Shown: piece after piece, positions 1-64,000 of the stretch
Layout of the letters: every line of letters starts with the position of its first letter
How positions within the stretch are numbered: the first letter of the stretch is position 1
Assembly: GCA_964539385.1 (NCBI GenBank)
Contig: CAZIJC010000003.1
Coordinates: forward strand, 1,503 to 65,502
Length of the DNA: 64,000 nt
Reading direction: 5' to 3'
Origin: an uncultured Anaerolineales bacterium
GTDB lineage: Bacteria; Planctomycetota; Phycisphaerae; FEN-1346
Translations under genes and position numbers: made by a program
The notes under the pieces: model-generated
What the model was told of the DNA's origin: nothing
Database searches by the model: none
What the model saw: only the letters and a program-made list of their open reading frames with translations

Positions 1-494
1 ACGAGGAAGAGGCCCACATGAGTTTCAAGGGTCTGCCGTCGCCTGCCGCCGCCGGGGCGCTCGTCTCGCTTATCATCGTGCTGGCCGATTTCATGGAGGA
101 GGATGCCCACGAAGGCACCGTCGGCGTCCTGCTGTGGACCATGCCGATTATCGCCGCCCTGCTGGGGCTGCTGATGGTGTCGAGTTTCCGGTACTCGCAC
201 CTGCTGAACCAGTTTGTGCGCGGCCGCCGGCCGGTCAGCCACCTGGTGATGGTGGTTCTGGGCATTGCGCTGGCTGCGGTCCTGAAGGAAGTGGTCCTGC
301 CCCTCGGCTTCGGCGCGTACGCGCTGAGCGGGCCGGCGGCAGGACTCTATCGGCACATTCGCGGTCGGCGGCTGCCGAAGCCGTCTGAGCCGCCCTCGGA
401 CGAAGCGCGCGGGGAGACATTGGATGATGCTTCCCGGGCCGACCCGCCGCCGCACGGCACCTCCGCCTCCGGCCGCGATGCCCAAGGTTCTTGA
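1..494 (+). CDS. CDP-alcohol phosphatidyltransferase (phosphatidylserine synthase-like), C-terminal part; gene starts upstream of window
   Basis: Membrane-rich C-terminus (GLPSPAAAGALVSLIIV ... MVSSFRYSHL) typical of PssA-type CDP-OH transferases; reading frame open to position 1. Confidence 0.55.
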   Translation, partial: EEEAHMSFKGLPSPAAAGALVSLIIVLADFMEEDAHEGTVGVLLWTMPIIAALLGLLMVSSFRYSHLLNQFVRGRRPVSHLVMVVLGIALAAVLKEVVLPLGFGAYALSGPAAGLYRHIRGRRLPKPSEPPSDEARGETLDDASRADPPPHGTSASGRDAQGS

Positions 495-577
495 CACTCC
501 TTCCCCGCCGCCATACCATCCGCCAAAGCGCTGCACGGTGTGCGAGCGCCGTTTCGCAGGAACAGGCGGGCCGGCGG

Positions 578-1345
578 ATGAAAATCAACAGCCATCACAG
601 GCCACCCATCGCCGTCGCCATCGGCCTTGTTGCCTTGGCGTGCGCTCCCCTTGCGGGATGCCGGCGCCTCGCCTATGCGCGGATGTGGGCCGACACGGCG
701 CTGGCCGGCGGCAAGTTCTCGATTCAGCGGCACCAGTGGGCATACGATGGTGAGGCGGTGACGTTCGAACTCGAGGCCGACCCCGGCGGGGTCAACTTCG
801 TCGTCTTCGGCATCGACGGCGACGAGACCGTCGTCCAAAGCGGCGACGTGGCCGGCCGCTACCGATGGACACGCACGTTTCACGCCGGCCTGGAGCCGCG
901 CCAGTACGAGGTCTACGCGCAGACGTTCCTGATGCGCGGCAAGTGCGACTGGATTTACGACAAGACGAAGGACGCCTGGTTCTTCTATCCCGGCAGCACC
1001 GAACTCGCGGACATTCCGTCGGCCAAGGAACAGAGGATGCGGATCACGTGCTATCGCACGGAAATCCGCCTGCCGGTCGAACCGCGAGGCGGACCGCCCA
1101 AACGCGTTGAGATGCTGCTGATGAAGATGACCGGCGAGCGAACGAGCATCCCCCGCCGCGAGGGCGAAAAAGACGAGACCGCCGGGTTCCTCCTGATCGG
1201 CCCGGACGCCAAAGGCGCCTGCGAGGTCCTCTACACGCCAAAGCACACGGAGGTCGCCCGCGGGGGACGGACCCGCGTCGAACTCATTGTCCAACACGCC
1301 GACGAATCCCTCGAACGCATCGTGAAGGACATCGACACGCCATGA
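578..1345 (+). CDS. hypothetical lipoprotein
   Basis: ATG at 578 followed by signal peptide MKINSHHRPPIAVAIGLVALACAPLAGC with lipobox LAGC; earlier part of ORF lacks an ATG (TTG). Confidence 0.5.
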   Translation: MKINSHHRPPIAVAIGLVALACAPLAGCRRLAYARMWADTALAGGKFSIQRHQWAYDGEAVTFELEADPGGVNFVVFGIDGDETVVQSGDVAGRYRWTRTFHAGLEPRQYEVYAQTFLMRGKCDWIYDKTKDAWFFYPGSTELADIPSAKEQRMRITCYRTEIRLPVEPRGGPPKRVEMLLMKMTGERTSIPRREGEKDETAGFLLIGPDAKGACEVLYTPKHTEVARGGRTRVELIVQHADESLERIVKDIDTP

Positions 1346-2634
1346 AGAAGGCCCCGCGCATGAAGACCCAATCCGTCAGGGGAACACGCGACTTCTACCC
1401 CGACGACATGGCGCTGCGCAACTGGCTTTTCGAGCGGTGGCGTGCGGCCAGCCGCCGCGCGGGGTTCGTCGAGGTGGACGGCCCGGTCCTCGAACCGCTC
1501 GACCTGTATATCGAGAAAAGCGGTCCCGAGATCGCCGACCAACTCTACTGGCTCGAGGACAAGAGCGGCCGCCGCCTCGCACTGCGCCCCGAGTTTACGC
1601 CGACGCTCGCCCGCATGATTGCAGCGCGCCAGGCCGCGCTGCCGACGCCCATCCGATGGTTCAACATCTCGCGGTGTTTCCGCTACGAGCGTGCGCAGAA
1701 GGGCCGCCTCCGCGAGTTCTACCAATGGAACGTGGATCTGATTGGACTCGACGAGTTCCATGCCGACGCGGAATCTATTTCCGTGGCGGTCGACGCGTTG
1801 AAAGACATGGGGCTCACGCCCGACGACGTGGAAGTCCGCATCAGCGACCGCCGACTGCTTTCCGAACTTATGCAGCATCTGGACATTGCCGCGGAATCTG
1901 TCCCAGCCGTTTTCGGCGTTCTCGACAAGCGCGACAAGGTGGCCACCGAGGCGCTTCAGGCGATGTTGGCCGAAGCGGGTCTGCAAGCGACGCAGCGAGA
2001 AGGCCTGGAGCGCATCCTGTCGTGGCAAACGCTCGGCGACATCGACGCGGCGGAACTCGCAACCCCGGAGGTGGCCGAGGCGGCCGACGCCCTCAAGCAC
2101 CTCTTCGCAACGCTCGCCGACTACGGCATCGCCGACTGGTGCCGATTCGACATCGGCATCGTCCGCGGCCTGGCGTATTACACGGGGCCGGTCTGGGAGG
2201 TCTACGACCGCAAGGGCGAGTTTCGCGCCATCTTCGGGGGCGGCCGGTACGACCACCTCCTGGCCGACGTGGGCGGCCGGCCGATGCCCGCCTGCGGATT
2301 CGCCTGCGGCGACGCCGTCCTGGGTCTCCTGCTGAAGGAGCGCGGCCTGGGGCCGCCGGCGCAAAGGGCGGCTCAGTATTTCGTGGCCTCCGCCCAGGAA
2401 GGTAAACGGTCGGACGTTCTCCTGGTGGTGCGCCATCTGCGCCGGCGCAACCGGGCAACGCAGTTTGACCTCAGGGGCGGAACCCTGAAACGTCAAATGA
2501 AAAGGGCGGCCGACGCCGGCGCGCGCTTTGTCGCCATCGTGACGGCGGAATTCGCAGAGAGCCGGCGCGTTACGCTCCGCGACATGGATTCCGGCGAGCA
2601 GCGCGACGTGGCCCTGGAGGAACTGGGCGCCTAG
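1342..2634 (+). CDS. hisS: histidine--tRNA ligase
   Basis: N-terminal RGTRDFYP motif, class II aaRS motifs, GGGRYDHL; ATGA overlap with upstream gene; alternative start at 1363. Confidence 0.9.
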   Translation: MKKAPRMKTQSVRGTRDFYPDDMALRNWLFERWRAASRRAGFVEVDGPVLEPLDLYIEKSGPEIADQLYWLEDKSGRRLALRPEFTPTLARMIAARQAALPTPIRWFNISRCFRYERAQKGRLREFYQWNVDLIGLDEFHADAESISVAVDALKDMGLTPDDVEVRISDRRLLSELMQHLDIAAESVPAVFGVLDKRDKVATEALQAMLAEAGLQATQREGLERILSWQTLGDIDAAELATPEVAEAADALKHLFATLADYGIADWCRFDIGIVRGLAYYTGPVWEVYDRKGEFRAIFGGGRYDHLLADVGGRPMPACGFACGDAVLGLLLKERGLGPPAQRAAQYFVASAQEGKRSDVLLVVRHLRRRNRATQFDLRGGTLKRQMKRAADAGARFVAIVTAEFAESRRVTLRDMDSGEQRDVALEELGA

Positions 2635-2643
2635 ACCGATGCC

Positions 2644-3144
2644 ATGGCCAATCGGAAGGTTATCTACGAGGCCTCCTTCGAGGATTATCTTCGGTCGGCC
2701 GGTATCCCGTACGTGGCGGTCGACGAGGCGAAAAAAGCCATCTTTGCCGGCGTCCAACTCAAGAGTTTCGACTTCGTCGTCTACGCCAGGGCAGGGCCGA
2801 ACCTGCTCGTGGACGTGAAAGGGCGGCAATTTCCGTACCGCGGCGGCCGCCGCTGGGAGAACTGGACCACCCGCGAAGACCTCGAATGCCTCGCACGCTG
2901 GGAAGAAGTTTTCGGTTCCGGATTTGCAGGACTGCTCGTCTTTTGTTATCATCTGACCGAGGTGCAGGAGGCGGCGAAGTTCGAGGTCGTGCACCACTTT
3001 CGCGGCGAATACTACGGCCTCGTCGGCGTCTATCGCAGCGTCTACGCCGACGCCTGCCGCACGCGAAGCCCCGCGTGGGGAACCGTAAGTGTGCCGACGG
3101 CCGAGTTCCGAAGGCTTGCGAGGCCCGTCGCCTCGTTCGTCTGA
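2644..3144 (+). CDS. hypothetical protein (YExAFE-like motif)
   Basis: 166-aa ORF immediately after hisS, IYEASFEDY motif; no recognised catalytic family. Confidence 0.45.
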   Translation: MANRKVIYEASFEDYLRSAGIPYVAVDEAKKAIFAGVQLKSFDFVVYARAGPNLLVDVKGRQFPYRGGRRWENWTTREDLECLARWEEVFGSGFAGLLVFCYHLTEVQEAAKFEVVHHFRGEYYGLVGVYRSVYADACRTRSPAWGTVSVPTAEFRRLARPVASFV

Positions 3145-3441
3145 CGCAACCGGAGGAGAAAGCGCCGGTGAAACCGCCTGCCATCTGCTCGCGCCTGGCG
3201 CGGGCGGCCGTCGCGCCGGCGGCGACCGTTCTGGTCCTCGCCGTGCTCGCTGTGCCGGCTGCGAGCGCCGGGCGTTCCACAACCTCGGCGGGGAAAACTC
3301 CGCCGCTTCCGTCGTACGTTATTGGGAACATCGTCGCCGGCGGGATGTGCCTGGCGATTCTTGCAACGGCCTGCAAGCGTTTTCGCAGATCGTAACCCCA
3401 TGGGCGGTGCCGATCCGGGCACCCAGGAAAGGGAGGATTCA

Positions 3442-3732
3442 ATGGACGGCAAGAAAGTCGCAATTGGCGTACTTGTCGTGCTCACCGTGCTGTTGGGCGG
3501 CCTCGTGGCCAACGGCCTCCAGCGGGAGCACGCAGCCTACGCGCGGGGGAGCGTGTACGACACGTACCTGGCCACGGCGGTCGAGGTCCGGGATGACTTT
3601 GTCAACTTCGTCATCCTCGACACCGAGTCGCGCCGGCTCGTGTTCTACGACATGTCGCCGCCGACATTCGACCTGCGGCCGACGTCCGGCGTCCTGTTGA
3701 CCAAGGATTTCCCCATGCGCAAGACGCCCTGA
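3442..3732 (+). CDS. small membrane protein, hypothetical
   Basis: ATG at 3442 preceded by AAAGGGAGGA RBS; one TM helix VAIGVLVVLTVLLGGLVANGL. Confidence 0.4.
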   Translation: MDGKKVAIGVLVVLTVLLGGLVANGLQREHAAYARGSVYDTYLATAVEVRDDFVNFVILDTESRRLVFYDMSPPTFDLRPTSGVLLTKDFPMRKTP

Positions 3733-3769
3733 CCGCCGCACGGCGCCGGAGCGAAACGGAGAACGATTC

Positions 3770-4084
3770 ATGAAAACCAAAGACCTGATTCTGATAGCAT
3801 TGGTATGTGTGAACGTGACACTCGCGTCGGTGGCCCTGGCCCTGTACGTCGGCCGGTCCGAGCCCGCTGCCATGGCCAATACGTCCACGCGCGCCGGCGA
3901 CTACCTCATGGTCACCGGCCGGGTTGACACGCACCGCGAGGCGCTGCTGGTTATCGACATCGTCGCCAAGCGTGCCAATCTGTATGTCCCGGAGGCGGGA
4001 ACAACCACCGCCGGCACGCAGTTCAAACTCACCGGCAGCCGCAGCCTGGCGACCGACTTCGGCGGCCCCGCACGAACGCCATAG
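3770..4084 (+). CDS. hypothetical membrane-anchored protein
   Basis: N-terminal TM helix LILIALVCVNVTLASVALALYV; 104 aa. Confidence 0.4.
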   Translation: MKTKDLILIALVCVNVTLASVALALYVGRSEPAAMANTSTRAGDYLMVTGRVDTHREALLVIDIVAKRANLYVPEAGTTTAGTQFKLTGSRSLATDFGGPARTP

Positions 4085-4118
4085 CGCACGGGCGCCCGCG
4101 CGTCTTTCGGGTATCGGC

Positions 4119-5126
4119 ATGACCTGGTCCGTCGAATCGTGCGTGCGGCGCGCCGAGGCGGGCCGGCGCGTCGGCCGCGACGAAGCGCTCGATTTGCTGG
4201 CCGCCGCCCAGCGCGACCCCTGGCCCGTCTGGCGTGCCGCCGACCGGGTCCGCCGCCGCTTTCGCGGTCGAACCGTCCGCCTCTGCAGCATCGCCGCGGT
4301 CAAGGTCGGACGCTGCGGCGAGGATTGCCGCTGGTGCGCCCAGAGCGCCCATTGGGAAACGGGCGTTACCCCCCAGGGTTTCCTTTCCACCGCGGACGTG
4401 GTGCGCGCGGCGGAGTCGGCCGAGGCGGCCGGGGCAGGGCACCTCGGCCTGGTTTCGAGCGGCGACCGCCTCTCGGATGCCGAATTCGACGCCGTCCTCG
4501 CTGCCGGCCGCGCCGTCCGCAGCAGGACCGCTCTGGACGTCTGTGCGAGTCTCGGCGCCCTGACGGTTGAGCGTGGCCGGCGGCTCATCGAAGCGGGCTT
4601 CGCACGCTACAACCACAACCTGGAGACCTCGGCCCGTCACTTTCCCAGCGTCTGCACGACGCATACCTGGGAGGACCGCCGGCGAAGCGCGCGGGCGGTC
4701 GTCGAGGCGGGCCTGGAACTATGCTGCGGCGGGCTCTTCGGCATCGGCGAAACCGACGAGGACCGCGTGGACCTGGCCCTGGCCGTCCGCGACCTGGGCG
4801 CCACCGTCGTGCCGCTCAATTTCCTTCACCCGATCCCCGGCACGCCGCTCGCCGGCGCCGAACCGCTCTCGCCTGCGGAGATTCTCTCGATCGTGGCCAT
4901 GTTCCGTCTGGTCCTGCCTCGGCAGACCATCACGTTGGCCGGCGGGCGCGAGAAGAACCTGCGGGACCTGCAGTGCCTGATGTTCCTGGCCGGCGCCGAC
5001 GCCTGCCTCATCGGCAACTACCTCACGACCAAGGGCCGGCCCCCCGAGGAAGACCTGGCCATGATCCGCGACCTCGGCCTCGAACCCGCCGGGGCAGGGG
5101 CTCCTGCCGGGGGCGACCATGCCTGA
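4119..5126 (+). CDS. bioB: biotin synthase (radical SAM)
   Basis: CGEDCRWC radical-SAM cysteine triad; NHNLETS and LNFLHPIPGTPL BioB motifs; ATG at 4119 in frame with longer ORF. Confidence 0.85.
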   Translation: MTWSVESCVRRAEAGRRVGRDEALDLLAAAQRDPWPVWRAADRVRRRFRGRTVRLCSIAAVKVGRCGEDCRWCAQSAHWETGVTPQGFLSTADVVRAAESAEAAGAGHLGLVSSGDRLSDAEFDAVLAAGRAVRSRTALDVCASLGALTVERGRRLIEAGFARYNHNLETSARHFPSVCTTHTWEDRRRSARAVVEAGLELCCGGLFGIGETDEDRVDLALAVRDLGATVVPLNFLHPIPGTPLAGAEPLSPAEILSIVAMFRLVLPRQTITLAGGREKNLRDLQCLMFLAGADACLIGNYLTTKGRPPEEDLAMIRDLGLEPAGAGAPAGGDHA

Positions 5127-6330
5127 AGCGCCGGGCGTCGCCATCACAGGCCTGGGTCTGGTTCTGCCACATGGGGCCGGGCTCGCGGCGGCTGAGGATG
5201 TCTTCGCCGGCCGAAGCGCCGTCCGGTACCTGCCCGAGTTCGCCGACGTGCCCGGTGCCACCGGGGCGGCGGTTTCCGATTTCGTTCCGCCCTCCGGAAC
5301 CGCTCACTGTGACCGCGCCATACAGTTTGCCGTCGCCGCCGCCGACGAGGCATGGAACCACGCGGGCCTGGCCGACGCAGCGCCGGCGCCCGACCGTGTG
5401 GCAACCGTCTTGAGCCTGAGCAAAGGCGCGATCTTTGCGCTCGCGCACCGAACACGTTGCGGCGCCGCCGGGTCCGACGCGCTGCTGGACATCACGCCCG
5501 ACGCCGCCGCCCGGACGGTTGCCGCGCGGCTGGGTCTCACCGGCCCGATTGCAGCACCGGTCACGGCGTGCGCGTCGGGCGGACATGCGCTAGTACTGGG
5601 GGCGGGGTTGATCCGGCGTGGCGTGGTGGATGCGGCGCTGGTCGGGGCGGCGGAGGCGTCGCTGCACCCCATGATTGTGGGATCGTACCGGCGGATGGGC
5701 GTCCTGGCCGATGCCGGAGCCGACCCTGCGACGTCGGTGCGTCCGTTCTCGGCATCGCGGCGCGGGTTCGCGATCGGCGAAGGCGCGGGCGTGCTCGTTC
5801 TGGAATCGACTGCATCGGCCCGGCGGCGCGGGGCGCAGCACCTCGCGCTCGTGCGAGGGTGGGCCAGCGGATGTCAGACGGCCGGCCTGATTGACATGGA
5901 GGCGGACGGCGAGACGCTCGCACACCTGTTGCGCCTGACTCTCAAACGGGCGGCCACGCCGCCAGAGGGCGTGGACTACGTCCACGCGCACGGAACGGCA
6001 ACGGTGAATGGCGATGCGGCTGAGGCCCGGGCCATCCGCATGGCTCTGGGCGAGGAGGCCGACCGCGTCAGCGTCTCGTCCACGAAGGGGTCGCACGGCC
6101 ACCTGCTCGGGGCCGCAACCGCCGTGGAGTTGGTCCTGACGGTCCTGGCGATCCGGCGAGGCCTCGTCCCGCCTACGGCGAACCTGACGGATCCCGATCC
6201 GCAGATCGGCCTGGACTGCACGCCGCTGACGGCCCGTCGTCGGCCCATCCGCCGGGCGTTGAAGATGGCCAGCGGATTCGGCGGTCAGATGCTGGCCGTC
6301 GTGTTGGCTGCACCTGAAGCACGTCGGTGA
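5119..6330 (+). CDS. beta-ketoacyl-ACP synthase (KAS I/II family)
   Basis: Thiolase-fold KAS: active-site Cys in ACASGG, two His in HAHGTAT and GSHGHLLGAA, C-terminal GFGGQ; starts 8 nt before bioB stop. Confidence 0.85.
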   Translation: MPEAPGVAITGLGLVLPHGAGLAAAEDVFAGRSAVRYLPEFADVPGATGAAVSDFVPPSGTAHCDRAIQFAVAAADEAWNHAGLADAAPAPDRVATVLSLSKGAIFALAHRTRCGAAGSDALLDITPDAAARTVAARLGLTGPIAAPVTACASGGHALVLGAGLIRRGVVDAALVGAAEASLHPMIVGSYRRMGVLADAGADPATSVRPFSASRRGFAIGEGAGVLVLESTASARRRGAQHLALVRGWASGCQTAGLIDMEADGETLAHLLRLTLKRAATPPEGVDYVHAHGTATVNGDAAEARAIRMALGEEADRVSVSSTKGSHGHLLGAATAVELVLTVLAIRRGLVPPTANLTDPDPQIGLDCTPLTARRRPIRRALKMASGFGGQMLAVVLAAPEARR

Positions 6331-6460
6331 TGACCACGCGCGGCCGGCGTAGGCCGGGGCGCGCCCCGGCTTTATGCCGTTGGATCGCCGCGACGTTGTC
6401 GCGGCCTACATGGACCGTCCGCGCGCCGGCCACGGCTTGGGCGACGCGCCGCGGCTGCGG

Positions 6461-7572
6461 TCATTGCATCTCCGGCCGCCTCATCCGTTTGAACGTTTCG
6501 GGCAGGTTATCGTACGTGAGTTCGCTGCGGAGGGTTTCGAGTTGGCCGGTGCTGTCGGCGGCTTCGCGGCCGAACCTTCGGAAGACCTCCAACTGGAGCG
6601 CCATCACCTCTTCCTTCTCGAACCGGACCGTCTGCTCGTGCCAGTCGCGCCGCGCCCAGTTCCAGGCGTTGACGGCCTCATCGAGTTTCCCGCGTCCCGC
6701 GTCGAAGGCCTTGCGTGCCTCGGCATGGCGGCCTGCGGCTCGGGCGTTGACGCTCTCGGCGAAGGTATCGTAGGCTTCCTGCGTCAGTTCCTCGGCGTAG
6801 TAGGTGAGGTTGTGGCACGCCTGCCTGTACATGACGGGTTTGCCGAGACCGCGCCCGAGGCTGCCGTAGCGGTCGCCGAGGCGGCGTGCCAGGTCGTACC
6901 ACTCGTAGGCGATCAGGAAGACGCTCCTGCCGAATTCTACCCTGACCCGCCTGCGGTAGTACTCGGCCTCCTGCGAGCGGCCGAGTTTCTCGGAATAGAT
7001 GCGGCCCATCTCGGCGGCGATTTGCGCGCTGTGGGGGTTCTTGCGGTAGCCCTCGTCGAGAAACTCGATGGCCCGCCGAATCCATTGGTACCGCCGCTCG
7101 AGCGACTGCCACTGCACAGGCAGGTTCCACGCCAGGTTCCACGCCAGGAACGTCCACACCTGGGGGTAGTCGCTCTGGAACGTGGCGATCTTCGTGTACC
7201 GGTCGATCAGGTTGAAGTGGATCTTGTTGTGCTTATCGTCTTCAACCCTAATCCACAACCATACGACGTACGGCCCGCGGAAGCCGCCGAGCACGAGCGT
7301 GACCGCCCGAGCCGGCAGGTCGCTGATTTCAAGGACGGGGCGACCGGGCACCAGACGCATCGATGTCCCACACGCGGTGGCGAAGCCGAATTGCGACGCC
7401 AGGGCCAGCCGCCGACCGGGCGACTCCCGGCGGCCAAGCAACGCCTGCCGGCGGGGCTCGACAACCCACCGGCGAAGCGGGTGGACCACCGCCACCAGAC
7501 TTACCACGATGGCAAGGGCCAGCAACAGCGTCCCCAACCAAGGCGGCCGGTTGCCGGAATCGGTTCCGCTCA
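6461..7572 (-). CDS. hypothetical membrane-anchored protein, W/Y-rich periplasmic domain
   Basis: Start ATG overlaps stop of upstream membrane protein (ATGA at 7569-7572); N-terminal TM PWLGTLLLALAIVVSLVAVV; the antisense plus-strand ORFs have junk-like composition. Confidence 0.5.
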
Positions 7573-9471
7573 TGCCGCCACCTCCCGCTTCTTCAGAAGG
7601 TAAGCCCCCACCGACACGAGCACCACCGTGCCGAGCGCCGCCCAACCGAACGAGACCGCCATCTGCGTGAGCGGTATCACCTGGCCCATGCTGACCGTTT
7701 CGTCCGGCAGCAGGGCCCACACGTCCGGCAAGGGGACAACCACGTGTTCGGCCAGGTCGTTCCAGCCATCCCATTCCCAGTGGGCCTCGGCCCACCGCGC
7801 CGCCCGCCACGCCACGCCGCGCACCCAGGTCTCCCGGAGGAGGAAACCGCGCAGGAAATCGCGCATAAAACTCGCCAGCAGCAGAACGGCCGTACCGAGA
7901 ATGCTCGTATACCAGGTGAACCGCGTGCTCGGCAGCACACCCACTGCGGCCAGGACCGTTCCGAAAAACCACACGCACAGGATGGCCTTTGCGAAATGGA
8001 CCGCAAACGGGCCGCCGTCAAGACGCAGCCGTATGCTTCCAGGCACCAGACCGATGGCGTCGTCAGCCGTCAGGCACTCCAGCCGCACTTCCAGGGGTCC
8101 GCCGTGCCAAAACGCCCGGTCGAGATAGAGCAGTGTGGCGTGGTGCGCTTCGGGGGTGAATGTCAGGGCCTTCCGCGTGCCGGTCGCAGGATTCAAGAAC
8201 GTGGCCTTGGCGGCCGGCTGGACCGTGGCCGGGCTCCACGCCTCGAGCCGGAGGCGGATCTCGACCGCCGTGTCCGCCGAACCGAGAACGTTGCCCGGGA
8301 CGTTGTCGAATCGAAGAACCGCCATTTGGCGCGGCAGTTCGGTGCGGCCGACCAGGTAGGCCCCGCCGCGGTCCGCCGAGGGACGGTCCTGTGGTGCGGC
8401 CTGGAGGTGGAACTCCCGGCCCGCCGGGCCGATGATGCGCACGGCGCCGCCGCCGGCGCCGAGCAGGCACCCGGCCGTTTCGGCCGTGATGTCCAGGTGA
8501 AAGCCGCCCGATGGCGGCACGTTCAGCACCCCTTCGACGGGCTCGGCCAGCGGGCCCGCAACGGGGACCTCCAGGACGCCCGACGGGGGGACTTCGGCAA
8601 TCACCTGACGTACCAACTGCGCGCCGTCGTCCCGCGTCGGGGGTCGGGCGGCGGCGCCCGGGCTTTCAGATACCAGCCAGACGTTCACCTTCACGGGCGT
8701 CTTGTCGCCTTGCGAGGATGGGCGAACCTTCAGCGCGACCCGCAGCCGCACCGTCCCGGATGCAGCCCACTCGCGCAGCGGCGTCTCGCTCAGGTTCCAT
8801 CTCAGGGGCATACTGGTTTGGCCGAGAATCCAGCGGACGCCGGGCTCGGGCGGCACGTCGGGCGGGAAATGAATGTGCACGTCCGGGCCCGCGTCCACCG
8901 TCCGGTAGCGGTACGTGGTGAGCGGGCCGTCGCGGGCCGCCGCCTCGAGAGCGTTGACATCGGCCGGATGCGCTGCGCGCCGGCGCGCTTCTTCAAGGCG
9001 GCGTGCAGCCAGCGAGCGGATGCCGCCGGCGCGCGCCAGGACGTACCCATAGGCCCCGGCACCGATTAGCGCGAGCGTGGCCAGCACGAGAATCGACATG
9101 CCGACCGTCTTGCCGGCCACGATCTCCCACCGGCCGACGGGCTTGGTGGCCACGCTGTAGGACACCTTCGTCTCCATCTCGGCGGGGATCGAGTACGTGG
9201 CGAAAAACACGCCGAGCACAACCGCCACAACCGCCATGACCAGCAAACTGGTTCCGACCGCGGCCGGGACGCCCTCGAAGACGGGATCGAAACGCGGCGA
9301 CGACAGGTCTGTCAGGATGAGAACCGAGACGGCCAGCGGCGCGAGAATCCACAGACGCATCCGCATGCCCTGGCGAAACGTGACGAGGGCAACCGCCCAC
9401 GTGCGCCGCCACACGCGCAGCCGCCGCCGCGAGGAAACGGACGCCTGGCTGGTCTGGTCGCGCTTAGCCAT
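7570..9471 (-). CDS. ABC transporter-associated large membrane protein (permease-like, big extracytoplasmic domain)
   Basis: Start at 9471 overlaps ATPase gene end by 8 nt; several N-terminal TM helices then roughly 450-aa soluble region. Confidence 0.55.
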   Translation of the reverse strand: MAKRDQTSQASVSSRRRLRVWRRTWAVALVTFRQGMRMRLWILAPLAVSVLILTDLSSPRFDPVFEGVPAAVGTSLLVMAVVAVVLGVFFATYSIPAEMETKVSYSVATKPVGRWEIVAGKTVGMSILVLATLALIGAGAYGYVLARAGGIRSLAARRLEEARRRAAHPADVNALEAAARDGPLTTYRYRTVDAGPDVHIHFPPDVPPEPGVRWILGQTSMPLRWNLSETPLREWAASGTVRLRVALKVRPSSQGDKTPVKVNVWLVSESPGAAARPPTRDDGAQLVRQVIAEVPPSGVLEVPVAGPLAEPVEGVLNVPPSGGFHLDITAETAGCLLGAGGGAVRIIGPAGREFHLQAAPQDRPSADRGGAYLVGRTELPRQMAVLRFDNVPGNVLGSADTAVEIRLRLEAWSPATVQPAAKATFLNPATGTRKALTFTPEAHHATLLYLDRAFWHGGPLEVRLECLTADDAIGLVPGSIRLRLDGGPFAVHFAKAILCVWFFGTVLAAVGVLPSTRFTWYTSILGTAVLLLASFMRDFLRGFLLRETWVRGVAWRAARWAEAHWEWDGWNDLAEHVVVPLPDVWALLPDETVSMGQVIPLTQMAVSFGWAALGTVVLVSVGAYLLKKREVAA

Positions 9472-10393
9472 GGTCTTCGGCTGAGGCAGGTTTCTCCGGA
9501 GTGTCGGCGGCGTCATCGTGATGGGCGGCCGCCGGGGCGCCGGCATCGGAGCGGATCACTCGCAGGAAAAGGTCCTCAAGGGTCGTGGTCGGATGCTCGG
9601 CGGAGACGACGCGCGCTCCGGCGCCGCGTGCGGCGGCGACGATGGCCTCGCGGGCCCCGTCGCTGACACCGGTGGCCTGCATCTGGAACACGTCGCGCAG
9701 CATGAGCAGATCGTCAACGCGGCCGAGTTCCTTGAGTTGGCCTTGCACGAGGATGCCGATGCGGTCGCACACGTCGCGGACGTCGGCCAGCAGGTGGGAC
9801 GACAGGAAGACCGTCTTGCCACGGTCCTTGAGATGCAGGATGAGGTCTTTCATCTCGCGTGTGCCGATGGGGTCGAGTCCGGTGGTCGGCTCGTCCAGGA
9901 GGAGGAGTTCCGGATCGTTGACGAGGGCCTGGGCGAGGCCGATGCGCCGGCTCATGCCCTTGGAATACTCGCGGAGTTGGCGTGCCCGTGCCCGCCGGTC
10001 GAGCCCGACCATGTCGAGCAACTCCGGTGTGCGTCGGCGCCGCTGCTTGCGGTCGAGGCCGAAAAGGCGCCCGTAAAAATCGATGGTCTCCTCGCCGGTC
10101 AGGAACCGGTGCAGATAGGATTCTTCGGGCAGGTAGCCGAGGCGCTGATTGACGGCGGGGGTTCCCGGCCGCAGGCCGAGGACGCGTGCGCTGCCGGCGG
10201 TCGGGAAAATCAGCCCGAGCAGCAGTTTGATGGTGGTGCTTTTTCCGGAACCGTTCGGGCCGAGGAGCCCGAAAATCTCGCCCCGCTCGAGCGTCAGGTT
10301 GAGGCCGACCAGAGCGTGTACCTTCTGTCGGCCCCAGAAATCCTTGTAGACTTTCGTCAGACCCTGGGTGACAACAGGCTGGAACTGCTGCAT
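9464..10393 (-). CDS. ABC transporter ATP-binding protein
   Basis: Walker A GPNGSGKST, ABC signature LSGGM-like (YSKGMSRRIG), Walker B LLLLDEPTTGLD. Confidence 0.9.
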   Translation of the reverse strand: MQQFQPVVTQGLTKVYKDFWGRQKVHALVGLNLTLERGEIFGLLGPNGSGKSTTIKLLLGLIFPTAGSARVLGLRPGTPAVNQRLGYLPEESYLHRFLTGEETIDFYGRLFGLDRKQRRRRTPELLDMVGLDRRARARQLREYSKGMSRRIGLAQALVNDPELLLLDEPTTGLDPIGTREMKDLILHLKDRGKTVFLSSHLLADVRDVCDRIGILVQGQLKELGRVDDLLMLRDVFQMQATGVSDGAREAIVAAARGAGARVVSAEHPTTTLEDLFLRVIRSDAGAPAAAHHDDAADTPEKPASAEDHG

Positions 10394-10455
10394 GGGTGCC
10401 TCGCAGGTGGGCTACCCGGCGGCCCCGGCGCCGCTGCCGGCAAGGGCAGGGGGGG

Positions 10456-10653
10456 TCAACGGGAGCCGGCCCGTTGCTTCCTGAGTGTCTGCCGCTGCGC
10501 CTTCCTCAACTGCCGCCGCTTGCGCTCGCTTGGCTTCTCGTAATAACTGTTTCGCTTGATCTCCTTGGTGAGACCTTCCTTCTCGCACAGTTTCTTGAAG
10601 CGCTTCAGCATCTGCTCGACGGTTTCGTTACCTCTGGACCGGATCTTAAGCAT
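10456..10653 (-). CDS. rpsU: 30S ribosomal protein S21
   Basis: MLKIRSRGNETVEQMLKRFKKLCEKEGL...KRRQLRKAQRQ matches bS21; start at internal ATG 10653. Confidence 0.85.
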   Translation of the reverse strand: MLKIRSRGNETVEQMLKRFKKLCEKEGLTKEIKRNSYYEKPSERKRRQLRKAQRQTLRKQRAGSR

Positions 10654-10760
10654 GTTCCTGCCGACACTCCTTTCCGCGACCTTCTGCCGCACGTATCATC
10701 ACCCAGTATACACACACCCGGCGACAAAGCAAGGGTTTTATGCGCGCCGTGAATGCAACC

Positions 10761-10877
10761 TAGCCGCTGGCGCATCCAGGGCCTTGCGCCACATCTGTGC
10801 GGGCCGCGGCCAAGGCCGCGAGCGCGAGCACGAGAACCGCGCCCGCAAGCACAAGATTCCGCCTGCTATCGCTCATG
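10761..10877 (-). CDS. small hypothetical secreted/membrane peptide (38 aa)
   Basis: Strong RBS GGAGGCAAACC before ATG; hydrophobic NLVLAGAVLVLALAALAAA; very short, unverified. Confidence 0.25.
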
Positions 10878-11126
10878 GTTTGCCTCCAGCCGAGACCCAC
10901 AGTTCCCCTCGATCAACCTAACGGACGCGAAAGCGCGAGTGGCGCACCTTGGGCGTATGATAGCCTCGGCCGCAGGAGTTGGCGTCATCCGAGACTGCGA
11001 CAATTGCAGGGCCGTGTTCGTCTGCTTCAGGGGCCAAGGTTGCCCTCAGTGTTGGGCTCCTCCAGCGGCCCCCAGGTAGCCCCATGAAACCAACCCCAAA
11101 ATCACCGTTCTGGCTTCCCAAACCCT

Positions 11127-11143
11127 ACGTCCGATAATGAGTG
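11127..11143. repeat. prophage left attachment core: 17-bp direct repeat (XerC-arm + central region of a dif-like site)
   Basis: ACGTCCGATAATGAGTG identical to 55231-55247; sits at the left edge of the phage gene block. Confidence 0.6.
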
Positions 11144-11189
11144 CGGGGAGGTGCCGAAAAACGGACCTATGGCGGGGAGTCGATAGGTG

Positions 11190-11400
11190 GGTGGCGGGCC
11201 TTGCGCGCGCAGGCAGGGAAGGGCGGGAGTATCGAACCCCCACGCCGAGTTGGAGTCTGACCCCGACCGGCCAATGGTGATGACGGTGGGAATCTGACAA
11301 ACGCGGGGGTTCGATTTCGCCGAAATCTGGTGCATGGTTTCAGACTCCAACTCTATGCGACACCCCCAGGTTAGGCGGCTCCCAAAAGCCGCGTCAAGAA
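11190..11400. other. structured non-coding region with interleaved inverted repeats and a tRNA T-arm-like motif
   Basis: ATCGAACCCCC (11231) / GGGGGTTCGAT (11314) and GAGTTGGAGTCTGA (11247) / TCAGACTCCAACTC (11340); minus strand carries GGGGGTTCGATACTCCC; no ORF with coding character. Confidence 0.3.
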
Positions 11401-11402
11401 AA

Positions 11403-11445
11403 AAACGAAAAAAAATCCGCCGGCCTTGCTTTCGCCGGGTTTTTC
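11403..11445. terminator. bidirectional intrinsic terminator
   Basis: A8-CCGGC-(loop)-GCCGG-GTTTTT hairpin flanked by T-runs on both strands. Confidence 0.4.
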
Positions 11446-11475
11446 AGCCATAATGACATAGAAATCCTGGCATTC

Positions 11476-11898
11476 GTGGGAGTCGGAATCATGGGTAACT
11501 TGCGCATGCGTTTGCCGATGTTGTTGTCTCTGGCGGCCCTGGTGTCCGCGGTCGTGGCCCTGATCCTGGCGATTGGTGCCTGCCGGCAGCCGGCGGCCGA
11601 GGTGGTGGTTGTTGACGAGGCCGGCCGTGTTCGCGTGCGGCTCGGCGTCCTTGGCGACAACACCATTGGTCTCGGCCTGTATGACGCCAACGGGCGCCGG
11701 CGCGGTGCCTTTCATTTTGTTGAGGCCCTTGACGCGGCCAGTCTCGAGGTAAAAGGCACCGGCGCCCCGTACTCGCCTACCGTCACGGTGGCCACGGTGG
11801 GGACGGCCATGGTTTCCCTGGGCGACGAGGATGGCCGGTTCTTCGGTTTGACTCCCAACGGCCCGCAGACCTTTCTCAATCCCTTCCCGCCCCCTTAG
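11476..11898 (+). CDS. hypothetical secreted protein (prophage, attL-proximal)
   Basis: Signal-peptide-like N-terminus MRLPMLLSLAALVSAVVALILAIGAC; 140 aa. Confidence 0.45.
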   Translation: MGVGIMGNLRMRLPMLLSLAALVSAVVALILAIGACRQPAAEVVVVDEAGRVRVRLGVLGDNTIGLGLYDANGRRRGAFHFVEALDAASLEVKGTGAPYSPTVTVATVGTAMVSLGDEDGRFFGLTPNGPQTFLNPFPPP

Positions 11899-12115
11899 AC
11901 GGCGGGCGCCCTCTGGTCAGGGCGATCCCCCGTGCCGCTGCCGCGGCTCGCACGGCCTTCGCCGAGACCGACCGCCCAAATCGACGGCTGAGGTTGGCCG
12001 CGATCGCCGGGGCCTGGTAGCCGGCCGAGGCCATTCGCTTGAGCACACTGCGCGGCCGACCGCGCCGGCCAGTTGCCGTAAATTGAATCGCATCCCACCA
12101 GTTGACTGCCACCAT
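11876..12115 (-). CDS. small basic protein, paralog A of 12389-12607
   Basis: MVAVNWWDAIQFTATGRRGRP...AVRAAAAARGI is about 50% identical to the neighbouring 72-aa gene; internal ATG at 12115. Confidence 0.5.
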   Translation of the reverse strand: MVAVNWWDAIQFTATGRRGRPRSVLKRMASAGYQAPAIAANLSRRFGRSVSAKAVRAAAAARGIALTRGRPPSKGAGRD

Positions 12116-12301
12116 AGGTTCCCATTCGGCCAGGCCGTTGGCACAAATCAAGGAAAAAGGGCCAGGATGGCGCAGGACGGCCGCGAGCCCCTGGGGGATG
12201 GCCCACCATAGCCTCGCTTCACTCCGCGTGGCGTGGCGCAAGCCTGGTGGCCCAGGGCAGGGCGTGGCGCGGGGGTCACGGCCATCCTGGCGGGAGCGCG
12301 C

Positions 12302-12343
12302 AAAAAAAGGGCCGGCCCCAGGGGTGGTGGCCTGGGGCCGGCG
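12302..12343 (-). terminator. intrinsic terminator (minus strand)
   Basis: GGGCCGGCCCCA / TGGGGCCGGC stem followed on minus strand by T7. Confidence 0.5.
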
Positions 12344-12388
12344 GTTACCGTGCCGCGACAAGCGGCATCGGCCATGGTGGTCTGACGG

Positions 12389-12607
12389 TTAGGTGTGGGG
12401 CCGGCCGCGCTTCAGCGTGATCTTCGCGCGGGCGGCGGCCTTGCGCACGGCCAGGGCCGTGACCGTTCGGCCAAAGTGCTCCGTTAGGATGGCCGCTATC
12501 TCCGGCGCCTGCCGGCCGGCCTTGGCCATTTGCCGCAGCATGGTGACCGGCCGCCCCGGTCGGCCCTTTGTCAATTGTATGGTATTCCACCAGTTGATTG
12601 CTGCCAT
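12389..12607 (-). CDS. small basic protein, paralog B
   Basis: MAAINWWNTIQLTKGRPGRP...AVRKAAARAKI; tandem paralog of 11876-12115. Confidence 0.5.
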   Translation of the reverse strand: MAAINWWNTIQLTKGRPGRPVTMLRQMAKAGRQAPEIAAILTEHFGRTVTALAVRKAAARAKITLKRGRPHT

Positions 12608-12619
12608 GGGATTGCCCTT

Positions 12620-12889
12620 TCACGTGGTGACCACGTCGGCGTGGTCACGGATAAACCTGGCCGAGTCGCCCAGGTAGGCGGCCATGCCCTTGCCGTCGAG
12701 TGGGGTGAGGGCCTTGAGCACCGCTTTCCAGGGGCCGGCCAGGCCCTTGCGTTTGCCGACCGGGCGTACCGTGATGCCGCTGCCATTGACCTTGACCAGC
12801 ACGTTATACCGCTCGCCCTCAAGGTACATCGACAGGTGTAGCACGGCCGTGCCGTCTGGTTTGTTGGTGACCTCAATGGCCATGGTCAT
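12620..12889 (-). CDS. hypothetical phage protein
   Basis: 89-aa ORF; ATGA overlap with upstream gene stop. Confidence 0.45.
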   Translation of the reverse strand: MTMAIEVTNKPDGTAVLHLSMYLEGERYNVLVKVNGSGITVRPVGKRKGLAGPWKAVLKALTPLDGKGMAAYLGDSARFIRDHADVVTT

Positions 12890-13326
12890 TCCCCCCCGGC
12901 CGCGTGTGCATCCTGGGCCTTGATGATTTGCTGCACGTGCTCCCGCACGGTATCGACCTTGACCACGAAACCCTGCCCCGACTCCGGGGCCAGGCGCTCG
13001 GCCTTATACGTCCTGTAGGCGCACTCCGCGGCCTTACCGCAGCACGCCCAACATATCGACAAGGCCAAATCCGCCGGGCCACTGCCGGCGTAGCCGAATT
13101 GAAACCCGGTGGGACTGTGCCGCACCACGTGGGGCAGGGGGACCTTTTTGCCCACGGCGTCCATCACCTCGGCCTTGACCGTCCCGTCGGTCTGCCGCTG
13201 CACGATGATGAGATTGTTGCCTGCCAGGCCAAGGCCGGCCGCGCAGCACGTCGAGCAAAAACCCGTATCGCTGTATACCAGGCTCAAGCGCCGGGTGTGC
13301 TTTCTGCATAGGCTGCATTGTGCCAT
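12886..13326 (-). CDS. hypothetical phage protein with N-terminal Cys cluster
   Basis: CSLCRK...CSTCC zinc-ribbon-like N-terminus, conserved-looking HSPTGFQFGYAGSGPADLALSI core. Confidence 0.5.
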   Translation of the reverse strand: MAQCSLCRKHTRRLSLVYSDTGFCSTCCAAGLGLAGNNLIIVQRQTDGTVKAEVMDAVGKKVPLPHVVRHSPTGFQFGYAGSGPADLALSICWACCGKAAECAYRTYKAERLAPESGQGFVVKVDTVREHVQQIIKAQDAHAAGGE

Positions 13327-13422
13327 TGTGCACCACCTTTTTGTTGAGGGTTTCCCCTAGCACCGGCAGGGCGCCCATGACCGCCACGAGCCATCCCGCC
13401 GGCACCAGGTGAGAGGCTGTGT

Positions 13423-13833
13423 TTACGCTTCCGCTGTCGGCCCCGGCAAATGCTTGAAGTGTTCGACCACCGTTTCGACGTAATCCGCACACCGGGCGGC
13501 GCCGGCGATCTCATCGCCCCGCATTCGCAACGGTTGTGTGTGCCGCAGCAACACGGTGGCCTCTTGTAGTGCTTTGTCGATGCGTTCTAACTGTGCCATG
13601 ATGCGCTGGCCGCCCTTGATCCCCCTGGCCGCTGCTGTTTCGCGCTCGACAAAGGCAGACACGGCCGCCTCGGCGCCCCAGGGCGACGAATCGACCAGCG
13701 TGTGCGCGGGCACCGTCGATTCGGTGCCTGGCAGGAGTTGCGCATCATCCCGGTTTGCCCGCCATCCCTTGCCTTTCGCGTCCAGCGCGACGGTCCACTC
13801 TTGCCCCCACACTTTTATGCGGAGCGTGCTCAT
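13423..13833 (-). CDS. hypothetical phage protein
   Basis: Start at internal ATG 13833 directly preceded by the repeated leader element (RBS AAAGGTGG). Confidence 0.45.
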   Translation of the reverse strand: MSTLRIKVWGQEWTVALDAKGKGWRANRDDAQLLPGTESTVPAHTLVDSSPWGAEAAVSAFVERETAAARGIKGGQRIMAQLERIDKALQEATVLLRHTQPLRMRGDEIAGAARCADYVETVVEHFKHLPGPTAEA

Positions 13834-13906
13834 AAGACACCACCTTTCTACATGGCCACCATTGGCCGGCCGGCAGGTCCGGCCCCAGGGCCAGGCCCGC
13901 CGAGGC
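13834..13906 (-). repeat. repeated intergenic leader element R1, copy 1 (truncated)
   Basis: CCACCACCTTTC..GGCCACCATTGGCCGGCCGGCAGGTCCGG...CCAGGCCCGCC shared with copies at 14815 and 15273. Confidence 0.7.
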
Positions 13907-14814
13907 TCATTCCTCAAGGTTATCTACCAGGTCGGACACGGCCGCCCAATTGTCGGCCACGCCTTGCAGGTGCTTGCGGGCCTCGGCTTCGCGGTCGAGC
14001 CCTTGCTCCCATAGGGTCTTATCGCGCTCGGCCTTGACCGCTTTGGTGATAAGGTCATCGAGCGTGGCCGGCTCAAGGGCGTCCAACTCCCAGGAATCCT
14101 CACCGTACTCGACCACGTAGCCCTCATATCGAGAATCGGTCACCTTTGCGGGGTTGGGCGGCGGTTGGTACTCGTCAACCTGGTCCATGTTCAAGGCCAG
14201 GCGGGTGAGGCGCACCGGCTCATCGAGAAATAGGTCGAGCCGGTCGCGTATATCCCTGGTCATGTCGATGCCGCTTGGGTCATGGTCGCCCAGGTGCAGC
14301 AACAAGATGCCCTGCCCCCGGCCCTGGTGCTGCTGAAACCGCCGGATGGCGGCGTCCCACATTTCGCTTTGACTCATGTAGCCGCGGCACGCCATGTAAT
14401 CGACGCGGAGACGCTTGGCAATGGTGTCCAGCACGCCGGCCAGGGCTTCCTTTTCGATCCAGACCTCGTTGGCTGCGCGGCCCACAGGTCGAGCCGGAAC
14501 TGGTCGGCCACCGCCTCGATCATGCTTTCGGGCGACCGCCAGGTCGGATAGGCTTCAAGGTTGCGCGTGCGGTCCTCAATCGCATCCCAATCCACCAGGC
14601 CGGCCAGGCGGGCGTCGGACAGGATGGCCCCCAGGCGCTTGTAGTTCCGCTGCACGTTCGGCATGAGACCGCGGGCCACGAATTGGTAATAGAGTTGCCG
14701 CAAGGTGAGGCGGTAACCCTGCCCGCGGTATTCCTCGATGATGGCGTTTGCCCGATTGATGGTCTCGAGTGTCGCCGGCTTGAAATCCTTGTCCACGTAT
14801 CGGATGCGCGGCAT
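13907..14814 (-). pseudogene. Topo VI-A/Spo11-like (mini-A type) protein: 5Y-CAP (LRQLYYQF) + Toprim (GDHDPSG), split by a frameshift near 14470-14485
   Basis: N-part ORF 14374-14814 (real ATG at 14814) and C-part ORF 13907-14485 are consecutive halves in frames offset by one nucleotide; no slippery heptamer. Confidence 0.5.
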
Positions 14815-14903
14815 ATCCCACCACCTTTCCTGGCCACCATTGGCCTGCCGGCAGGTCTGGCCCCCACGGCCAGGCCCGCCGGCGGGCCAATGGCCCGCCT
14901 GAA
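14815..14903 (-). repeat. repeated intergenic leader element R1, copy 2
   Basis: Full copy including GGGCCAATGGCCCGCC inverted half. Confidence 0.7.
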
Positions 14904-15272
14904 TCATTCGCCCATGGCCGCCCGGTTGCCCGCCTCTTGCAGTATGGCCGCTTGGGTGATTTCTTCGCAGGTAAGAACGTAGTGCGGCGCCGGCCCCCAC
15001 ACCAGGTCACCCCAATAGAGCGCCTCATGCAGCCGGACCTCGGCTTTGCGCTGGCCCGTCGGCTCATAGACGTAGACCACCCGGTCACGCCTTGGTTCGA
15101 TGCCGGCGTCACGGATGGCCGCCAGCGCCTGCCAAAGCGCTTCTGTGAGTGACCGGCCTTCGCCCGGCTCGCCGTCGCCAAGCCACTGGCCATTGACCAC
15201 CTGGGCCAACCACCCGGCGGCCTGCATTGTGCCGTACATGCAGACCTCTGCAACCACCTTGGCCTTTCGCAT
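14904..15272 (-). CDS. hypothetical phage early protein (first gene of leftward operon)
   Basis: Internal ATG at 15272 preceded by R1 copy 3; 123 aa. Confidence 0.45.
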   Translation of the reverse strand: MRKAKVVAEVCMYGTMQAAGWLAQVVNGQWLGDGEPGEGRSLTEALWQALAAIRDAGIEPRRDRVVYVYEPTGQRKAEVRLHEALYWGDLVWGPAPHYVLTCEEITQAAILQEAGNRAAMGE

Positions 15273-15360
15273 AACCCACCACCTTTCCTGGCCACCATTG
15301 GCCGGCCGGCAGGTCCGGTGATCCCCAGGCCCGCCGGCGGGCCAATGCCCGCCTGCCTCT
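15273..15360 (-). repeat. repeated intergenic leader element R1, copy 3
   Basis: Near-identical to copy 2. Confidence 0.7.
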
Positions 15361-15459
15361 GCCGCATCGGTCGGGCGCCCCAAGGGCCGGGCCTACCGCC
15401 CTGCGCCGGTTGTCATTTACGCCCGACTATTCACTTGCCAAAGCACTACTGCATTATAC

Positions 15460-15511
15460 CCCATTTGGGGCATTTGTCAAGCGCCCGGCCAGAAAAAATG
15501 TCCCAAATGGG
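15460..15511. promoter_or_regulatory. 16-bp inverted repeat (candidate operator) in divergent early promoter region
   Basis: CCCATTTGGGGCATTT ... AAAATGTCCCAAATGGG, 15/16 complementary, 20-bp spacer; lies in the AT-richer 500-bp gap between leftward and rightward operons. Confidence 0.45.
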
Positions 15512-15873
15512 TTGTTTATTTTTGCCCTTTGCGGCGCGGAATCAGTCTTTTTGCGAGATTTCTTGCTTGACCGCAGAATAAGAACGCGGTAGGTGTCGTG
15601 TCGATGACGCGGATGGCCGAACCGGCGGCGTGACAAGGCCAACACGTGGTGCAGGACCCCAGGCCCTACCCTACGCCCACGCCACCCCCCGATGCTGCCT
15701 TGGCACAAGTCCTTAGTATACCTCTACTTAGCGTGTGCGGGTCCTTGGGAGGCTCTTTCGAGCAATCGGGTGCAGAGTACCCGCTAAAAAAGCGCACCAT
15801 TGTTTTAGTCGCTGCTGCGTCAATTCCTTTGCCCCCAGGTGAACGGCTATAGTTATCGAAACGAGGCAATGTC

Positions 15874-16557
15874 ATGGCCAATCGCAAGCGCTTCAAACCG
15901 CCACGCCCCACCGCCAGGCCGCCGCGGGCGCCCTACATTGAGGCCGGTATCCGGTGGATGGCCGTGCCCGTCGAAACCGTGCATCCGGACCCCGAAAACG
16001 CGCGGCACCATACGCCGGCCAATCTGGCCGCGATACGCGGCAGCCTCACCGGCGCCCGGCAGCAAACCCCCATTGTGGTTGACCGGGACGGGATGATTCT
16101 CAAGGGCAACGGCACCTGGCACGCGGCCAAGGCCCTGGGGTGGGATTACATCGCCGTAAGCCTGACCACTCTCGAGGGCGCCGATGCGCGGGCCTACAGC
16201 CTGGCCGACAATCGCACGGCCGAGTTGGCCGAGTGGGATGAGACGCGCTTGGCCGTGCAACTGGCCGAGTTGCGGGCCGAGGGCAGCATCGACCTGACCA
16301 CCCTGGGATGGTCCGACGAGGAAACCCAAGAGGTGCTCAACCTGGCCGCCGGCCTGGGGCATGATACCAACCGGGGACCCGATATGCTTATCGACCGGCG
16401 CGACGCCGGCCCCTTGGTCAAGGCGGTGTTTGCGCCGTCGGCCCTGGCCCTGGTCGAGCAAGCCCTGGGCATGACCGGCCTGGTTAACCGGGGCAAGGCC
16501 CTTGAGGCCATTGCCCGGTTTTACATCGAGGCGGTGACCGATGCCGGGACAGACTAA
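15874..16557 (+). CDS. ParB-like nuclease domain protein
   Basis: ParB N-domain motifs (ENARHHTP, KGNGTWHAAKALG). Confidence 0.75.
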   Translation: MANRKRFKPPRPTARPPRAPYIEAGIRWMAVPVETVHPDPENARHHTPANLAAIRGSLTGARQQTPIVVDRDGMILKGNGTWHAAKALGWDYIAVSLTTLEGADARAYSLADNRTAELAEWDETRLAVQLAELRAEGSIDLTTLGWSDEETQEVLNLAAGLGHDTNRGPDMLIDRRDAGPLVKAVFAPSALALVEQALGMTGLVNRGKALEAIARFYIEAVTDAGTD

Positions 16558-17164
16558 AAAACAACATACCACCTTCGCCCGCAAGATGGCCCTGCGCCGC
16601 CGGATACTGGCCGAGGTCCGCTCTCGCGGCGAGCCGGTCATCATCGAAACGCACGGCGGGTGGGGCCGGCTCTGGCAGGCCCTCTATGCCGACGTGCCCG
16701 CCGGCGTGGTCTTTGAGCACAACCGCTTGCGGGCCGAGCACCTTGCCAGGCAGCGGCCCACGTGGGCGGTCTATGAAACCGATTGCGTGCGCGCCCTGGC
16801 CGCGGGGGTGGGCAGCCACCTGGTGCCCAACCTCATCGACCTTGATCCGCACGGTAGCCCTTGGGAAGCGCTTGAGGCCGCCCTGGTCGGCCTCGCCGAC
16901 CTGGCCGACCCTCTGTGGGTGGTGGCCACCGACGGCCTCCGCGAGAAACTGCGCATCACCGGGGCGTGGCCCCTGCATGCGCTCAAGGAGTTTGTCGGGG
17001 AGTTTGGGAACCGCCTGGCCGACGTGTATCTTGATGTTTGCAAGGTCAAGGTCGGACGCCTGGCGGCGCTGCGCCGGTATACCCTCGATGAGTGGCGGGG
17101 GTACTACTGTGGGGCGGGCGGGGCCATGACGCATTGGGCCGCACGCCTGGTCAAAACAGGGTAG
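16541..17164 (+). CDS. class-I SAM methyltransferase-fold protein, divergent (motif IV DPHG instead of DPPY/F)
   Basis: ETHGGWG (motif I-like), VVFEHN, LIDLDPHGSP laid out as in RsmD/N6-MTase-like enzymes; resembles the TcmP partner family. Confidence 0.4.
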   Translation: MPGQTKKQHTTFARKMALRRRILAEVRSRGEPVIIETHGGWGRLWQALYADVPAGVVFEHNRLRAEHLARQRPTWAVYETDCVRALAAGVGSHLVPNLIDLDPHGSPWEALEAALVGLADLADPLWVVATDGLREKLRITGAWPLHALKEFVGEFGNRLADVYLDVCKVKVGRLAALRRYTLDEWRGYYCGAGGAMTHWAARLVKTG

Positions 17165-17954
17165 GCGCGGGGGCCGGAAACGGAAGGGCGGGGAACTCTT
17201 GCACCACCTCACCATCGAGCAAGTGACCGGCGCTGTCGTGCCTGGGGCCGCCCCATTGCTTGAAGAAAAACGGCACGCCCGCGGCCCTGCAAAGCGCCCG
17301 GATTTCGGTCACCCAATGCTGGCGGTCCTGCCGGCAACCCCAATGCCCGCCGCGATCCCCCAGGGGCACGGCCATGCCGCGGGCGTCCCTGATGGCCGGG
17401 TCTTTGAGGTGGGGGCCGGACTCCCCGGCCACTATCACCCACCCGATGCCCTCAAGCGGCAGGTCGGGCATGGCCGACAGCATCGGCTCGGCCGACACAA
17501 ACCGCAGGCCGCACTCGACGTTGCGCAGGGCGGTGATCCGCTTGTAGTATTGGGGATTTTCGACCGTGACGCCGAGCATCACGTTAGCCGGCACGTCGCG
17601 CCGCTGCCAGTAGGCCAGCATTCCCGCGTGGCGTTTGGTGAGTATCTGAAAGACGTGGCGCGGGCAGGCCCGGATAACCTCAAGCACTTGGTCGCGCATG
17701 CCGTCGCCCGCCTGGTCAAGAAAGAAATCACTCATGGAGCAAATAAAAAACATGCCCGGCTTTTTGACCGTCCGAGGCACGTTCATCTTGTGCAACTTGG
17801 GGGTGAATCCGAAGCCATTGGGAAATGCCGGCGTGCCGGCCATGCTCTCGGCCTGCCTCTTGGCGTAGCAGTACCGGCAGCCCTCACTCACCGGGGCGCC
17901 GCCGGTCCAGGGGTTCCACGTGTGATTGGTCCAAGAGATTTTGGTATTCAGCAT
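17151..17954 (-). CDS. phage Gp37/Gp68 family protein (DUF5131)
   Basis: CSMSDFF, QILTKR, FFKQWGG family motifs; convergent to and overlapping the methyltransferase-fold gene by 14 nt. Confidence 0.6.
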   Translation of the reverse strand: MLNTKISWTNHTWNPWTGGAPVSEGCRYCYAKRQAESMAGTPAFPNGFGFTPKLHKMNVPRTVKKPGMFFICSMSDFFLDQAGDGMRDQVLEVIRACPRHVFQILTKRHAGMLAYWQRRDVPANVMLGVTVENPQYYKRITALRNVECGLRFVSAEPMLSAMPDLPLEGIGWVIVAGESGPHLKDPAIRDARGMAVPLGDRGGHWGCRQDRQHWVTEIRALCRAAGVPFFFKQWGGPRHDSAGHLLDGEVVQEFPALPFPAPAPTLF

Positions 17955-18023
17955 CGGACACCCGTTTGCCGCCACGGATTCATTTGCGGGCAGGGATAAT
18001 ACCGCGGACCGCGCAGTTGACAA

Positions 18024-18688
18024 AGACAAAAACCAAAAAATCCGCCCCGCGCAAACGCAAGCCCAAGACCAAGGCCGCGGCCAAAGCCAAGGGCAAAAAA
18101 CAAACCGGGCCGGCCAAGGCCGAGGCCGGCGGGCGGCCGGTGGGGCATCCCCGGTCCGAAGCGCCCGGACCTACGCTTGTCAAGGGCACGGCCGCCCTGG
18201 CTCAATTGCTCGGCGTGCACCAGACCACCATCAACAGGTGGGTGGCCAAAGGGTTGCCGGTCGCCGGGGCCGACACCTTCGACGTGGCCGAGGTGCTGGC
18301 CTGGCGTGAAGGCCAGGACGGCAAGGGGGGCGGCCAGGGCGGCACCGCCGATGTCGAATTGAAACAATGGCGGGCCAGGCACCTGCAACTCAAGGTGCTA
18401 AAGGACCTCAAGAAACTCATCCCCAGGGGCGAGGCCGAAGCCATTTGGATCCAAACCATCGTCAACGTGCGCACCCGCATGATGGCCCTGCCCGACCGGG
18501 TGGTCTTGCTCGTGCCGGCCAGGCTGCGGGCCGACCTGCGCGTCGAGGTGCAGCACGAGGTTGACCGTATCCTGGGCGAATTGCAAAACGGTTTTCTTAT
18601 GCCGGAGATAGAGGAACAAGTCAATGCGTTCATCGAAACCCTTATCCCCCGCGACGAGGATGCCCATGTTGCCGGGGCGGGTGCGTAG
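18024..18688 (+). CDS. terminase small subunit (start uncertain, possibly TTG at 18024)
   Basis: Lys-rich N-terminus then HTH LLGVHQTTINRWVAKGLP typical of TerS; directly upstream of TerL. Confidence 0.55.
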
Positions 18689-20642
18689 ACTCTGGCAGCC
18701 GCCCGAGCGCATGACGGCCGCCGAGTGGGTACCGCGGTGGGTGCGTCTGCCCGCGACCGTGGCGGCGATTCCCGGCCGGTGGTCGGCCGACCTTTTCCCA
18801 TACTGCACAGGGGTGCTCGATGCCTGGTGTGACCCGTACATCGAGCAGATTGTATTGGAGTGGGGGTCACAGTTGGGCAAGACCACCCTGATCGCCTGCC
18901 TCGCGCTGTACGTGGCCGACCAGGACCCCGGCCCCATGCTCTTGGCCTCAAGCGTGCAGTCGAGCGTCAAGGAACTGGTGAGCCTGCGCCTGTATCCCAT
19001 GCTTGAGGCGTGTGACCGCACCAGGGAACTCTTGCCGCCCAAGCACCTGCAAGATGATTACCTGGTCTCCCTAACGACCATGCTCATCTACACCGGATGG
19101 TCCGGCAGCGCCACGCGGATGGGCGAGAAAAGCATCCGGTACGTGATGATGACGGAATTAGATAAGTGGGCCATCCGCACGAGTCTTGAGGCCGACCCCG
19201 AACATCTGGCCGGCGAGCGCCGCAAGGCGTTTCCCAACTTCAAGATACTCAAAGAGTCCACGCCGACCATTGAGGGCCTGTCACGCATTCACTCGGCCTA
19301 CCAGGCCAGCGACCGGCGCCGCTTCCACGTGCCATGTTCCAAATGCGGCGCCTATCAGGTACTGGACCGGGCCAACGTATGGTGGCCCCACACCCAGGAG
19401 GGCAAGAGCGTGGCGCCCGCCGAGGTGCGCGACGTGGCCCTTTACGTCTGCCCCCATTGCAACGGGCGCCTTGAGGACTATCAGAAACCCCGCCAATTGC
19501 GCGCGGGCCTCTGGCTCCCCGAAGGCGTGACGGCCACCGTGATCCGCCACCGGAAAAAGGCGCGGCGGCGCGACGTGGTTTGGGGCCGCCCGCCCAAGTG
19601 GCCGGCCAGGCCGTGGCTCACCAAAGGCGTCAAGTGGAAATGGGACCTCTTTGAGTACCGGCTGGCCGGCGAGCCGGCCAAGACCACGCGCACGGCCGGC
19701 TACCACCTCGGCAGCCTCTACTCGCCGCTACTGACCTATGGCCATTATGCAGAAAAGTGGCTTGACTCCCAGGACGACCCGGCGGCCTTGCAGAACTTTA
19801 TCAACGGGTGGGATGCCAAGCCCTGGCGGCTGTCGGTCTCGATGCCAGCGGCCGAGGAACTGGGCGAGCAACTCAAGACCGGCCACGAACCGGGCACAGT
19901 GCCCAAGGGGGCCGTGATGTTGACCGCCGGCGTGGACCCCGCCGAGCATGTGATAAACTACGTCGTGCGCGCCTGGGCCAAGGATGGCACCAGTTGGCTC
20001 ATCGAGCACGGTGTGGTCGAATGGTCCAGAGACCTGCATACCGTCTACAACGCCATCATCGAACCGGCGTGGACGGTCGAGGGCGGCGGCACGATGGCCG
20101 TCCATTGCTGCGGCATCGACACCGGGTGGCAAGCCGGCGTGTGCTATGAGTTTTGCGTCCGGCAGGGCGATCGGGTGCGCGGTCTCAAGGGCCATGGGAC
20201 GGTCGGCAGCGTGTGGAAACCCCTGCGCGTGGACGTGAATCCGGAAAGCGGCAAGGTCTACAAGCGCGGTCTGGTGGTGTGGGTGATTGATTCGGGATAT
20301 TGGAAAGACCAGATACATCATCGCTGGGGTCTCGACTCCGAAAGCCCAGGCAGTTGGAACCTGCACGCCGAACCGAGCCGGCCGTACCTTCGACAGTTGG
20401 TGGCCGAGGTCAAGAGCAAGGTGACCGACAGGACCGGCCACGAAAAATTGCAATGGGTGGTGGTGGACCGCGGGGCCGGCTCGCACTATCTCGACGCCGA
20501 GGTCTACGCCATGGCCGTAGCCTACATGAAAGGGATTGGCCGCGTGGCCAGGACCCGGCGCCGGCCCGGCCGGGGCAAGGGCGGGGCGGCCCATACGATG
20601 CGCCGGTTGCGGATGCACCGGGGGCATGGACGGAAAGGGTGA
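18664..20642 (+). CDS. terminase large subunit (GpA family)
   Basis: Lambda GpA-like N-terminus (EWVPRW, LEWGSQLGKTTL Walker A), 660 aa. Confidence 0.85.
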
Positions 20643-20646
20643 GCGA

Positions 20647-20859
20647 ATGGTCAAGGTTTCTCCACGTGACGATGACAAGGCCAAGACCCGGCCGTGGATG
20701 GTCTGCCCGGAATGCGGCAGCACCGACACCGAGGTCTACAGCAGCGGCCCCAAGTGTTGGGGCCGGCGGGACGGGCAGCCGTTCCGGTACCGCCTGCAAT
20801 ACCGCCGGTGCCTGGTGCTCAAGTGCCGCGCCCGGTTCAAGGCGGTCATGCCCCTTTGA
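20647..20859 (+). CDS. small zinc-ribbon protein
   Basis: CPECGSTD...CWGRRDG...C...C; 70 aa between terminase and portal. Confidence 0.4.
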   Translation: MVKVSPRDDDKAKTRPWMVCPECGSTDTEVYSSGPKCWGRRDGQPFRYRLQYRRCLVLKCRARFKAVMPL

Positions 20860-21067
20860 TCCGCCTGCCGGCCGGCCGGAAATGGCGCCTGCGGGCCGCG
20901 CGCCGGCAAATCCGGCCTGGGATAGCCGCGCTACCGCCGCGAGGCGCCATGGCCCGCCTGGCGGCCCCCAGGGGGCAATAGACGGGAGTTGCAGGAGAAA
21001 AAGATTGTTACCAAATTGGTAATCATCCTCTTGCGGCCATGCCCGCCATCGGCTTTATCCTGAATGA

Positions 21068-21331
21068 ATGGCCACCGTAGATGACATCGAGACCCTCGCG
21101 GATGCGTGCTCGACCGCCCTGGCCGCCGGCGACTACGCCACGGCCAAACTCAAGTGGACACAACTTTCTGTGATGATAGGCGCAAAGCCGGACGTGACCA
21201 CCCCCGAATTGTCCACCCGGTGGGACCGCGCCGCGCTCGATGGCCTGGGAAAGCAAATCGCCGCGCTTGAACAAGAGACGGGACGGCGCCGGCGGCGGGT
21301 GTTGGCCGGTTTTCGCAACCGGGGCAGATAA
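21068..21331 (+). CDS. small head-tail joining (gpW-like position) protein, hypothetical
   Basis: 87-aa gene between terminase and portal; TAATG overlap with portal. Confidence 0.35.
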   Translation: MATVDDIETLADACSTALAAGDYATAKLKWTQLSVMIGAKPDVTTPELSTRWDRAALDGLGKQIAALEQETGRRRRRVLAGFRNRGR

Positions 21332-22887
21332 TGCCAAGGCCGAGTGATGGGAGTCTGGGCAATCTTCACGTGCAGTTGCGTCGCGCTTCTGAGCGCACGG
21401 TGCTCGACCGTGCCATCGGCTTCGTCTCCCCGCGCGCCGAACTCGCCCGCCTCAAGGGCCGCGTCAGCCGTACCATGCTCGGATTCCGGGCGGCCAACAT
21501 CAGCCGCCTGCGCCGCCGCCGCGACCGGACCAGCGGGTCGGCCGACCGGCATCTTACGCACGCCCAACTTCACGTGTTGCGCGAGAACGCGCGCGAGTTG
21601 GACCGCGACAATTGCATCGCCGGCGGTCTGCTCAATCGCATGGTCGATAACATCGTCGGCGAGGGCGGGCGCTTTGAGGCCCTTACCGATGACGAGCAAT
21701 GGAACACGCGGGCCGAGGGCCTGTTTGACGAGTGGGCCTTTGATGCCGACACGGTGGACGTTGCCGGGCGGTTTGCCTTTTGGGAAATGTCCCGGTCCGC
21801 GCTCCGGGCCGTGCTGGTGGACGGTGACCATCTCATGCTCAAGATTCGCAACGGCACCTTGCAGCAAGTCGAAGGTCACCAGTTGGGCACGCCGACCCGG
21901 CGCAGCATCCCGGCCGGCACGCCGTCGGGCACGCGCATCATCCACGGCGTCGAGATTACCAAAACCAACAAGCCGGTGGCCTACCATTTCGGGCCGAGCC
22001 ACCGCGGCATCGAGCATATCTTCAAGACCACCCGCGTCGAGGCCAGCAAACTCTTTTGGCTCTGGAACTGGAAACGGTGCAGCCAGACGCGCGGACAGTC
22101 GAGCCTGGCCGACACCGATATTTACTTCGAGCACCTTGACCGATATATCGAGTTTGCGATTGTGGCATCCCAGGTTGCGAGCGCCCACGTCATCGGCGTC
22201 GAAACCGAATATGGCGAAGCGTCGGGCGAGCCGGAAGGCACCACGGAACTCGATGAGTTGGGTAACGAGCAATTTGTTGAGGAGAACCAAGCGGGCACCA
22301 TGCTCTACATGGAGCCGGGGGAGAAAGTCAAGCCTCTCACGCCCGCCCACCCGATGCCGGAGTTTGAGCCTTTCTTGCGGGCCTTCGGCCGCATCATCGG
22401 CCTGCCCTATGGCCTGCCGATCGAGGTGGTCCTGCTCGACTGGTCGCAGGGCAACTACGCCAGCGCCCGCGGGGCCATGCAGCAGGCCAAAAAAGCCTGG
22501 CGAAACTGGCAGAAATACATCTACACCCACCTTATGTGGCCGGTATGGGTTTGGAAGATTCGCCAGTTTATCGCCGAGGGAAAACTGGCCAACCGTGATG
22601 ACCACGCCAAGATGCTGTGGGTGGGGCCTGGGTGGGATTGGATTGACGTTTACAAAGAGGTCGTGGCCGCCGAACGGGGTATCGGGTGCGGCATCGAAAG
22701 CCGGGCCAGGGTGCTCATGCAGCGCGGCCTGGACCTGGGGAACCTCATGCGCGAGCGGGCCAAGGCCATCGTGATGGCCAAGGCCATCGCCAAGGAGTTT
22801 GAGATTGAGAATTACAAAGACGTGCTCGGCAAGGTGAAAAAGCCGGCCGGCCGCGCGACGAAGCGCGGCGGTACGCAAGGGGAGTGA
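21331..22887 (+). CDS. portal protein, lambda (gpB) family
   Basis: Collinear similarity to lambda gpB including GNYASARGAMQQAKKAW and WVGPGWDWID blocks. Confidence 0.85.
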   Translation: MPRPSDGSLGNLHVQLRRASERTVLDRAIGFVSPRAELARLKGRVSRTMLGFRAANISRLRRRRDRTSGSADRHLTHAQLHVLRENARELDRDNCIAGGLLNRMVDNIVGEGGRFEALTDDEQWNTRAEGLFDEWAFDADTVDVAGRFAFWEMSRSALRAVLVDGDHLMLKIRNGTLQQVEGHQLGTPTRRSIPAGTPSGTRIIHGVEITKTNKPVAYHFGPSHRGIEHIFKTTRVEASKLFWLWNWKRCSQTRGQSSLADTDIYFEHLDRYIEFAIVASQVASAHVIGVETEYGEASGEPEGTTELDELGNEQFVEENQAGTMLYMEPGEKVKPLTPAHPMPEFEPFLRAFGRIIGLPYGLPIEVVLLDWSQGNYASARGAMQQAKKAWRNWQKYIYTHLMWPVWVWKIRQFIAEGKLANRDDHAKMLWVGPGWDWIDVYKEVVAAERGIGCGIESRARVLMQRGLDLGNLMRERAKAIVMAKAIAKEFEIENYKDVLGKVKKPAGRATKRGGTQGE

Positions 22888-22889
22888 CC

Positions 22890-24497
22890 ATGCCGTTTGT
22901 CAACTACCACAACTGCCGGCTGAAAGACCCCGGCAAGTTCAAGGACGGCAAAGACAATTGGGCCACGGTCGGGCGAAAATCGGCCAGCAAGGGGGGCCGC
23001 GCTTACCTGGCGGTCCGGGGCGTGCTCAAGGCCACGGGCAAGTGGGCCGACCAGGCCCTGCGCTATGCCAAGGGCAGGTGGCCCAAGGCCGTGGCCCAAA
23101 GCCATTGCAAGGCCCACAAGGGGATACTCTTTGAGCCGGCCAAGGGTACCAGCGCGCCGGCCGATCCCGATGACGTGGCCGAGGTCCTGGCGGTCGGATG
23201 GTATGGGCCGACAGACGTAAGCGCGGCCGAGCCGTGCCCGACCGGCATGGACGATGAGGCCATCGACGCCCACGACCTGGGCGTCGGCCTTGAGGATGGT
23301 GCCACCCCGGCCATCGGCCAGGTCGCCGCGGGGGGCACGGTGGAATTGCCGACCGAAGCGCTGTGCCTGGCGGCCGGCGAGGAGTCAATCGAACTGGCTG
23401 CCGATGACGGCGACGGCGGCAGCACACAGTTCAAGATGGTGGCCTACAGCGGCCACCCCATTGTGGGGCACTGGTATTACGGCACCCTGGTCCTGGACTG
23501 TGCCGGCATGGTCTTTGACGGCGCCAAGATGGCCGTGCTGCGCGAGCACGAGCGCGACCGCATCGTCGGCCTGGCCCCCACCAAGGATATTGAGCATAAC
23601 ACCGCGCTGGTGGTTTCCGGGAAGGTGCTCGACACCGGGGATGGCCGCGAGGTCGTGAGCCTGTCGAAGCAAGGTTTTCCGTGGCAGGCCAGCATGTATT
23701 TCCGGCCCCTGGGTGACGTGACCCAGTTGGCCAAGGGCGAGACCATGACGGTCAACGGCCACCCGGTACGGGGACCGGCGTATGTATTCACCAAGACCCG
23801 GATACGCGAGGTGAGTTTCTGCACGCTGGGTGCAGACCATAGGACCCGCGCACGCGCGTGGGCCGCTGCCGATGATGGCCCGGCGGCCATCACCGTCCAA
23901 TCGAGCAAACCTGATGAGGAGCATGAGCCCATGGCAGAAACACCAACCCCAGGCGCCGAAGCGCCCCCGGCCGCAGACCTGTCGAAAGTCACGGCCGAGC
24001 AATTGCGGAGTGCCAACCCGGACCTGGCCGCGGAACTGGCCAAGGCGCCGGCGGGCACCGTCGAGGAACTGAAAGCGGCCATGCCCGATGCGCCGGCCGA
24101 CTTTCTCTTGGAGCAAGTCCAGGCCGGGGCCAGCGTGGCCGACGCCCGCGGGAACTGGGCGAATAAGGTGCTCAAGGAAAAGGCCGCGGCGGCCGAGGCC
24201 GATGCCACGACCACCGCGCCGGTCGAGACGGCCGGCGACGGGACGGGCGCCGAGGACGTGCCCAAGACGTTTCGCCAGGCCGTGGCCGTGGTCCAAAAAG
24301 AGCGGGCCGAGGAAGGGCGGCCGGTGAGCCGGTCCAAGGCCATGAGCCTGGTGGACGGGCGGTGGCCCGACTTGCGCAAGAAGATGGTGGCCGCGGCCAA
24401 TCCCACCAAGACGGCTGCCGTGGACGGCCACTTTGCCGCGGCCGAGGCCAGCGAATTGCCGCACGCCCGCAAGGCCGCCAACACACCGGGCGGTTAA
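22890..24497 (+). CDS. prohead protease (HK97/S78-like) fused to Ala/Glu-rich scaffold-like C-terminal region
   Basis: Central GHPI..GTLVLDCAGMVFDGAKMAVLREHE..IVGLAP..VVSGKVLDT..LSKQG..ASMYF resembles S78 proteases; C-terminal third low-complexity A/E/K. Confidence 0.6.
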   Translation: MPFVNYHNCRLKDPGKFKDGKDNWATVGRKSASKGGRAYLAVRGVLKATGKWADQALRYAKGRWPKAVAQSHCKAHKGILFEPAKGTSAPADPDDVAEVLAVGWYGPTDVSAAEPCPTGMDDEAIDAHDLGVGLEDGATPAIGQVAAGGTVELPTEALCLAAGEESIELAADDGDGGSTQFKMVAYSGHPIVGHWYYGTLVLDCAGMVFDGAKMAVLREHERDRIVGLAPTKDIEHNTALVVSGKVLDTGDGREVVSLSKQGFPWQASMYFRPLGDVTQLAKGETMTVNGHPVRGPAYVFTKTRIREVSFCTLGADHRTRARAWAAADDGPAAITVQSSKPDEEHEPMAETPTPGAEAPPAADLSKVTAEQLRSANPDLAAELAKAPAGTVEELKAAMPDAPADFLLEQVQAGASVADARGNWANKVLKEKAAAAEADATTTAPVETAGDGTGAEDVPKTFRQAVAVVQKERAEEGRPVSRSKAMSLVDGRWPDLRKKMVAAANPTKTAAVDGHFAAAEASELPHARKAANTPGG

Positions 24498-24559
24498 TGG
24501 CCGGCCGCCGATTGTAGAGGGGTTGACCGGGTGAGGGGTAAAATCGAAAGGTACTGGCC

Positions 24560-25069
24560 ATGAGCACCCAATCGCACTCAGCCGCGGCTAAAGCCAAAGC
24601 CAAGGCCGACGCCGAAGCCAAGAGGGCGGCCGACGCCGACGCCGATGCCGAAGCCAAGAGGGTAGCCGAAGCCGAAGCGGACGTCGAAGCCGAAGCGGAC
24701 GCCGAAGCCAAGAGGGCGGCCGACGCCGAAGCGGACGCCGATAGAGACGAACATGCCGGGGCCGACGGGAAGCGCAGGTCGGACGATGTACCGGGGACCA
24801 CACGCGAGCCTGATGCCCCCAAGCCGGGGAGTGACGCCCCCCGGCCGGGGGCCGAGCGTGGTCAACCTGCCACCGGGGTTGCCGCCGCGACCGCCGCGGC
24901 CGGCCAACCCGCGACGTTGGAGGAGGCCGTTGAAAGCCACCTCAAACGTCACCCGACCTGCCACCGTTGGCTTGCCGTGGACATCTGCCGCCAGGCTTAC
25001 CCGGAACTCGCCGGCCTGCCGCCCACGCGGTTAAGCCGGCAGCGCGCCAAGCAACGGCAAGGCGGGTAG
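24560..25069 (+). CDS. Ala/Asp/Glu-repeat protein (scaffold-like), hypothetical
   Basis: Tandem (ADAEAKRAAD)-like repeats encoded by DNA tandem repeat 24590-24750. Confidence 0.45.
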   Translation: MSTQSHSAAAKAKAKADAEAKRAADADADAEAKRVAEAEADVEAEADAEAKRAADAEADADRDEHAGADGKRRSDDVPGTTREPDAPKPGSDAPRPGAERGQPATGVAAATAAAGQPATLEEAVESHLKRHPTCHRWLAVDICRQAYPELAGLPPTRLSRQRAKQRQGG

Positions 25070-25156
25070 CCGCCAAATGAGGGAGACGTGAGCGACGTGG
25101 CTGGCCGGCCACGTGATGCCGGCCAAGCATGAACCCAAACACAGGGAGTTACGCAA

Positions 25157-25555
25157 ATGGCTCGACAAATCGAAAACGGGCACGTGACCTTGCAGGTCAA
25201 TGCCACGGTGGCCGTGACGCGGTTCGCCCTGGTCAAACTGACCAGCGGCCTCATCGTCCTTAACACGGTGACCGAGACCGACGTGCCGGTCGGCGTCGTG
25301 CAGAACGCGGGCGCCGTCAACACCCGCCAGGACGTGCGATTGCTGTCCGATCCTGGGACGTTCAAGATGGTCGCGTCCGGCGTCATCGCCCTCGGCGCCG
25401 ACGTTTACGCCGCGGCCATCGGAAAAATCTCTGCGCTGCCGGTCGGCGCCGGCGATTACCGGCGCGTCGGCCAAGCCCTTGAGGCCGCCGCCGCCGACGA
25501 AGACATCATCGAGGTGCTGCCGTCCCATGACCATCACATCGAGACCGTGACCTGA
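25157..25555 (+). CDS. head decoration protein (gpD-like position, DUF2190-like)
   Basis: 132-aa gene between protease and major capsid, strong RBS AGGGAG. Confidence 0.5.
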   Translation: MARQIENGHVTLQVNATVAVTRFALVKLTSGLIVLNTVTETDVPVGVVQNAGAVNTRQDVRLLSDPGTFKMVASGVIALGADVYAAAIGKISALPVGAGDYRRVGQALEAAAADEDIIEVLPSHDHHIETVT

Positions 25556-25664
25556 TAGACGGTCACGAGTCTCGCAAGGGTTGTAACCGCCCGGTCGGGG
25601 CGTCTCGGCCTGGGAGACAAAACGACGGCGTGGCCGTTGCCACGCGCGGAAAGGAGTAAGTGCC

Positions 25665-26642
25665 ATGGCCGTTAGCGCAGCCGCTACCCTGCAACGCCCG
25701 GACCTGGGCGTTACCATCGAGGAATACCGGCTTGAGGCGCTCAGCCGGTCCCTCATCGCCGACCAGGCGCTGCCGCTGTTTGAGGTGGCCCTGCAATCCG
25801 CCGAGTTCGGCGTGATCCCGGTCGAGACTGGCCTGCGCGTCCCCGACACCAACCGGGCGCCCGGCGCCGCGTACCCGCGCGGTGACTGGCAGTTTGAGAC
25901 CGACTACTATGCTTGCTCCGAGCATGGTTGGGAGGAGGTGGTTGACGACAGCCGCGCCGCCATCTACCGGCGTTTCTTCGACGCCGAGCAAGCGACCGCG
26001 AGAAAGGCGGCCAAGGTCTTTTACACGGCCCGCGAGTACCGGGCCTCGGCCTTGCTGTTCAACACGACCACCTGGTCGGTGGCGGACACCGAAAAGCAGA
26101 CGGTTAGCGTGGAGTGGGACACGTCGGCCACCGCCGTGCCGCGCGCCGAGATTCTCAAGGCCCGCAAGCAAATCCATGCGGTGACCGGCCTCGAACCGAA
26201 CGCGCTCATCGTGACGTGGAGCACCTACCATGACTTGCTCAACTGCGCGAGCATTCTCGACGCCCTGAAATACACCGCGCCGCTTGAGGTCAGCCCGGAA
26301 GTTGCGCGGCGCCGCATCCTGGCCACCGTGCTCGGCGTTGATCGGATTCTGGTCGGGGGTGCCATCTACAACAGCGCTCTCGAGGGCGCCACGCCAACGC
26401 TCGTGCCCGTGTGGGACGACGAGTACGCCATGCTGGCCTGCGTCTGCGAGGAAAACGCGGACCTCGAAATCCCCGCCGTCGGGCGCACGTTCCTCTTTAC
26501 CGGCGACTCCCCCGACCTGGTGGTCGTGGAAAGTTACCGCCTTGAGGAAAGGCGCAGCGACGTGATCCGCCTGCGGCAGCACGTGCACGAGAAAGTGCTC
26601 CGCAAAGACGTGGCCATCCTGTTTGACAACATCACCACCTGA
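25665..26642 (+). CDS. major capsid protein (lambda gpE / phage major capsid protein E family)
   Basis: 325 aa, follows decoration gene, RBS AAAGGAG; characteristic length and position. Confidence 0.8.
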   Translation: MAVSAAATLQRPDLGVTIEEYRLEALSRSLIADQALPLFEVALQSAEFGVIPVETGLRVPDTNRAPGAAYPRGDWQFETDYYACSEHGWEEVVDDSRAAIYRRFFDAEQATARKAAKVFYTAREYRASALLFNTTTWSVADTEKQTVSVEWDTSATAVPRAEILKARKQIHAVTGLEPNALIVTWSTYHDLLNCASILDALKYTAPLEVSPEVARRRILATVLGVDRILVGGAIYNSALEGATPTLVPVWDDEYAMLACVCEENADLEIPAVGRTFLFTGDSPDLVVVESYRLEERRSDVIRLRQHVHEKVLRKDVAILFDNITT

Positions 26643-26715
26643 GTCATCTTCCGCGCAATCCACCGGCGCCGGGCCGGCCGGCCGGCCCGGCGCCCGAGCC
26701 CGTCGGGGGCCGCCA

Positions 26716-27066
26716 ATGGGAGCACCACGTCGTGCCGACCCGAATGGCTGTGGGGGCAAGCACCTGAAACTGGTGCTGGCCCTGGGCCTGCCCGTGATGG
26801 CCCTGGTGCTGGCCATCAGCGCGTGGGTGCACACCGGCGCCGCCTCGGCCCTGGCCACCCATCAAAAGGCCCAGGCCGCCGCGGCCGCGGTTTCCGAGAC
26901 CCGGCTGCGGTCCCTTGAGGGTGACCGGGCGAGCCTGGTGACCGCCACCGATAACCTGCGCAGGGAACTCGAGCGCGCCCGCCAGGACGTCCGGCAGGCC
27001 ATGGCCGACCTCAAGCGCGAAATCGACCGGCTGCAACCGCGGCCACCGACGGCCGCGGACAACTGA
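26716..27066 (+). CDS. membrane-anchored coiled-coil protein, hypothetical
   Basis: TM helix LVLALGLPVMALVLAISAWV then coiled coil; start uncertain. Confidence 0.35.
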   Translation: MGAPRRADPNGCGGKHLKLVLALGLPVMALVLAISAWVHTGAASALATHQKAQAAAAAVSETRLRSLEGDRASLVTATDNLRRELERARQDVRQAMADLKREIDRLQPRPPTAADN

Positions 27067-27079
27067 AAGGGTTTCATTC

Positions 27080-27601
27080 ATGCGGTATTTTGCCATTGCG
27101 ATTTGTCTTGCCCTGGCCGTCCTGGCTGGCTGCGCCAATCCCGCCATCGAGCAAGCCGAACGCCTGCAACTGGCGGGCCTGGAGCAATACCGGGCCGAAA
27201 TGCAAACATATCACACCAAGAGCCTGGCCACCATCCGCGCGCTCAATCTTGAAAAACTGGACGCCGCTTTCACCGATTCCGTGCGCCTGGCCGCCGTCCC
27301 CCCACCCGATCCCGCCGCCGAGGGCGCCGAGCCGATGGTCCCCCTGTCGGCCGTCTTTGAGAAAGTCGCCAAGGTCGCTGCGCTGCGCGCCGACCTTGAG
27401 ATCAAACTGACCACGCTCGACACCCAATTTGCCGAGCGTGATGCCCTGGCCGCCCGCCTGATCCGGATAGGCCAGGGCAAACTCGACCTCATCACCGCCT
27501 ACACCCGGCTGGCCGCGGCGTGGCGTGCGCTGTGGACCCGCGAGCCGGAGTTTGCCGATTTGTCCGCCGATGCCAGAAAGGTGCTCGAAGATGGCCAGTG
27601 A
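27080..27601 (+). CDS. hypothetical lipoprotein
   Basis: MRYFAIAICLALAVLAGC lipobox. Confidence 0.5.
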   Translation: MRYFAIAICLALAVLAGCANPAIEQAERLQLAGLEQYRAEMQTYHTKSLATIRALNLEKLDAAFTDSVRLAAVPPPDPAAEGAEPMVPLSAVFEKVAKVAALRADLEIKLTTLDTQFAERDALAARLIRIGQGKLDLITAYTRLAAAWRALWTREPEFADLSADARKVLEDGQ

Positions 27602-27857
27602 AGCCGACCTTACCGCCGCCGCCGCCAACTTCATGCGCGAGGCCGCCCGCTACAGCGCGGCCGCCAGGGACCCGGAGGACCCGCTTGACGGGGTATCGTT
27701 CAGGGTCCCCGACCTGGGGGGCCTTGACCCGGTGGTCACCGACGAGGACGCCAGCGCCGTCATCGCGCGGATGGGCGCTGCCAAGGCGCCGGCCGAAGCC
27801 ATCCCGGCCCTGGTGACCATGGCCCGCAGCCTGGCCACGTTCTTTGGCCTGGCGTGA
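27591..27857 (+). CDS. hypothetical phage protein
   Basis: ATG MASEADL overlapping previous gene end. Confidence 0.35.
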   Translation: MASEADLTAAAANFMREAARYSAAARDPEDPLDGVSFRVPDLGGLDPVVTDEDASAVIARMGAAKAPAEAIPALVTMARSLATFFGLA

Positions 27858-27927
27858 TCCCAGGGTCTCGGGCCAGGTGAAACCAACACAGGGGGCGAGA
27901 TAACCGCCAATCGAAAGGAGCGCACAA

Positions 27928-28140
27928 GTGTGTAACATCTTCACCAGTAAAAAGAGCGTCATGGCCTTGCTGGCCGTGGCCATGGTTTTTGCCCTGGGCA
28001 TCGTGGTGTTGGTCACCCACGTCGAATCCTTCGACCAGGCCAAAGAGGTGATGTTCTACCTGGTCGCAAGCATCACCGGCATCGCGGTGGGGCATAACGT
28101 CAGCCAGGGAATCGCCGACCACGGCAAGCCGGCCGAATGA
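27928..28140 (+). CDS. small two-TM membrane protein (holin-like)
   Basis: GTG start 8 nt after AAAGGAG; two hydrophobic helices; 70 aa. Confidence 0.4.
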   Translation: MCNIFTSKKSVMALLAVAMVFALGIVVLVTHVESFDQAKEVMFYLVASITGIAVGHNVSQGIADHGKPAE

Positions 28141-28237
28141 CCTGGCCGACGCCCTGTAAGGAATGACCCGTTTGACCAGCGGGGGTCGGCACGGGCCGCC
28201 CCGTGTCGGCCCCCATGTTTCAAGATAGGGGCAAAAC

Positions 28238-29344
28238 ATGGCATACGCATTGTGCTGTTATTACGGGGGTGGCGGGGCCGAGGCGTGTTTGCTCTGTGTG
28301 CCGGACTCGACGCCCGGCGCTGGCGGGGCCGCCCTGGTCGCCGACCTCAAGATTTTGGCCGACCGCATCGGTCCCTGCAAATACGACGCTACCGCAGCGC
28401 CCACCGCCGATGATGACGAGAATGACGGCTATCGGGTGGGTTCCCGGTGGTTCAACCTCACCACCCAGGACGAGTATATCTGCATCGACGCCACGGCCAC
28501 GGCGGCCGTGTGGATAGCAACAACCCTTGCGCCGGGCAGTGTGGGTACCTCGGACCTGGCCGACCTGGCCGTGACCACGGCCAAGTTGGCCGCCGGCGCC
28601 GTGACCGTCGCCAAGATTGCGCCCTTCGGCGAGGGTGAAACCTTGCTCTTTGGGTGCGGGTGTTGCGGCATCATCCATGGTTGCGATGATGCCGGTACGC
28701 CGTACCTGTCCATTGCCCACCCCACCCGGCTCTGCCTTGAGACCGGCTGCATCATTACGGCCGGCAGCATTTGCGCCGGCCCGATCGTCAGGGGTACCTG
28801 CCTCGTGGCGGCCGAGGCCGTGGTCGCCGGCACCTGCGCGCACGCCAAGTTGGTGTTTGCCTCGTGCTGCGGCATCGTGGGGTGTTCCGATTTCGCCGCG
28901 CTGCCGGCCGGGTGCCTTTGCACCACCAAGGCCGAGTTGGATTCGACCTATTACAATGCCGAGATGGCCTTTCTCAAATCTGAAGCCAACTGCATGTATC
29001 TGATGTGCGTCAGGGCCTGCGGGGGCCCCGCACAACTGCAAGTCAACTGGTCGGACGGTGTGGGTCTGGCCAATCTGGGCAAACTGATTGTCGGCGAGTG
29101 CTTACAGGGCGGGTGTCAGGTGGAATCGCCCTTGCTCACAGTTACATGCGGGAACGTCGATTGCAACCTGGTGGTGGGCGAAGCCATCACGGCCGGATTG
29201 CTCAGCGCCTGCGCTGTTGTGGGTGGCGAACAACTGCTGGTGCCTGGCAACCAATGCGAGGTGACCCGCAATATGTATTGGGATGGCACCGACCTGATGG
29301 TCTATACCGGCGCCGCCTGGGTGTGCTTCTGCCAGAAATCCTAA
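28238..29344 (+). CDS. tail fibre protein with cysteine-rich C-terminal domain
   Basis: N-terminal GYRVGSRWFNLTTQDEYICIDATA and DLADLAVTTAKLAAGAVTVAKIAP tail-fibre repeat; about 40 Cys in 368 aa (CGCCG, CC, CxC clusters). Confidence 0.55.
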   Translation: MAYALCCYYGGGGAEACLLCVPDSTPGAGGAALVADLKILADRIGPCKYDATAAPTADDDENDGYRVGSRWFNLTTQDEYICIDATATAAVWIATTLAPGSVGTSDLADLAVTTAKLAAGAVTVAKIAPFGEGETLLFGCGCCGIIHGCDDAGTPYLSIAHPTRLCLETGCIITAGSICAGPIVRGTCLVAAEAVVAGTCAHAKLVFASCCGIVGCSDFAALPAGCLCTTKAELDSTYYNAEMAFLKSEANCMYLMCVRACGGPAQLQVNWSDGVGLANLGKLIVGECLQGGCQVESPLLTVTCGNVDCNLVVGEAITAGLLSACAVVGGEQLLVPGNQCEVTRNMYWDGTDLMVYTGAAWVCFCQKS

Positions 29345-29369
29345 TCGCCGGGGGGCGAAAGGGTGTGAT

Positions 29370-30353
29370 ATGCGTACCGATTTCGATAGCGTTGCCCTGG
29401 TGGTCGAAGGGGGCATCGGCCGGTGTATCGCCGCCACGGCCGTGGTGCGGTGCCTGGCCGCCGCCCATCCCGGCAAGCGCCTGGTGGTGGTGACCGGGTG
29501 GCCGGACCCCTTTATCGGCAATCCCCACGTGGCCCGCATCTACCGCATCGGGGACCCGCAGCATTTCTTTGAGGACGAGGTGCTCGGCCGGCGCACCTGG
29601 GTGGCCCACGTGGAACCGTACCGCCATCCCGATTACGTCAACGCCGAGCGGCACCTGGTCGATTGCTGGTGTGATCTGTTGGGGGTCGAGTATGACGGCG
29701 GCACGCCTACCCTCTTTTTGACGCCGGGGGAACTCGATCAGGGCAAGGCCGCCATGGCCAAGGCCCGCCGGCCGGTGGTGCTCATGCAGGCCAGCGGCGG
29801 CCCGGTACCGGCCACCCAGGACCTGGACCGGCTCATCGAGGTACGCCGGCGGATGCACCGCCGCAACCTGCCCTTGAACATTGCCGGCCAGGTGGCCAAT
29901 GCCCTCATGGCCAAAGGCTACCACGTGGCTCTGGTACGGCATCAGAACCAACCGGCCTTGGCCGGCGTCGAGTCGGTGACCGGCCCCCTGCGCACCATCT
30001 TCGCCCTCGTGCCCTTCGCCAAGCACCTGGTGCTCATCGACTCATTTATGCAGGATGCAGCCGCGGCCCTGCAACGGCCGGCCGTGGTGTGTTGGGGGGG
30101 CACCAGTTACAAGCGCCTGGGTTGGGACCTGCACACCAACATCGAGCAAGATACGGGATGCCCCACTCCCAGGTGCCACCGCCCCAACAGTTATCTGTGG
30201 GACCGCGACGCCAACGGCAATCCGTGGGATTGTCCCTACGGCGATAAGTGCATGAATCAGTTTGACCCCAAGGGCATCCTCGCCGCCCTGGGGGAGAGCG
30301 AAACCCAGAAAGGGGAACCCGATGCCACTCAAAGTGGACCTGGCGGCCGGTGA
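29370..30353 (+). CDS. glycosyltransferase family 9 (heptosyltransferase-like)
   Basis: GT9-like C-terminal FALVPFAKHLVLIDSFMQDAAAALQRPAVVCWGGTS. Confidence 0.55.
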   Translation: MRTDFDSVALVVEGGIGRCIAATAVVRCLAAAHPGKRLVVVTGWPDPFIGNPHVARIYRIGDPQHFFEDEVLGRRTWVAHVEPYRHPDYVNAERHLVDCWCDLLGVEYDGGTPTLFLTPGELDQGKAAMAKARRPVVLMQASGGPVPATQDLDRLIEVRRRMHRRNLPLNIAGQVANALMAKGYHVALVRHQNQPALAGVESVTGPLRTIFALVPFAKHLVLIDSFMQDAAAALQRPAVVCWGGTSYKRLGWDLHTNIEQDTGCPTPRCHRPNSYLWDRDANGNPWDCPYGDKCMNQFDPKGILAALGESETQKGEPDATQSGPGGR

Positions 30354-30678
30354 AACCGCCCTGGCGACGGACCTGCCCGCGGCGCACCTGGTGGTTAAGA
30401 GCGTGACCATCAAGATGCCGGCGGCGGCAACGGAAACGGCCGCGGCCGAGGCTGAGGTGCAGGTGTACGCGAACGGGGCTGCAAGGGCAGCCGGCGGGCA
30501 GCCGGCGGAAAGCCTGCCCGTCCGGCTCGAAGTGCCGGCGGATGATTGGGCCGTCATCGAGGGCTTGGTATTTGATGCCCTCAAGGCGGCCGACCCGACC
30601 TTTATCCGCGCTGTGCCGGTGGAAGACACGGTGCCCGCACGCCCGGCCCCAGCGCCCGAGGTACCCGAAAGCCCATGA
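30322..30678 (+). CDS. hypothetical phage protein
   Basis: RBS GAAAGGGGAA, ATG 30322. Confidence 0.4.
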   Translation: MPLKVDLAAGETALATDLPAAHLVVKSVTIKMPAAATETAAAEAEVQVYANGAARAAGGQPAESLPVRLEVPADDWAVIEGLVFDALKAADPTFIRAVPVEDTVPARPAPAPEVPESP

Positions 30679-31139
30679 CCCTGCGCGACACCCACAAAGC
30701 CGACGTGGCCACGATACTGGCCGGCGAAGATTTCAGCCTGCCCGTGCGCTACCTGCCGGCGGGGGACCTGGGCGCGAGCCGGATGGTACGCGCCGCCGAG
30801 GTGACGGCCGAGGACCGCCTTGAGCAATCGGATGAGGGCCAGGACGTGGAGCGCACGCGGGTCCTGGTCATTGCCCGCGACGATGACAACTCCGGCATCG
30901 AGGCGCCCAGTGTGCAGGACGGGGACAAGTTTCAGTTTCCGGCCTCGTCCCTCGACTGGTCAACCATGACCCCCGGCGAATGGGCCGAGTTGACGGTTGA
31001 CGAATGGGCCGCCCTGGCCGCGGCCGACGAGGAATGGGTGCTCATCGGTATCGACCGCCAGGACGAATATACAAGCCGGCTCCGCCTGGTGCGCGTGGAC
31101 CGCCGCCAGGTCACACAACCGGACTACCGGAGATCGTAG
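30675..31139 (+). CDS. hypothetical phage structural protein (head-tail connector region)
   Basis: ATGA-coupled ORF, 154 aa. Confidence 0.45.
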   Translation: MTLRDTHKADVATILAGEDFSLPVRYLPAGDLGASRMVRAAEVTAEDRLEQSDEGQDVERTRVLVIARDDDNSGIEAPSVQDGDKFQFPASSLDWSTMTPGEWAELTVDEWAALAAADEEWVLIGIDRQDEYTSRLRLVRVDRRQVTQPDYRRS

Positions 31140-31142
31140 CCG

Positions 31143-31655
31143 ATGACCGAACCCGACGGCTGCCTGCACACGCCGATGACCACCTTGCGGACGATGCTGT
31201 CAACCGTGGCCGCCTGGCAGACCTGGTGCAACGTGCCCGACGCCGCGGCGGCCTTGCTCCGGATCCACCGCATGGTTGTGGAAATCACCGGCGGCGAGAC
31301 CGGCGACGATGCCGTACCCTTCCCGTTTGCCGTGGTGGGCATGGGTGACCGATGGGAGAGTGAAGCGGTGGCCCAGGGGGCCACGGCCGATATGTACGTT
31401 GAGACGGGTTCGGTGTTCCTGGCGTTTGAGGACGTGCTGGCCCAAGAGGAAACCGACCGCGACGGCCTGACGCGGTTTGTCAATAATGTATCTGCTGTGC
31501 TCGATGGCCTGCGCGCGATTTCCGGGCAGGGCGCCAACCTCAACATCGTCCGCATCATGCAGCGGGACCCGCCGGGCCTGTTTGCCGAAGCGAAACACCA
31601 GACGCGGCCGGCCCGCGGCGTGCAGGCCGCCTACCTGATTGAGTGGGGACCGTGA
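31143..31655 (+). CDS. hypothetical phage structural protein
   Basis: 170 aa, position in head-tail joining block. Confidence 0.45.
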   Translation: MTEPDGCLHTPMTTLRTMLSTVAAWQTWCNVPDAAAALLRIHRMVVEITGGETGDDAVPFPFAVVGMGDRWESEAVAQGATADMYVETGSVFLAFEDVLAQEETDRDGLTRFVNNVSAVLDGLRAISGQGANLNIVRIMQRDPPGLFAEAKHQTRPARGVQAAYLIEWGP

Positions 31656-32140
31656 TGCCGGTTGTGATCCGAACGCGCATCGACTACGTGGCGCCCGCCG
31701 GCATCACCGCCCGCCGCCTGCCGCGGCACGTCAAGCAAAGCCTGCAAGCGGCCGGCATCCTCTGGCATGACAAGATGCTGCCGCGTCACTTTCAGAGTTA
31801 CGCCTCGGCCAAATACGGCTACAAGCACCGGGCCGCGTGGTACAGGGAGCAAAAGCAAGCCGGCATGGGTCCGGCCGCCACCGACCGGCCCCTGGTGTGG
31901 TCGGGGGACACCGAACGGCAGGCCACCAGCAGCGCCCGCATCGGCGGCACGAGCAAGCGCCTGCGGGTGACCATGGACGTGCCGTTTTATTTCGGCATTC
32001 AGTCGGCCAGCCGGCCGGACCTGGTGGCCGAGTTGATTGCCTGGACCGCGGCCGAGGGCCTGCACCTGGCACGGTTTGTTTCAGCCGACCTGGCGGCGCG
32101 CCTTGCGGCCGAGAGCACCCGCACAAGTGTGACCGTTTAG
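31655..32140 (+). CDS. hypothetical phage structural protein
   Basis: GTGATG overlap with previous gene. Confidence 0.45.
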   Translation: MPVVIRTRIDYVAPAGITARRLPRHVKQSLQAAGILWHDKMLPRHFQSYASAKYGYKHRAAWYREQKQAGMGPAATDRPLVWSGDTERQATSSARIGGTSKRLRVTMDVPFYFGIQSASRPDLVAELIAWTAAEGLHLARFVSADLAARLAAESTRTSVTV

Positions 32141-32156
32141 CCGAAAGGGCGAATCC

Positions 32157-33071
32157 ATGAATCTCTACACCCTCTATCTCTTGCAGCACAGCACCGATGA
32201 CCTGGGCGGTGTGACCGACTTCGGCCTGCCCCCCGGCATCCGCGAAATCATGCTCGGCGCCGACGGGCAGGTGGACCCGACCTTTGCCGCCGTCATCGAC
32301 CAGGCGCCTACCCTGCGGTGGACCTCGCGGGCCATTCAGGCGCATCTCGACCTGATTGGGCAGGACGGCCTGGCCGTCAGCGCCACCCCGCTGACCGCGT
32401 GGCTGCGCCGCAACACCGCGCAGGGGGTCCGGGCCACCGGCTCGGTGCACACCAAAATGGAAATCAACCTCGGCCTGGCCGTGCCCCGGCAAATCCGGGC
32501 GGCCCACAACGACCCCAACGGGGCGACCATCGACTATGAGTGTATCATTCTGCATGACGGCACGAATGACCCGGTGGTCATCACCGAAGCCCAGGCACTG
32601 CCGGCCTCGGATGACGAAGGCGTGCAGCAGGTGTTCACGTGCGGCCAGGTGTCGCTCAACGGCACCGAGGTCAACGGCGTGCAGGAAATCATCGTGGACT
32701 TTGGCATACAGGTGAGCACCCAGGGCGAAAAGGGCCTGGTGTGGCCGACCTACGCCGGCATCATCAGCCGGCAGCCGCGCATCACCATCCGGGTGCTCGA
32801 CCCCGACGTGTGGGCCGACCTCGGCATCAGCGGCCAGGTGCAGGCCGCGACCGACAGCGAAATCTATCTCCGCAAGGTCTCCGCCGGCGGCACGCGCGTG
32901 ATCGAGGCCACCTCCGAGCATATCAAACTGTCGATGAATGCGGGCCGGCACTTTGTCGATGACGTGTCGGGCCGGCACGCGGATTGGGTGACCGGCAGCC
33001 TGGTGCTTACGCCCCTTGAGGAAGCCACCACGGCGCCCCTGGTCATTGACACCGCCTGCGCGATTACATAG
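32157..33071 (+). CDS. putative major tail protein
   Basis: 304 aa, RBS AAAGGG, located before tape-measure-like gene; no sheath gene found. Confidence 0.4.
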   Translation: MNLYTLYLLQHSTDDLGGVTDFGLPPGIREIMLGADGQVDPTFAAVIDQAPTLRWTSRAIQAHLDLIGQDGLAVSATPLTAWLRRNTAQGVRATGSVHTKMEINLGLAVPRQIRAAHNDPNGATIDYECIILHDGTNDPVVITEAQALPASDDEGVQQVFTCGQVSLNGTEVNGVQEIIVDFGIQVSTQGEKGLVWPTYAGIISRQPRITIRVLDPDVWADLGISGQVQAATDSEIYLRKVSAGGTRVIEATSEHIKLSMNAGRHFVDDVSGRHADWVTGSLVLTPLEEATTAPLVIDTACAIT

Positions 33072-33100
33072 CCGGGGGGCCACCGAAAAGAGGGAATCCC

Positions 33101-33835
33101 ATGAGCGCCTTTCTGTATTGGGTACCGGGTGAATCGACCGGCGGCCCCAAGATGGTCGAGGCCGCCGGCCTCTCCCACGTCTTTGACAGGAGCGCCGGCG
33201 TGGCCGTATGCAGCAAAGGGCCGGACGGGGTCGGCGGGGCCATTCTGGCGCGCGGCAACCTGGGCGGCAAACACGGTTACTATCCGGACGTCCAAGAATG
33301 GCAAAAGGTGGCCGGCCAGTGGCTTGGGTGGCCCAAGGATAATCCGCCCGGCCCCGATGACCTGGTGCGCGATACCCTGGTCGATGGGTGGGACACGGAA
33401 CTGGCCGACGGCAATGCGTGGGTGGTGCCCGTGGTCCGGGTCTTTCCCAAGGGTACGCGCCTGCCGCAGACCATGGTGCTCGGCCCCGCCGGCCAATGGG
33501 TTGGCCAGGTGCGCGAGGAGTTTGTTGACTTGTGCCAGGCGGTGGGCGTGGCGTGGGATTTCTTTTTCGCGGCCCCCCACGTCGCCGACCCGGCGGCCGG
33601 ATTCGAGGGCAGGGTCATCACCCTGCCCGACGCGGCCGACCTGGCGGTCCGGGGATTGACCCTCAACTACCGCGTCGGCCGGCGCGAGGTGTCGGCCCTG
33701 CGCCTGTTAGATGACAAGATGGTCGGGCGGGTCATCGGCGCCATGTTCGACCTGCCGGCCGTGATCCGCGCGGCCGAGGCCGTGGCCGCCGCCCAGGCCG
33801 ATGGAAAAAAAGGGGGTGCCCCGACTACCGCATGA
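33101..33835 (+). CDS. hypothetical tail-assembly region protein
   Basis: 244 aa, RBS AAAGAGGGAA. Confidence 0.4.
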   Translation: MSAFLYWVPGESTGGPKMVEAAGLSHVFDRSAGVAVCSKGPDGVGGAILARGNLGGKHGYYPDVQEWQKVAGQWLGWPKDNPPGPDDLVRDTLVDGWDTELADGNAWVVPVVRVFPKGTRLPQTMVLGPAGQWVGQVREEFVDLCQAVGVAWDFFFAAPHVADPAAGFEGRVITLPDAADLAVRGLTLNYRVGRREVSALRLLDDKMVGRVIGAMFDLPAVIRAAEAVAAAQADGKKGGAPTTA

Positions 33836-33924
33836 TGGTTCACACCATGTGGCGGTCGGGGCTGCTGCCCGACTACGTACCAACCTTTGCCGATGTTTAT
33901 TGGCTTGCGTTGTAGGGGCCTGTC

Positions 33925-35412
33925 ATGGCCAAGGTGATTTTTGAGATGGACGCGAAGGCCGAGCGTGTGGTGCGCGCGTACATGGCCGTCCATGAGGCGC
34001 AGAAAAAGACCGAGACCGGCGCCCGCCGCCTCGGCCAGACCACCAAAGAGACCGGCAGGCAATCACGCGAAGCAACCCGCGGCATGGGCAGCGACCTTGG
34101 GGGCCTGGCCCTGCGCTACGTGTCTTTGAGCGCCATCGCCACGACCGGCATCATGGCCATTCGGAAAGCCTGGCAGGATGTTGAACAGGCGGCGCGTGAG
34201 GCCCTTGAGGCCCAGGTACCGGCCGGGCAAGCCTGGTCGCGGTTCCTCTTGAACATGCCGGCCGGGTGGGACGCCCAGGGCATGGAGCAATGGGCCGAAC
34301 GGATGCAGGCCACCACCGGCATGACCAAGGCCCGCCTGGCCGACCTGATGCAAGGTGTTAGCGCCAAGGGCGCCCTTGCCCAGCGCCCCACCCTGGCCGC
34401 CGCCGAGGTGGCCGCCACCATCGAACGCCTGGCCGGCGAGGGCTACCTGTCACCGGAAGCCCTCTCCGGCTTCTTTGCCGTTGCCAACCTGGCCGGGGCC
34501 AAGACCAAAGAGGACGTGATGAACACCGTGGGGTGGTCCCTGGCCTTGCAGCGCCGGGCCAAGGTCATCGAGCCGACCGCCATGCTGGCCACGATGCCGC
34601 GGGCCGTGACCGCCATGCAGCAAGCCGGCTTTGCCCCGGAAGAAGGCGGCCGCCTTTGGGCCACCATCACCCAGGTGGTCGAGGATTACGAGGGCCGGCG
34701 AAGCGCCATGGCGGTGGCCGAGTTTGCCAAGACCATCCGCACCAAGGCGATCCTGCCCGAGCGCCGCGGCCGGTGGGGCATGATACCGGAGACGATGACC
34801 GACGTTGCGGACGTGCTCGATTTGATGGGAGAGCGCTACCAGGCGGCCGCCCCGACCGTCCGGGGCCAGATGTTGCGGCGCGTCGGCGGCGGCGCCCGGT
34901 TGCAGCAATTCCTGATGGGATGGTGGCAGGGACCGGAAGGCCGGGCGCAGGCCGAGTGGCAGGCCACCGGCGGGTTGCCGGCGCCGCTTGCGCCCGAGGC
35001 CGGCCGTTTCTTCACCGATTGGTTGGGCCGGGCCAAGGCCGGCCGCGAGGCCCCGCTGGTCGAAGCGCAGGCATTCGCCACGGGCGCCGTGGACCTGGCC
35101 AGGCGCGCCAACGTACCGGCCGCCCAATATGCCCTGGTCACCAAGACCCTTGAGGAAATGGACCGGGCGGCCGGCGTCAACTGGATCGACCGCACGGGCC
35201 GGGCCTTGACCCGCGCGGTGGACTATCATATCTTCGGAGTGGAACCGCAAGATATTGCGATGCGCGAAGCCGGCGGCCGCCTGCGCCGAGGATGGACTCC
35301 GGGAGCGGAATCGTCTTGGGCCGCGCTGATTAAAGCCCTGCAAGACAACACCGAGGTCGTGCGCGAGACTCTGGCCGGCGTGCCGGCCAGACCGATAACC
35401 GAGAGCGACTAA
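33925..35412 (+). CDS. tape measure-like protein
   Basis: 495 aa, mostly helical, Ala/Gly/Trp-rich repeats. Confidence 0.45.
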   Translation: MAKVIFEMDAKAERVVRAYMAVHEAQKKTETGARRLGQTTKETGRQSREATRGMGSDLGGLALRYVSLSAIATTGIMAIRKAWQDVEQAAREALEAQVPAGQAWSRFLLNMPAGWDAQGMEQWAERMQATTGMTKARLADLMQGVSAKGALAQRPTLAAAEVAATIERLAGEGYLSPEALSGFFAVANLAGAKTKEDVMNTVGWSLALQRRAKVIEPTAMLATMPRAVTAMQQAGFAPEEGGRLWATITQVVEDYEGRRSAMAVAEFAKTIRTKAILPERRGRWGMIPETMTDVADVLDLMGERYQAAAPTVRGQMLRRVGGGARLQQFLMGWWQGPEGRAQAEWQATGGLPAPLAPEAGRFFTDWLGRAKAGREAPLVEAQAFATGAVDLARRANVPAAQYALVTKTLEEMDRAAGVNWIDRTGRALTRAVDYHIFGVEPQDIAMREAGGRLRRGWTPGAESSWAALIKALQDNTEVVRETLAGVPARPITESD

Positions 35413-35416
35413 GACC

Positions 35417-35809
35417 ATGGCAATCAACATAGGTGGCACCAATCTTATTAGCCTGCGCATGACGCCCGACCGGCCGGGCACTCAGGTCGAGACCATCGTG
35501 CGGCCGGGCGTGGACGGCGTGGCCTTCCGCGACCTGGGCAGCCGCGGCGAACCTTTCGACGCGCTGGCCGTTGTCGATTGTGACGACGCCGCGGCGGCCA
35601 CGGCCGTTACCGAAACCCTCAAGGCCCTGCAAGGCCACCTCGTGGATGCCGAAGATGACCACGGCGAGACGTATACCGATTTGATGCTCTTGCAGGTGCG
35701 CATCCTGGCCCGGAAGGCCATCAAGAGCGCCGCCGGCGGGGTGAGCGAAACCAAAGGGGTGCTGATGCGCGTGGGCTTCCGGCTGCAATGGTCCGCGGCC
35801 GAGTCGTAG
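35417..35809 (+). CDS. hypothetical tail protein
   Basis: 130 aa downstream of tape measure. Confidence 0.4.
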   Translation: MAINIGGTNLISLRMTPDRPGTQVETIVRPGVDGVAFRDLGSRGEPFDALAVVDCDDAAAATAVTETLKALQGHLVDAEDDHGETYTDLMLLQVRILARKAIKSAAGGVSETKGVLMRVGFRLQWSAAES

Positions 35810-35820
35810 GGGGCAGACAA

Positions 35821-36348
35821 GTGACGGTTTCCGACCTGGCCGCTCAACGCCTGGCCCCCAACACGTGGCGCCTGTCCTGGTCGAGCGACCTGGGCGCCCC
35901 CCTCTTTTACGTCTACCGCGACGGCATCCTCGTGGTGGGACCGATCACCCCGACTTACCTGGTGGTGCGCGTCCCGGACGGCGAAAGCCCGGTCTTTGAC
36001 GTGATAGACCAGGACGGCGTTGCCCCCGACGCCGCCTATCCGGGCCGGGTTACGGTTGCCTGGTGGGGTGTGGACGGGGCCGATCATTACGTGGTGCGCG
36101 AATACGTCGGCGCCGCGTGGGTGGACCGCAAGACGTTCTGGCCGACGCAGGCCGACTATTACAAATGGCTTTCCGCCCGCCTGGCCGACTCGACGCTGCA
36201 CACGTTTCGGGTGGTGGCGGTAGGAGCGGATGGAAACGAAAGCACGGCGGCCGAGCGCGAGGTGTATATGGTGCGCCACCCCGACGAGCCTGCCGTTACA
36301 TTCACCTATGACGATCAGACTGGCAATGTCACCGTAGCCGAGGCGTGA
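35821..36348 (+). CDS. hypothetical tail protein (beta-sandwich/FN3-like)
   Basis: GTG start after AGGGGG RBS. Confidence 0.4.
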   Translation: MTVSDLAAQRLAPNTWRLSWSSDLGAPLFYVYRDGILVVGPITPTYLVVRVPDGESPVFDVIDQDGVAPDAAYPGRVTVAWWGVDGADHYVVREYVGAAWVDRKTFWPTQADYYKWLSARLADSTLHTFRVVAVGADGNESTAAEREVYMVRHPDEPAVTFTYDDQTGNVTVAEA

Positions 36349-36352
36349 TCCG

Positions 36353-38812
36353 ATGGCCGACCAGAACACCGGCGCCGATGCCCTGGGGCAGTACCTCACC
36401 GGCGCGGGGTCCGACGGCGCAAGCCAACCTGATCCCGATGCAAGTTTGGGGAACTACCGGGCGGCCGAGCGGCTTGACCCCCTGGGGGTGCTGATGGCCC
36501 AGGGACCGCCCGGCCTGCGCATCGAGCGTGTGAGCGGCTACAACGGTGTGGGCGCCGCAAGCCTGGTGGCCGCCGGCGCCGACGCGGTGGCCTGGCGGCC
36601 GCCGGATGACACCGAGGGTGAGGCCATTGCGATCGCCGACGGCGAAACCCGCCAGGTGGCCGGTGCCGACGAACCCTACTGGGCCAACATGAGCGTGGCC
36701 AGGTGGGCCGAGTTGACGGTTGCCGAATGGGCCGCCATGGGCATCGGCGGCAGCGGCCTCGACGGGTTTGCCATCGTGACCCGGCGCAGCACCGAACCCC
36801 TGGCCGGCGAGTTTGTGGCCCACCTCGACCGGGTGGTCGGCAACGTGGTGGGCGGCAGCCGGCAGACCGCCAGCGGCGAAGCGTACCGATGCGTTTGCCT
36901 CAAGAACACCACCGGCGACGGCAAGACCCTCGGCTTGTGGCACCTGGCCGACACCGCGGCGGATGGCCTGGCCGACGTGGCCACCACCACCCGTGACTTT
37001 ACCAATCATGGCGCCGAGCACGTGCCCGGCCAGGGGTACCGCTTCGTCAAGGCTGAGAACGATTACATGCAGGCTACGGTCGGCGCTCTCGACGCAATTG
37101 CGGCGGTGACAATGGAGTGTTGGGTCCGCGATTGGCAGACCCCGATTGATTCCTATGGGCAGATAGCCCGTTTCTGGACGGACAGCAGCAACCGCCTTAT
37201 GCTGGATGCCAAAATCACTACCGACCCTGCCTCGTCCTACATCTGCGCGTCCCTGAAAATCGGAGGAGACTGGTCGCCCACTGCCTCTTGGACGGGCGTC
37301 GATGCCAACGCACTGCTCGTCGGAAGCGATCCCTGGCATGTCGCCGTCGTGCTCGATGCCCCGAACACCCTTCGCCTCTTTGTGAATGGTATTCTCCGCG
37401 CCGAGGTCGTGCCGCTTGGCAATGAACTACCTATCGGCACGTATTATCTCATACTTGGCTACGGCTCGACTGCGGCCGCTCTCTCGGCCATCGTGGACGA
37501 ACCCCGACTGTCAAGCGCCGCGCGTTACTCCGCCACGTTCACCCCGGACACCCTCTTGCCCGAGCGCGCCATGACCGGCGTGACCGCGTGGCTCGCGCCC
37601 GACCGCACGCCCAAGACCGTGGCCGGCAACTACGGCACCGCGGGCGCCACCATCACGGTGGACGGGGACCTTGACGACTGGCCGCCCACCGGGTGGATGG
37701 TCAACAAGACCACCGACGAGGTTCTGTGGTACATCGTGCGTACCAGCACCCAATTGACCGTAGACCCGGACGGCCGCGACGTGTGGGACGAAACCGGCGG
37801 CGGCGCCGGCGTCGGCATGGCCGGCTCGGCCGGCGACGTGCTGGCCCTGGTGGGGCCGGCGCGCATCGGCAAAGAGACTCCGAGCGCACAGCCGGACGGA
37901 TACTTTACCACCGTGAGCCCGGAAACCTCGGCCCCCGGCGGCGTGACCTTCGAGCACCCGTGGGGGAGCCTGGACCCGACCGCCCTTGACCTGGGGACCG
38001 TGGCGGCCGGCGAAATCGTTGGCCTCTGGATCGAGCGCATGGCCCTGGCCAAAACCGGCGGCGGCCGGCACGCCGAACCCCGGCGCCATACGGCCGTGGC
38101 CGTCCAGTGGACGGAATACCTGGTGCACACCCACAACGCGGCCCTGCCCGGCCTCGGGCGCGTCGGAGATACCAGCGTGCTCCGTTACGGTTTGTGGCAT
38201 GGTGTGGACGCCGAGCCGGACTTGACCGCCGATCCCGACGAAACGTCCGACACGTTGCCTTTTGTCTATACCGCCATGACCCCGGATGCCGTCAACTACC
38301 TGGTCGTGCGGCAGCGGAATGATTGGGGCCTCTGGTCTCAGAATACCATGGCCTGGCAAATCGAACTCGACGCCCAGGGGCCGCCGGGCGTGGTGGCGGT
38401 CAAACCGTCGGCGCCCAAGCCCTACGCCGTCGAGCCGGCGGCCGGCGGGGATTTCCGGGTGGTGGCCGATTACTTTTACCTGCTCGACGGCCAGTGGGCC
38501 GCGGGCACGTGGGTGATCTGGTATCAGCACGGCGCCTCGCCGCCCGACCCGGACCCCGACGTGGATACCCCCGACGCCACGGTCACCATGGCCAAGAGCG
38601 ACGGCGTTGCCTGTCTGGACTGGACCGCCGGGCTCACCCTCACCGACGGGCATACCGTCAAGGTGGTGGTGCGTACCCGGCGCGTCGATGCCGGCCCCGT
38701 CAACGTGGACAGCGCCAACACCGGCGTGGTGCAGGCCACCATCAACACCGACGGCCCCCCCACCCCGCCGGCCCAGGCCCATTACGGCGTGGTCGCCAAA
38801 GAGGTCGAGTGA
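36353..38812 (+). CDS. tail/baseplate protein with concanavalin A-like (LamG) domain
   Basis: 819 aa; central region with LamG-like pattern (DAIAAVTMECWVR...LILGYGS). Confidence 0.5.
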   Translation: MADQNTGADALGQYLTGAGSDGASQPDPDASLGNYRAAERLDPLGVLMAQGPPGLRIERVSGYNGVGAASLVAAGADAVAWRPPDDTEGEAIAIADGETRQVAGADEPYWANMSVARWAELTVAEWAAMGIGGSGLDGFAIVTRRSTEPLAGEFVAHLDRVVGNVVGGSRQTASGEAYRCVCLKNTTGDGKTLGLWHLADTAADGLADVATTTRDFTNHGAEHVPGQGYRFVKAENDYMQATVGALDAIAAVTMECWVRDWQTPIDSYGQIARFWTDSSNRLMLDAKITTDPASSYICASLKIGGDWSPTASWTGVDANALLVGSDPWHVAVVLDAPNTLRLFVNGILRAEVVPLGNELPIGTYYLILGYGSTAAALSAIVDEPRLSSAARYSATFTPDTLLPERAMTGVTAWLAPDRTPKTVAGNYGTAGATITVDGDLDDWPPTGWMVNKTTDEVLWYIVRTSTQLTVDPDGRDVWDETGGGAGVGMAGSAGDVLALVGPARIGKETPSAQPDGYFTTVSPETSAPGGVTFEHPWGSLDPTALDLGTVAAGEIVGLWIERMALAKTGGGRHAEPRRHTAVAVQWTEYLVHTHNAALPGLGRVGDTSVLRYGLWHGVDAEPDLTADPDETSDTLPFVYTAMTPDAVNYLVVRQRNDWGLWSQNTMAWQIELDAQGPPGVVAVKPSAPKPYAVEPAAGGDFRVVADYFYLLDGQWAAGTWVIWYQHGASPPDPDPDVDTPDATVTMAKSDGVACLDWTAGLTLTDGHTVKVVVRTRRVDAGPVNVDSANTGVVQATINTDGPPTPPAQAHYGVVAKEVE

Positions 38813-41800
38813 TGGCAACCATACAGATAAACGAGACCGGCGCCGCGGGCACTATTGAGGATATGGCCCGCGTAGTGGTTTATACCAAGGCCAAGTGGTC
38901 TGACGACTGGACCCGCGCGCGCTATCTCTGGCCCCTGCGCATCGTGGACGTGGGCGGCCCCGGCGTCGGCTACGCCTCTTTGGTGTTTGAGGCCGGGCGC
39001 ATCACGCAACCGGACCTGACCACGTGGCACGAGTATCCGAAACTGGCCGACCTGTCCGGGGCGTTTGTCAAGATTTGCCGCCTGGCCGGCGAGCGGCCTG
39101 ACCTCGGTTGGGAGTGGGCCACGGAGTTCGAGACCCTTTGGATCGGCGTTATCGACATTCAGAATCTTGCCTATCACGGCGCCGACGCGAGCGACGAGGC
39201 GTGCAATCAGACCGTGACCGCCTTCGACCTGAAATACCTCTTGGCCGGCCGCCGGCTCGACCACGCTTGGGTATGCCCCAAGACCGGCGCCGAGCCGGTT
39301 CGCGTCGAGTGGGCGCCGCCGTTCAATCAGCGGATGCGCCGGGCCTTGCCCGTCCAGGGCAATGCGGTGAACCTGGGGGGCACGGTCGGCCACGTTTTCG
39401 GCCGCGAGACCGATGATGAAACCGAGGCCCTGCGGCGGTGGACGAATGCCGACGTGTTGCAATACGTACTGTATCGGTTCGCGCCCCGGATGGACCCGGA
39501 CGATGATGCCAGCGACCTCTTGTTTTATCCCGGCGGCCAGTGCGCGTTGCTTGACAACATCGTCGAGCCCCACGACTTTTCCGGCCGCAGCGTCCTGCAA
39601 ATCGTGCAGCGCCTCATCGATCCCCGGCGCGGCCTGGGGTGGCGCGTGGTCACCGACGGGGATGCCGGCAGCACCATCACCATCGAGGTCTACAGTATGC
39701 TGCCGGAAACCCTCACCGCCGGCGGTATCACCCTGGAGCGCAATATCCGGCCCGTCTCTCTGGACGTCCGGCAGGACCCCTTCGCCGGACACGCGGCGGT
39801 CACCTACAGCCGGAGCAATGCCTTTCAGACCGTGCGCGTGCAGGGGAACCGCGTCCTGGTTTGTTGCAGCCTGTCGATTGCCGACGGGACCCTTGAGGCC
39901 GGTTGGACGGGGACGCTTGAGGCGGCGTACAAGACCGCGGCCGGCAGCAGTGATGAGGCCGAAAATGACCGCTACCGCGGCCGCGACCAGTTTGAGCACG
40001 TCTACTCGCGTCTGGCCGTACCGGCCGGGTGGGATTGGCAGGCCGGCGACGGCGTGGGCGGGGACAAAATCAACGTCAATATCTACACCGATGATGCCGG
40101 CGATGCCATCACGCTTGTGCCCCTGCCCGCATTCGATGAGTTTACGGCCTTCGAGCGCGGCCTGCCCTTGTGGGAAGGGTACGACTACACCGAATGGCCG
40201 GCCGTCAATGAGAACCCCGCCGGCGCCGAGCCGTATCTGCGCCGCCCCCTGGTCGTGGTCAAGGCGCCCAATGCCGACGGTGATGACGTGTGGCACCTGG
40301 CCGACCGCCTCAGCGCTTCGGTCGATGAACTGGGAAAGCGCTATCCCAATGCGGGCGTGACGATGCTCGACGGGCGCCTGTGCCTGTCGGTGCGCTTCAC
40401 GCCCCGCCACGTCGCGGCGCTGAACCATTGGACGATCGAGGGCGAGGATGACCCGGCCTACACCCGGTGGCCGCCGATGGTGGATTACGCCGACTTTATC
40501 GCCACCGTGGCCCTGCGCGGCAACGCCCGCCTGGCCGTGGTGGTGGAGACCGGATTCTACTGCCGCGGACGGGTCTTGACCATCGACGTGCCCGACGCCG
40601 ACTTGTGGTGGGTGGTCGCGGGCACGGTGATCGACGTGGACTCAGGGGGCGACCTGGTGCGGATGGATGCTTCGCGCGTCCTGCATACCGACGCCGACCG
40701 CCTCAAACGTATTGCCATGTTGGCCAAGGCGTACTACCGGCGGCCGCGGTACACGGCGAGCCTGGTCTTGCGGCGTATCGACCAGGGCCTTGCGGTGGGC
40801 CACCTGCTTCACACTCTCGAGGGTGAGGACGGCGCCGGCCTCGATTCGGTCATCACCCGGCGGGTGTTCGACTTTATCGAGGGCACGACCACCATTGAGA
40901 CCGCCAACGCCGAACTGGACTGGCGTAGCCTGGTGGCCGACCAGGCCGGCGCAGGGCTGGCCGGCGTGACCCTGGCCAGGACGGTGGGCGTGCAGGGCCA
41001 CCGGCTCGATGCCCTTGAGCGCCGCACGGCCAACCTGCCCGACCGCATCCCGCCGCAGACCCCCAGGGACCCGCCCGGTCTTGAGTTTGGCACGGTACAG
41101 ACCCGGCACACCAACACCGGCACTCCGTGGGGGTCCTTCGAGGGCGACGGCTTTATCGAATGGATAAGCGTCTATCCATGCTCAAGCAATGGCGATGGCG
41201 TGGACGAGGACACCACCCTTACCATCAAGTGCACCCAAAAGGCTGAGGATACGACCGAGGCCAAGGTCGGGTTTGCCCATATCCTGGGTGGTCACGTGAT
41301 TGGGTTTGTGCGGATGGACGAACACGAGACCGCACCGGGGGGTGGTCCCTATGACGGCCAGGTCGTGGCCAATGCCGGCATCAACGGCGCCGTCCTGTCC
41401 GGGGTTGAGCCGAGCCATACCGAAATCCCGCCGTGCGAGTTTGGCACGGTCCTGGCCATCAAAAATCATGCCGACGGCGGGTGGGCGAGTTGGGAAGCGG
41501 ATGGCTGGATCAGCCACGTGCAGGTGGACACCACCTACAGCACCGGGGCGCCGGTTGACGACAGCGAAACCGTTTGGCTCAAGGCCGCCGAGGACGTGCA
41601 GGCCCAAATCGGTTACGACACCATCGAGGTGGGCGACGTGATTGGTTTCGTGCGGGGCGACGGGTGGGAGCCCAAGCCGGGCGGCGGCACGTTCCACGGA
41701 TACGTGATCCCCAACGCGGGCATCGACGGGGCGGTGCTGACCACCTACAAGGTCCGGGGACCCATCCTTTACGACCCATGGAAATACCCCCAGGTATTCC

Positions 41801-42561
41801 CGGCCCTGGTGGTCACCGCCGGTGACCCTATCGAGGCGCGGGTCTGGATGCCGACCATCGGGGCCTTTCCGGTTGACCCATCGACAAATCACTATTTTCT
41901 CACGCCCGCCGGCGTGACGGCTGCCGTTTCCTTTGACCAGATAGGCGACAGCGGGGACTTTACGGCCGACCCGGCAACTCTTATCCCGGCTTTGCGCGAC
42001 TACGACGCCGGCAACAATATCGCAGACTGGATTACCGTCCGGGTGGTGCCAGGCAATTGGTCCACCGAGGTGGCCGTCCCCCAGGGCGACGGCCACCTGG
42101 TGGACTGGTCGGGGACTCTGATCGACTATCCCCTGCCTTACGTGGCGTTTGTCGAAGTGGTGGACCCGCATGATACCGGCCTCTGGCAGCGGGCCTATAC
42201 CGGGGACCTCTACAGCGTGACGGCCGCACAGTATCGGTGCTACCTCATCGGGGATATCGGAGCCGGCGCCACCAGTTTCATCGACTACCGCAGCCGACAA
42301 TGGTTTGTCCGTTTTGACCGGCCGCCGCGGGCCGGCGCTATCATCCGGGTGCGCTACGTGGCAGTAAGCGCCTGCAAGTGGCGGTGGGTGGAAATCGCGC
42401 AGGCCATCGAGGGCGGAGATTTGGAGTATGTCCGACCCGAGGGCGGGGAAGATGACGGCTGGCTCCTGATCGACGACGATCCGGAGAGTGACTTTTATGG
42501 TTGTACGGTGCACGGTGACCCTCAAACCACAAAACTCGATACGACAACCCTCGGAGCGTAG
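38812..42561 (+). CDS. large tail fibre/host-specificity protein (1249 aa) with internal duplicated modules
   Basis: ATG at 38812 overlaps previous stop (TGATG); internal repeats IGFVR(M/G)D...PGGG...NAGI(N/D)GAVL. Confidence 0.55.
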   Translation: MATIQINETGAAGTIEDMARVVVYTKAKWSDDWTRARYLWPLRIVDVGGPGVGYASLVFEAGRITQPDLTTWHEYPKLADLSGAFVKICRLAGERPDLGWEWATEFETLWIGVIDIQNLAYHGADASDEACNQTVTAFDLKYLLAGRRLDHAWVCPKTGAEPVRVEWAPPFNQRMRRALPVQGNAVNLGGTVGHVFGRETDDETEALRRWTNADVLQYVLYRFAPRMDPDDDASDLLFYPGGQCALLDNIVEPHDFSGRSVLQIVQRLIDPRRGLGWRVVTDGDAGSTITIEVYSMLPETLTAGGITLERNIRPVSLDVRQDPFAGHAAVTYSRSNAFQTVRVQGNRVLVCCSLSIADGTLEAGWTGTLEAAYKTAAGSSDEAENDRYRGRDQFEHVYSRLAVPAGWDWQAGDGVGGDKINVNIYTDDAGDAITLVPLPAFDEFTAFERGLPLWEGYDYTEWPAVNENPAGAEPYLRRPLVVVKAPNADGDDVWHLADRLSASVDELGKRYPNAGVTMLDGRLCLSVRFTPRHVAALNHWTIEGEDDPAYTRWPPMVDYADFIATVALRGNARLAVVVETGFYCRGRVLTIDVPDADLWWVVAGTVIDVDSGGDLVRMDASRVLHTDADRLKRIAMLAKAYYRRPRYTASLVLRRIDQGLAVGHLLHTLEGEDGAGLDSVITRRVFDFIEGTTTIETANAELDWRSLVADQAGAGLAGVTLARTVGVQGHRLDALERRTANLPDRIPPQTPRDPPGLEFGTVQTRHTNTGTPWGSFEGDGFIEWISVYPCSSNGDGVDEDTTLTIKCTQKAEDTTEAKVGFAHILGGHVIGFVRMDEHETAPGGGPYDGQVVANAGINGAVLSGVEPSHTEIPPCEFGTVLAIKNHADGGWASWEADGWISHVQVDTTYSTGAPVDDSETVWLKAAEDVQAQIGYDTIEVGDVIGFVRGDGWEPKPGGGTFHGYVIPNAGIDGAVLTTYKVRGPILYDPWKYPQVFPALVVTAGDPIEARVWMPTIGAFPVDPSTNHYFLTPAGVTAAVSFDQIGDSGDFTADPATLIPALRDYDAGNNIADWITVRVVPGNWSTEVAVPQGDGHLVDWSGTLIDYPLPYVAFVEVVDPHDTGLWQRAYTGDLYSVTAAQYRCYLIGDIGAGATSFIDYRSRQWFVRFDRPPRAGAIIRVRYVAVSACKWRWVEIAQAIEGGDLEYVRPEGGEDDGWLLIDDDPESDFYGCTVHGDPQTTKLDTTTLGA

Positions 42562-42563
42562 CA

Positions 42564-43004
42564 ATGGCGGGGCCGTGGCACGTTACTAATTTCCGCTTCG
42601 ATAAGGGCGGTCATGCTATTGCGATTCAACTGCGGCGCTGGATTTCCAGTCAGCCCGATGTAGATGAGTGGCAATGGTACGATCTCGACGGCAACCCCAT
42701 AGAGGGGGAATCCGGGTCTGAGCCTGTCTTTCCGCATGTCTGCCTGGGTCTGCGATTAGACGCCCGCGGCCATGCCGTCGCCACTCTTGCATGGCTTGTA
42801 TCTTCTTCTGAATCCGGTCCATTGACGGTACAGTGGTATGACCTTGGCGGCGACCCCGTGGGCGACCCCATACTGTGGGTCGAAGCGGGGCCGGGCGCTG
42901 GTGACCTTGAGCACGTGCGACTCGACGCCCGCGGCCACTTTGTTGCCGTTGCCATGACTTATGAGCACATCTGGTATGATTTGGCTGGACAACTGGCGGC
43001 GTGA
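42564..43004 (+). CDS. repeat-containing hypothetical tail-associated protein
   Basis: Triple WYDL(D/G/A)G and double LDARGH(A/F)VA repeats; RBS GGAGCG. Confidence 0.45.
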   Translation: MAGPWHVTNFRFDKGGHAIAIQLRRWISSQPDVDEWQWYDLDGNPIEGESGSEPVFPHVCLGLRLDARGHAVATLAWLVSSSESGPLTVQWYDLGGDPVGDPILWVEAGPGAGDLEHVRLDARGHFVAVAMTYEHIWYDLAGQLAA

Positions 43005-43279
43005 AAGGCGGTTGCGTGTGCCGTCCCCTGCACGTCTTTGTGCATCAGACTCCCATGGCCGTATCGGGCCACTCCCCGCCCTGATGATGAGGCCATGCGG
43101 CCGCCGAGGCCCAGGCCCCCCCTTGGCAGGACCCTTCCGGGGGGTTCTCTGGCAGGCTGCCGGGTGCCAGGGATTGCGCAGGACGGCCGCAAACCTGCAA
43201 AGGTGGCCCTGGGTAGCCGCGCTTGCCCCCGCGTGCAGCCTGCGCGGCCCTGTGACCGCGTGGGATGCCTGGCGCGGGG

Positions 43280-43495
43280 TTAGGGGTGGGTTAGGGACCG
43301 GGTCGGCGGGGCCAGAGTGGCCGCACACCTGATGATGGCCCTTCTGGCCTTTTTTATGGCGGCCTCAACCGCCTGTCGATCGTCGGGCCGGTTCAGGCCA
43401 TGCTTGACTGTCCGGTCGAGTTGGTCGAGACCCGCCTTGACCCGAAAGAGCGGCCGGAGTTGGCCGGCGTACAGGTTGAACAGTTCGACGGTCAT
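43280..43495 (-). CDS. small hypothetical protein (71 aa)
   Basis: MTVELFNLYAGQLRPLFRVKAGLDQLDRTVKHGL... coding-like; ATGA overlap with upstream gene. Confidence 0.4.
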   Translation of the reverse strand: MTVELFNLYAGQLRPLFRVKAGLDQLDRTVKHGLNRPDDRQAVEAAIKKARRAIIRCAATLAPPTRSLTHP

Positions 43496-43812
43496 GCGCA
43501 ACCTCGTTGCGGTCCACCACGGTGCGGGCGCACCACGCGCAGCCGCGGCCCCGCGGGAGTGGTCCTCTTGGGCCGGTGCCACCTGGCCAGGCGCCGCACG
43601 TGTCCGATACTTACGGCCGCCGTATCGGCCGCCGGCGCCGGGGACTCGCCGCGGCTTAAGCGCTGGATGCGGCTGCGCCTGGTGGCCACGTGCTCCCCCC
43701 GCCACCGCACGGCAGCCGAGCGGCTTGAGCCCAGCGCCACCAGGCGCTGCCTCTCGTCGGGGCCTTGGCCCTTGACCATGAACACGCCCCACAACAAGGT
43801 TGCCTGACTCAT
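43492..43812 (-). CDS. Arg-rich basic hypothetical protein
   Basis: Both ends overlap neighbours by ATGA (43809-43812 and 43492-43495), arguing for a real coupled gene despite low complexity. Confidence 0.35.
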   Translation of the reverse strand: MSQATLLWGVFMVKGQGPDERQRLVALGSSRSAAVRWRGEHVATRRSRIQRLSRGESPAPAADTAAVSIGHVRRLARWHRPKRTTPAGPRLRVVRPHRGGPQRGCA

Positions 43813-44327
43813 CGGTCTCCCTTTCTTGCCGCCAGGTCGGTGATGCCGGCCTGCCGACAGGCATCATCGAGTCGGGCATCGGTCTCGGCAAAACCGAGCA
43901 CGGTCTGGCCGGCCGCCAAGTCACGCCCCAGGGCGCTGAGCCGGTCGGCCCGGCGCCGCAGCGGGTCGATACGCACGGTGAGCCAATGGGCCGCGTCAAA
44001 GCACTCCTGGGGTGTCGTGCAGATATAGAAACCATCCGGGCCGCTGCCGACCGGCTGCCGGCGCTCGACCACCAGGTCGGCCGCCCACTCGCGCACCTGG
44101 GTGCCGCGGCCGTCGGTCTTGACGCCGAGCCTGGCCAGAGCGCCCTTGAGTCTGGTGACCGTCCACGCCGAGCCGACCCCCTGGCAGTAGCGGTGCAGGA
44201 TGCCCAACAAAAGGAACTTGCCGAGGGGATTTTGGGCGGCGGCCCGGCCGGCCTCGGTACTCGAGTCCGGGTGCTCTTGGCCGGCGTCGGCCGCCGCGTC
44301 CCATAACCTGGGACCGTCATCCCCCAT
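43809..44327 (-). CDS. hypothetical protein with repeat-encoded N-terminus MGDDGPRLWD
   Basis: Start codon and RBS AAAGGTGA provided by partial copy of leader repeat R2. Confidence 0.45.
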   Translation of the reverse strand: MGDDGPRLWDAAADAGQEHPDSSTEAGRAAAQNPLGKFLLLGILHRYCQGVGSAWTVTRLKGALARLGVKTDGRGTQVREWAADLVVERRQPVGSGPDGFYICTTPQECFDAAHWLTVRIDPLRRRADRLSALGRDLAAGQTVLGFAETDARLDDACRQAGITDLAARKGDR

Positions 44328-44871
44328 GGTGGGTCACCTTTCTCTTTTTTGCGCGGCGCGCGTACGTATCCCAAATGGCGTAGTCGAGCGCGGCCGGGTC
44401 AAGGTCCAACGTATCTGCAATGCTCAAAAAGAGTACCTCGACCGCCCGGTACCTTGGGCCGGTGGGTGTCGATAAGGGCACGTCGTGGCCCTGCCGGCGC
44501 AACCAGGCCAGGACGTGCCTGTCCAGCGCCGCGTACCGTGCCCCCGGCCGTGTCTTTAACAGAAACATGTGGGCCGTTTTCGGGCCGACGCCGGGTACCG
44601 CTTCCAGATCCGCCACCGTGCACGTGGCCAGGTCGGCAATGGCGCCGGCGAGCAGTCGATTGACCGCCGCTTCGATGACGGCGTAGCGCCCGGTTCCGCA
44701 GGCTTTCAACCACGCCGCCAACCCGCCGCGGTCCGTGCGCCGGTCGCGCAGAGAATCGAAGGGCCGGCCCCAGTCCACAAGACGGCTTAGAACTTTGGTG
44801 GCGAATGCCTCGCTCTTGCCGGCCACAAGGAGACTAAAGAGTATCCATAATTCAAGGTCGGCGGTGCTCAT
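44317..44871 (-). CDS. HhH-GPD family DNA glycosylase
   Basis: Helix-hairpin-helix AVPGVGPKTAHMFLL followed by ALDRHV catalytic Asp block; start could instead be the repeat-encoded ATG at 44938. Confidence 0.65.
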   Translation of the reverse strand: MSTADLELWILFSLLVAGKSEAFATKVLSRLVDWGRPFDSLRDRRTDRGGLAAWLKACGTGRYAVIEAAVNRLLAGAIADLATCTVADLEAVPGVGPKTAHMFLLKTRPGARYAALDRHVLAWLRRQGHDVPLSTPTGPRYRAVEVLFLSIADTLDLDPAALDYAIWDTYARRAKKRKVTHHGG

Positions 44872-44875
44872 GGCC

Positions 44876-44940
44876 GCTTGCCTTTCCTGCTCACCAGCGG
44901 GCGCGCCGTCCCACAATCTGGGACCGTCATCCCCCATCAT
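44876..44940 (-). repeat. leader repeat R2 copy (RBS-containing)
   Basis: GGACGGCGCGCCCGCTGGTGAGCAGGAAAGGCAAG in mRNA sense, shared with 45519-45573; extra MGDDGPRLWD-encoding segment shared with 44297-44340. Confidence 0.6.
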
Positions 44941-45316
44941 GGGGCTTTCTGCATGTGTCATCCACTACGTCGATCTCCACCCGCGGATTGGCGCGGTCAA
45001 TGCCGACCTCGACTTCCTGGTGGACCATGCCGACATCGTCGGCCACCACGCCGGCGTCGGCCAGGCCATCGAACGCCGCCTTCATTGAGGCAAGCAAGTT
45101 GTCCCGATCGCGGCGGCGCGATCGGGCGAAGTAGAATCGGCACGTGACTCGTGCTTGCGTCCATTGCGGCCTGGCACGCGAGAGAGCCACCAGGGCCATG
45201 AGCCGGGCGCACTCGCGGTACCGTTTGACGGTGGCCGCCCGGATGAGTGGGTGCACTCGCGCGTTCGGTGAGAGTTCGCGCGGCGGCGGGCGCAGGATCA
45301 CAGTCACGCCATTCAT
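44927..45316 (-). CDS. rusA: RusA-family Holliday junction resolvase
   Basis: RDRDNLLASMKAAFDGL matches RusA catalytic Asp/Lys region; 129 aa. Confidence 0.7.
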   Translation of the reverse strand: MNGVTVILRPPPRELSPNARVHPLIRAATVKRYRECARLMALVALSRARPQWTQARVTCRFYFARSRRRDRDNLLASMKAAFDGLADAGVVADDVGMVHQEVEVGIDRANPRVEIDVVDDTCRKPHDGG

Positions 45317-45517
45317 GGCGCCTTGGCCTTTCTGCACGCCCTGACGTGGCGCTCAAAGTTGCGCAATGCGTAGATAAGCATGAGTTGCCGCCTACCGGCC
45401 ACCTTCGGCCGGCCGTCCTTGCGCCGGCTGCCGCGCGGATGCTTCACCTGGTAGCGCCCCGGAAACTCTCGACCGCAAACCGGGCAGGTCAACGGCTCAT
45501 CGCGGGCGGTGCTCACG
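45313..45517 (-). CDS. small zinc-finger protein
   Basis: GTG start after AGGAAAGG (in R2 copy); CPVCG...H...C; ATGA overlap with rusA. Confidence 0.4.
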
Positions 45518-46109
45518 GTCTCTTGCCTTTCCTGCTCACCAGCGGGCGCGCCGTCCAATACACCTGGCCGCACACGCTGCATCGGCCCACCCACAGCCGC
45601 ACGTTTTTGCCGCTGCTCGACTGGTAGAAATGATGGGGGTCCATGTTGACCGTCTCGGCCGTGACGTTCTTTTCTCTGGCCCGGTCGTGGGTCTCATCGT
45701 CGGTCGGACAAATGAAAGCAAATGGACCTTCCGGCTCGCGCATGGCCACAAAGCGCCACGTGTCCGGCGCCGGCCAGTCATCGGGCACAGACCCGCCCTT
45801 GCGCATCTGCTGATCGAAGGCCAGAAGCAAGGCCAGGCGCATGGGGATGCGCAGGTCGAGCAAGGTGTGCGGCAGCCAATAGACCTGCCAGTGGCGGCGG
45901 TGGCGGTATCCTTCCGGCCGGCTGCACGCGCCGGGGCGGTCGATGAGGGCGACCACCGCCTCGGCAATTGTGATCCGGCCCTGCCGGAACTCCATCACGT
46001 CGCCGGCAGCCGTCCGCGGGTTTTGGGGGAAGCACCAATGCGGCCATGCCCCGGCGCGGGTGGCGGTAAAGAGCGCGCGGTCGCCGCCGGGCGGCACGCG
46101 GACCCTCAT
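45513..46109 (-). CDS. hypothetical phage protein
   Basis: 198 aa from internal ATG; coupled overlaps on both sides. Confidence 0.45.
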   Translation of the reverse strand: MRVRVPPGGDRALFTATRAGAWPHWCFPQNPRTAAGDVMEFRQGRITIAEAVVALIDRPGACSRPEGYRHRRHWQVYWLPHTLLDLRIPMRLALLLAFDQQMRKGGSVPDDWPAPDTWRFVAMREPEGPFAFICPTDDETHDRAREKNVTAETVNMDPHHFYQSSSGKNVRLWVGRCSVCGQVYWTARPLVSRKGKRP

Positions 46110-46774
46110 GGTGCACCGCCTTCCGTGGCCTTGGCCCTGGCCTGCCATGCGGCTTGCTGCGCCTGGTCGGCCTTGAGGGCATTGGCCCACAGGTCGCCGG
46201 CGGCCGGACACAAGAGGAACCCCAGGGCGGCCTTGACCAGCGTGACGGGAATGGCATCGACCCCCTCGGCCTGCGCGCGCACCAAGGATACAAACTCGTC
46301 GCTCAGGCCGGCCATCGGCTCGGCCTCGGCCTTCACCCCTTCGGCCAGCAGGCGCGCAGCGGCCAGGGCCGCCATGCTCTCAAACCCGATGCACACCTGG
46401 ACCATCCCGGTGCTCGCAAGGTGCAGGACCACCGCGGCCCCATACTCGCCGGCCAGGGCGCGCACCTGTTTGAGCGTGCCGAAGCGGCCACACGGATTCG
46501 GGATGCTGTAGTTGATGCCCCAGGCGGCGCCGGGCGGGCACAGCATCGGCCGGCAACGGTCCTGGGGAATGACCTGCCCCTCGGCCTCAAGCGGCATGGG
46601 CAGCATCCGGTAGCCGGAGACCATCACGGCAAAAAGCCCATTGAGCGTGTCGGTGTCGGCGGCGTCGATTGCGGCCGGCGATAGGCCGGCCAGGACGGCG
46701 CCGCGCACACTGAGCGGAATGTACGGCGGCCGGGCGGGCACGCCGTCGCCCGCGAGCGTTGGTATTTCTATCAT
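46106..46774 (-). CDS. hypothetical phage protein
   Basis: 222 aa, ATGA overlap. Confidence 0.45.
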   Translation of the reverse strand: MIEIPTLAGDGVPARPPYIPLSVRGAVLAGLSPAAIDAADTDTLNGLFAVMVSGYRMLPMPLEAEGQVIPQDRCRPMLCPPGAAWGINYSIPNPCGRFGTLKQVRALAGEYGAAVVLHLASTGMVQVCIGFESMAALAAARLLAEGVKAEAEPMAGLSDEFVSLVRAQAEGVDAIPVTLVKAALGFLLCPAAGDLWANALKADQAQQAAWQARAKATEGGAP

Positions 46775-46825
46775 GGGATTCCCCTTTCTCGATAGGTTTC
46801 TGTGCCCGCCGATCGACGGACGCTT

Positions 46826-47107
46826 TCAGTTTTCTGCAGCCTCTACCTCGGTGACCTTGAAGCGGCCGCGGCCGGGCCGGTCGTACAGCACGGCCACAAA
46901 GTCAAGGCCGTCGGAGCGTGACGCCGTATCCGGCCATGACCACCGCATGTATCGGTGGCGCACGCGCTGGCCGGCGGCCTCAAAATCCACTTCCGCGGCC
47001 GCAACGGTTTTGCGGGCCTGGCCGGCGGGCACGTGTCCCCGAACGTAAAAATACGGCGGGCAATCCTCCCACCACAGTGCCATATATGTACCATCCGGTG
47101 TGGTCAT
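46826..47107 (-). CDS. hypothetical phage protein
   Basis: 93 aa. Confidence 0.4.
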   Translation of the reverse strand: MTTPDGTYMALWWEDCPPYFYVRGHVPAGQARKTVAAAEVDFEAAGQRVRHRYMRWSWPDTASRSDGLDFVAVLYDRPGRGRFKVTEVEAAEN

Positions 47108-47325
47108 TCCTCGGCCCCTTCCGAAATCAGCCCCTCAACATCGGCCTCGTGCCCCGCGATTTGAGCAATCAGGTCGCGGCATTGGCAGGCGGCCTCGTCC
47201 ACGTCGATCTGGCCGTTGGCGGCCGCCAGGCTGATGGCCCACCCGGCCAGGCCGTTCGCGTGGTCCTCAAGCGTTCTTGCGAGCCTTGACCTTTCCGCCG
47301 CGTCTTGCCCGTTTGGGTTTCCCAT
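47104..47325 (-). CDS. hypothetical phage protein
   Basis: 73 aa, acidic. Confidence 0.35.
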   Translation of the reverse strand: MGNPNGQDAAERSRLARTLEDHANGLAGWAISLAAANGQIDVDEAACQCRDLIAQIAGHEADVEGLISEGAEE

Positions 47326-49291
47326 CGGTCTTGCCCTTTCGCTTGGCCTTGGTCCTGGCCGGCTTGGCCGGTTTTACCGGGACCGGCTTTTTCTCGAAAT
47401 CCGACTGCCTCGGCCGGGCCGGCAATTTGATGCCGAGCCGGTCGGCCAGGGCCATCTTGACCAGGCCGTGCATGTTTCCGACCAGGCGTTTGTAGCCTTT
47501 CTCATGGAGTAGGGCGGCCAGGCCGCCAAGGCCCTGTGCTCCGCAGGTCCCCACGGCCACCGCGTCGAGAAAGCCGAGGAACTTTCCAATGGTGCGCCTG
47601 ACTGTGCTGTCGGTGGTGGCCACGCCCCACAACTTGGCGCCCTGGGCGGTCTCGCGTGCCAGGTAGAGGGCGGCCAGGGTCATGGGGTCTCGCGGCAGTT
47701 TGGCCAGCACCGCTTTGGTGGCCTGCTCTTTCCACCGCAAATTGGCCATGTAGAACTTGCCGGCCGGCGTCTTTTCCCAGGCGCCCCCCCCGGCCTCGGT
47801 CTTGGCCTTCGCCTTGGCCGCCGGCTGCAACTGTCTCACCACCGGCCCGACCTTGACCCCGGCCGGCACGTGGACGGCCACGCCTTTGGCGGTCGGCTCG
47901 GCCTTGGCCGCCCGCGCCGCCTTGACCGCCGCCTCGACGGCCTGGTCGGCAAACGTGCTCTTGCGTTTGTAGCACTTGGGGTCAAGGCACTTGCCGCGGG
48001 CCAGGGTTTCGGTGTCCATGGTTGCAAAGAGGGCTGCCGCGTTCTCGGAGTTGTGCGGGCATTCGATGCAGGGCGGGCGGCCGGCAAAGGGTGCATCGAG
48101 GCGCCACCGCACGCCGTACAGGCTGCGGAGCATGTTGGCCACAAGGCGCCGGAGCCGGTCGATGGCCATGCCGCCGGTGCCGTCCTCACGCCTGGCCGCC
48201 GTCGTGGCCACGCTGCCTTGCTCGCGGGCGTCAACCAGTTTGGCGACCTCGTGGGCGTGGGCCAGCGGCAGCCGGCCGTCGATGACCAGGTTGGCCGCCT
48301 TGACGCCCAGGCGCATGAGCACGGTGCGGCCGCGCATCCACGCCACGGACTGGCCGAGCAAAGAGGCCACCTCGCGGATGGCTTCGCGCGGTATCTCGAC
48401 CGCGGCCGCGGCGGTGATCCGCCGGCCGAACTTGGCCTGGCCGGTGATGGCCTTGAGCATATTGCAGACGGCCAGCGCTTCCTCGACCGGGTTCAACTCG
48501 CCGCGGTGCAGATTCTCGATGGCCGCCAGTTGCGCTTGCCAGCCTTCCGAGCCGCCGTCAAAGACCACCGCCGGCACGGTCGTGAGGCCGGCCAGAGCGG
48601 CGGCCAGCACCCGGCGCCGGCCGTAGATGACCCGGTAAGGCGTCGGGTCACCCGCTGGCTTGGTGCGCATCAGGCCCACCGGCTCAAGCACGCCGACTTG
48701 GCGGATGCTCTCGGCCAGGGCCGTCAAGCCCTCGGTCTTGCCGGTCGGCTCAAGCCGGTGGTCCTGGGTGGGGCGTTCGATTTCTCCCAGGTCCACCAGC
48801 ATGAGACCCTCGCGGTGCAGCGTTTCGACGGCCGCCAGGACCGGGGCCGGCCGGAACTTGGGGACCCCCGCCGGCCGCCTGGCCCGAAACTTGGCCCGGT
48901 ACCTGTCGGGGTGCTTGGCCGAGCCGAACACCGTTGCCAATTCATCGAGGCCCCAGGCCAGCGCCTCTTGCTCCGTCTCGGCCGTCTCGGCGCGAATGAC
49001 GCCCGCCGCGCACGTGCTCCCGACGTCCGGGCCGGCGGCCTCGATACCCCAATGCCACCGGCCGGCCGGGGCCTCGGCCAGAAACACCTTGGCCACGACC
49101 TTGCCCCAGGACTTGGGCAGGGCGACCTTGACCGTCTTGAACTTGTCGAATACGCCGGCCGCGGTGAGGTGGTGTGCTTTCTGGCAGTCCGCGCACACCA
49201 CAAACCCGCTGTCGCGCTCTATCATTGCATGTATATCGCCGCATACCCGGCAGGCCGGACGCGGCGCCGCTGATGGTTTGGGCTTGCTCAT
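47267..49291 (-). CDS. ParB/Srx-domain DNA-binding protein with N-terminal zinc ribbon (674 aa)
   Basis: CRVCGD...CADC N-terminus; ParB N-domain (FRPAPVLAAVETLH...EPVGLMR...YRVIYGRRRVLAA); second CIECPH..C cluster; Lys-rich tail. Confidence 0.65.
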   Translation of the reverse strand: MSKPKPSAAPRPACRVCGDIHAMIERDSGFVVCADCQKAHHLTAAGVFDKFKTVKVALPKSWGKVVAKVFLAEAPAGRWHWGIEAAGPDVGSTCAAGVIRAETAETEQEALAWGLDELATVFGSAKHPDRYRAKFRARRPAGVPKFRPAPVLAAVETLHREGLMLVDLGEIERPTQDHRLEPTGKTEGLTALAESIRQVGVLEPVGLMRTKPAGDPTPYRVIYGRRRVLAAALAGLTTVPAVVFDGGSEGWQAQLAAIENLHRGELNPVEEALAVCNMLKAITGQAKFGRRITAAAAVEIPREAIREVASLLGQSVAWMRGRTVLMRLGVKAANLVIDGRLPLAHAHEVAKLVDAREQGSVATTAARREDGTGGMAIDRLRRLVANMLRSLYGVRWRLDAPFAGRPPCIECPHNSENAAALFATMDTETLARGKCLDPKCYKRKSTFADQAVEAAVKAARAAKAEPTAKGVAVHVPAGVKVGPVVRQLQPAAKAKAKTEAGGGAWEKTPAGKFYMANLRWKEQATKAVLAKLPRDPMTLAALYLARETAQGAKLWGVATTDSTVRRTIGKFLGFLDAVAVGTCGAQGLGGLAALLHEKGYKRLVGNMHGLVKMALADRLGIKLPARPRQSDFEKKPVPVKPAKPARTKAKRKGKTDGKPKRARRGGKVKARKNA

Positions 49292-49335
49292 CGTGGAACC
49301 CTTTCAGTTGGGGACCGACCTGGTGGCCGGCCCGG

Positions 49336-49602
49336 CTATGCCTTTGGCTTGCTGGCCGGGATGACCGGCATGTCATAGCCGGCGCCGCGCAGCATGGCCA
49401 GTTGCTCTTTGGTGGCATCGACCACCCCCAGGTTGTCCTTGTACGCCTGGGACGGGGTAATCCACCGGCGGGCGTTGGCCTGGTCGAAATCCACCACCAG
49501 CATGGCCCGGCCGCCGCCGGCCGCCGGCACCACCTCGGCCGATTCGATGACCTCACCTGTCTCAAACAGTACCGCCTTGGGGTCCTGCGCCATCAGTTTC
49601 AT
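49336..49602 (-). CDS. hypothetical phage protein
   Basis: Internal ATG 49602 overlaps Dam stop (ATGA). Confidence 0.4.
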   Translation of the reverse strand: MKLMAQDPKAVLFETGEVIESAEVVPAAGGGRAMLVVDFDQANARRWITPSQAYKDNLGVVDATKEQLAMLRGAGYDMPVIPASKPKA

Positions 49603-50780
49603 GCCTCGCCCTTTCCGGAATCGCCGGCGGCATTGCCGGCGGGTGTATCTTCGGTGGGAAACAAGGGGCCGGCCGTGGCCGACAGGCAATGCGGTGAAAA
49701 GTAGATGCGTTCCCGGTTACGATTGGTCCGGGCGGCCCCGTCGCCCTTGCAGCCGTATCCCCCTTGTGCCGTCCACTTGTACAGCGTCCAATTCGTCGGC
49801 ATCGCGTGCTCTCCCTCGTAGCCGCAAAGCGCAATCCGCATCCGGGGGTCGTCGCCGTGCTCGACCGCCCACGCGCGCGCGGCATCGGCGAGGGCCTGGT
49901 CGTCGCATCGGTACAGGCTGGTGCGTCGTGTTGCCTCTTTGCCATAGGGCGGGTCCAAAAACACCCCGGTCAACCCGGTGCACGTGGTCTGCGCCCGGCC
50001 GAGAATCGAATCCCATTGACCGCAATGCACCCGGACCATGCGCAGCCGGTCACAGAGCGTCCCCATCCATGCACACAAGGCAGCCAGGTGGCCCACCGAT
50101 GCCCCCAGGCCCGCGGGCGCGCCGGCTCCGAGTCCGCGCCGGCGGTTGACCCCCCGGCCACCGTCCCCGCAGTGCAGGCGCTGCCGATTGACCCCGCGGT
50201 GTGCCCGGCCGGTCTGCGGTACCTGTCTGCTGACACCGCGGCCGCCCCGCGTTTTCTTTTTCGTGACACCTTTCGGGCCCTTGCCTGTCTTGCGAAGCGT
50301 GGACGTGCCCCCCTCATTCACCACGTGCCACGGCCCCACCCCGGAGCAAAAGCCGGAACCAATCCAACAACTCATACCCCAGGCCCAGGCACCGGCTATC
50401 TCCGCATCGTAATAGGTACGGTCTGCCTCGATGCGCGCCTGCAATCCGCCAGAGACCTCGACCAACCACAAATGAATGGCGGTGAGGTCGGCGGTGCTTG
50501 GCGGCCGGTCGGCCGCCGCGGCCACTCCGTCCGGATCCGCCCGGACGGCCCGCCAGAAATTGACCACCAGGCCATCGAGGTCGTTCACGGTCTCGATGCC
50601 CGGTGCACCGGGCCGGGCGAGCAACACCGCGCCGGATCCAAAGAACGGTTCGACGTAATTGGGCACGTCGCCGAAGCGCCGCCAGACCTCGGCCGCCGCC
50701 CTGCGCTTGCTCCCGAAATACGGGAAGGGCGCTTGCAGGGCAGGGGGCGCCGCGGGCCGCTTGTGTGAACGCTTGGCCAT
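49599..50780 (-). CDS. DNA adenine methyltransferase (Dam/D12 class) with large internal insertion
   Basis: FPYFGSKRR...EPFFGSGAV (motif I) and VFLDPPY (motif IV); roughly 150-aa Gly/Arg-rich insertion between them. Confidence 0.75.
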   Translation of the reverse strand: MAKRSHKRPAAPPALQAPFPYFGSKRRAAAEVWRRFGDVPNYVEPFFGSGAVLLARPGAPGIETVNDLDGLVVNFWRAVRADPDGVAAAADRPPSTADLTAIHLWLVEVSGGLQARIEADRTYYDAEIAGAWAWGMSCWIGSGFCSGVGPWHVVNEGGTSTLRKTGKGPKGVTKKKTRGGRGVSRQVPQTGRAHRGVNRQRLHCGDGGRGVNRRRGLGAGAPAGLGASVGHLAALCAWMGTLCDRLRMVRVHCGQWDSILGRAQTTCTGLTGVFLDPPYGKEATRRTSLYRCDDQALADAARAWAVEHGDDPRMRIALCGYEGEHAMPTNWTLYKWTAQGGYGCKGDGAARTNRNRERIYFSPHCLSATAGPLFPTEDTPAGNAAGDSGKGEA

Positions 50781-50786
50781 TGGTCC

Positions 50787-51374
50787 TCATTCCCCTTGGG
50801 TGTCGCCGGCGCCGCCATCCTCTTGGCCGTCTGGTGCCGGGTCCGCTGCCAGCGGGGCCAGGGCAAACCATCCCACGTGCGTCGGCTCGGCCAGGTTGCG
50901 GTCGGCCAGGACCCCCAGGCTTTCCCTGGCCGCATTCATGGTGATGCCCAGGGCCGCCGCCACGTCGCCCGGCCCAAGGCCGCCCAGGTGTTTGCTGCGT
51001 TTGGCGTCCAACAGCATCCACGTAAGTTTGTCGATATTTGGAAGGTCTCTGCTGTGGAGCACCGCCGCCTGGACGGCGGCCCATTTGAGATTGGCGTCGT
51101 GCAGTTTCTGGCTCAAACCCACCAGGCGGCCGAATCGCTGGCGCGCGTTGTGGACCTGGTTAGCCAGGCGAATCAGCGCCGTGGCATCCCACCACCTGGT
51201 GGTCCGGGTAACTTTCACCGCGTCGGCCATGGCGTCGTATTCGGCCGGGAGTCCGGATGCCGTTACAATGGTCTGGTGCTCGACCCCGCAACCGATTACC
51301 ATCGTCTGGTCATCCACCGGGAAGGTTTCCGCCGGCCTGTCGATGACGTCCGCGTTCTGCGTGTCGTGCGTCAT
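50787..51374 (-). CDS. hypothetical phage protein
   Basis: 195 aa, ATGA-coupled to initiator gene. Confidence 0.45.
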   Translation of the reverse strand: MTHDTQNADVIDRPAETFPVDDQTMVIGCGVEHQTIVTASGLPAEYDAMADAVKVTRTTRWWDATALIRLANQVHNARQRFGRLVGLSQKLHDANLKWAAVQAAVLHSRDLPNIDKLTWMLLDAKRSKHLGGLGPGDVAAALGITMNAARESLGVLADRNLAEPTHVGWFALAPLAADPAPDGQEDGGAGDTQGE

Positions 51375-52276
51375 TTTTGTCCACCGCCTTTCGTACTGAA
51401 TGACCAGGCATCGAGTTGGTGGGCCTCACGCAACTCAAGAAACCCCCGGTCACCCAGGTCGATGACCAGGCAGTCGTTTTTGTAAACCATCGTGCCGAGG
51501 AGGCCGTCGGCCTTGCGCCGGGCAGAGACCAAGCCATGGGCCTTGAGGTCGGCGAGTCTGCGGTACAGGGCCTCTTGCTGCTGAAGATGCCAGGTGGCGG
51601 CAAACCGGAGCACGTCGGCCGTAAGGTTTTGGTGGCCCACGTCGTGCAGCGGTTTGGCGTCGATGTAGGCTGCCAGGACGTGCTCGGCGTAGGTACCGCG
51701 TGATAGGTCGCCGATGATCCGGGCCACCACGTTTTCACGGCCTTGGCGTGGGCGTTGCCTTTCGTGGAAAAGAAGCGCGAGCGACTGCCACCGCTGCATG
51801 GTGGGAGTTGTCGGGCGGGCAGGGGCACTCTTCCCTGTTGATATTCCGTGTTCTGATTCCGGTGTGTTTTCCACACCGTTTGGGGGTATGGTTTTCATAC
51901 CGTTTGCCCCATGATTTTCATACCGTTTCGGCGGATTAAAGGGTCCGCTTTCCACACCCTTTGCACCGGCCGGCTCGACGGTGGTTTCCTGGGGATAAGC
52001 CACCCAATAGTGGTGCGTGCGCCGCCGGCCGCCGCGCGACCACTCGACCACCAACAGGCCAAGGCCGACCAGGCGGTCGATGGCCTGCCGCGCCGCCTGT
52101 TTGCCGATGCCCAGGTCGGCCGCCATCGACTCGACGCCGGGCCATGCCGCCTCACCCTCGGCGCCCTGGCGATAGGCCACCAAGGCCCACACCAACTTGG
52201 CCGAGGCCGGCAGGTCACGGCGCCGGGCGAGCCACAAGGGCACCGCGAGCCAGTTGGTCGGGTCGTCTCGGCTCAT
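51371..52276 (-). CDS. replication initiator (lambda O-like) with N-terminal winged-helix and internal iterons
   Basis: N-terminal HTH-like LPASAKLVWALVAY...IGKQAARQAIDRLVGLGLL; four direct repeats inside the ORF. Confidence 0.55.
   Translation of the reverse strand: MSRDDPTNWLAVPLWLARRRDLPASAKLVWALVAYRQGAEGEAAWPGVESMAADLGIGKQAARQAIDRLVGLGLLVVEWSRGGRRRTHHYWVAYPQETTVEPAGAKGVESGPFNPPKRYENHGANGMKTIPPNGVENTPESEHGISTGKSAPARPTTPTMQRWQSLALLFHERQRPRQGRENVVARIIGDLSRGTYAEHVLAAYIDAKPLHDVGHQNLTADVLRFAATWHLQQQEALYRRLADLKAHGLVSARRKADGLLGTMVYKNDCLVIDLGDRGFLELREAHQLDAWSFSTKGGGQK
51867..51963. repeat. iteron array (candidate phage origin of replication)
   Basis: Four copies of TTT(T/C)CA(C/T)ACC(G/C)TTTG at 51867, 51891, 51914, 51948. 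Confidence 0.6.
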
Positions 52277-52665
52277 TGAGAAAACCTGGGCTGTTCACGC
52301 TTGCGCCCGGTCCGGCAGTAATCACAAATCAGGCCCCCAAGGATTTTCTTTTGCTCGGCCGGGTCTCGCAGGGCCTTTACGCTGACCACGCGGGGAGGTT
52401 GAACCGGCCTGGTGCGCGGGAATAGTGGCGCCCAACAGGTGCCAACGGTGCCATCCTGCAATGTCCGCATGGCCTGGCAGCAGTGGGTGACCGGGAGTAA
52501 CAGGCCCTTGCCGTCCACCCGCACCCAATACTGCTCGTCGGTGGTGAGCATCCACCACACGCCCCGCCATTTCTTCAACCATTGTGACCTGTGATAGCGG
52601 GTCACCTGGGGCAGCGGCCACGCCTCTTGCTGCGCGTCCTGCCCACACGCCGCAGATTCCGCCAA
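52273..52665 (-). CDS. hypothetical phage protein (Cys-containing)
   Basis: 130 aa, ATGA-coupled to initiator. Confidence 0.4.
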   Translation of the reverse strand: MAESAACGQDAQQEAWPLPQVTRYHRSQWLKKWRGVWWMLTTDEQYWVRVDGKGLLLPVTHCCQAMRTLQDGTVGTCWAPLFPRTRPVQPPRVVSVKALRDPAEQKKILGGLICDYCRTGRKREQPRFSQ

Positions 52666-52850
52666 GGAACCACCACCTTTGCGCCGCCGTCGAGTTGCAC
52701 CGTGCAGTTGCGGGGACCCGGCCCACGGCCGCGCACCAGGACCGTCCCCGTCTCGCCGTGATGAGGAAAGGCATCAGGGAGCCGCGCCACCTTGGCCATG
52801 CTGTATCGCAAGACCACCTTGGTACCAGGCTTGAACATGAGGGGCCTCAA
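52602..52850 (-). CDS. hypothetical small protein
   Basis: 82 aa. Confidence 0.3.
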   Translation of the reverse strand: MRPLMFKPGTKVVLRYSMAKVARLPDAFPHHGETGTVLVRGRGPGPRNCTVQLDGGAKVVVPWRNLRRVGRTRSKRRGRCPR

Positions 52851-53107
52851 TTCCGCCGCGGGTCCGGGGCATCGGGCAGCCGGCGCACTTCCTGCCCGGC
52901 CGCAAGGCGGTCGGCCGCCTTGCGCATGGCGGAGATCGTATCGTCCCGGTGGCAGGTCGAGATATATTGGGTGGCTGCCGGGTCATTGAACACCAGCAAG
53001 ACAAAGAGCGCGGTCTCATCGAGCACGGCCAGTTGGGCCTTGACGGCCTCGGCGCAGCACGTCATCAAAGCGGCCAGTTGTGGTTCGGTCATATCCTGTA
53101 TTCGCAT
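52847..53107 (-). CDS. hypothetical small protein
   Basis: Internal ATG MRIQDMTEPQ..., 86 aa. Confidence 0.35.
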   Translation of the reverse strand: MRIQDMTEPQLAALMTCCAEAVKAQLAVLDETALFVLLVFNDPAATQYISTCHRDDTISAMRKAADRLAAGQEVRRLPDAPDPRRN

Positions 53108-53123
53108 GGGGGGACCTTTCCGG

Positions 53124-53546
53124 TTAGAGGCCCTGCACAATCCGGCCCTCGATGGTCGGCGTGAGGGGGACCTTGACGGAGAAGATGCCGAGCCGCCCCT
53201 TGACGCGGTGTTGCTCCGACGCGGGCAAGAGCGTGGCATCGGCACACAACCATGCTTGCGCCCTGGGATAGACGGTGCAGCACGCGGCGGTCTCATCGTG
53301 CTCCGTCATGGGCCGGCAGCCGGTGACCTTGACCATGCCGACCAGGCGGCCGCGTGGGCCGCGGCCGAAACCGGCGTGCGGCCGCAAGCCCATGGCCGCC
53401 TCATCGACCTTGAGACTGGCCGCGATGAGCAACCATCCGCGGTGCCTCGTGGGCCAGGTCCGGGTTTCAATCGTCTTGATCCCGGACACCAGCATGTTGG
53501 CCCACGGTTGTTTCATGGACAGGCAGGGCAGGGTGATTAGTTCCAT
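53124..53546 (-). CDS. ASCH domain protein
   Basis: MELITLPCLSMKQPWANMLVSGIKTIETRTW typical ASCH/PUA-like start. Confidence 0.6.
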   Translation of the reverse strand: MELITLPCLSMKQPWANMLVSGIKTIETRTWPTRHRGWLLIAASLKVDEAAMGLRPHAGFGRGPRGRLVGMVKVTGCRPMTEHDETAACCTVYPRAQAWLCADATLLPASEQHRVKGRLGIFSVKVPLTPTIEGRIVQGL

Positions 53547-53654
53547 AGCGGGACCCTTCCAGTTGGGCGGGGGCGGGACGGCCGGACAACCGCCCGCGCT
53601 GGGGGCAAGGAGCATCAACCCCGGAGCGCGTTTGACCGCCCCCATATTCAGTTG

Positions 53655-53903
53655 TCAACACAAGCCAGGGTCCTGGGCGGCCGGCCTGGCGTCGGCCGGC
53701 TTGCCGTCGGCCAAGGCCAGGTAGCGGTCGGTCTTGAGCAACACCTGCCTTGGGCCGGGTTGCACCTCGGCCTCGCTGATACTCGCGCTGCCGCGCGCGA
53801 CCGCCGGCCCTGGGACCGCGATGACCTTGGGGCCGGTTCGGACTTTGACCTCGTAGTTGCCCGGCGCTTCACGCATGGCCTGCATCAATTCGTCAACCGT
53901 CAT
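53655..53903 (-). CDS. hypothetical small protein
   Basis: 82 aa, ATGA-coupled. Confidence 0.35.
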   Translation of the reverse strand: MTVDELMQAMREAPGNYEVKVRTGPKVIAVPGPAVARGSASISEAEVQPGPRQVLLKTDRYLALADGKPADARPAAQDPGLC

Positions 53904-54431
53904 GGCGGCCCTTTCCCCGGCACGATACCCTCAAAAAGTGTGGGGGTTTCGGCCGGCATTGGTTTTGCCCTGCGCCGCGGCTTTGTGCGCGCCTCAAGCA
54001 ACGCATCGACCTGTCTGTCGGTGAGGCCGGTGATGACACGGTCCGTAAGGGCCTCGATGCGATTCTCCGTCCTGGGACCGGGGGGCAGGCCCACCGCGAT
54101 GACCGCGGCGCCGAGGGCATTGTCGGCCAAGGCCGTGCCGATGGCTTTGGCCAGGGGCAGGCCGCACAGATCCACGTGCTGCCATTGCCCCCGGCCCTCG
54201 TGGTGCAGGAATACCTGGCGGATGCCGAGCCGGCGGGCCGTCGCGCGCAGGCGGTCGGCGTCGGTGTCCAACAGGTGTGCCCATGGTCCAGGCCAGGCCC
54301 GCCGGAAACAATCGGGGGCAGTTGAGGGGATATGATTGGCGCGCCACACGTGCAACGCCTGCCGCCCGCGGCGTGCCGCCTCGAGCGCCGCCGTCATGGC
54401 CGTGCAGTCAAAGCGCTGGTCATACAGGTCC
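53900..54431 (-). CDS. hypothetical protein (DUF4031-like)
   Basis: Internal ATG MDLYDQRF...; weak resemblance to DUF4031. Confidence 0.35.
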
Positions 54432-54538
54432 ATGCCGGACCTCGGCCAAACTGGTGCGGGCGCCGGATGGAGGGCACCAACCCGACGCCCGCTATTCCGA
54501 CTCCGGTGCAGGGACCGCCCCCGCAACCGGGATGCCGG

Positions 54539-54580
54539 CAAAAAAGGACGGGCGGGGCGGCGACGGCTCCCCGCCCGCTC
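54539..54580 (-). terminator. intrinsic terminator (minus strand)
   Basis: GGGCGGGG / CCCCGCCC stem then T7 on minus strand. Confidence 0.5.
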
Positions 54581-54637
54581 GTACCGATGACGAGTACCGC
54601 CAGGACCGCCCTGGCCGCCGTACCCGTTGCGGTGGGC

Positions 54638-54686
54638 AAAAAAGAGACGGAAGACCCGCGACTGGTTTCGCAGGGCCTTCCGTCTC
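54638..54686 (-). terminator. intrinsic terminator (minus strand)
   Basis: GAGACGGAAG / CTTCCGTCTC 10-bp stem then T6 on minus strand, 9 nt after stop of 54695 gene. Confidence 0.55.
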
Positions 54687-54694
54687 AACATCTG

Positions 54695-54967
54695 TTAGGC
54701 TGCCGGTTTGAGCGGATGTCGGAAAGGCCGGCTGGCCGGCGGCCGGCTCGGCGCGAGCCGCACCGGCGCCGGTTGCCTGCTGCAAAGTTCTCGGTGATAG
54801 TCGCCAACCGTGTCGCGGGCCTGATCCAGGGCCGTCTCGCGGGCCATACACCGTGGACAGACCAGGGCTACCAGCGCAGTTCCGTATGGCGCCGAGGTAC
54901 GCCAAGTGCCGGGCAGGACGTGTTCGTGCCAGTGGCCGCAGACGTGTTTGAGATTTTTTGCCACCAT
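54695..54967 (-). CDS. small Cys/His-rich protein, own transcription unit next to attR
   Basis: CGHWHEH...CPRC; followed by two terminators; last prophage gene. Confidence 0.4.
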   Translation of the reverse strand: MVAKNLKHVCGHWHEHVLPGTWRTSAPYGTALVALVCPRCMARETALDQARDTVGDYHRELCSRQPAPVRLAPSRPPASRPFRHPLKPAA

Positions 54968-55230
54968 CGTTGCTCCTCCTATGATGCGGCGAAGGCGCTT
55001 GGAGGGGCTGTGGGTCGTGGCATGGCGTGGTAGGCGCGCACGGCCTACCGGCAAGCACGAGAAACCGCAAACTTGAAACGGCCTGACATGACAGCCAGCG
55101 CGTGGGGCGTGAATGTAAAAGAAATGAGTTTGCTGCGCGGCGTACTACTTTAAGTCTACGGATATTCGCGCGACAGTCAAGCCGAACGGTCGATTTGGTT
55201 GCGAGGCCCAGGGCCGGCGTGGCCCCGCAA

Positions 55231-55258
55231 ACGTCCGATAATGAGTGTTATGTTGCGC
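55231..55258. other. dif-like site / prophage right attachment site
   Basis: ACGTCCGATAA-TGAGTG-TTATGTTGCGC: 11-6-11 layout with ATAA and TTATG inner arms as in dif sites; first 17 bp repeated at 11127. Confidence 0.5.
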
Positions 55259-55531
55259 GGAGGCTACGTGCAGGGCCAGCGGGAGGCGATTGCTCGCGCA
55301 TGTCCGCACGTCATCGAGCATGCCCATCCTGCGCTATGGCCTGGGTGCGCAAACTGGCGGCGCTCGGAGACCATTGCAGCCTGGCTACTTGAGCACCATC
55401 GTCGCGGGGTTCTGGGAAGGTTGCTTGCGCTACTGCCGGCCGAGAGAGATGAAGGATACCGGCGTACGGTAAATGGCAGGCGACCAACCGTAGGCGCGCT
55501 GCGGGCCTGGTGACGGGCGCGGTGCGTGTGC

Positions 55532-56079
55532 CTACTCGGAGTCGATGAGGTCGTCGTCGGAGATCTCGAGGACGTCGTCTTTGTGTGGCCCGCCGCCGGC
55601 GAGGCGTTCGAGACTGGCAAGGATGTCATCCTTGCCGCCTTTCTTCCCGCTCGCAGGCACGGGCCCTTTGGGTTTGGGTGCCTTGGGTTTGGGTGCCTTG
55701 GGTTTGGGTGCCTTGGGCTTGGGTGCCTTGGGTTTGGGTGCGGGCGCCGGCTTCGCGGGAGCGGCCGCCTGGGCGGGCTTTTTGCGGACGCCGTCGATCT
55801 CGACGACAAACGTCAGTGGCCCGATGCGCACCTCGTCGCCGGCTTCAAGGGTCTCTTCCTGTATCTTGGCGCCGTTGACGCATGTGCCGTTGCCGCTTCC
55901 CTTGTCGCGGATGGCGAGGTGGGCCTCACCGTTGACGATCTCGCAGTGGTGGCGTGAGACGCGTGTTGACGCGATGATTAGATCGCTGTCCTCGGCGCGC
56001 CCAACTGTGAGCGTGCCGGAAGGAATCTCCACCTGCTTCCCTTTAGGATTCCCTTTTATGAGGTGGAGTTTGGCTTCCA
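55532..56079 (-). CDS. FHA domain protein with C-terminal (KAPKP)n repeat
   Basis: FHA core TLTVGRAEDSDLII...VSRHHCEI...IRDKGSGNGTCVNG; 15-bp tandem DNA repeat x5 at 55665-55745. Confidence 0.7.
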
Positions 56080-56741
56080 TGAGCACGGTCCTCCGAAAAG
56101 GCAGTGACGTTCTCTGACAATTACGGCGAACTATAGCACAACGGCTTCGGGCAATCAACACAAATCCGCCGTTTCCTGACAAGTTGCGAAACGGCCCGGC
56201 AGGCACCTGCCGGGCTGCCTCCTATCCCTGCATGGTCGTATGTGTCCAGCAACGTTCCATACCGGCCGGAGGCCTGCGGAAACGGGCCCGACACGCCTCA
56301 AGAAAGGCGGGCCTGGCAGGCCCCGCCCCCATCGGGACGATGTGAATCATTGAAGGCAACGGGTGTTCTGTGCCGATGAAAGGCACGGTAAACGCCGCTG
56401 ACAGTGCTCATTGCGTGGCCGTTTACCCTCGTGGCCCCGCACCCGGCCGACGATGCGAGCGGCCCAGGCTGGCCGTTCGGAAGAAAATCACGCATATTCC
56501 GGCGGTGCCGCGCATCTTTCTACAGTGCGGACGCAGTATATCCCCTACGCGAGACAGAAGGCCGTGCGTGTAACGTCTTGCAAGGCAATGACTTACGGCC
56601 GGTTTTCCGTGGCGACAGGCGTTCTCTCGCCGCGGCCCCCTGGACGGGTTGACGCACCGCACGGTAGCAGTACCCTTTAAGAAGAAACGGTTCCCCCCAT
56701 GTTGGGGGAGAACCACTGCTTCTCACAGCAAGGAATCGGGC

Positions 56742-57884
56742 ATGGCGCAGGCTAAACGCAATCTGTTGCCGATAGGCATCCACCTGACCCCGGATGCCGT
56801 CCACATGGCCCAGTTAGAGCAGAACGGCCATGACGTCAAGGTGGTCTCCAAAGCCAGTTGCCACCTGTCCACCTCGGCGGCGACGATTGCCCGCATCGTG
56901 GCAGCCGGTGATGGTGTCGGCGACGCGCTCGGCAGTGATGGCGCCCCAGTACAGGCCCGTATGGACGAGACGACCTACGGCCGGGCCCAGCAGTTCGTCC
57001 GCCGGACGGTTGCGTCAGACGGCTTCCGCAACAAGGAAGTGGTCATCAATCTGCCGCAGGAACATCTGGTGATCCAGCACGTCCGGATGCCGCCCATGCA
57101 GCCGGAAGAACTGAAAGCCGCCCTGCCCTACGAACTCCAAGGCAAACTGCCGTTTGATCCGCAGGCCGCGGTTGTCCGTCACATCGTGGCCGGCACGGTC
57201 TCGGAGAACAACGAAACCAAGCACGACGTTCTCGTTCTGGCCGTGCCGCGTCATATCGTAGAGAAGCGTGTATCGGGAATGACGCGGATGGGGCTCACCG
57301 TTAGCGGCGTGGGCGTGGAGCCGTGCGCTATGTGCTACTGCTACGCGTTCGCAGCGAGTCACTCGGAAGCCAGCCAGGCCGGGCCTGTTTGCGCGATGGT
57401 TGTTTACCTGGGCACCCGGGCCACGCACGTGGCCATTTTGCGCGGCCAGGAGACGGCGTTCGTCAAGGGGATCGGGCAAGGAACAGATCGCCTGATAGAA
57501 GCCGTGGCAAAGGTCAAGGGGAGTTCCCTCGAGGAAGCCGCGGCGCTGGTCGAGACATGGCGGCAATCGGCGGAACCCGCAACACTCGACGAAGCGGTCG
57601 AAACCTACAAGCGCAGCTGCCGGAGTCTGGATTACCTCGCCGACGAGATCGAGTCGTGCATTCGGTACCATGCGTCGCTGGCCCGCGGGGCCGCGGTTGA
57701 CCGGTTGTATTTCGTGGGCCCCGGGGCCGCGGACCGAGCGCTGGTCTGTGTCCTGCGTGGCCGGCTGCGTATTCCCTGCGAGGTCGGCGATCCGTTCGGC
57801 ACCGTGATGGACAAGGTCAACCCGGAAACGGCCGAGCCGGAGATGGCCGTCGCCGTCGGCCTCAGTCTGTTTGGGGCACAATGA
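56742..57884 (+). CDS. pilM: type IV pilus assembly protein PilM
   Basis: Actin-like ATPase fold pattern, position before pilN/O; ATG 56742 after AAGGAATCGGG. Confidence 0.75.
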   Translation: MAQAKRNLLPIGIHLTPDAVHMAQLEQNGHDVKVVSKASCHLSTSAATIARIVAAGDGVGDALGSDGAPVQARMDETTYGRAQQFVRRTVASDGFRNKEVVINLPQEHLVIQHVRMPPMQPEELKAALPYELQGKLPFDPQAAVVRHIVAGTVSENNETKHDVLVLAVPRHIVEKRVSGMTRMGLTVSGVGVEPCAMCYCYAFAASHSEASQAGPVCAMVVYLGTRATHVAILRGQETAFVKGIGQGTDRLIEAVAKVKGSSLEEAAALVETWRQSAEPATLDEAVETYKRSCRSLDYLADEIESCIRYHASLARGAAVDRLYFVGPGAADRALVCVLRGRLRIPCEVGDPFGTVMDKVNPETAEPEMAVAVGLSLFGAQ

Positions 57885-57903
57885 GCCGAGGAAGGACCGC
57901 CTG

Positions 57904-58641
57904 ATGCGAGTCACGAATTTCTTGCCGGACGGCTACCTCCGGCGGCGCGATATCCGCCGGGCCAACTGGACGTGCCTTGGGATTGCCGCCGTCACACTGC
58001 TGCTCCTCGGTGCGGTGGTAGCCTTTGTGCTCATTCGGTCGTGGAGCATGGCCGGGATGCGTGCTCTCGAAGAACTCCAGTACCGGGTGGCCAGCCGCCA
58101 GATTGACGACCTGAAGCAACTCGAACAGCGCAAGACCAGCCTCCTTCACAAGGTGGAGTTGAGCACGGCCCTTCTTGAACGCGTTCCCCGAAGTCACCTG
58201 CTGGCTCGACTGACCAACCACCTCCCGGAGCACACGAGCCTGACGTCCATCACCATGCAACTCGAAGTAATGAAAATGAACCCGAAGAAAGCCGACGCGG
58301 GCGACACCCCGCCGGCGGGCGGCAAGCCGGCGACCGGCGCCGCAGGCAAGAACCAGCCCCGCGCCGTCACGGCGAAACGGCTGCGCTTTCGGCTGGATGG
58401 CTTGGCTGAGACCGACGTCGAAGTGGCCGAGTACATCTCTCGGCTTCACGCCGATCCCCTCTTTGAGAACGTGGACCTGCAGTTCTCAGAGGCGTTTCCG
58501 TATCAGGAAGATGTGACCATGCGGCGGTTTCAGATGTCGCTGCTGTTGAGCGAGGATGCCGGAAAGGTGTTGGGATCGCCGGCGGCCGAGGCGCCGTCCG
58601 TCGCCGAGTCGGCTCCGGCTGACGCGAAAGGTAAATCATGA
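57904..58641 (+). CDS. pilN: PilN-like pilus assembly protein
   Basis: Single TM then coiled coil; RBS GGAAGGA. Confidence 0.65.
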   Translation: MRVTNFLPDGYLRRRDIRRANWTCLGIAAVTLLLLGAVVAFVLIRSWSMAGMRALEELQYRVASRQIDDLKQLEQRKTSLLHKVELSTALLERVPRSHLLARLTNHLPEHTSLTSITMQLEVMKMNPKKADAGDTPPAGGKPATGAAGKNQPRAVTAKRLRFRLDGLAETDVEVAEYISRLHADPLFENVDLQFSEAFPYQEDVTMRRFQMSLLLSEDAGKVLGSPAAEAPSVAESAPADAKGKS

Positions 58642-59165
58642 AAGGTCCGACCCGGATCCTTATAACCGCCTTGGGCATGGTTGTCGTCGCGGCCGTGGTG
58701 GCGGTCCTGCTCATTGTGCCGGCGCTTCGCCGCACGGAGGCCGACCGCGCGGCGATTCAGGACCGACGGGCAGAACTGCTGAAACTTCAGCGTGTGGCCA
58801 CCCTAATCAATGATCTCAAGAAAGAGATCGGACGGCTCCAAGAGGCGCTGACCTTCTTCGAGGACCGGTTGCCCGAGGAACACGAGATCGACGTAATCCT
58901 GCGGGAAGTGTGGCTGATCGCCGATTCGAAATCTCTGACCCCACGCAGCATCCGGACCAATGAACCGGAAACCTTGCCGCGATACAACTCTCAGCCGATC
59001 ACCCTTTCCCTCCAAGGGCCGTTCGAGAGTTTTTACGAGTTTCTGTTGGGCTTGGAACGCCTGCCACGCCTGACCAAGGTCCGGCAGATGCAGGTCACCA
59101 AATTGCCGCTGGCCGAGGGCGTCGTTCAGGTTGATCTTCTCATGGACATTTTCTTCGAGAAATAA
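58638..59165 (+). CDS. pilO: PilO-like pilus assembly protein
   Basis: TM + coiled coil + C-terminal domain; ATGA-coupled. Confidence 0.65.
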   Translation: MKGPTRILITALGMVVVAAVVAVLLIVPALRRTEADRAAIQDRRAELLKLQRVATLINDLKKEIGRLQEALTFFEDRLPEEHEIDVILREVWLIADSKSLTPRSIRTNEPETLPRYNSQPITLSLQGPFESFYEFLLGLERLPRLTKVRQMQVTKLPLAEGVVQVDLLMDIFFEK

Positions 59166-59167
59166 AC

Positions 59168-59866
59168 ATGCTACAGCCACCCGAACAAGAAGAGCAGATC
59201 CGCGTAGGAAAAAAGGGCATCGAGACCGTGCCCCAAGAAGGCTCTGCCGTCAAGACGGGCTTCGGCGACAGGAAGAAGGTCCTTATCCTCGCGGTTCTGC
59301 TCACGGTCGGGGCCGGTGTCGCCGCATACCAGTTCCTGGGTGGATCCGGCCCGAAAGAGGCGGCTGCGGTCTCCGCGGCGGTGCCGGCCCCAGGCAGCCG
59401 GGCGGCTGGCGCGACGAATGTCGACAGTGTGCTGGAGCATCTCGACGCCCGCCCGCAGAACGAGGCCGAGCAAGACCTTTCCGTAGACCGGGTCGAGGAG
59501 ATCGTCAACACGTTCGACACCTACGTTCAGACACGGCAGGTGCCGCTCGAAGGGCTTCGTGTCAATCCGTTCGCCGTCGTGCGAATCGAGGCTCAGCGGG
59601 ACGCGCAGGAGCAGGCCCAAGCCGACGAAGAGGCGGAAGCCGAAGCACGCCGACGCCGGGTGGTCGACGCCGCCCGCGCGCTTAAGGTCGGCTCGATCCT
59701 CATCGTCGGCGACGAGCGAAAAGCCATCGTGGGTGGAAGACTGTGTCAGGTCGGAGACACGCTTGAGGGCTTTCGCGTCGAGGCGATTGACACCGATTGC
59801 GTGAGGCTCTCCGTCGAAGGCGAAACCGTGAAACTCCGGCTGAGGCCGGAAACCGACGGACGCTGA
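59168..59866 (+). CDS. PilP/GspC-like pilus assembly protein
   Basis: TM, low-complexity linker, C-terminal beta domain ILIVGDERKAIVGG...GDTLEGFRVEAID. Confidence 0.5.
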   Translation: MLQPPEQEEQIRVGKKGIETVPQEGSAVKTGFGDRKKVLILAVLLTVGAGVAAYQFLGGSGPKEAAAVSAAVPAPGSRAAGATNVDSVLEHLDARPQNEAEQDLSVDRVEEIVNTFDTYVQTRQVPLEGLRVNPFAVVRIEAQRDAQEQAQADEEAEAEARRRRVVDAARALKVGSILIVGDERKAIVGGRLCQVGDTLEGFRVEAIDTDCVRLSVEGETVKLRLRPETDGR

Positions 59867-59870
59867 GGAC

Positions 59871-61718
59871 ATGCCAATGGCGAACGACCAGGTAACATCC
59901 GATTCGGTCGTGGCCTTGGAGCCGGCCCCGGAGCACCCCGACCAGGTCGAGAATCCCCAGGCGGAGAACGCCCCGGAACGGGTCCAGACTTTGCAAAAGC
60001 ATCCCCGAATGGGCGACAATCTGGTTGAACGCGGCGTGTTGACGCGACCGCAACTCGAAGAGTGCCTGGCCCTCCAGAAGTCGAGCCCCGACGAGCGGCT
60101 GGGTCAGATCCTTATCCGAAAAGGCTACGCCACAGACAACGACGTGATGGCGTGCCTGGCGGCGGAATACGGCCTCGACTTCGTCCACGTCGGTCAACTG
60201 GAAACCCCCGCGCAATTCCAGAATCTGTTGCCTACGGACTTCTGCCGCTATCGCAAGGTACTGGTCATCGAGGCCGACGACGACACCGTGACCGTGGCCA
60301 CCTCGGACCCGGCAAACGTGTTCCTGCTGGACGAGATCCGCCGCCGGGTTGACCGTCGCGTCATACTCGCCGTGGCGACCGTCTCGGAACTCACCAAGGC
60401 CATTGATGATCGTCTGGGCGGCACCGAGGAGTTTCATCTCGATGACCTGATTCGCGACATCGCCGACGACGCCGTTGAGGTTATCGAGAATGACGACGAC
60501 GAGGCGACGGACCTGGCAAAGGTGGCGGGCGAATCGCCTGTCGTGCGGTTGGCCAACTACCTCATCTGCAACGCCGTCACGGAAGGCGCCAGCGATATTC
60601 ACATTGAACCGGGCGAGAAGAAGATGCGCGTCCGGTACCGGATCGACGGTGTCCTGTTCGAGGTCATGTCTCCGCCGCAGACCATGCACGCCGCCCTGAT
60701 CTCGCGTCTGAAGATCATGGCCAACCTCGACATCTCCGAACGCCGTCTGCCACAGGACGGCCGCATCAGGGCCATCGTCCGGAACCGGTACGTGGACTTC
60801 CGCGTCAACACCCTGCCGACCACGCAGGGCGAGAAAACGGTCATCCGCATTCTCGACAACCGTTCCATCCTGATCGGTCTGGAGCGGCTGGGGTTCGAGC
60901 CGGATCACCTCGCCATGTTCAAGGAGCACATCACTCGCCCGCACGGGGTCATTCTGGTGACCGGGCCGACCGGCTCCGGCAAGACGACCACGCTGTATTC
61001 GGCCCTCATGACGATGAACGGCGCGGAGATGAACATCTCGACGACCGAAGACCCGGTCGAATACTTCCTGAGTTTCGCCAACCAGGTCCAGATCAACGAC
61101 CGAATCGGCTTCACGTTCGCCAGCGCCCTGCGTGCCCTGCTCCGACAGGACCCCGACGTCATTATGGTCGGCGAGATCCGAGATGAGGAGACCGCCCGTA
61201 TTTCTGTCCAGGCCGCCCTCACCGGCCACCTCGTGCTTTCGACGCTCCATACGAACGACGCGCCGTCAAGCATTACGCGGCTGATCAATATCGGCATCGA
61301 ACCGTACCTGATCAGCGCGTCGGTCAACGCGGTCATGGCCCAGCGTCTGGTCCGCCGCATCTGTGAGAAATGCAAAGAGACCTACGAGCCGAACGATGAA
61401 GTCAGGCTGGCCCTCCAAAAAGCCAACCTGCAGGTGGATACGCTATACCGCGGAGCGGGCTGTGACAACTGCCGCAACACCGGCTACAGCGGACGATGCG
61501 GCATCTACGAAATGCTCGAACTCGACGACGGCTTCCGAGACCTCGTGGCAACTCGGCCCAGTGTGACCAAACTGCGCCGCTACGCCCAGAAGCGCGGCAT
61601 GGTCGGCCTGCGAGAGGACGGCCTCCGAAAACTTCGCAGGGGCGTCACCACCCTCGAAGAGGTGTTGCGTACCACCGAAGACGCCACCATGCCAACGGTT
61701 GGAGGAGACAAAACGTGA
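59871..61718 (+). CDS. pilB: type II/IV secretion system ATPase (PilB/GspE family)
   Basis: N-terminal T2SSE_N domain, Walker A GPTGSGKTTTLYS, Asp/His boxes. Confidence 0.9.
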   Translation: MPMANDQVTSDSVVALEPAPEHPDQVENPQAENAPERVQTLQKHPRMGDNLVERGVLTRPQLEECLALQKSSPDERLGQILIRKGYATDNDVMACLAAEYGLDFVHVGQLETPAQFQNLLPTDFCRYRKVLVIEADDDTVTVATSDPANVFLLDEIRRRVDRRVILAVATVSELTKAIDDRLGGTEEFHLDDLIRDIADDAVEVIENDDDEATDLAKVAGESPVVRLANYLICNAVTEGASDIHIEPGEKKMRVRYRIDGVLFEVMSPPQTMHAALISRLKIMANLDISERRLPQDGRIRAIVRNRYVDFRVNTLPTTQGEKTVIRILDNRSILIGLERLGFEPDHLAMFKEHITRPHGVILVTGPTGSGKTTTLYSALMTMNGAEMNISTTEDPVEYFLSFANQVQINDRIGFTFASALRALLRQDPDVIMVGEIRDEETARISVQAALTGHLVLSTLHTNDAPSSITRLINIGIEPYLISASVNAVMAQRLVRRICEKCKETYEPNDEVRLALQKANLQVDTLYRGAGCDNCRNTGYSGRCGIYEMLELDDGFRDLVATRPSVTKLRRYAQKRGMVGLREDGLRKLRRGVTTLEEVLRTTEDATMPTVGGDKT

Positions 61719-62779
61719 GCCGCATTTGGGAACTCCTCGAGCGGACGGTTGCCGGCGGGGCCAGCGACCTGCACATTATTGTCGGTCTGCCGCCGCTTCT
61801 GCGCATCCATACGGTCCTGGCCGAAATAGAAGGTGAACCCGTCATCAGCACCGAGGAGGCCAAAGCCGCCGTTCAGGACATCCTCGAAGACGATCAGTAC
61901 AAGCGGTTCATCGCACAGCGCGACCTGGACTTCTCCGCCACCCTGCCCGCCGGTTCAAGGTTTCGCGTCAACGCCCACTTTCAACGCGGAGCGCCCGCCC
62001 TGGCGTGTCGCGCCATTCCGCTCAAGGTTCCCCAACTGGCGACGCTGAACCTTCCCGAGGCGGCCCATGCCTTCGCCGACACGCCGCACGAGGGAATCGT
62101 TCTTGTGACAGGCGAAACCGGAAGCGGAAAATCCACCACCCTCGCCTCCATGATCGACTACATCAACCACAGATACCCGTATCACATCATCACGCTTGAG
62201 GATCCGATCGAGTATTTCATCGAGTCGGACAAGTCCGCCGTGGAGCAACGCGAGGTCGGCCCCGACGTGCCGGATTTCAAGTCCGGACTCCGCCACGTGC
62301 TCCGCCAGGACCCCGACATCATCCTCATCGGCGAAATGCGAGACCTCGAAACCATCTCGACGGCGCTGACGGCCGCCGAAACCGGGCACCTTGTCCTCTC
62401 CACCCTGCACACGAACGACGCCGCCTCCACCGTTGAACGGATCGTCGACGTGTTCCCCGCCGCCCAGCAAAACCAGATCCGCTCCATGCTCGCCAACACG
62501 CTCAAAGGCGTCATCTGCCAGCGGCTGCTGCCGCGAATCGACGAACCCGGGATGGTTCCGGCCACGGAGGTGCTCATCTCGACGCCCGCCGTCCGCAACT
62601 GCATTCGCGAGAACCGCGTCTTCGAAATCTTCAACATCATCGAAACCAACCGCGCCGCCGGCATGCACTTGTTCGACACGTCCCTGAAGCAACTCTTCTT
62701 CGCCAGCATGATCAGCCGCGACGTCGCACTGCACTACGCACGGACCCCCGACGAATTGGCCCGCGCGATCTCGGCCTAG
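61715..62779 (+). CDS. pilT: twitching motility ATPase PilT
   Basis: GTG start overlapping pilB stop; Walker A GETGSGKSTTL; about 354 aa. Confidence 0.85.
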   Translation: MSRIWELLERTVAGGASDLHIIVGLPPLLRIHTVLAEIEGEPVISTEEAKAAVQDILEDDQYKRFIAQRDLDFSATLPAGSRFRVNAHFQRGAPALACRAIPLKVPQLATLNLPEAAHAFADTPHEGIVLVTGETGSGKSTTLASMIDYINHRYPYHIITLEDPIEYFIESDKSAVEQREVGPDVPDFKSGLRHVLRQDPDIILIGEMRDLETISTALTAAETGHLVLSTLHTNDAASTVERIVDVFPAAQQNQIRSMLANTLKGVICQRLLPRIDEPGMVPATEVLISTPAVRNCIRENRVFEIFNIIETNRAAGMHLFDTSLKQLFFASMISRDVALHYARTPDELARAISA

Positions 62780-62783
62780 GTGA

Positions 62784-64000
62784 ATGATGCCTACGTATCG
62801 GTATCAGATGAAGAAGCCCGACGGCCAGGTGGTTGTCGGAACCCTCAGCGCCGACAACCAGACCCTCGCGGCGCAGCAGATCCGTGAACTCGGCGGCGTT
62901 GTCCTGGACCTCACGCGGACCGGGACCGATGGCAACAAGGCGGCAAAGACGGGCGGTCTCGTTGTTTTCAACCGCATCGGCGCCAAGGACCTTCTCGCTT
63001 TCACAAGCCAGTTGAGCGTCATGTCAAAAGCCGGCATCGGCCTGACCACCGCCCTGGAGAGCATCGGCGACCAGATCGTCAACCCCCGCATGAACACCGT
63101 GGTCCGAACACTCAAACGCGACGTCGAGGCCGGACAACAGTTCTCGGAAGCCATTCAGCGGTTTCCCAAGGTCTTCTCGGTGCTCTACGTCAACATGGTC
63201 CGGGCCAGCGAGTTGGCCGGCACCTTCGGCCACATGCTCAGTCGCGTCAAAGACTACCTGACCCAGCAGGCCCAGACCAAGCGGCAGGTTGTCGGGGCCA
63301 TGATTTATCCGTTCATCATCGTCCTCCTCGCCGTCGCGACCACCGTCTTCATGCTCACGTTTATCCTGCCCCAGTTCATGGTCCTTTTCGCGGGCAAAGA
63401 GGAGATTCTGCCCATGCCCACGAAGATGCTCATGGCCATGAGCACGTCGCTGCGGCACTACTGGTACCTCTACATCGTGGTTATGGGGGGCGCCACGGGA
63501 GGCCTGTTCTACTTCATCCGTACCGACGCCGGCCGCGCGTGGTGGGACATGGTAAAACTCAAAGCGCCGCTCCTCAAAAAACTGTGCCACGCCCTCTACC
63601 TGTCGAGGGGCCTCAGAACGATGGGCGAACTCGTCAACGCCGGCGTGCCGATGCTCGACACCATTGTCATCACGGCCGAGGTCAGCGGCAACGTCCACTA
63701 CGCCAAGGTCTGGCATCGGGTCCACGCGGCCGTCCGGAAAGGCCAACGCCTGGCCCCCATACTGGCCAAGAGCCCTCTCATTCCCAACAGCGTCGCCCAG
63801 ATGATCGCCGCCGGCGAGGAAACCGGAACCCTCGCCGACATCCTCACCGACGTCAGCGAGTTCTACGACGACCAGTTAACGGCCACCATCAAGGCGGTCA
63901 CCAGCGCCATCGAGCCCATCATGATCATGCTCATGGGCGGCATCGTCGCGTTCATCGCCGCATCGATCCTGTTGCCCATCTTCAAGATGTCCCAGTTGGT
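62784..64000 (+). CDS. pilC: type IV pilus/T2SS platform protein PilC/GspF (3' end beyond window)
   Basis: GspF-domain duplication, three TM helices; frame open to window end. Confidence 0.8.
   Translation, partial: MMPTYRYQMKKPDGQVVVGTLSADNQTLAAQQIRELGGVVLDLTRTGTDGNKAAKTGGLVVFNRIGAKDLLAFTSQLSVMSKAGIGLTTALESIGDQIVNPRMNTVVRTLKRDVEAGQQFSEAIQRFPKVFSVLYVNMVRASELAGTFGHMLSRVKDYLTQQAQTKRQVVGAMIYPFIIVLLAVATTVFMLTFILPQFMVLFAGKEEILPMPTKMLMAMSTSLRHYWYLYIVVMGGATGGLFYFIRTDAGRAWWDMVKLKAPLLKKLCHALYLSRGLRTMGELVNAGVPMLDTIVITAEVSGNVHYAKVWHRVHAAVRKGQRLAPILAKSPLIPNSVAQMIAAGEETGTLADILTDVSEFYDDQLTATIKAVTSAIEPIMIMLMGGIVAFIAASILLPIFKMSQL

Follow-up and report, generated by a model that had tools for sequence, protein, structure and literature searches.

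Gene content of the locus

The window, which is the whole 64-kb stretch of DNA analyzed, contains a block of phage genes set between host genes of a Phycisphaerae planctomycete (Table 1). Host genes on the right continue beyond the FHA protein gene with pilM/N/O and pilB/T/C. The original prediction proposed that a 44-kb prophage is bounded here by a 17-bp direct repeat in a background of 68% GC; the G+C content of the window is close to this value (approximately 0.63 to 0.69). The repeat, ACGTCCGATAATGAGTG, was indeed found exactly twice on the plus strand, starting at 11127 and 55231, and no third copy appeared in the window when up to 2 mismatches were tolerated. Identity between the copies stops at exactly 17 bp (T versus A at base -1, C versus T at base +1). 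A chance match, already judged unlikely, was found in 0 of 100 dinucleotide-preserving shuffles. As predicted, the copies divide the rpsU/ABC transporter genes on the left and the FHA/pil genes on the right from the phage block. When one 17-mer copy is counted, the phage genome has 44,104 bp.

Table 1. Positions of host, phage and attachment site features in the window
Feature	Position	Strand	Remarks
Host left flank	9464..10653	-	ABC transporter ATPase (9464-10393), ribosomal protein S21 rpsU (10456-10653)
Left 17-bp repeat copy	11127..11143	+	XerC-type arm ACGTCCGATAA and central hexamer TGAGTG
attL, pseudo-dif	11127..11154	+	Host XerC arm, centre, phage 11-mer CGGGGAGGTGC in place of XerD arm
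Prophage body	11144..55230		Phage genes throughout; missing from conspecific strain L164
Phage-derived half of composite attP	11144..11168	+	CGGGGAGGTGC, CGA, degenerate inverted XerC-arm-like AAAACGGACCT
phrog_6247 'DNA topoisomerase' gene	13907..15000	-	RQLYYQF and GDHDPSG motifs; 1-nt frameshift near 14465
Terminase	18017..20642	+	Small subunit (18017-18688, phrog_57), gpA-type large subunit (18624/18666-20642, PF05876/PF20454)
Lambda-family portal	21331-22887	+	PF05136; head module 21331..26642
Head maturation protease	22884-24497	+	phrog_3244
Possible decoration protein	25157-25555	+	Head module
Major head protein	25665-26642	+	phrog_1005
Presumed tail module, poorly annotated	28238..42561	+	Weak tail-fibre matches 28238-29344 (phrog_892, phrog_28766)
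819-aa Laminin_G_3 protein	36353-38812	+	Presumed tail module
1249-aa protein	38812-42561	+	Presumed tail module
ParB_N protein	47267-49225	-	Early/replication block 47267..52276
D12 methyltransferase	49599-50780	-	Early/replication block
O-like replication initiator	51371-52276	-	Early/replication block
Cys-His-Cys-Cys protein, 90 aa	54695..54967	-	Gene next to attR on the prophage side; accessory factor candidate for attP module
Phage flank beside XerC arm	55216..55230	+	Conserved with L166 (reverse complement TTGCGGGGCCACGC versus TTGGCAGGGGCCATGC)
Right 17-bp repeat copy	55231..55247	+	Under the crossover model, phage-derived XerC arm and centre
attR, complete 28-bp dif	55231..55258	+	ACGTCCGATAA TGAGTG TTATGTTGCGC
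Host right flank	55532..57884		FHA-domain protein (55532-56080, -), pilM (56742-57884, +)

The Caudoviricetes core (terminase large subunit, portal and major head protein) is present. The gpA terminase, the lambda-family portal, the O-like replication initiator and the short direct repeat at the ends are shared with lambda-type phages. Of the modules predicted for the interior, the head, replication and early genes were recovered, whereas the tail genes stood less firmly: downstream of the head genes, we found weak tail-fibre matches and large unannotated proteins, and nothing stronger. Most early genes have no family assignment. Because one phage gene, that of phrog_6247, is frameshifted, with the same split in independent assemblies, the prophage may be decaying; apart from this gene, the structural and replication modules are intact.

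A megablast search of 50,697 phage records with 22 kb of prophage sequence gave no match. Relatives of the terminase large subunit are at most 42% identical; IMG/VR yielded no relative of the ParB-like protein, and the protein collection yielded only 3. Scans for tRNAs and Rfam families detected nothing, even under permissive settings around attL, and the tRNA-like appearance of 11229-11353 was not confirmed. When ten att-proximal proteins were searched against NCBIfam, the sole match was a weak one to a glycosylase (44317-44961). This HhH protein was also considered as kin of the IS110-like proteins at two related loci (L166 and L119), and no relationship was found.

The insertion site is the host dif

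Judged by its sequence, the repeat is the XerC arm plus the central hexamer, two-thirds of dif, the site at which the host resolves chromosome dimers. The published layout of dif is an 11-bp XerC arm, a 6-bp centre and an 11-bp XerD arm (PMC9226527); the arm in the left repeat copy was assigned by comparison with this layout and with the 28-mers of relatives. The host site, ACGTCCGATAA-N6-TTATGTTGCGC, has the same 11-6-11 arrangement over 28 bp, and its inner ATAA-N6-TTATGTT fits the canonical dif pattern (PMC9226527, PMC12715192). A comparison of 15 full sites, one from the window and 14 from related loci, showed variation at only three arm positions, namely both outer bases in the XerC arm and base 10 in the XerD arm; within the hexamer, positions 2, 3, 4 and 6 vary. 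Each 20-kb locus has one site. The repeat ends exactly at the border between the centre and the XerD arm, as a Xer crossover predicts. Over the 10 kb around the site, no clear switch is visible in the GC skew, which is too weak to indicate the replication terminus; xerC, xerD and ftsK of the host lie outside the 64-kb window.

The dif motif GTCCGATAA-N6-TTATGTTGC was detected in 41 IMG/VR contigs, among them a group of low-G+C contigs that are related to one another, several with the size of a microvirus (only 5-9 kb); microviruses are known to use dif (PMC3091885). No dif-like site was found in the examined parts of the contigs that carry the terminase relatives.

The original prediction had also suggested searching relatives for an empty site, and one is present in an ENA metagenome contig, L164, with 99.3% identity to both flanks of the window. 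Its junction, CCCAAACCCT-ACGTCCGATAA-TGTATG-TTATGTTGCGC-GGAGGCTACG, is one 28-mer with conserved arms between FHA and rpsU, free of phage DNA. Because L164 joins near-identical flanks at this one site, the 17-mer marks the real ends of a 44-kb prophage. The phage-free order pil-FHA-site-rpsU-ABC was found in six further related loci (L002, L003, L006, L168, L169 and L170). The shortness of the repeat, with no other support, could have suggested that the pair arose by chance or by homologous recombination and does not mark element ends, but this reading is refuted by the shuffles and by an empty site that breaks exactly at the repeat, and we give it virtually no weight. The host dif is the exact insertion point of this element, a tailed prophage of the Caudoviricetes type with a length of 44.1 kb. 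That the repeat is part of dif had been missed before, as had the lack of an integrase (see below) and a difference from the empty site at 2 of the 17 bases.

Both of these bases lie in the hexamer: the centre is TGAGTG at both prophage junctions and TGTATG in the conspecific empty site. A single reciprocal crossover cannot give TGAGTG at both junctions, and an extra assumption is therefore required. Either the recipient dif would have had the phage-type centre beforehand, or repair or conversion would have come after. In contigs from five prophage-bearing samples, only integrated junctions were assembled. When the metagenome collection was searched for the 17-mer, 27 unrelated chance matches and no attP or attB junction were returned; the JGI prophage contigs were not returned either. 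The exact attL pattern had no match in IMG/VR.

The attP rebuilt from the junctions is composite

The XerD arm TTATGTTGCGC occurs once in the window, at attR, and is missing from attL. The attP rebuilt from both junctions reads ACGTCCGATAA-TGAGTG-CGGGGAGGTGC-CGA-AAAACGGACCT. Its XerC arm matches that of the host at 11/11 positions, and the second XerC-like arm is inverted, degenerate and located 20 bp from the first. The part GCCGAAAAACGGACCTAT is identical (18/18) in L174, and the layout (XerC arm, 6, 11, 3, inverted XerC arm, without a XerD arm) recurs in L171, L172, L174 and L176. In L176, phage genes flank the composite site on both sides, indicating an unintegrated form. No recognisable XerD arm was found in attP, which counts against a Xer reaction.

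No integrase was detected

No integrase, no recombinase and no transposase emerged when every GC3-supported gene and the gap ORFs were searched with Pfam and PHROGs. In the 2.4 kb inside each prophage end, Pfam scanning of all six frames detected neither a recombinase nor an integrase remnant, phmmer with XerC, XerD and lambda Int had no match at E <= 1 among the six-frame ORFs of at least 40 aa in the window, and the precomputed JGI Pfam data list no recombinase for the locus. The absence holds at the sensitivity of profile searches, and ORFs without known function could conceal a novel recombinase type. Lambda-type phages have a tyrosine integrase and an excisionase beside attP and an arbitrary attB; in contrast, no tyrosine or serine integrase gene was found adjoining attP here, and attB is dif. 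Because the prophage has no recombination enzyme of its own, it probably borrows that of the host.

The integrase could also have been lost. A decaying prophage might once have used an integrase of the ordinary kind whose attB overlapped dif; the repeat would then be its old core site. This would fit the gene that is frameshifted in all assemblies and the fact that the excised form was not seen. The scans of the ends and the phmmer search over the window, however, uncovered no remnant; the genes are tightly packed, leaving no room beside att for a lost 1-kb gene; relatives with the same attP module are also integrase-free over the surrounding 10-20 kb, including L176 with its phage genes on both sides; and the structural and replication modules are otherwise intact. 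We consider such a loss very improbable.

The same dif in related genomes is occupied by two other integrase-less phage-like elements, and thus three different elements were seen at this locus. In L166, FHA is followed by a full dif with the odd centre TCATTG and then by a different prophage (ERF, LexA-like), 9.5 kb of which contain no integrase. In L007/L091, dif is followed by genes for an amidase, DUF1064, ParB, a methyltransferase and a replication initiator, and no integrase was found in 9.4 kb.

A zinc-type protein gene accompanies attP

The prophages of the window and L166 have in common only the gene for the small zinc-type (Cys-His-Cys-Cys) protein beside the phage-derived XerC arm. 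The L166 homologue is 73% identical and located at the same position in an otherwise unrelated prophage, and the two genes differ mostly at third positions. Seventeen relatives were found among 1.84 billion representatives; in the alignment, C10, C37 and C40 are invariant and H12 is near-invariant. Genes for relatives lie 170-480 nt from the composite attP sites in L171, L172, L174 and L176. An IMG/VR scan with a two-sequence alignment gave no match, and a single-sequence AlphaFold model was set aside (pLDDT 55.7). Pfam scans of the prophage revealed no homologue of XafT (DUF3653), the Xer activation factor of TLC-type IMEX; the attachment-proximal position is here taken by the unrelated zinc-type protein. 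By this association, it is the best candidate for a factor that licenses or directs the Xer reaction.

The strict linkage of the small protein to attP is also compatible with a recombinase of unrecognised type, be it this protein or another ORFan, that targets the XerC half of dif while host Xer is uninvolved. The many early genes without family assignment, the unusual second inverted XerC-like arm in an attP without a XerD arm, and a protein that L166 and L119 share (272/312 aa, homologous), which lies near the dif-like site and weakly matches the IS110 type (Transposase_20), would agree with this. But the zinc-type protein is conserved over only ~65 aa with one metal site, the IS110-like protein has no homologue in the window, and none of the frames near the ends yielded a catalytic recombinase domain. 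Moreover, the crossover falls exactly at the Xer cut position, and the phage arm agrees with the host XerC arm at 11/11 bases. An enzyme of the phage's own is therefore unlikely, if a more serious contender than a lost integrase.

Proposed integration by host XerCD and comparison with known systems

We propose that this tailed phage integrates via host XerCD and is thus an IMEX, closest to TLCphi, a reading to which we assign a probability of roughly 70% on computational evidence. The circularised phage genome would pair with a dif to which XerC and XerD of the host are bound, followed by strand exchange at the hexamer borders. One product, attL, would consist of the host XerC arm, the centre and the phage 11-mer, a crippled site; the other, attR, would combine the phage XerC arm and centre with the host XerD arm. 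Because attR is a complete dif, dimer resolution should be preserved and FtsK-driven loss of the prophage disfavoured.

TLCphi, a satellite phage of Vibrio cholerae, likewise lacks an integrase and inserts at dif; in its attP, the XerC arm and centre are good and the XerD arm is degenerate (unrecognisable in the prophage), its integration creates a new complete dif on one side with XerC arm and centre derived from the element, and it encodes a small accessory protein (PMC6744903, PMC9226527). Since the new dif takes the element's XerC arm and centre, the host dif is rewritten (difA to dif1). Unlike the 44-kb prophage with its terminase, portal and major head protein, TLCphi is a small satellite of filamentous phages. 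The prophage further differs in the lack of a detected XafT homologue, in the second inverted arm of its attP and in its planctomycete host.

The same reasoning, from a missing recombinase and dif-like direct repeats, was applied to Bacteroidetes microvirus and PM2-like/double-jelly-roll prophages at dif, in which a lysogeny module is likewise common to unrelated phage groups (PMC3091885, PMC12715192, 10.64898/2026.02.19.706829); the 2025 paper among these names the tailless dif viruses 'non-tailed IMEXs'. Unlike the prophage, all of them are small and tailless, and their accessory genes are different. The filamentous phages CTXphi and VGJphi also use host XerCD at dif without an integrase, and the CTXphi attP region contains two inverted dif-like sites, comparable to the two inverted XerC-type arms found here. 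These phages, however, are ssDNA inoviruses of 7-8 kb with recognisable XerD arms in attP, and CTXphi integrates as a folded single strand.

The gonococcal genetic island, reportedly described by Dominguez et al. in 2011, comprises 57 kb of dsDNA at dif. Like the prophage, it lies between a consensus dif and a second copy whose XerD arm is defective, and this second copy reportedly stabilises the island. In contrast to the prophage, it is a non-viral type IV secretion island, and we know of no reintegration of it as a circular phage genome.

Implications

Tailed phages are generally assumed to lysogenise by their own integrase or transposase, or as plasmids. To our knowledge, the only elements described so far as users of the host's dimer-resolution machinery are small tailless viruses (filamentous, microvirus-type and double-jelly-roll), their satellites and one genomic island. 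Our literature search returned no tailed IMEX, and a published case may exist.

Published dif prediction failed for the planctomycete phylum (PMC3025954), and the sites reported here may provide a planctomycete lineage with a usable dif consensus for the first time. More tentatively, and with less than even odds, a portable cassette may allow large tailed phages of Planctomycetota, and possibly of other phyla, to lysogenise without an integrase via an undescribed Xer pathway that would rewrite the host dif hexamer. One part of the cassette would be the composite attP, which lacks a XerD arm and has a pair of inverted XerC-type arms separated by 20 bp; the other would be the adjacent gene of roughly 60-100 codons for the Cys-His-Cys-Cys protein. 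This protein is a concrete candidate for a new Xer-controlling factor, testable with plasmids in E. coli. If Xer-dependent integration of the prophage is true, such elements will be misjudged by prophage finders for which an integrase is a prerequisite, dif would be a hotspot for large prophages, and the host dif sequence would be a record of past phage visits.

A prophage separates two contiguous host flanks

The 17-mer ACGTCCGATAATGAGTG was found exactly twice in the window, on the plus strand at 11127-11143 and 55231-55247, and identity between the copies breaks off abruptly at either edge. No third copy was detected in the window with 2 mismatches permitted, and 100 dinucleotide-preserving shuffles gave 0 matches. 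The left flank carries the gene for ribosomal protein S21 (rpsU) and an ABC transporter, the ATPase of which has its nearest relatives (74-89% identity) in Phycisphaerae MAGs (Planctomycetota). On the right flank, an FHA-domain gene comes first, and pilM/N/O and pilB/T/C lie beyond it. In Phycisphaerae relatives both flanks are contiguous, in the order pilC-pilT-pilB-pilO-pilN-pilM-FHA-rpsU-ABC-...-hisS.

The empty-site comparison proposed with the original prediction was performed using such relatives. ENA contig L164, whose FHA protein is 98% identical to that of the window, aligned to window positions 1429-11139 and 55231-60879 with 99.3% nucleotide identity and a 13-bp overlap of the two alignments. 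Its flanks are adjacent, without phage DNA, and its junction reads CCCAAACCCT ACGTCCGATAA TGTATG TTATGTTGCGC GGAGGCTACG. Because L164 joins both flanks, the 44,104 bp between the repeats were inserted, and the repeats mark where the insertion begins and ends. Thus, a prophage bounded by a 17-bp direct repeat, as originally predicted, is fully supported. Two JGI metagenome contigs and several Logan contigs match the window at 100% identity; no excised phage form was observed in the contigs of samples carrying the prophage.

The repeat is part of a putative dif site

The right repeat copy runs on into TTATGTTGCGC, yielding the 28-mer ACGTCCGATAA TGAGTG TTATGTTGCGC. One such 28-mer is present in each of 14 related loci (14/14), either in the FHA-rpsU interval or adjoining a prophage there (L007 and L166, see below). 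Across these loci and the window, variation in the 11-bp arms is confined to the two outermost left-arm bases and a single right-arm base, and four of the six positions of the central hexamer vary. In its 11-6-11 layout, its partly inverted symmetry (GATAA...TTATG) and its inner motif ATAA-N6-TTATGTT, the 28-mer agrees with the published architecture of dif, the chromosome dimer resolution site, which consists of a XerC arm, a 6-bp centre and a XerD arm (PMC9226527; PMC12715192). From this conservation and layout we conclude that the 28-mer is the predicted dif of this lineage. A genome-wide survey reported that dif prediction failed in Planctomycetes (PMC3025954), and GC skew around the site was weak and inconsistent. 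In one relative (L008), dif is inverted relative to the flanking FHA and rpsU genes.

The pattern GTCCGATAA-N6-TTATGTTGC was also detected in 41 IMG/VR contigs (L082-L122); by our own estimate, made without a tool, its 18 fixed bases would be expected by chance in roughly two. Among the 41 is a group of mutually related contigs of low G+C content, of which several are only 5-9 kb, the size of a microvirus, and microviruses have already been proposed to integrate at dif (PMC3091885). Several other, high-G+C members measure 17-50 kb (L100, L103, L119, and L101 with a T4-type terminase N-domain), and those tested had no integrase within 3-5 kb of the site. A single 47-kb contig holds two sites (L089, L119). 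A further 43-kb IMG/VR contig, L081, carries, roughly 1 kb from the contig end, a dif-like sequence in which the spacer is 7 nt long rather than 6 nt.

The prophage encodes a probable tailed phage and no detectable recombinase

Between the repeats we found genes for the small and gpA-type large terminase subunits, a lambda-family portal, a head maturation protease and a major head protein. Large, poorly annotated proteins show weak tail-fibre similarity, and the tail module was assigned by position and size. The early region encodes an O-like replication initiator, a D12 methyltransferase and ParB-domain proteins. The INPHARED collection contained no similar phage, and the closest relatives of the terminase are at most 42% identical.

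Pfam was applied to every gene and to gap ORFs, and PHROGs or NCBIfam additionally to larger or key genes. No integrase, resolvase, large serine recombinase, DDE or IS110-type transposase domain was detected in the prophage, and precomputed JGI Pfam annotation likewise lists no recombinase in the window. Six-frame Pfam searches of the 2.4 kb inside each end returned DUF6166 and ASCH only. When Escherichia coli XerC and XerD and lambda Int were used in phmmer against six-frame ORFs of at least 40 aa, there was no match in the window at E <= 1; the search did recover a recombinase in the unrelated locus L076. According to a GC3-based gene map, the sole unassigned stretch long enough for an integrase is at 42.6-43.8 kb.

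Several other features were recorded. A 1-nt frameshift near 14465 (CCAACGAGG; CCAAACGAGG would restore the frame) interrupts a phrog_6247 'DNA topoisomerase' gene, which encodes an RQLYYQF motif like that of Spo11/topoisomerase VI-A and a Toprim motif, GDHDPSG. JGI and Logan assemblies show the identical split, so that either a true mutation or a recoding site is responsible. Successive early genes on the minus strand are immediately preceded by direct repeats of 50-80 nt, which fall into two families and resemble leader, RBS or regulatory elements present in several copies. At 90-210 bp inside attL are two 14-nt inverted repeats, perfect or nearly so, whose arms interleave; the stretch has a tRNA T-arm-like appearance, but ARAGORN and Rfam gave no match. 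A phage HhH protein (phrog_11575) gave a weak N-glycosylase/DNA lyase match. Endonuclease III assists CTXphi integration (PMC3442271), and a tie between the two would be pure speculation.

Features of the prophage, its attachment sites and related loci (slashes mark borders)
Feature	Locus	Position (strand)	Sequence or content
attL	window	11127-11154	XerC arm, centre, then CGGGGAGGTGC
attR	window	55231-55258	complete dif
Excised attP junction (predicted)			GGCGTGGCCCCGCAA / ACGTCCGATAATGAGTG / CGGGGAGGTGCCGAAAAACGGACC
attB junction (predicted)			CCCAAACCCT / ACGTCCGATAATGAGTG or TGTATG / TTATGTTGCGCGGAGG
Composite site (reconstructed)	window		ACGTCCGATAA TGAGTG CGGGGAGGTGC CGA AAAACGGACCT
Tandem composite sites	L176	3699-3813	
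Composite site A	L176		ACGTCCGATAA TGCATG CGGCGCCTCGC CCG TTATCGGACTT
Composite site B	L176		ACGTCCGATAA TCAGTC CGGGGTGTGGC CTG TTATCGGACCT
Composite site	L174		AGGTCCCAGAA TATATG CGAAGTCCCGC CGA AAAACGGACCT
Zinc-type protein gene	window	54695-54967 (-)	
phrog_6247 gene	window	13907-15000 (-)	
HhH protein gene	window	44317-44961 (-)	
Repeat family 1	window	13833-13882, 14811-14895, 15269-15350	
Repeat family 2	window	44288-44333, 44860-44943, 45505-45556	
Interleaved inverted repeats	window	11231-11353	11231-44 with 11302-15; 11247-60 with 11340-53
Inverted dif	L008	9449-9476	
dif-like sequence	L081	1008-1036	ACGTCCGATAA TAATGAA TTATGTTGC
dif with pseudo-site	L007 (= L091)	9361-9414	pseudo-site AGGTCCGATAA TCCGTT GGGACCCCCCA
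Match to zinc-type protein	L006	8759-8845	motif PGTWR
Transposase_20-like gene	L166	11548-12366 (+)	272 aa
Transposase_20-like gene	L119	5127-6062 (-)	312 aa

The central hexamer seems to travel with the phage

At attL the XerD arm is absent, and TTATGTTGCGC was found only once in the window. The repeat stops exactly where the centre meets the XerD arm, the point at which a Xer crossover would terminate it. Following the standard reasoning for such junctions, attP would be ACGTCCGATAA TGAGTG CGGGGAGGTGC..., with the host XerC arm copied exactly and a foreign right side.

In the lysogen, the hexamer is TGAGTG at both junctions; in the conspecific empty site (L164) it is TGTATG. The centres of sites without adjoining phage genes fit T-R-Y-A-T-G/C. 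The dif copies beside prophages in the geometry of the window (TGAGTG in the window, TCATTG in L166) depart from this consensus, which suggests that the centre travels with the phage, similarly to the conversion of difA into dif1 by TLCphi, a Vibrio cholerae element (PMC9226527). One reciprocal exchange would leave the host centre at one junction. Thus, the recipient dif may have been converted beforehand, for example through a previous round of integration and excision, or the exchange may have been followed by repair or conversion.

A composite attP is linked to a small zinc-type protein

The sole part common to the prophages of the window and L166 is the DNA adjoining the phage-derived XerC arm, comprising about 15 nt of conserved flank and then 280 nt with 75% identity. 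The 280-nt stretch encodes a small zinc-type protein that is 73% identical between the two, the DNA differences being mostly at third codon positions. Only 17 relatives were found among 1.84 billion representative proteins, nearly all of 60-104 aa. The family has three invariant cysteines and a near-invariant histidine (C-x-H ... C-x2-C), and no Pfam or NCBIfam family was matched.

Wherever the context was readable, a composite site of 42 bp lies 170-480 nt from the zinc-type gene. It consists of a XerC-type arm (11), a centre (6), an 11-mer, 3 nt and an inverted XerC-type arm (11), with no XerD arm. This layout is shared by the window and loci L171, L172, L174 and L176, and the L174 site includes a stretch that matches the window at 18/18 positions (GCCGAAAAACGGACCTAT). 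Upstream of its zinc-type gene, L176 contains two composite attP sites in tandem at a spacing of 73 bp; the centre TGCATG is also the dif centre of several Phycisphaerae relatives. These sites lie between phage genes, with Mu Gam to one side and early genes to the other, which shows that they are unintegrated attP and confirms the absence of the XerD arm. L172 and L174 are ENA contigs of about 40 kb (42.9 and 39.4 kb) with very large proteins encoded upstream, where a tail module would sit, and no integrase within the 15-20 kb examined.

Other prophages occupy the same locus

In L166 (JAUVZF010000001.1), from a related species with pil genes 91-95% identical at the nucleotide level, FHA is followed by a full dif and then by a different prophage with an ERF recombinase and a LexA-like repressor. 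The dif-prophage geometry is that of the window attR, and no integrase was found within the 9.5 kb examined. L166 and L119, unrelated phage-like contigs, encode homologous proteins (28% identity, E = 6e-23) near dif-like sites, each with a weak Transposase_20/IS110-type match; the window has no homolog.

In L007 (DATLBA010000122.1), a contig that IMG/VR classes in part as viral (L091), dif is followed by genes for an amidase, DUF1064, ParB, a D12 methyltransferase and an HTH_36 initiator. Two of these are distant homologs of window genes, and no integrase was found within 9.4 kb of dif. The geometry, of which one end is seen, is unlike that of the window and is not what a simple crossover within the hexamer would produce. 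The full dif of this related MAG abuts an inverted pseudo-site on the prophage side, and its 11-mer is similar to that of L171 on the opposite strand (AGGACCCCACA).

No phage genes were found at the site in L001-L003, L005, L006, L008, L009, L033, L164 and L168-L170. In L006, the intergenic region at dif exceeds that of other relatives by about 600 bp, and next to the apparently empty dif the zinc-type protein N-terminus finds a weak match (E = 0.21), which may be a relic of an earlier occupant.

Classification and proposed mechanism

Judged by every testable feature, the element is a putative IMEX, presumably integrated by host XerC/XerD. Its attP is of TLC type, but it lacks XafT and is therefore not to be classed as a member of the TLC family. 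IMEX viruses in the searched literature are all filamentous, microvirus-type or double-jelly-roll, a recent term being 'non-tailed IMEXs', and we found no report there of a tailed one. All our conclusions on the element and its Xer use are computational.

We propose that the cos-type phage genome would circularise, that attP would pair with dif bound by XerCD, and that strands would be exchanged at the hexamer borders. With no XerD arm at attL, the prophage should be shielded from FtsK-activated excision. The same argument has been made about difB, the degenerate site of the gonococcal island. Excision upon induction would require a phage factor; the attP-linked zinc-type protein is a candidate for this role, and an accessory binding site may be provided by the inverted XerC-like arm. 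Throughout lysogeny, attR would stay a working dif.

Follow-up and report, generated by a model that had tools for sequence, protein, structure and literature searches.

Interleaved inverted repeats beside the dif attachment site of a tailed prophage and a candidate antisense RNA at its left end

The window analysed here, a single stretch of 64,000 nucleotides (64 kb), holds a 44-kb tailed prophage. The prophage encodes a gpA-type large terminase, in which both the ATPase and the nuclease domain are present, and a lambda-family portal, along with a ParB-N protein, a methyltransferase and an HTH_36 replication protein. It is flanked by host genes, namely rpsU and ABC-transporter genes on the left and FHA and PilM genes on the right. 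Contigs of the same and of related Phycisphaerae-like bacteria were found by way of the exact S21 protein. In the contigs with an empty site, rpsU and the FHA gene are separated by 450-750 bp and no prophage intervenes. In a blastn alignment with the closest of these empty sites (L007, 97-99% identical), the match stops at 11139-11143 on the left flank and resumes at 55231 on the right. The empty site in 15 related contigs reads ACGTCCGATAA-TGTATG-TTATGTTGCGC, with TGCATG at the centre in one, while the surrounding spacer diverges. Judged by this sequence, the layout is that of a canonical dif, conserved over 28 bp. In the lysogen, attL consists of ACGTCCGATAA-TGAGTG-CGGGGAGGTGC and attR of ACGTCCGATAA-TGAGTG-TTATGTTGCGC.

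Because the empty-site contigs fix both junctions, the repeats described below belong to the prophage. Within the mobile element, the repeat region is ~90-220 bp away from the crossover and occupies the side of the degenerate XerD arm. A first-pass annotation of this DNA had described a dif-like attL next to the region and an empty slot where an integrase gene would normally sit. The attL is genuine, as the empty dif sites show, and the slot is indeed vacant, with no recombinase domain detected in any phage ORF. Furthermore, no XafT/DUF3653-like protein was found in the prophage. Seven contigs carry the region and are 100% identical over 10600-11500. The lysogen derives from the JGI samples 3300028837 and 3300008516/7, with the runs SRR3095933, SRR3085416 and SRR3089646. 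No other lysogen was found at the same dif, and 15 further rpsU contigs are all empty. All listed contigs that reach a prophage junction show the lysogen arrangement; a circular or excised form was not found, as 0 of the 6 listed contigs that carry the gene beside attR join that gene to the left end.

The left end of the prophage is non-coding, as the first-pass annotation had stated. The stretch from 10693 to 11490 shows no signature of coding, with a flat GC3 frame plot and no JGI gene call, and no coding-like ORF was found across the reconstructed attP junction, for which reason a hidden gene across attP was also rejected. The orphan lipoprotein encoded downstream has only identical copies among 5.8 billion proteins, and a ribosome-binding site for its gene (GGGAG, 11478-11482) can be read from the sequence. 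Between the repeats and this gene, an A/T tract stands out against the genome G+C of 66%. It is bracketed by two promoter-like sites, of which TTGACG-18-TAACCT lies directly downstream of the T-rich tract and points into the element. Both were picked by hand, and the promoter scan called neither; a scan for terminators found no intrinsic terminator after the structured region. Two divergent promoters flanking the A/T tract are possible on the strength of these motifs. The coordinates of all features are collected in Table 1.

Table 1. Features of the prophage left end, of the proposed target leaders and of the attachment sites, in window coordinates.
Feature	Position	Strand	Remarks
attL core, XerC-side arm ACGTCCGATAA plus central TGAGTG	11127-11143	+	
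Degenerate XerD-side arm CGGGGAGGTGC, phage-derived	11144-11154	+	Starts at first phage base past the crossover
Outer GGGG-TCGAT motif copy GGGGAGTCGATAG	11174-11186	+	Absent from the first-pass annotation
T-arm-like sequence GGGGG-TTCGATA-CTCCC (GGGGGTTCGATACTCCC)	11225-11241	-	Read 11241->11225
Candidate structured RNA core	11225-11367	-	Three helices P1-P3; RNA folding
Arm A ATCGAACCCCCACG	11231-11244		Repeat search
Diverged D3 copy, inverted	11243-11305	+	Minus strand antisense to three leaders
Arm B GAGTTGGAGTCTGA	11247-11260		Inside leader-like core; repeat search
Apical heptaloop UCACCAU	11274-11280	-	Unpaired probability >=0.98 in 143-nt and 218-nt contexts
Arm A' CGCGGGGGTTCGAT	11302-11315		Brackets leader-like core jointly with A; repeat search, minus-strand RNA fold
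Arm B' TCAGACTCCAACTC	11340-11353		Repeat search
Helix P1	11367-11359 with 11233-11225	-	
Helix P2	11351-11341 with 11329-11319	-	Four G.U in 11 pairs
Helix P3	11312-11300 with 11246-11234	-	Long hairpin closed by A'/A; inner stem and heptaloop
Candidate promoter, minus-strand RNA	11368-11397	-	TTGACG (11397-11392), 18-nt spacer, TAACCT (11373-11368); hand-picked
A/T tract AGAAAAAAACGAAAAAAAATCCG	11397-11419		Between two divergent promoter-like sites; GC falls to 0.43-0.52
Lipoprotein-gene promoter-like site	11426-11454	+	TTGCTT, 17-nt spacer, CATAAT; hand-picked
Orphan lipoprotein gene	11491-11898	+	LAIGAC lipobox; first phage gene past the element
Leader repeat D3a, 5' of 136-aa gene	13825-13925	-	Gene start 13833; proposed target
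Leader repeat D3b, 5' of 146-aa gene	14809-14905	-	Gene start 14814; proposed target
Leader repeat D3c, 5' of 122-aa gene	15265-15358	-	Gene start 15272; proposed target
attR core	55231-55247		Exact repeat of attL core 11127-11143

The repeat search recovered two pairs of inverted-repeat arms in this stretch. Arms B and B' (GAGTTGGAGTCTGA/TCAGACTCCAACTC) form a 14-nt pair with 100% identity and a spacer of 79 nt. Arms A and A' (ATCGAACCCCCACG/CGCGGGGGTTCGAT) form a 14-nt pair with 93% identity, corresponding to one mismatch, and their perfect 11-nt core, ATCGAACCCCC/GGGGGTTCGAT, matches the sequence given before. The four arms follow one another in the order A B A' B' within ~350 bp of non-coding DNA, so that both the perfect 11-bp and 14-bp repeats and their interleaving agree with the first-pass annotation. 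No further copies of arm B' occur in the window or in the fetched loci. Across the 64-kb window, no other perfect inverted repeat at a spacer of at most 150 nt is as long as the 14-bp pair, and A/A' with B/B' is the sole interleaved pair. Chance expectation was taken from 100 first-order Markov sequences of the same size as the window, 11% of which contain an inverted repeat of at least 14 bp and 2% an interleaved pair with repeats of at least 11 bp. The repeat feature is non-random at the ~1-2% level, which is moderately unlikely by chance, not overwhelmingly so.

Also present in the region, and absent from the first-pass annotation, are a related copy, CGACACCCCC, at 11358-11367 and degenerate direct copies of arm B at 11286-11298 and 11319-11329. 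The outer copy GGGGAGTCGATAG pairs with 11354-11367 in a longer minus-strand fold (11150-11367). Between 11174 and 11367 there are four copies of the GGGGGTTCGAT-like motif, which alternate in orientation.

The order of the arms had been described as a pseudoknot-like or alternative-cruciform topology. In the geometry of an H-type pseudoknot, a gap of two bases bars two 14-bp helices from forming together. As only two bases separate A from B, the A:A' and B:B' helices are alternatives to each other; the interleaved, alternative character of the pairings stands, but the pseudoknot does not. Cruciform extrusion from duplex DNA is improbable for inverted-repeat arms separated by 57-79 nt, which makes single-stranded RNA the natural substrate of these pairings.

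On the minus strand, the region contains the sequence GGGGG-TTCGATA-CTCCC, in which a 5-bp stem closing a T-loop-like loop of 7 nt can be recognised and which had been called a canonical T-arm; a similar but weaker motif is present at 11174-11186. Such a motif might mark a tRNA or tmRNA gene, a pseudogene or a 3'-end remnant, for instance the relic of an earlier tRNA-targeting attachment site, an origin that we consider extremely improbable. The motif is there, but the minimum free energy (MFE) fold does not form it as a hairpin and uses it for the 3' strands of P1 (11225-11233) and P3 instead; forcing it into the T-arm hairpin costs ~10 kcal/mol in the 146-nt RNA. ARAGORN called 0 tRNA genes in the window, with nothing at default, -ps, ps80 or ps90 with introns. 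At ps70 it returned only implausible models, including a 485-nt 'permuted' tmRNA with an unidentified tag that spans host DNA, attL and phage and is an artefact. The Rfam tRNA (RF00005) and tmRNA models gave no match at E<=10. ARAGORN and Rfam had both been proposed as checks on this region, and they yield no tRNA, tmRNA or Rfam family. The 20-mer comprising T-arm and acceptor, GGGGGTTCGATACTCCCGCC, is not matched exactly in any of 185,579 species genomes, and the T-arm 17-mer has a single IMG/VR match, on an unrelated AT-rich contig without a tRNA call. The upstream bases form no anticodon arm, and none of the neighbouring bases can provide that arm or the complementary acceptor strand. With ARAGORN, Rfam and the 20-mer search negative and the 'T arm' not a hairpin in the best fold, the tRNA/tmRNA reading was rejected, and the suggestion of a remnant tRNA-like element falls with it.

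The proximity to attL raises the question of a role in recombination, in which the repeats would aid Xer, either as a CTX-phi-like folded single-stranded site or as cer/psi-like accessory DNA. The region begins ~90 bp from the crossover core, and the attP is without a recognisable XerD arm in an element in which no integrase or XafT-like protein was found, so an extra factor may be needed. The combination of inverted repeats, a dif-like attachment site and a missing integrase also recalls CTX-phi. However, CTX-phi requires two inverted dif-like sites (~90 nt apart, forming the forked hairpin attP1/attP2) and a single-stranded DNA genome, whereas here we find a single dif-like site, a phage that packages double-stranded DNA (terminase gpA, portal) and unremarkable single-stranded DNA folding. 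The 350-530 bp around each junction contain no second dif- or attP-like site, whichever orientation is considered. The best matches near both junctions reach 9-10/17 for the 17-mer and 13-15/28 for the 28-mer, at or below shuffle expectation. Folding with DNA parameters gives z -1.3 on both strands, no better than shuffles, and the crossover itself takes place in a plain 17-bp duplex core, ~90 bp from the repeats. A folded attP of the CTX type was rejected on account of the missing second site, the terminase/portal dsDNA phage and the single-stranded DNA z of -1.3; the resemblance to the attP of Xer-dependent phages that had been drawn from the structure is not borne out. For the sake of completeness, GGTTCGATAC weakly resembles the XerC arm (7/9), as expected by chance.

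Accessory DNA of the cer type lies on the XerC side of the core. The region described here, unlike such DNA, lies on the XerD side. The attachment site itself is closest to that of TLC-phi type IMEX, with a good XerC arm, a poor XerD arm, a 17-bp stretch of XerC arm and centre in common with dif, and a functional dif regenerated on the right (PMC9226527, PMC12715192). Compared to TLC-phi, no XafT/DUF3653-like protein was found here, and nothing like the structured region has been described for TLC-phi. Moreover, the element is a 44-kb tailed phage, in contrast to the filamentous, satellite and double-jelly-roll elements that exploit Xer. A contribution of the repeats to recombination is further opposed by the finding that TLC-phi requires no sequence past attP in vitro (PMC9226527). 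In view of these observations, we regard such a contribution as very improbable.

Folded as RNA, the two strands of the region differ. The minus-strand RNA 11225-11370 has an MFE of -64.6 kcal/mol, with a nearly identical centroid, and z -3.72, 0 of 200 shuffles being as good (z -4.7 in a second run). The plus strand of the same interval reaches -54.4 kcal/mol and z -1.44 (-1.8 in the second run). Throughout the 64-kb window, 0.2-1% of 146-nt window-strands fold as well, and a strand asymmetry as large is seen in 1.6% of windows. Neighbouring minus-strand windows within 11176-11421 all have z -1.9 to -3.5, and z<-3 is reached by ~3% of windows in this G+C-rich sequence. In a longer context, 11150-11370, the strands fold about equally (-89 vs -92 kcal/mol). 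Since both strands fall to z -1.3 under DNA parameters, the fold signal depends on G.U pairs, as expected for RNA. These pairs also account for the asymmetry between the strands. The predicted core is composed of three helices, P1 to P3, with P3 presenting the apical heptaloop. On the minus strand, the A:A' conformer is favoured over the B:B' conformer by 3-8 kcal/mol. In the predicted B:B' conformer, the antisense domain described below is partly masked by the RNA's 5' portion, and the T-arm-like hairpin forms.

A whole-window search for repeats returned a 50-nt repeat that is part of a ~95-nt unit, consisting of a hairpin and a ribosome-binding site (RBS), which we call D3. Units of D3 lie immediately 5' of three leftward phage genes, and two of the corresponding ORFs, the proposed targets, together match a PHROG annotated as topoisomerase. 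The segment 11243-11305, which arms A and A' bracket, resembles D3 in inverted orientation. Its alignment scores against D3 are 36-40, compared to a mean of 20.1 (sd 4.0, max 33) for 500 shuffles, and it is the best non-self nhmmer match of the D3 profile in the window, with E 0.036. An exact 13-mer of this segment, CACCATTGGCCGG, recurs at 13857-13869 and 15293-15305. The homology of the segment to the D3 leader repeat, as judged from these alignments, is borderline. As an inverted, diverged copy of D3, it would make the minus-strand RNA antisense to the three leaders.

This complementarity was assessed with 24-nt windows of the RNA, which were compared with the start regions of 63 genes. The D3-bearing genes rank 1-3 of the 63 starts, with -43.2, -43.2 and -37.8 kcal/mol against a mean of -27.0 (sd 4.6), and 1 of 60 shuffled RNAs matched that complementarity. 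The full predicted duplexes with the leaders comprise 39-45 pairs, from about -55 to +5, across the RBS and the start codon. In the leaders, the sequence AUGGUG, complementary to the heptaloop, is predicted to be single-stranded between hairpins, and the best-conserved 13-22 nt of the D3 copy sit in and beside the exposed apical loop. In these models, the geometry of the loop and of AUGGUG suits loop-initiated pairing. The substitutions relative to D3 comprise 2-3 wobble-preserving changes, 0-1 disrupting transitions and 2-7 transversions, few in total and with no clear bias. As a sense element the copy is defective, with a degenerate second hairpin arm, CTG at the start position and no more than a 26-codon ORF after it.

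Taken on the basis of one sequence, the folding and the complementarity lead us to propose, tentatively and with a probability of roughly 35%, that the repeats mark a small structured RNA on the minus strand that is antisense in trans to the three leaders. The option of a non-coding RNA had been raised in the first-pass annotation; the minus-strand fold (z -3.7 to -4.7) and the match to the leaders favour it, and no Rfam family does. The RNA gene would occupy the left end of the prophage on the minus strand, roughly from 11367 to at least 11225. We infer its transcription, its promoter, the ends of the RNA and its regulatory effect. In the RNA, the hairpin closed by A'/A would enclose the antisense copy of the leader within the three-helix body and leave the UCACCAU loop free. 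This loop would nucleate pairing with the single-stranded AUGGUG of each leader, and the duplex would spread over ~40 bp (-55 to +5), covering the RBS and the start codon. Such a duplex would block translation and/or create a substrate for double-strand RNase. Pairing of B with B' would yield a second fold that excludes the first and ties up some of the antisense domain with the RNA's 5' portion; the interleaved order of the arms would then be explained by two alternative conformers, not by a pseudoknot.

The same complementarity to the leaders is equally expected from a decayed inverted duplicate. The region may represent debris, formed by inverted duplication of the leader repeat and by local duplications in attP-side cargo and now decaying, with the hairpins and the antisense match as by-products; we rate this origin as somewhat unlikely. 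A core that is homologous to the leader repeat and broken as a sense element (CTG start, 26-codon ORF) is what decay would leave, and the lack of a significant substitution bias toward pair-preserving changes points the same way. The neighbouring gene is an orphan cargo gene, and the cargo beside the attP of Xer-exploiting phages has been described as hypervariable (PMC12715192). Interleaved repeats of this size are seen, moreover, in ~2% of random 64-kb sequences. Decay does not account, however, for perfect matches of 11-14 bp in A/A' and B/B', for a best fold that is strand-specific and reliant on G.U pairs, or for the position of the best-conserved 13-22 nt exactly in and beside the exposed apical loop.

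A further alternative places the function in the DNA, where the copies of the 13-mer CACCATTGGCCGG and of GGGGGTTCGAT would bind a phage regulator; in one variant, this would give an orientation-dependent block of host read-in across attL, in another, control of the two divergent promoters. The 13-mer occurs four times at <=1 mismatch, three of the copies ahead of leftward genes and all of them in the left arm of the phage, and at <=2 mismatches there are 12 matches vs 4.8 expected. Its copy in the repeat region is oppositely oriented, matching rightward transcription from attL. The four GGGGGTTCGAT-like copies in alternating orientation and a position 30-200 bp from the two promoter-like sites would also fit an operator. 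Against this, the whole ~95-nt unit is conserved in the three leaders, not the 13-mer alone, and an arm spacing of 57-79 bp is an unusual geometry for an operator. An operator would also leave unexplained why the RNA fold differs between the strands and why this difference vanishes with DNA parameters, and no DNA-binding regulator for these sites was identified. We therefore consider an operator decidedly unlikely.

To return to the antisense RNA, relatives of the region or of the prophage would allow covariation to be followed, and none was found in the collections searched. The DNA patterns of the region have no match in viral contigs, blastn against phages returned no relative of the region, and scans for the terminase in genome contigs and viral contigs gave no relative. 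Two scans of metagenome contigs had no match; the prophage itself was also not returned, although both patterns occur in the window. The DUF6166 protein has relatives at most 50% identical, in unrelated contexts, and the relatives of the DUF4031-like protein are ~50% identical over the N-terminal half only. Rfam has no family, C4 and CRISPR-DR included, at E<=10 in 10800-11600. Confidence in the antisense RNA is limited by the fact that the copies are identical and no relative was found, by the lack of a terminator and by the borderline homology to D3. It is limited further by the position of the candidate promoter, as a start ~7 nt past TAACCT would drop the 5' G-run used in P1, by the lack of a substitution bias and by the equal folding of both strands in the long context.

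In function, the nearest analogues of the candidate are RNAs of other phages. The c4 RNA of P1 and P7 and the CI RNA of P4 are small structured phage RNAs that pair in trans with repeated leader sequences and control an operon. The candidate RNA is similar to these in that one RNA domain is complementary to three repeated leaders. It differs in that the complementarity is ~40 bp, compared to two short boxes in c4/CI, and in that it is encoded at the prophage end, 2-4 kb from its targets, while c4/CI are encoded within the controlled leader. The Rfam C4 model (RF01695) gave no match at the gathering score, and none at E<=10 in 10800-11600. OOP of lambda and sar of P22 are short phage antisense RNAs that pair over a ribosome-binding region and thereby silence it. 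Each of these RNAs is made from the strand opposite its own target, with perfect complementarity, whereas the candidate would act in trans on three diverged copies. For the location at a recombination site, Rcd of ColE1 is a parallel, a small regulatory RNA with a predicted structure and a promoter inside or beside the Xer site cer (PMC4393325). The sequence of Rcd is part of cer itself, plasmid multimers trigger the RNA, and its target is a protein, tryptophanase; the candidate lies ~90-220 bp from the core on the XerD side, has phage mRNAs as proposed targets and shows no sequence similarity to Rcd. By analogy, small RNAs near recombination sites or in phage control regions have precedent, such as Rcd (PMC4393325).

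In its most complete form, the proposal would read that a dif-integrated, integrase-less tailed phage of Phycisphaerae silences three leftward genes via a switchable antisense RNA from the attP side, with B/B' as the 'off' state. This full version is unlikely; if true, it would constitute an RNA circuit of the P1 c4/P4 CI type with no sequence relation to either, in a phylum in which phage regulation is essentially unstudied. Should the RNA be real, it would represent orphan antisense control in trans in a temperate phage of Planctomycetota, with a defined target set and a built-in alternative fold, and it would show what fills the 'integrase slot' of a tailed phage that borrows the host Xer. 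Should the repeats be duplication debris, the region is ordinary. In either case, the tRNA-remnant and CTX-like readings are removed, and the position of the repeats inside the mobile element is fixed precisely.

Four other candidates were examined and rejected. A MITE is contradicted by the lack of a target duplication flanking either pair and of copies, beyond those of the same prophage, in the window or in 26 fetched loci. A solitary CRISPR-repeat-like unit, suggested by GTCGC...CTGAAAC on the minus strand, has no Rfam CRISPR-DR match and belongs to no array. For the remnant of a tandem element, the similarity between the host-left and phage-left sequences is at chance level. Finally, a replication origin was rejected because the motif copies are 48-78 bp apart and alternate in orientation; four classical iterons, spaced 23-31 bp apart, are located at 51861-51965 inside the HTH_36 replication gene.

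A conserved 28-bp dif site is split exactly by the 44-kb tailed prophage, the two junctions lying at 11127-11154 and 55231-55258 of the window. The insertion point is flanked by rpsU on one side and an FHA gene on the other, and the host is Phycisphaerae-like. The prophage carries a gpA terminase and a lambda portal. Neither a recombinase domain nor an XafT-like domain was detected within its 44 kb. A tailed phage at dif looks unusual among Xer-exploiting phages, since those described in the literature consulted are filamentous, satellite or double-jelly-roll phages (PMC12715192).

Both prophage junctions have the central region TGAGTG (11138-11143 and 55242-55247). The prophage-free dif sites of the related contigs L007, L008, L010-L016 and L027-L032 were compared, and all have TGTATG (L007, 5503-5525, and others), with the exception of L014, which has TGCATG. 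After a single exchange on the XerC or XerD side, or after replication of a heteroduplex, one of the two junctions would be expected to retain the central region of the host. The presence of TGAGTG at both junctions could possibly reflect repeated excision and re-integration, or else a polymorphism of the host. A scan of the metagenome_contigs collection with two patterns from the window, both also found in the prophage's own JGI contig Ga0309839_1000176, gave no match, not even to that contig. The source contig is apparently absent from the collection, and negative results from it therefore carry little weight.

The features of the prophage and its right flank are collected in the table below. 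The 90-aa ORF is preceded by a promoter-like TTGACT-16-TAGACT (55180-55153) and followed by the gene of a DUF4031-like 177-aa protein. It has no match in Pfam or PHROG, and because of its position, first inside attR, it is a candidate recombination or regulatory factor. At the other end, another stretch of some 490 bp without coding signature (11899-12388) extends from the lipoprotein gene to the first leftward gene.

Sequence features of the prophage and its right flank (window coordinates)
Feature	Position	Strand	Context
90-aa ORF, CxxH...CPRC motifs, strong RBS	54695-54967	minus	first gene inside attR
Leader unit, ~95 nt, three copies	13825-13925, 14809-14905, 15265-15358	minus	short gaps before three leftward genes
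Two overlapping ORFs	13907-14434 and 14374-14814	minus	both match phrog_6247
Four 22-nt iterons, GGTGTGTTTTCCACACCGTTTG-like, 23-31 bp spacing	51861-51965		inside HTH_36 replication-protein gene
Second repeat family, 46-52 nt, 85-94% identical	44288-44333/44898-44943 and 44860-44911/45505-45556
In-frame tandem repeat, 18-nt period	24580-24759		ORF in phage structural region
In-frame tandem repeat, 15-nt period, PNPRH-like	55661-55741		ORF overlapping host FHA-gene region

In each leader unit a long G+C-rich hairpin is followed by a single-stranded AUGGUG and then by the RBS and start codon; possible roles of its own are those of an RNase processing site, an attenuator or an operator. The overlapping ORFs divide phrog_6247, annotated as a DNA topoisomerase, between them, one matching its N-terminal part (4-117) and the other its C-terminal part (131-301); a frameshift or programmed shift could account for the pair, as could a split gene. 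The iterons likely form the phage origin. The second repeat family lies in the leftward gene block of the right arm, near gene starts, like the leader units of the left arm.

Follow-up and report, generated by a model that had tools for sequence, protein, structure and literature searches.

The window studied here is a stretch of 64,000 nucleotides from an uncultured Anaerolineales bacterium. The neighbourhood of interest holds a lambda-like packaging and head module (GpA terminase, portal), and its left border consists of host genes (e.g. S21 and an ABC transporter). Because the packaging and head module borders host genes, we regard the locus as a prophage. It includes a leftward unit of about 3.1 kb, which runs from a sigma-70 promoter to an intrinsic terminator and is plausibly an early or accessory operon, where 'early' is what we infer from the sequence. 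Three copies of a structured repeat and a probable, degenerate fourth copy lie in this unit. The features are listed below in the order of transcription (all hairpins are predicted folds; SD, Shine-Dalgarno sequence).

15453..15480, minus strand: sigma-70 promoter of the leftward operon (TTGACA, 16 nt, TATAAT; 12/12 consensus)
15270..15360, minus strand: copy 3, in the 5' leader of gene A; hairpin at 15353-15290 (25 bp, -52.7 kcal/mol), SD at 15286-15277, ATG at 15272-15270
14904..15272, minus strand: gene A (122 aa), an ORFan
14812..14906, minus strand: copy 2, between gene A and the topoisomerase-like gene; hairpin at 14899-14832 (28 bp, two 1x1 C·A mismatches, -61.8 kcal/mol), SD at 14828-14819, ATG at 14814-14812
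13907..14814, minus strand: topoisomerase-like gene (phrog_6247), with a frameshift interruption near 14470-14485
13831..13909, minus strand: copy 1, truncated at its 5' end; upper hairpin at 13906-13869 (15 bp) and small hairpin at 13867-13854, SD at 13847-13838, ATG at 13833-13831
13423..13833, minus strand: gene C (136 aa), without a family match
13324..13425, minus strand: copy 4, probable and degenerate; hairpin at 13412-13353 (24 bp including 6 G·U), SD at 13340-13331, ATG at 13326-13324
12886..13326, minus strand: DUF6166 gene, followed by tightly packed small genes
12889-12620, minus strand: gene of 89 aa, with no element at its junctions
12607-12389, minus strand: gene of 72 aa, with no element between the small genes
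12311..12342, minus strand: intrinsic terminator at the end of the operon (12-bp stem with 11 G-C pairs, then CCTTTTTTTG)

Judging by the promoter, transcription would start near 15446. All four copies lie between the promoter (15480-15453) and the terminator (12342-12311), and a scan found no promoter-like or terminator-like sites between these two. Over the interval 11000-17500, the only promoter-like sites are at 15480-15453 and 15604-15575, neither of which falls within an element. The copies also follow the spacing of the genes; each of the four operon junctions longer than 70 nt holds a module, while none lies at the two short ones (an overlap of 4 nt and a gap of 12 nt). Searches of Pfam, PHROGs, NCBIfam and PDB sequences revealed nothing about the function of the operon proteins beyond the DUF6166, topoisomerase-like and ParB-like matches. 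A 140-aa protein is encoded at 11476-11898.

A sequence-only reading of the window had described three copies of a leader element, each upstream of a start codon in the leftward operon. We found these copies on the minus strand at 15360-15270, 14906-14812 and 13909-13831, and a repeat finder reported a three-member family in the window. Each copy is indeed intergenic and ends, as described, in a ribosome-binding site and start codon (AAAGGTGGTG, 4 nt, ATG). The minus strand is the mRNA sense for all copies, which share an identical orientation, and each copy fills its intergenic gap, starting 0-3 nt past the upstream stop codon (copy 3 instead lies in a 5' leader). Gene A is flanked by direct repeats with 94-96% identity. 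The inverted pair that had been predicted to form a long stem-loop is also real; in copy 2 its 26-nt arms are 88% complementary with 5 nt between them, and the minimum free energy (MFE) is -61.8 kcal/mol in copy 2 and -52.7 kcal/mol in copy 3. Copy 1 lacks the distal 5' arm, as had been noticed. A perfect 16-bp palindrome (GGCCCGCCGGCGGGCC) occurs in copies 2 and 3, of which copies 1 and 4 have only a half-site.

The 24-mer CCTGCCGGCCGGCCAATGGTGGCC, from the 3' arm, has three matches in the window at up to 3 mismatches (0.00 expected). An nhmmer profile of copies 1-3 recovers its own members with E values of 2e-24, 4e-25 and 5e-19, which is self-recovery by construction; in the rest of the 64-kb window no other match has an E value below 0.08, palindromic reverse-strand self-matches aside. 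Window searches by 24-mer, profile and covariance model found no further copies beyond the three or four within 13324-15360.

The start codons at 15272, 14814, 13833 and 13326 are each preceded by AAAGGTGGTG-N4; this word occurs five times in the window (vs 0.07 expected), and in four of the five cases it stands exactly 4 nt ahead of one of these start codons, which belong to consecutive genes. The extended Shine-Dalgarno sequence AAGGUGGUG has 8/9 matches to the canonical AAGGAGGUG and lies approximately 10-20 nt 3' of the hairpin.

Folds were predicted for 12,784 80-nt windows on both strands, with a mean MFE of -28.5 kcal/mol (sd 6.8). Among these 12,784 windows, copy 3 comes sixth and copy 2 first, which makes copy 2 the most stable predicted 80-nt fold in the 64 kb. 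In mRNA sense, the hairpin MFEs are -52.7 (copy 3), -61.8 (copy 2), -34.9 (copy 1) and -40.6 kcal/mol (copy 4); on the antisense strand they are -44.5, -60.8, -32.3 and -29.1 kcal/mol, respectively. The sense fold is more stable in 4/4 copies, by 8.2 (copy 3), 1.0 (copy 2), 2.6 (copy 1) and 11.5 kcal/mol (copy 4), and it contains more G·U pairs than the antisense fold. Compared with shuffled sequences, the z-scores are -5.0 for copy 2, -3.0 for copy 3 and -1.4 for copy 1.

All four copies have the core stem CGGCGGG/CCUGCCG, which includes a G·U pair. Copies 1-3 have an invariant G·U pair and C·A mismatch in this conserved core stem, adjoining each ribosome site. At one position, copies 1 and 3 have U·G where copy 2 has a U-A pair; the U·G is still paired in the mRNA, and becomes an A·C mismatch on the opposite strand. 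Copies 2 and 3 also have an A-A'-A arrangement that would permit an alternative three-hairpin fold (-52.3 and -45.9 kcal/mol), lying 7-9.5 kcal/mol above the long-hairpin MFE and predicted to be the first to form during transcription. Compensatory changes between the copies, which had been put forward as a check on the stem, did not materialise; there is no clean double change in the aligned columns of the 3-4 paralogous copies. The comparison is confined to these paralogues because no homologous element was found and the source contigs are identical. The sequence conservation of the core stem could equally stem from recent duplication or protein recognition.

Copy 4 is probably a true member of this set. 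It fills the gap before the DUF6166 gene, next after copy 1, and has the same order of words as the other copies (CGGCGGG..CCTGCCGG..AAAGGTGGTG-N4-ATG). A covariance model built from copies 1-3 only finds it at 15.8 bits (E 0.07), second among new locations; a slightly better match, at 45379-45430, lies inside a coding region and was discarded as noise. Because the covariance-model match is marginal in this way, we call copy 4 probable and not proven. Its shuffle z-score is -1.7, and MAFFT gave no in-register alignment with the other copies. Around the common core CGGCGGG/CCUGCCG, its basal and apical helices are built from unrelated sequence, with six G·U pairs. This apparent retention of a helix by different sequence is the nearest thing to covariation in our data.

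We searched widely for relatives of the element. Scanned for its pattern, IMG/VR, 185,579 species genomes and the JGI metagenomes gave no true match; with one exception, described below, the matches that did arise lay in, or resembled, coding sequence and were judged to be chance, with open reading frames inspected for L035 only. In GenBank phages and plasmids, copy 2 had no BLASTN match with E <0.2, a whole-window scan with Rfam 15 gave no match at gathering thresholds, and the host flanks of the window contain no copy. A permissive Rfam scan of 13700-15600 gave weak CRISPR-DR and miRNA matches, which we rejected as sub-threshold palindrome noise; a CRISPR is excluded because the copies are spaced 458-978 nt apart. 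A hairpin in a prophage of Magnetospirillum sp. UT-4 (L022 2572-2618) reproduces the upper stem, including the G·U and C·A positions, as a candidate likeness only; it sits between convergent genes, and that prophage has just distant TerL and ParB-like genes in common with ours.

Among 5.8 billion proteins, the sole match to gene A was itself; in IMG/VR, neither gene A nor gene C nor the DUF6166 protein has a close relative. The topoisomerase-like gene is widespread in unrelated phages. Its closest homologues (75%, 71% and 57% identity) are found in other contexts where the element is absent, those at 75% and 71% being in tightly packed gene contexts. No related phage emerged from the searches; the best TerL match has 42% identity, and no comparable operon was found near TerL relatives in the DNA retrieved. 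The prophage region itself occurs in 12 independent contigs, all 100% identical. The repeated structured element is genuine and statistically exceptional, and forms a sequence family without database relatives.

The function of the element is most likely that of hairpins already known to process or stabilise mRNA between cistrons. Tentatively, we read the copies as intercistronic mRNA hairpins that may direct RNase III-type processing and/or protect 3' ends, each with its own strong ribosome site. We rate this reading the likeliest because the anatomy is that of the T7 early operon. The sequence-only reading had offered a choice of operators, RNA processing, translational control and put/nut-like antitermination; of these, RNA processing suits the shared orientation, the sense-strand stability, the helices of 24-28 bp and the presence of a module at every long junction best, and the others fit poorly, as discussed further below.

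According to this proposal, a single early-type transcript of about 3.1 kb would carry four RNA-level intercistronic modules, each consisting of a stop codon, a long imperfect stable helix (about two turns or more), a short single-stranded spacer, a strong SD and the AUG. The hairpins would be substrates of a double-strand-specific endonuclease (host RNase III) and/or blocks to 3'-to-5' exonucleases, and the polycistronic RNA would therefore be cut into, or decay to, defined segments. Each upstream segment would end in a protective hairpin. The downstream segment would open with a short leader and its own strong ribosome site, which may allow its cistron to be translated independently. Transcription as an operon, cleavage or protection, and the effect on expression are what we infer for these genes.

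The predicted helices are 24-28 bp long in copies 2-4, with 1x1 mismatches or small loops, and would fit the two-turn RNase III substrate of approximately 22 bp, a classical rule that may not be the host's. Two predictions count against processing. The predicted helix of copy 1 (15 bp) falls short of a classical RNase III substrate in length, and in copy 2 the predicted gap between sense and antisense is merely 1 kcal/mol.

The RNase III signals of the T7 early operon are named R0.3, R0.5, R1, R1.1 and R1.3. As in the prophage, similar imperfect hairpins lie in the leader and between the cistrons of one polycistronic transcript that ends at a terminator; in both, the helices have about two turns with internal mismatches, and the next gene's ribosome site is just 3' of the hairpin. 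The T7 transcript is made by the host RNA polymerase, as the prophage transcript would be. There are also differences; the two systems share no sequence similarity, and the stems of the prophage are far richer in GC and also more regular, with 1x1 mismatches where T7 has large internal loops. Furthermore, the prophage repeat unit includes the ribosome site, and a temperate prophage is compared with a lytic phage. The T7 early precursor of approximately 7000 nt has five RNase III signals, and irregularities in their helices restrict RNase III to one strand, leaving stabilising 3' hairpins (PMC3867540).

Protection may take place with or without cleavage, and in this respect the modules resemble REP elements and other stabilisers, with a stable hairpin directly after the stop codon and between cistrons. 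Stable intercistronic hairpins 3' of a stop codon can shield the upstream mRNA from 3' exonucleases, as in the malE-malF REP and Rhodobacter puf. However, REPs occur in hundreds of chromosomal copies, whereas the prophage element is absent from the host flanks and the databases searched, and it takes in the downstream ribosome site. A dispersed repeat of the REP or MITE type was rejected, as no copies were found in the host flanks, species genomes, metagenomes, IMG/VR, GenBank phages or plasmids.

The next likeliest reading, though still an unlikely one, is that the modules are recombination cassettes of chiefly evolutionary significance, i.e. duplicated linkers of hairpin and ribosome site that form 75-95-bp direct repeats around single genes, enabling gene gain, loss and shuffling by homologous recombination. 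The 94-96% identical repeats flank an ORFan (gene A), and repeats also flank the topoisomerase-like gene, which is widespread in unrelated phages and whose nearest relatives (75% and 71%) lie in differing contexts without the element. There is a precedent in the PeSL cassettes of T4-type phages, which are conserved intergenic sequences of approximately 100 bp that flank ORFans and recombine into mini-circles (PMC2839356). The prophage modules are likewise composites of approximately 100 bp with a stem-loop, placed between small, often ORFan, early genes and reaching up to the SD/ATG, and they are plausible substrates for homologous recombination. Unlike PeSLs, which consist of a sigma-70-like promoter and a terminator stem-loop, they have neither promoter hexamers nor a U-tract. 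Shuffled variants are also absent among the 12/12 identical contigs of the region, where no cassette is missing or rearranged. Recombination alone would also leave unexplained both the strand asymmetry of the folds and the helix of copy 4 with its different sequence. On this reading an RNA role would be secondary; recombination cassettes are compatible with RNA processing.

The idea of mobile cassettes also brings integrons to mind, and attC sites were considered. These were rejected, as the R''/R' core sites (RYYYAAC ... GTTRRRY) lie at no copy's ends in either orientation; no integrase domain was found among the Pfam matches of neighbouring genes or the proteins scanned. It is conceivable, though decidedly unlikely, that the modules act at both levels, as promoter-less cassette linkers of hairpin and ribosome site that insulate cistrons at the RNA level and provide portable homology at the DNA level for swapping single genes behind one strong promoter.

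Stoperators, phiC31 CIRs and parS are models for another explanation that we find improbable, in which a repressor or the neighbouring ParB-like protein would bind the palindrome within the operon, blocking elongation or silencing the operon in the lysogen. In its favour are a ParB-like gene (15874-16557) whose start is 400 bp away, the perfect 16-bp palindrome of copies 2 and 3, and a core conserved in sequence beyond what pairing alone would demand. As in mycobacteriophage stoperators, which lie in short intergenic gaps in a single orientation relative to transcription (PMC9283540), the sites are repeated, located in short intergenic gaps and oriented in common. But stoperators are asymmetric DNA sites of 13 nt, present more than 20 times per genome and identical to the promoter operator, whereas the prophage has four hairpins of 60-90 nt in one operon and none at the promoter. 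Copies 1 and 4 keep only the half-site, and the 60-70 nt of helix are far beyond the length of an operator; neither G·U pairs nor a bias towards the sense strand would matter for binding to duplex DNA. No sub-motif of the element is found at the promoter, which carries its own, different palindromes (CCCAWWTGGG). The elements have only isolated 8-10-mers in common with 15361-15880; the longest, CCCCAGGCCC at 15657, matches copy 3 only and is well outside the -35/-10 of the main promoter. The operator sites suggested by the sequence-only reading are hence unsupported.

We find it equally improbable that the hairpins are partial transcription attenuators without a U-tract, which would give a gradient of descending expression along the operon. 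They are GC-rich, very stable and located between genes, and PeSL stem-loops act as terminators (PMC2839356). However, no T-run follows any copy (the 3' flanks on the mRNA strand are AGGAAAGG, AUGUAGAAAGG or GGGAAACCC), whereas the terminator that does close the operon has a canonical hairpin and a T7 run, indicating that the host polymerase uses classical termination signals. Moreover, if copy 3, in the 5' leader, were a terminator, the entire operon would be throttled. Intrinsic terminators in the strict sense were rejected, as there is no U-tract 3' of the hairpins and the terminator scan is blank at the elements.

It is very improbable that a phage-encoded regulator binds the copies as RNA, whether to repress or activate translation in the manner of RegA or a coat protein, or to modify RNA polymerase in a put/nut-like way. 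The conserved core stem with its invariant G·U and C·A mismatch (copies 1-3) next to the ribosome sites would suit such a regulator, as would the alternative three-hairpin fold of copies 2 and 3 with its early formation, but no operon protein matches an RNA-binding or antiterminator family. The predicted fold also leaves the ribosome site unoccluded; the unpaired probability from SD to AUG is 0.46-0.54, the same as in shuffled-hairpin controls. Masking or insulation of the ribosome site by the fold, one way in which translational control could work, is rejected at the model level, as this probability of about 0.5 is unaltered by shuffling the hairpin. Antitermination fares no better. The put and nut sites occur once per operon, upstream of terminators, and the HK022 put and lambda nut models were rejected here, where four copies lie in one operon with no terminator-like site between the promoter and the operon end.

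Finally, it is scarcely credible that the repeat is coding sequence for a common N-terminal peptide (..TCRPANGGQERWW.M..) on three proteins, a duplication that the sequence-only reading had itself named as its refutation. In its favour, copies 1-3 have no stop codon in the frame of the downstream ATG (with upstream in-frame starts at TTG 15383, ATG 14906 and TTG 13917), indels 3' of the loop are multiples of 3 and some gene callers pick a long form (177 aa). Against it, the topoisomerase-like homologues that are intact have 300-305 aa, and their alignment begins at the Met at 14814; each ATG has a strong SD 4 nt upstream, the frame of the 5' arm differs (RRAWPWG in copy 1 vs AGGPG in copies 2 and 3), and in copy 4 an in-frame TAG precedes the ATG by 33 nt. 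A coding duplication is thus largely excluded, although the open frame of copies 1-3 stands.

If the hairpins are processing or stabilising signals, as we tentatively favour, the prophage would be a natural GC-rich counterpart of the T7 early operon, with one promoter and a message segmented after transcription. The T7-like design would then extend to temperate phages of uncultivated bacteria, and in high-GC hosts the compact, reusable unit of hairpin and strong ribosome site could find use as an insulator for operons. Were gene shuffling the role of the repeats instead, the PeSL idea would extend beyond T4-type phages. Should the modules be linkers that act at both levels, the prophage would have an integrase-free, integron-like arrangement in a GC-rich setting, analogous to but distinct from the PeSLs of T4, and here it would swap an ORFan and a topoisomerase-like gene that travels widely. 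Whether the hairpins process or stabilise the message or the repeats shuffle genes, the element is a lineage-specific instance of known principles, not a new principle.

The prophage in the window contains the following features outside the repeated element.

about 11400-45000 or beyond: prophage
13907-14814, minus strand: topoisomerase-like gene (phrog_6247, E 8e-110)
15453-15511, minus strand: leftward promoter region, a perfect TTGACA-16-TATAAT
15460-15469, minus strand: 10-bp palindrome CCCATTTGGG, between the -35 and -10 of this promoter
15502-15511, minus strand: 10-bp palindrome CCCAAATGGG, at the same promoter
15874-16557, plus strand: ParB N-terminal-domain protein, first gene of the rightward operon adjoining the element-bearing operon

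A second, separate ParB N-terminal-domain protein (674 aa; 47267-49291, minus strand) lies beside a D12-class adenine methyltransferase (49599-50780). Judged by its sequences, this phage lineage is very isolated: in a search of 5.8 billion proteins, the closest relative of its large terminase shared 42% identity, and gene A, the first of the element-bearing operon, is an ORFan. Searches of Pfam, PHROGs and NCBIfam gave no family match for gene C or for four further proteins of the operon region. No integrase was seen among the proteins scanned, and there are no tRNA genes within the window.

The two palindromes bracket the leftward promoter, with no third such site in the window, and are likely repressor operators. 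They bear no relation to the repeated element. Further along the operon, the topoisomerase-like gene consists of two overlapping frames, with a break near 14470-14485 (minus strand); a -1 shift just before ..NEVWIEKEAL.. would be needed to regain the ~302-aa protein of intact homologues. No slippery heptamer was seen at the break, and the same break is present in 12/12 independent metagenome contigs. This has the look of a fixed pseudogene and not of an assembly error.

A hairpin (GGCCGGCGGGCCTGGC..GGCCAGACCTGCCGGCCAATGG) resembling the element's upper stem occurs between convergent genes of a Magnetospirillum sp. UT-4 prophage (2572-2618 of DNA record L022, equivalent to 7664-7710 of L024). 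Its arms are identical to those of the upper stem, as are the G·U and C·A positions. Between the two prophages, shared genes are limited to ParB-like genes, at 38% identity, and a distantly related GpA terminase, at 29%. The hairpin could be either a distant relative of the element or a product of convergence.

Predicted folds of copies 2 and 3 (14812-14906 and 15270-15360, minus strand) form three small hairpins first during transcription (-52.3 and -45.9 kcal/mol, respectively), while the single long hairpin reaches -61.8 and -52.7 kcal/mol. Both copies would then have to rearrange from the former into the latter; copy 1 is predicted to be locked in the multi-hairpin form.

Because the genes upstream of copies 2 and 1 both end in GAATGA, an ATG overlaps the stop codon at each (14903-14906 and 13906-13909, minus strand). 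The copy 2 ATG shares the reading frame of the topoisomerase-like start, and initiation there would lengthen the product by 31 aa. The one at copy 1 begins an ORF of 20 codons (MSLGGPGPGAGPAGRPMVAM*) that spans the hairpin; its stop lies 10 nt short of the ATG of gene C. Such an arrangement of start codons may permit translational coupling through the hairpins.

What the first reader, a model, noticed from the sequence alone, without database searches (positions are those of the whole stretch)
13907..14814. Spo11/Topo VI-A-like 'mini-A' protein (5Y-CAP Tyr + Toprim DxDPxG) interrupted by a frameshift
The N-part carries LRQLYYQFVARG (Spo11/TopoVIA catalytic YY motif). The C-part carries HLGDHDPSGIDM (Toprim DxDPxG). 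The two halves lie in frames offset by one nucleotide with a roughly 110-nt overlap around 14470, and there is no slippery heptamer. A stand-alone Topo VI A-like protein in a prophage early region fits the described mini-A class in mobile elements. It is either a pseudogene, a sequencing error or an unrecognised recoding event, and its role is unknown.
Basis: partly seen in the sequence, partly recalled or inferred. Interest (0 to 1): 0.65.

Follow-up and report, generated by a model that had tools for sequence, protein, structure and literature searches.

The report
Broken phage Mini-A topoisomerase-like gene
A prophage gene for a small topoisomerase-VI-A-like protein of a known but uncharacterised phage family ("Mini-A") has been cut in two by a 7-base deletion, so it is most likely a recently inactivated gene and not a new coding mechanism.

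Summary
On the minus strand, 14814-13907, two overlapping reading frames carry the 5Y-CAP half (RQLYYQ) and the Toprim half (EVWIEKE, DHDPSG, SWELDAL) of one protein. Joined, they match phrog_6247 "DNA topoisomerase" end to end (E 1.4e-109). They are 49% identical (E 4e-93) to Pseudomonas phage NP1 gp49, a reference Mini-A of Takahashi et al. (PMC7671362).

The break is a net 7-nt deletion, not a 1-nt slip. All 32 aligned homologous proteins, and the genes in all 16 other family loci inspected at DNA level, have 21 nt between Trp111 and Glu-Val-Trp. The window has 14 nt (14481-14468).

The two-frame zone has no slippery heptamer and no homopolymer, and no homologue shares the shift. A -1 shift product would still lack two residues just before Toprim strand β1.

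A contig from a second JGI sample is 100% identical, so a random assembly error is unlikely. The rest of the gene is undecayed: 71 of 72 family-invariant residues are kept.

The gene lies in a 44-kb prophage bounded by 17-bp direct repeats, and a related Anaerolineales MAG has the empty site.

Verdict: a recent pseudogene of a known family. Interest is low.

The parts
13907..14814 (-). Whole disrupted Mini-A gene. It is 908 nt; adding 7 nt gives 915 nt, or 304 codons plus a stop.
   Evidence: The joined protein hits phrog_6247 at E 1.4e-109 and is 49% identical to NP1 gp49.
14374..14814 (-). N-part ORF of 146 aa. Residues 1-116 are the genuine 5Y-CAP half, followed by a 30-residue out-of-frame tail and TGA.
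   Evidence: JGI called it as a 146-aa gene in both contigs.
14683..14700 (-). RQLYYQ, the R-x-x-Y-Y motif carrying the presumed catalytic tyrosine (Tyr43, codon 14688-14686).
   Evidence: R39, Y42 and Y43 are invariant in 33 sequences. The motif is defined in PMC7671362.
14468..14481 (-). Site of the lesion: 14 nt (GCCGCGCAGCCAAC) between the Trp111 codon and GAG-GTC-TGG, where every homologue has 21 nt. This is a net 7-nt deletion.
   Evidence: Protein alignment, DNA alignment with the closest intact gene showing a single 7-nt gap, and the 16 other family loci, all with the intact spacing.
13907..14485 (-). C-part frame from the first possible start (GTG, no Shine-Dalgarno upstream) to the stop; 192 aa comprising the Toprim half and the C-terminal helices.
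   Evidence: AF2 model pLDDT 82.9, and the best natural PDB match is M. mazei Top6A.
14447..14467 (-). EVWIEKE, Toprim strand β1 with the metal-binding Glu (codon 14455-14453). It is readable only in the C frame.
   Evidence: E, W, E, K invariant. The AF2 strand spans 116-121.
14270..14287 (-). DHDPSG, the Toprim DxDxxG metal-binding motif.
14075..14092 (-). WELDAL, the T2BI-box signature that distinguishes Mini-A from Topo VI and Topo VIII.
   Evidence: invariant; PMC7671362.
14815..14895 (-). Upstream module of the gene: a long hairpin followed by the GGAAAGGTGGTG Shine-Dalgarno. It is one of three copies of an intergenic repeat.
11127..55247 (.). The prophage that carries the gene, about 44.1 kb, bounded by the 17-bp direct repeat ACGTCCGATAATGAGTG (11127-11143 and 55231-55247).
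   Evidence: An Anaerolineales MAG at about 89% nt identity joins window ~10674 to ~55513 with one copy of the core. Phage genes inside are shown.

Best explanation
This is a recently inactivated copy of a phage Mini-A gene. Mini-A is a stand-alone, roughly 300-aa homologue of the type IIB topoisomerase A subunit (Topo VI-A/Spo11), and this copy sits inside an integrated 44-kb prophage.

Shown: a net 7-nt deletion lies in the short loop between the 5Y-CAP half and Toprim strand β1 and moves the Toprim half into the -1 frame. Translation from the intact hairpin/SD/ATG module therefore yields only the 116-residue CAP half plus a 30-residue nonsense tail.

Inferred: the complete Toprim half is not made. 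Its only start codon that includes the catalytic Glu is a GTG with no ribosome-binding site. The downstream starts with better context, or with an ATGA overlap on the N-frame stop, lack strand β1.

Inferred from the family, not tested: the intact ancestor, reconstructed as ...DLWAAQPTRVEVWIEKE..., 304 aa, would act as a dimer. The tyrosine of R-x-x-Y-Y would attack DNA to form a 5'-phosphotyrosyl link, with Mg2+ held by the Toprim Glu and DxD. It has no ATPase partner, so it would more probably be a cleavage/rejoining or nicking enzyme of the phage replication-recombination module than a strand-passage topoisomerase.

The deletion is young, because nothing else in the gene has decayed.
For: - The joined frames match a phage family profile end to end.
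- 118 of the 120 best homologues are single proteins of 286-327 aa.
- All 32 aligned homologues and the genes of all 16 other family loci keep exactly 7 residues between Trp111 and EVW, where the window has 14 nt instead of 21.
- DNA alignment with the nearest intact gene shows one 7-nt gap in 200 nt of otherwise gap-free, 86% identical alignment.
- The N frame still reads Q-P-T-R, the family's commonest Q-P-x-R pattern, up to the gap. One 7-nt deletion from CAG CCA ACG CGN/AGG GTC GAG GTC explains both frames (inference).
- The two-frame zone has no slippery heptamer and no homopolymer, and there is no SD before GTG 14485.
- An IMG/VR scan for family members with the shortened spacing gave 0 hits, against 5 with the intact spacing.
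- The same allele occurs in a second JGI sample's contig, 2984/2984 nt identical.
- 71 of 72 invariant columns and 33 of 33 columns conserved at 90% or more are retained.
- Prophage status is shown by att repeats and an empty site.
Against: - Apart from the deletion the gene is perfect, and the break falls exactly at the CAP/Toprim domain boundary. A two-piece enzyme or a recoded product would look the same.
- No intact allele of this same lineage was found. The nearest homologue is 75% identical, so the timing and the exact ancestral sequence are inferred.
- The two samples may come from the same site or culture, so they may not be independent populations.
- Read pileups could not be inspected.
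Confidence: 0.8

Rival explanations
1. Functional split or unrecognised recoding. Either the CAP half and the Toprim half are both made, through a -1 or +2 shift in the 14-nt junction or through separate initiation, and they assemble into an active Mini-A, or the ribosome bypasses the lesion.
For: - The break lies at the domain boundary, in a loop between helix 110-113 and strand 116-121 of the model.
- Both halves keep essentially all family-invariant residues.
- The upstream SD/ATG module is intact.
- Two-subunit forms are mentioned in the literature for the related Topo VIII. The text seen does not say where those are split.
Against: - There is no slippery heptamer, homopolymer or other known shift signal in the zone.
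- To keep the Toprim Glu, a shift would have to occur within about 20 nt of non-slippery sequence.
- The product would lack 2 residues in a segment whose length is invariant in all 48 homologues examined.
- The only start codon that keeps strand β1 has no SD.
- No other family member found shares the shift.
Confidence: 0.08
2. Sequencing or assembly artefact. The real genome has an intact 915-nt gene and the 7-nt gap was introduced during assembly.
For: - Only assemblies were available and no reads were seen.
- The otherwise flawless gene is what an artefact would leave.
- The local sequence may have contained a short direct repeat (GAGG..GAGG), though this is inferred.
Against: - A contig assembled from a different JGI sample (3300005782, against 3300028837) is identical over 2984 nt, including the gap.
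- The gap is 7 nt in non-homopolymeric sequence, which is not a usual short-read or long-read error.
- The flanking host region aligns colinearly over 8.5 kb with a related MAG.
Confidence: 0.07
3. It is not a Topo VI-A relative at all. The YY and DxDPxG motifs are chance resemblances in an unrelated phage protein.
For: - Pfam, NCBIfam and PDB sequence searches give no significant hit.
- Foldseek E-values are weak, 0.012 and 0.009, and generic Rossmann-like folds score similarly for the C half.
Against: - The top Foldseek hit for the full model is Topo VI-A 1d3y_B, aligned across both domains.
- The best natural hit for the C half is M. mazei Top6A at probability 0.98 over 170 columns.
- TP6A_N is the only Pfam family that recurs, below threshold, among members.
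- The protein is a close homologue of NP1 gp49, which the defining paper places among the Mini-A representatives of type IIB enzymes; that paper found Mini-A in PSI-BLAST/tblastn screens and built a homology model (of the Listeria Mini-A) on Topo VI-A 1D3Y.
- All catalytic motifs are invariant across the family.
Confidence: 0.03

Closest known systems
Mini-A subfamily of type IIB topoisomerase A-like proteins (Takahashi et al., NAR Genom Bioinform 2020, PMC7671362), for example Pseudomonas phage NP1 gp49 (YP_009285860); PHROG phrog_6247 'DNA topoisomerase'
   Same: About 300 aa. R-x-x-Y-Y, Toprim Glu, DxDxxG and xWELDAL are all present. It is encoded by a prophage with no GHKL B subunit nearby. 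It is 49% identical to NP1 gp49 over 290 aa and covers the profile end to end.
   Different: The reading frame is broken by a net 7-nt deletion between the two domains. The gene neighbourhood (small unknown ORFs, DUF6166, ParB-like protein) differs from the replication-recombination module around NP1 gp49.
Topoisomerase VI subunit A / Spo11 (PDB 1D3Y, 9O0G; Pfam TP6A_N PF04406)
   Same: The same two-domain logic, a winged-helix 5Y-CAP with a catalytic Tyr plus a Toprim with E and DxD. These are the best structural matches for the full model and, among natural proteins, for the C half.
   Different: The window protein is about 100 residues shorter and lacks the N-terminal CAP segment that binds subunit B. 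It has no B subunit, does not reach the Pfam threshold, and carries WELDAL in place of the Topo VI T2BI box.
Programmed -1 ribosomal frameshifting in phage genes (for example the tail assembly chaperones G/GT, or dnaX)
   Same: Two overlapping frames offset by -1 within one functional unit.
   Different: There is no slippery heptamer, no conservation of the shift in homologues, and the shifted product is not colinear with the family.

Membership tests
Mini-A (Takahashi et al. 2020) | Full-length sequence homology to recognised Mini-A proteins of about 300 aa | tested here: met
   BLASTP against phage NP1 gp49, the representative in the paper's alignment figure: 49% identity, E 4e-93 over 290 aa. 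phrog_6247 at E 1.4e-109, profile positions 4-301 of 303.
Mini-A (Takahashi et al. 2020) | 5Y-CAP with a conserved Arg and R-x-x-[Y/F]-Y catalytic tyrosine | tested here: met
   RQLYYQ at 14700-14683. R39, Y42 and Y43 are invariant in 33 sequences.
Mini-A (Takahashi et al. 2020) | Toprim metal-binding residues: Glu followed by DxDxxG | tested here: met
   EVWIEKE (14467-14447) and DHDPSG (14287-14270), both invariant, but they are readable only in the -1 frame.
Mini-A (Takahashi et al. 2020) | T2BI box with the xWELDAL signature | tested here: met
   SWELDAL, with WELDAL at 14092-14075, invariant.
Mini-A (Takahashi et al. 2020) | Encoded by a virus or provirus, with no adjacent B (GHKL/Bergerat) subunit | tested here: met
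   Prophage with att repeats and an empty site in a relative. It also carries TerL, RusA, an O-like initiator and a ParB-like protein. Pfam and PHROG scans of the neighbouring ORFs found no GHKL.
Mini-A (Takahashi et al. 2020) | One uninterrupted polypeptide carrying both domains | tested here: not met
   A net 7-nt deletion at 14481-14468 separates the domains into two frames. By descent it is a member, but not an intact one.
Type IIB topoisomerase A subunit / Spo11 | Significant match to Pfam TP6A_N or the Topo VI-A Toprim models | tested here: not met
   No Pfam hit for the window protein at E up to 1. TP6A_N appears only below threshold in 3 of 33 family members, best E 0.044. A profile search against PDB sequences gave no topoisomerase.
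Type IIB topoisomerase A subunit / Spo11 | Topo VI-A fold (5Y-CAP plus Toprim) | tested here: inconclusive
Type IIB topoisomerase A subunit / Spo11 | Works with an ATPase B subunit; DNA cleavage through 5'-phosphotyrosine | not testable with these tools
   No B subunit was found nearby. Activity needs biochemistry. According to a 2024 review seen here, the role of Mini-A is still unexplored.
Programmed -1 ribosomal frameshift | Slippery X XXY YYZ heptamer (or homopolymer) in the overlap | tested here: not met
   None in the 181-nt two-frame zone.
Programmed -1 ribosomal frameshift | Frameshift conserved among homologues | tested here: not met
   0 of 32 aligned proteins and 0 of 16 other loci. 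0 IMG/VR hits with the shortened spacing.

The most novel reading that the evidence does not exclude
The 7-nt deletion has produced, or is tolerated because of, a working two-piece Mini-A. A CAP fragment carrying the catalytic tyrosine and a separately initiated or recoded Toprim fragment would assemble non-covalently. This would be a natural split of a type IIB A subunit at its domain boundary.
Probability: 0.06. Interest if true: 0.55.

Novelty: new member of a known kind. Interest (0 to 1): 0.15.

Why it matters
It matters little on its own. Mini-A is a very large phage family: the search returned its ceiling of 8000 homologues. A 2024 review seen here still describes its role as unexplored. 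A naturally broken copy shows only that this prophage's lysogenic maintenance does not need the protein.

The practical value is for annotation. The two short ORFs that the metagenome pipeline called here (146 aa and 175 aa, no domain hits) are halves of one Mini-A pseudogene and should not be counted as two novel proteins.

The prophage boundaries, the att core and the empty site give a clean, well-defined Anaerolineales-type prophage, should anyone want to study Mini-A or its unusual intergenic hairpin modules.

Tried and rejected
- **Direct searches with no significant hit.** I ran Pfam, NCBIfam, PADLOC and PDB sequence searches with the joined protein, and a profile of 33 members against PDB sequences. 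This fits the family's known remoteness from Topo VI and rules out a known defence-system protein.
- **Search for an intact or shared allele of the same lineage.**
  - An IMG/VR scan with the shortened spacing gave 0 hits.
  - A JGI metagenome scan with a variable gap gave 7 hits, all with the intact spacing and all only 65-69% identical at DNA level.
  - That collection did not return the window's own contig, so a lineage-level comparison or dN/dS test was not possible.
- **Supplementary tables of the Mini-A paper.** They are not held. The link to the family was made through phage NP1, which is named in the main text.
- **Programmed frameshift.** Rejected: no slippery site and no homopolymer.
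- **Single-base indel.** Rejected: the spacing is 7 nt short.
- **Integrase.** None was recognised among about 30 ORFs scanned. This stays unresolved.
- **Rfam on 10.5-18.5 kb.** No hits.

Full report
**1. What is in the sequence**

On the minus strand an ATG at 14814 opens a frame reading MPRIRYVDKDF...LRQLYYQFVARG...FRLDLWAAQPTR. It then runs into 30 residues unlike any homologue and stops at 14376-14374.

One nucleotide back, a second frame is open from 14554. It reads ...NEVWIEKEALAGV...HLGDHDPSGIDM...SWELDAL... to a stop at 13909-13907.

A scan of the 181-nt zone open in both frames found no X XXY YYZ heptamer and no homopolymer of 5 or more.

**2. It is one gene of a very large phage family**

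- The joined halves match PHROG phrog_6247 "DNA topoisomerase" at E 1.4e-109, covering profile positions 4-301 of 303.
- A search of 5.8 billion proteins returned 8000 hits, its ceiling. Of the best 120, 118 are single proteins of 286-327 aa. The other two are the window's own 175-aa C fragment as JGI called it, and a 415-aa protein with an internal duplication.
- Many cultured phages carry the gene annotated as "DNA topoisomerase", including Pseudomonas NP1 and PaMx25, Achromobacter JWF and Rhodobacter RcRudolph.

**3. Which family**

Takahashi et al. (PMC7671362) described "Mini-A" as virus- and provirus-encoded homologues of the type IIB topoisomerase A subunit, about 300 aa long. [quoted passage not shown] The function is unknown.

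All four signatures are present here and invariant across 33 aligned members.

Phage NP1 is one of the Mini-A representatives in that paper's alignment figure. Its gp49 is 49% identical to the joined window protein over 290 residues, E 4e-93.

Pfam and PHROG scans of the neighbouring ORFs show no GHKL ATPase.

A 2024 review still calls the role of these proteins unexplored.

**4. Relationship to Topo VI-A/Spo11**

This link is weaker by direct test, as expected for a distant subfamily.

| Test | Result |
|---|---|
| Pfam, NCBIfam, PDB sequence search | No significant hit |
| Pfam TP6A_N across 33 family members | Below threshold in 3 of 33, best E 0.044 |
| AF2 model of the joined protein | pLDDT 81.8 |
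| Foldseek PDB, full model | Top hit M. jannaschii Topo VI-A 1d3y_B: E 0.012, probability 0.82, aligned across both domains, TM 0.27 |
| Foldseek PDB, C half alone | Best natural hit M. mazei Top6A 9o0g_C: E 8.8e-3, probability 0.98, TMq 0.44 over 170 columns; designed Rossmann folds score similarly |

**5. The nature of the break**

- In all 32 aligned homologues there are exactly seven residues between the invariant Trp111 and the invariant Glu-Val-Trp that begins Toprim strand β1, for example WADQANRVEVW and WKDQPVRVEVW.
- The genes in all 16 other family loci inspected at DNA level (L003-L018) show the same spacing.
- The window has 14 nt there (14481-14468) instead of 21.
- A DNA alignment with the closest intact gene (75% aa identity) shows a single 7-nt gap in an otherwise gap-free stretch: CAGGCCAACCGGGTCGAGGT against CAGCCAA-------CGAGGT.
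- The gene is 908 nt, and 908 + 7 = 915, which is 304 codons plus a stop.
- Up to the gap the N frame still reads Q-P-T-R, the family's commonest Q-P-x-R pattern. After the gap the C frame reads E-V-W.
- One 7-nt deletion from ...CAG CCA ACG (Arg) GTC GAG GTC TGG... explains both frames. This ancestral sequence is my inference.

**6. Not programmed recoding**

There is no shift signal. The shift is absent from every homologue examined. An IMG/VR scan for members with the shortened spacing gave 0 hits, against 5 with the intact spacing using the same anchors.

A -1 shift product would also lack two residues in a segment whose length never varies in the homologues examined. To keep the Toprim Glu, the shift would have to happen within about 20 nt of non-slippery sequence.

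Separate translation of a complete Toprim half is unlikely as well:
- The only start that includes EVWIEKE is GTG 14485, with no Shine-Dalgarno upstream.
- GTG 14434 (JGI's choice) and ATG 14377 (ATGA overlap with the N-frame stop) both lack strand β1.

**7. Not a random assembly error**

The window is part of JGI contig Ga0309839_1000176 (sample 3300028837). A 2984-nt contig from a different sample (3300005782, Ga0079367_1021486) is identical at every base, including the junction. Both were called as 146-aa plus 175-aa genes.

I could not inspect reads, and the two samples may be related.

**8. The lesion is recent**

The window protein keeps 71 of 72 columns invariant among the 32 homologues. 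The one change is a conservative Ile to Met. It also keeps all 33 columns conserved at 90% or more. Its upstream hairpin/SD/ATG module is intact.

This is what a young pseudogene looks like. It is also the only real argument for the rival "functional split" reading, to which I give about 8%.

**9. Setting**

- A MAG labelled uncultured Anaerolineales (CAYVAM010000042.1) matches the flanking host DNA at about 89% identity. It joins window ~10674 directly to ~55513.
- The intervening 44.1 kb is bounded by a 17-bp direct repeat, ACGTCCGATAATGAGTG, at 11127-11143 and 55231-55247. The core is present once at the empty site.
- Genes recognised inside the element:
  - a large terminase
  - a DUF5131 protein
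  - ParB-like proteins
  - RusA
  - an O-like replication initiator
  - a D12 methyltransferase
- The element sits upstream of rpsU and a gene that I take, from its position after rpsU, to be dnaG.
- The Mini-A gene lies near attL in a short minus-strand cluster of small unknown ORFs. Whether the cluster is "early" was not tested.
- I recognised no integrase.

**10. Verdict**

The family is already described and a broken copy is ordinary, so interest is low.

Noticed in passing
window 13833-13902, 14811-14895, 15269-15350 (minus strand): Three copies of an ~85-nt intergenic module lie directly upstream of three consecutive minus-strand genes, including Mini-A. Each has a long hairpin followed by GGAAAGGTGGTG and ATG. 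Two copies fold at -53 and -61 kcal/mol (z -3.8 and -5.1). The apical stem sequence differs between copies but still pairs. The 29-nt core occurs 3 times against 0 expected, and there is no Rfam match. It may be an intercistronic processing or stability element, or an operator.
   Followed up: partly
window 44288-44333, 44860-44943, 45505-45556: A second, unrelated family of intergenic repeats (46-52 nt, 85-94% identical) lies just upstream of consecutive minus-strand genes in the RusA/replication region. By eye it again has a short hairpin followed by a CAGGAAAGG-type ribosome-binding site.
   Followed up: no
window 11127-11143 and 55231-55247; L020 (CAYVAM010000042.1) ~7500-7530: Prophage attachment sites: a 17-bp direct repeat, ACGTCCGATAATGAGTG, flanks a 44.1-kb insert upstream of rpsU. 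A related Anaerolineales MAG (~89% nt identity) has the uninterrupted site with one copy of the core.
   Followed up: yes
window 11144-55230 (whole prophage): No integrase or recombinase was recognised among about 30 ORFs scanned with PHROGs and Pfam, despite clean att repeats. Not every ORF was scanned, so this is unresolved.
   Followed up: partly
window 11876-12361 (-) and 12389-12607 (-): Two tandem paralogous small ORFs (...NWW.AIQ.T..GR.GRP...MA.AG.QAP.IAA.L...FGR.V.A.AVR.AAAARGI.L.RGRP) sit next to attL, with matching DNA repeats at 12078-12118 and 12570-12610. They have no family hit.
   Followed up: no
protein P0002 (ENA contig, 3540 nt): A 415-aa Mini-A homologue contains an exact internal duplication of about 113 residues of the Toprim segment (VCGRWDVPFFACKGY...ELDALEPAFIDT twice). 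It is either a tandem duplication or an assembly artefact.
   Followed up: no
window 47267-49291 (-): A 674-aa prophage protein has an N-terminal Cys-rich motif (CRVCGD...CADC) and a central ParB_N domain. The rest is unassigned.
   Followed up: no
window ~36350-38320: A stretch of about 2 kb between tail-region genes has no ORF with the usual third-position GC bias of this genome. Only odd-composition minus-strand ORFs were picked up by my crude gene caller.
   Followed up: no
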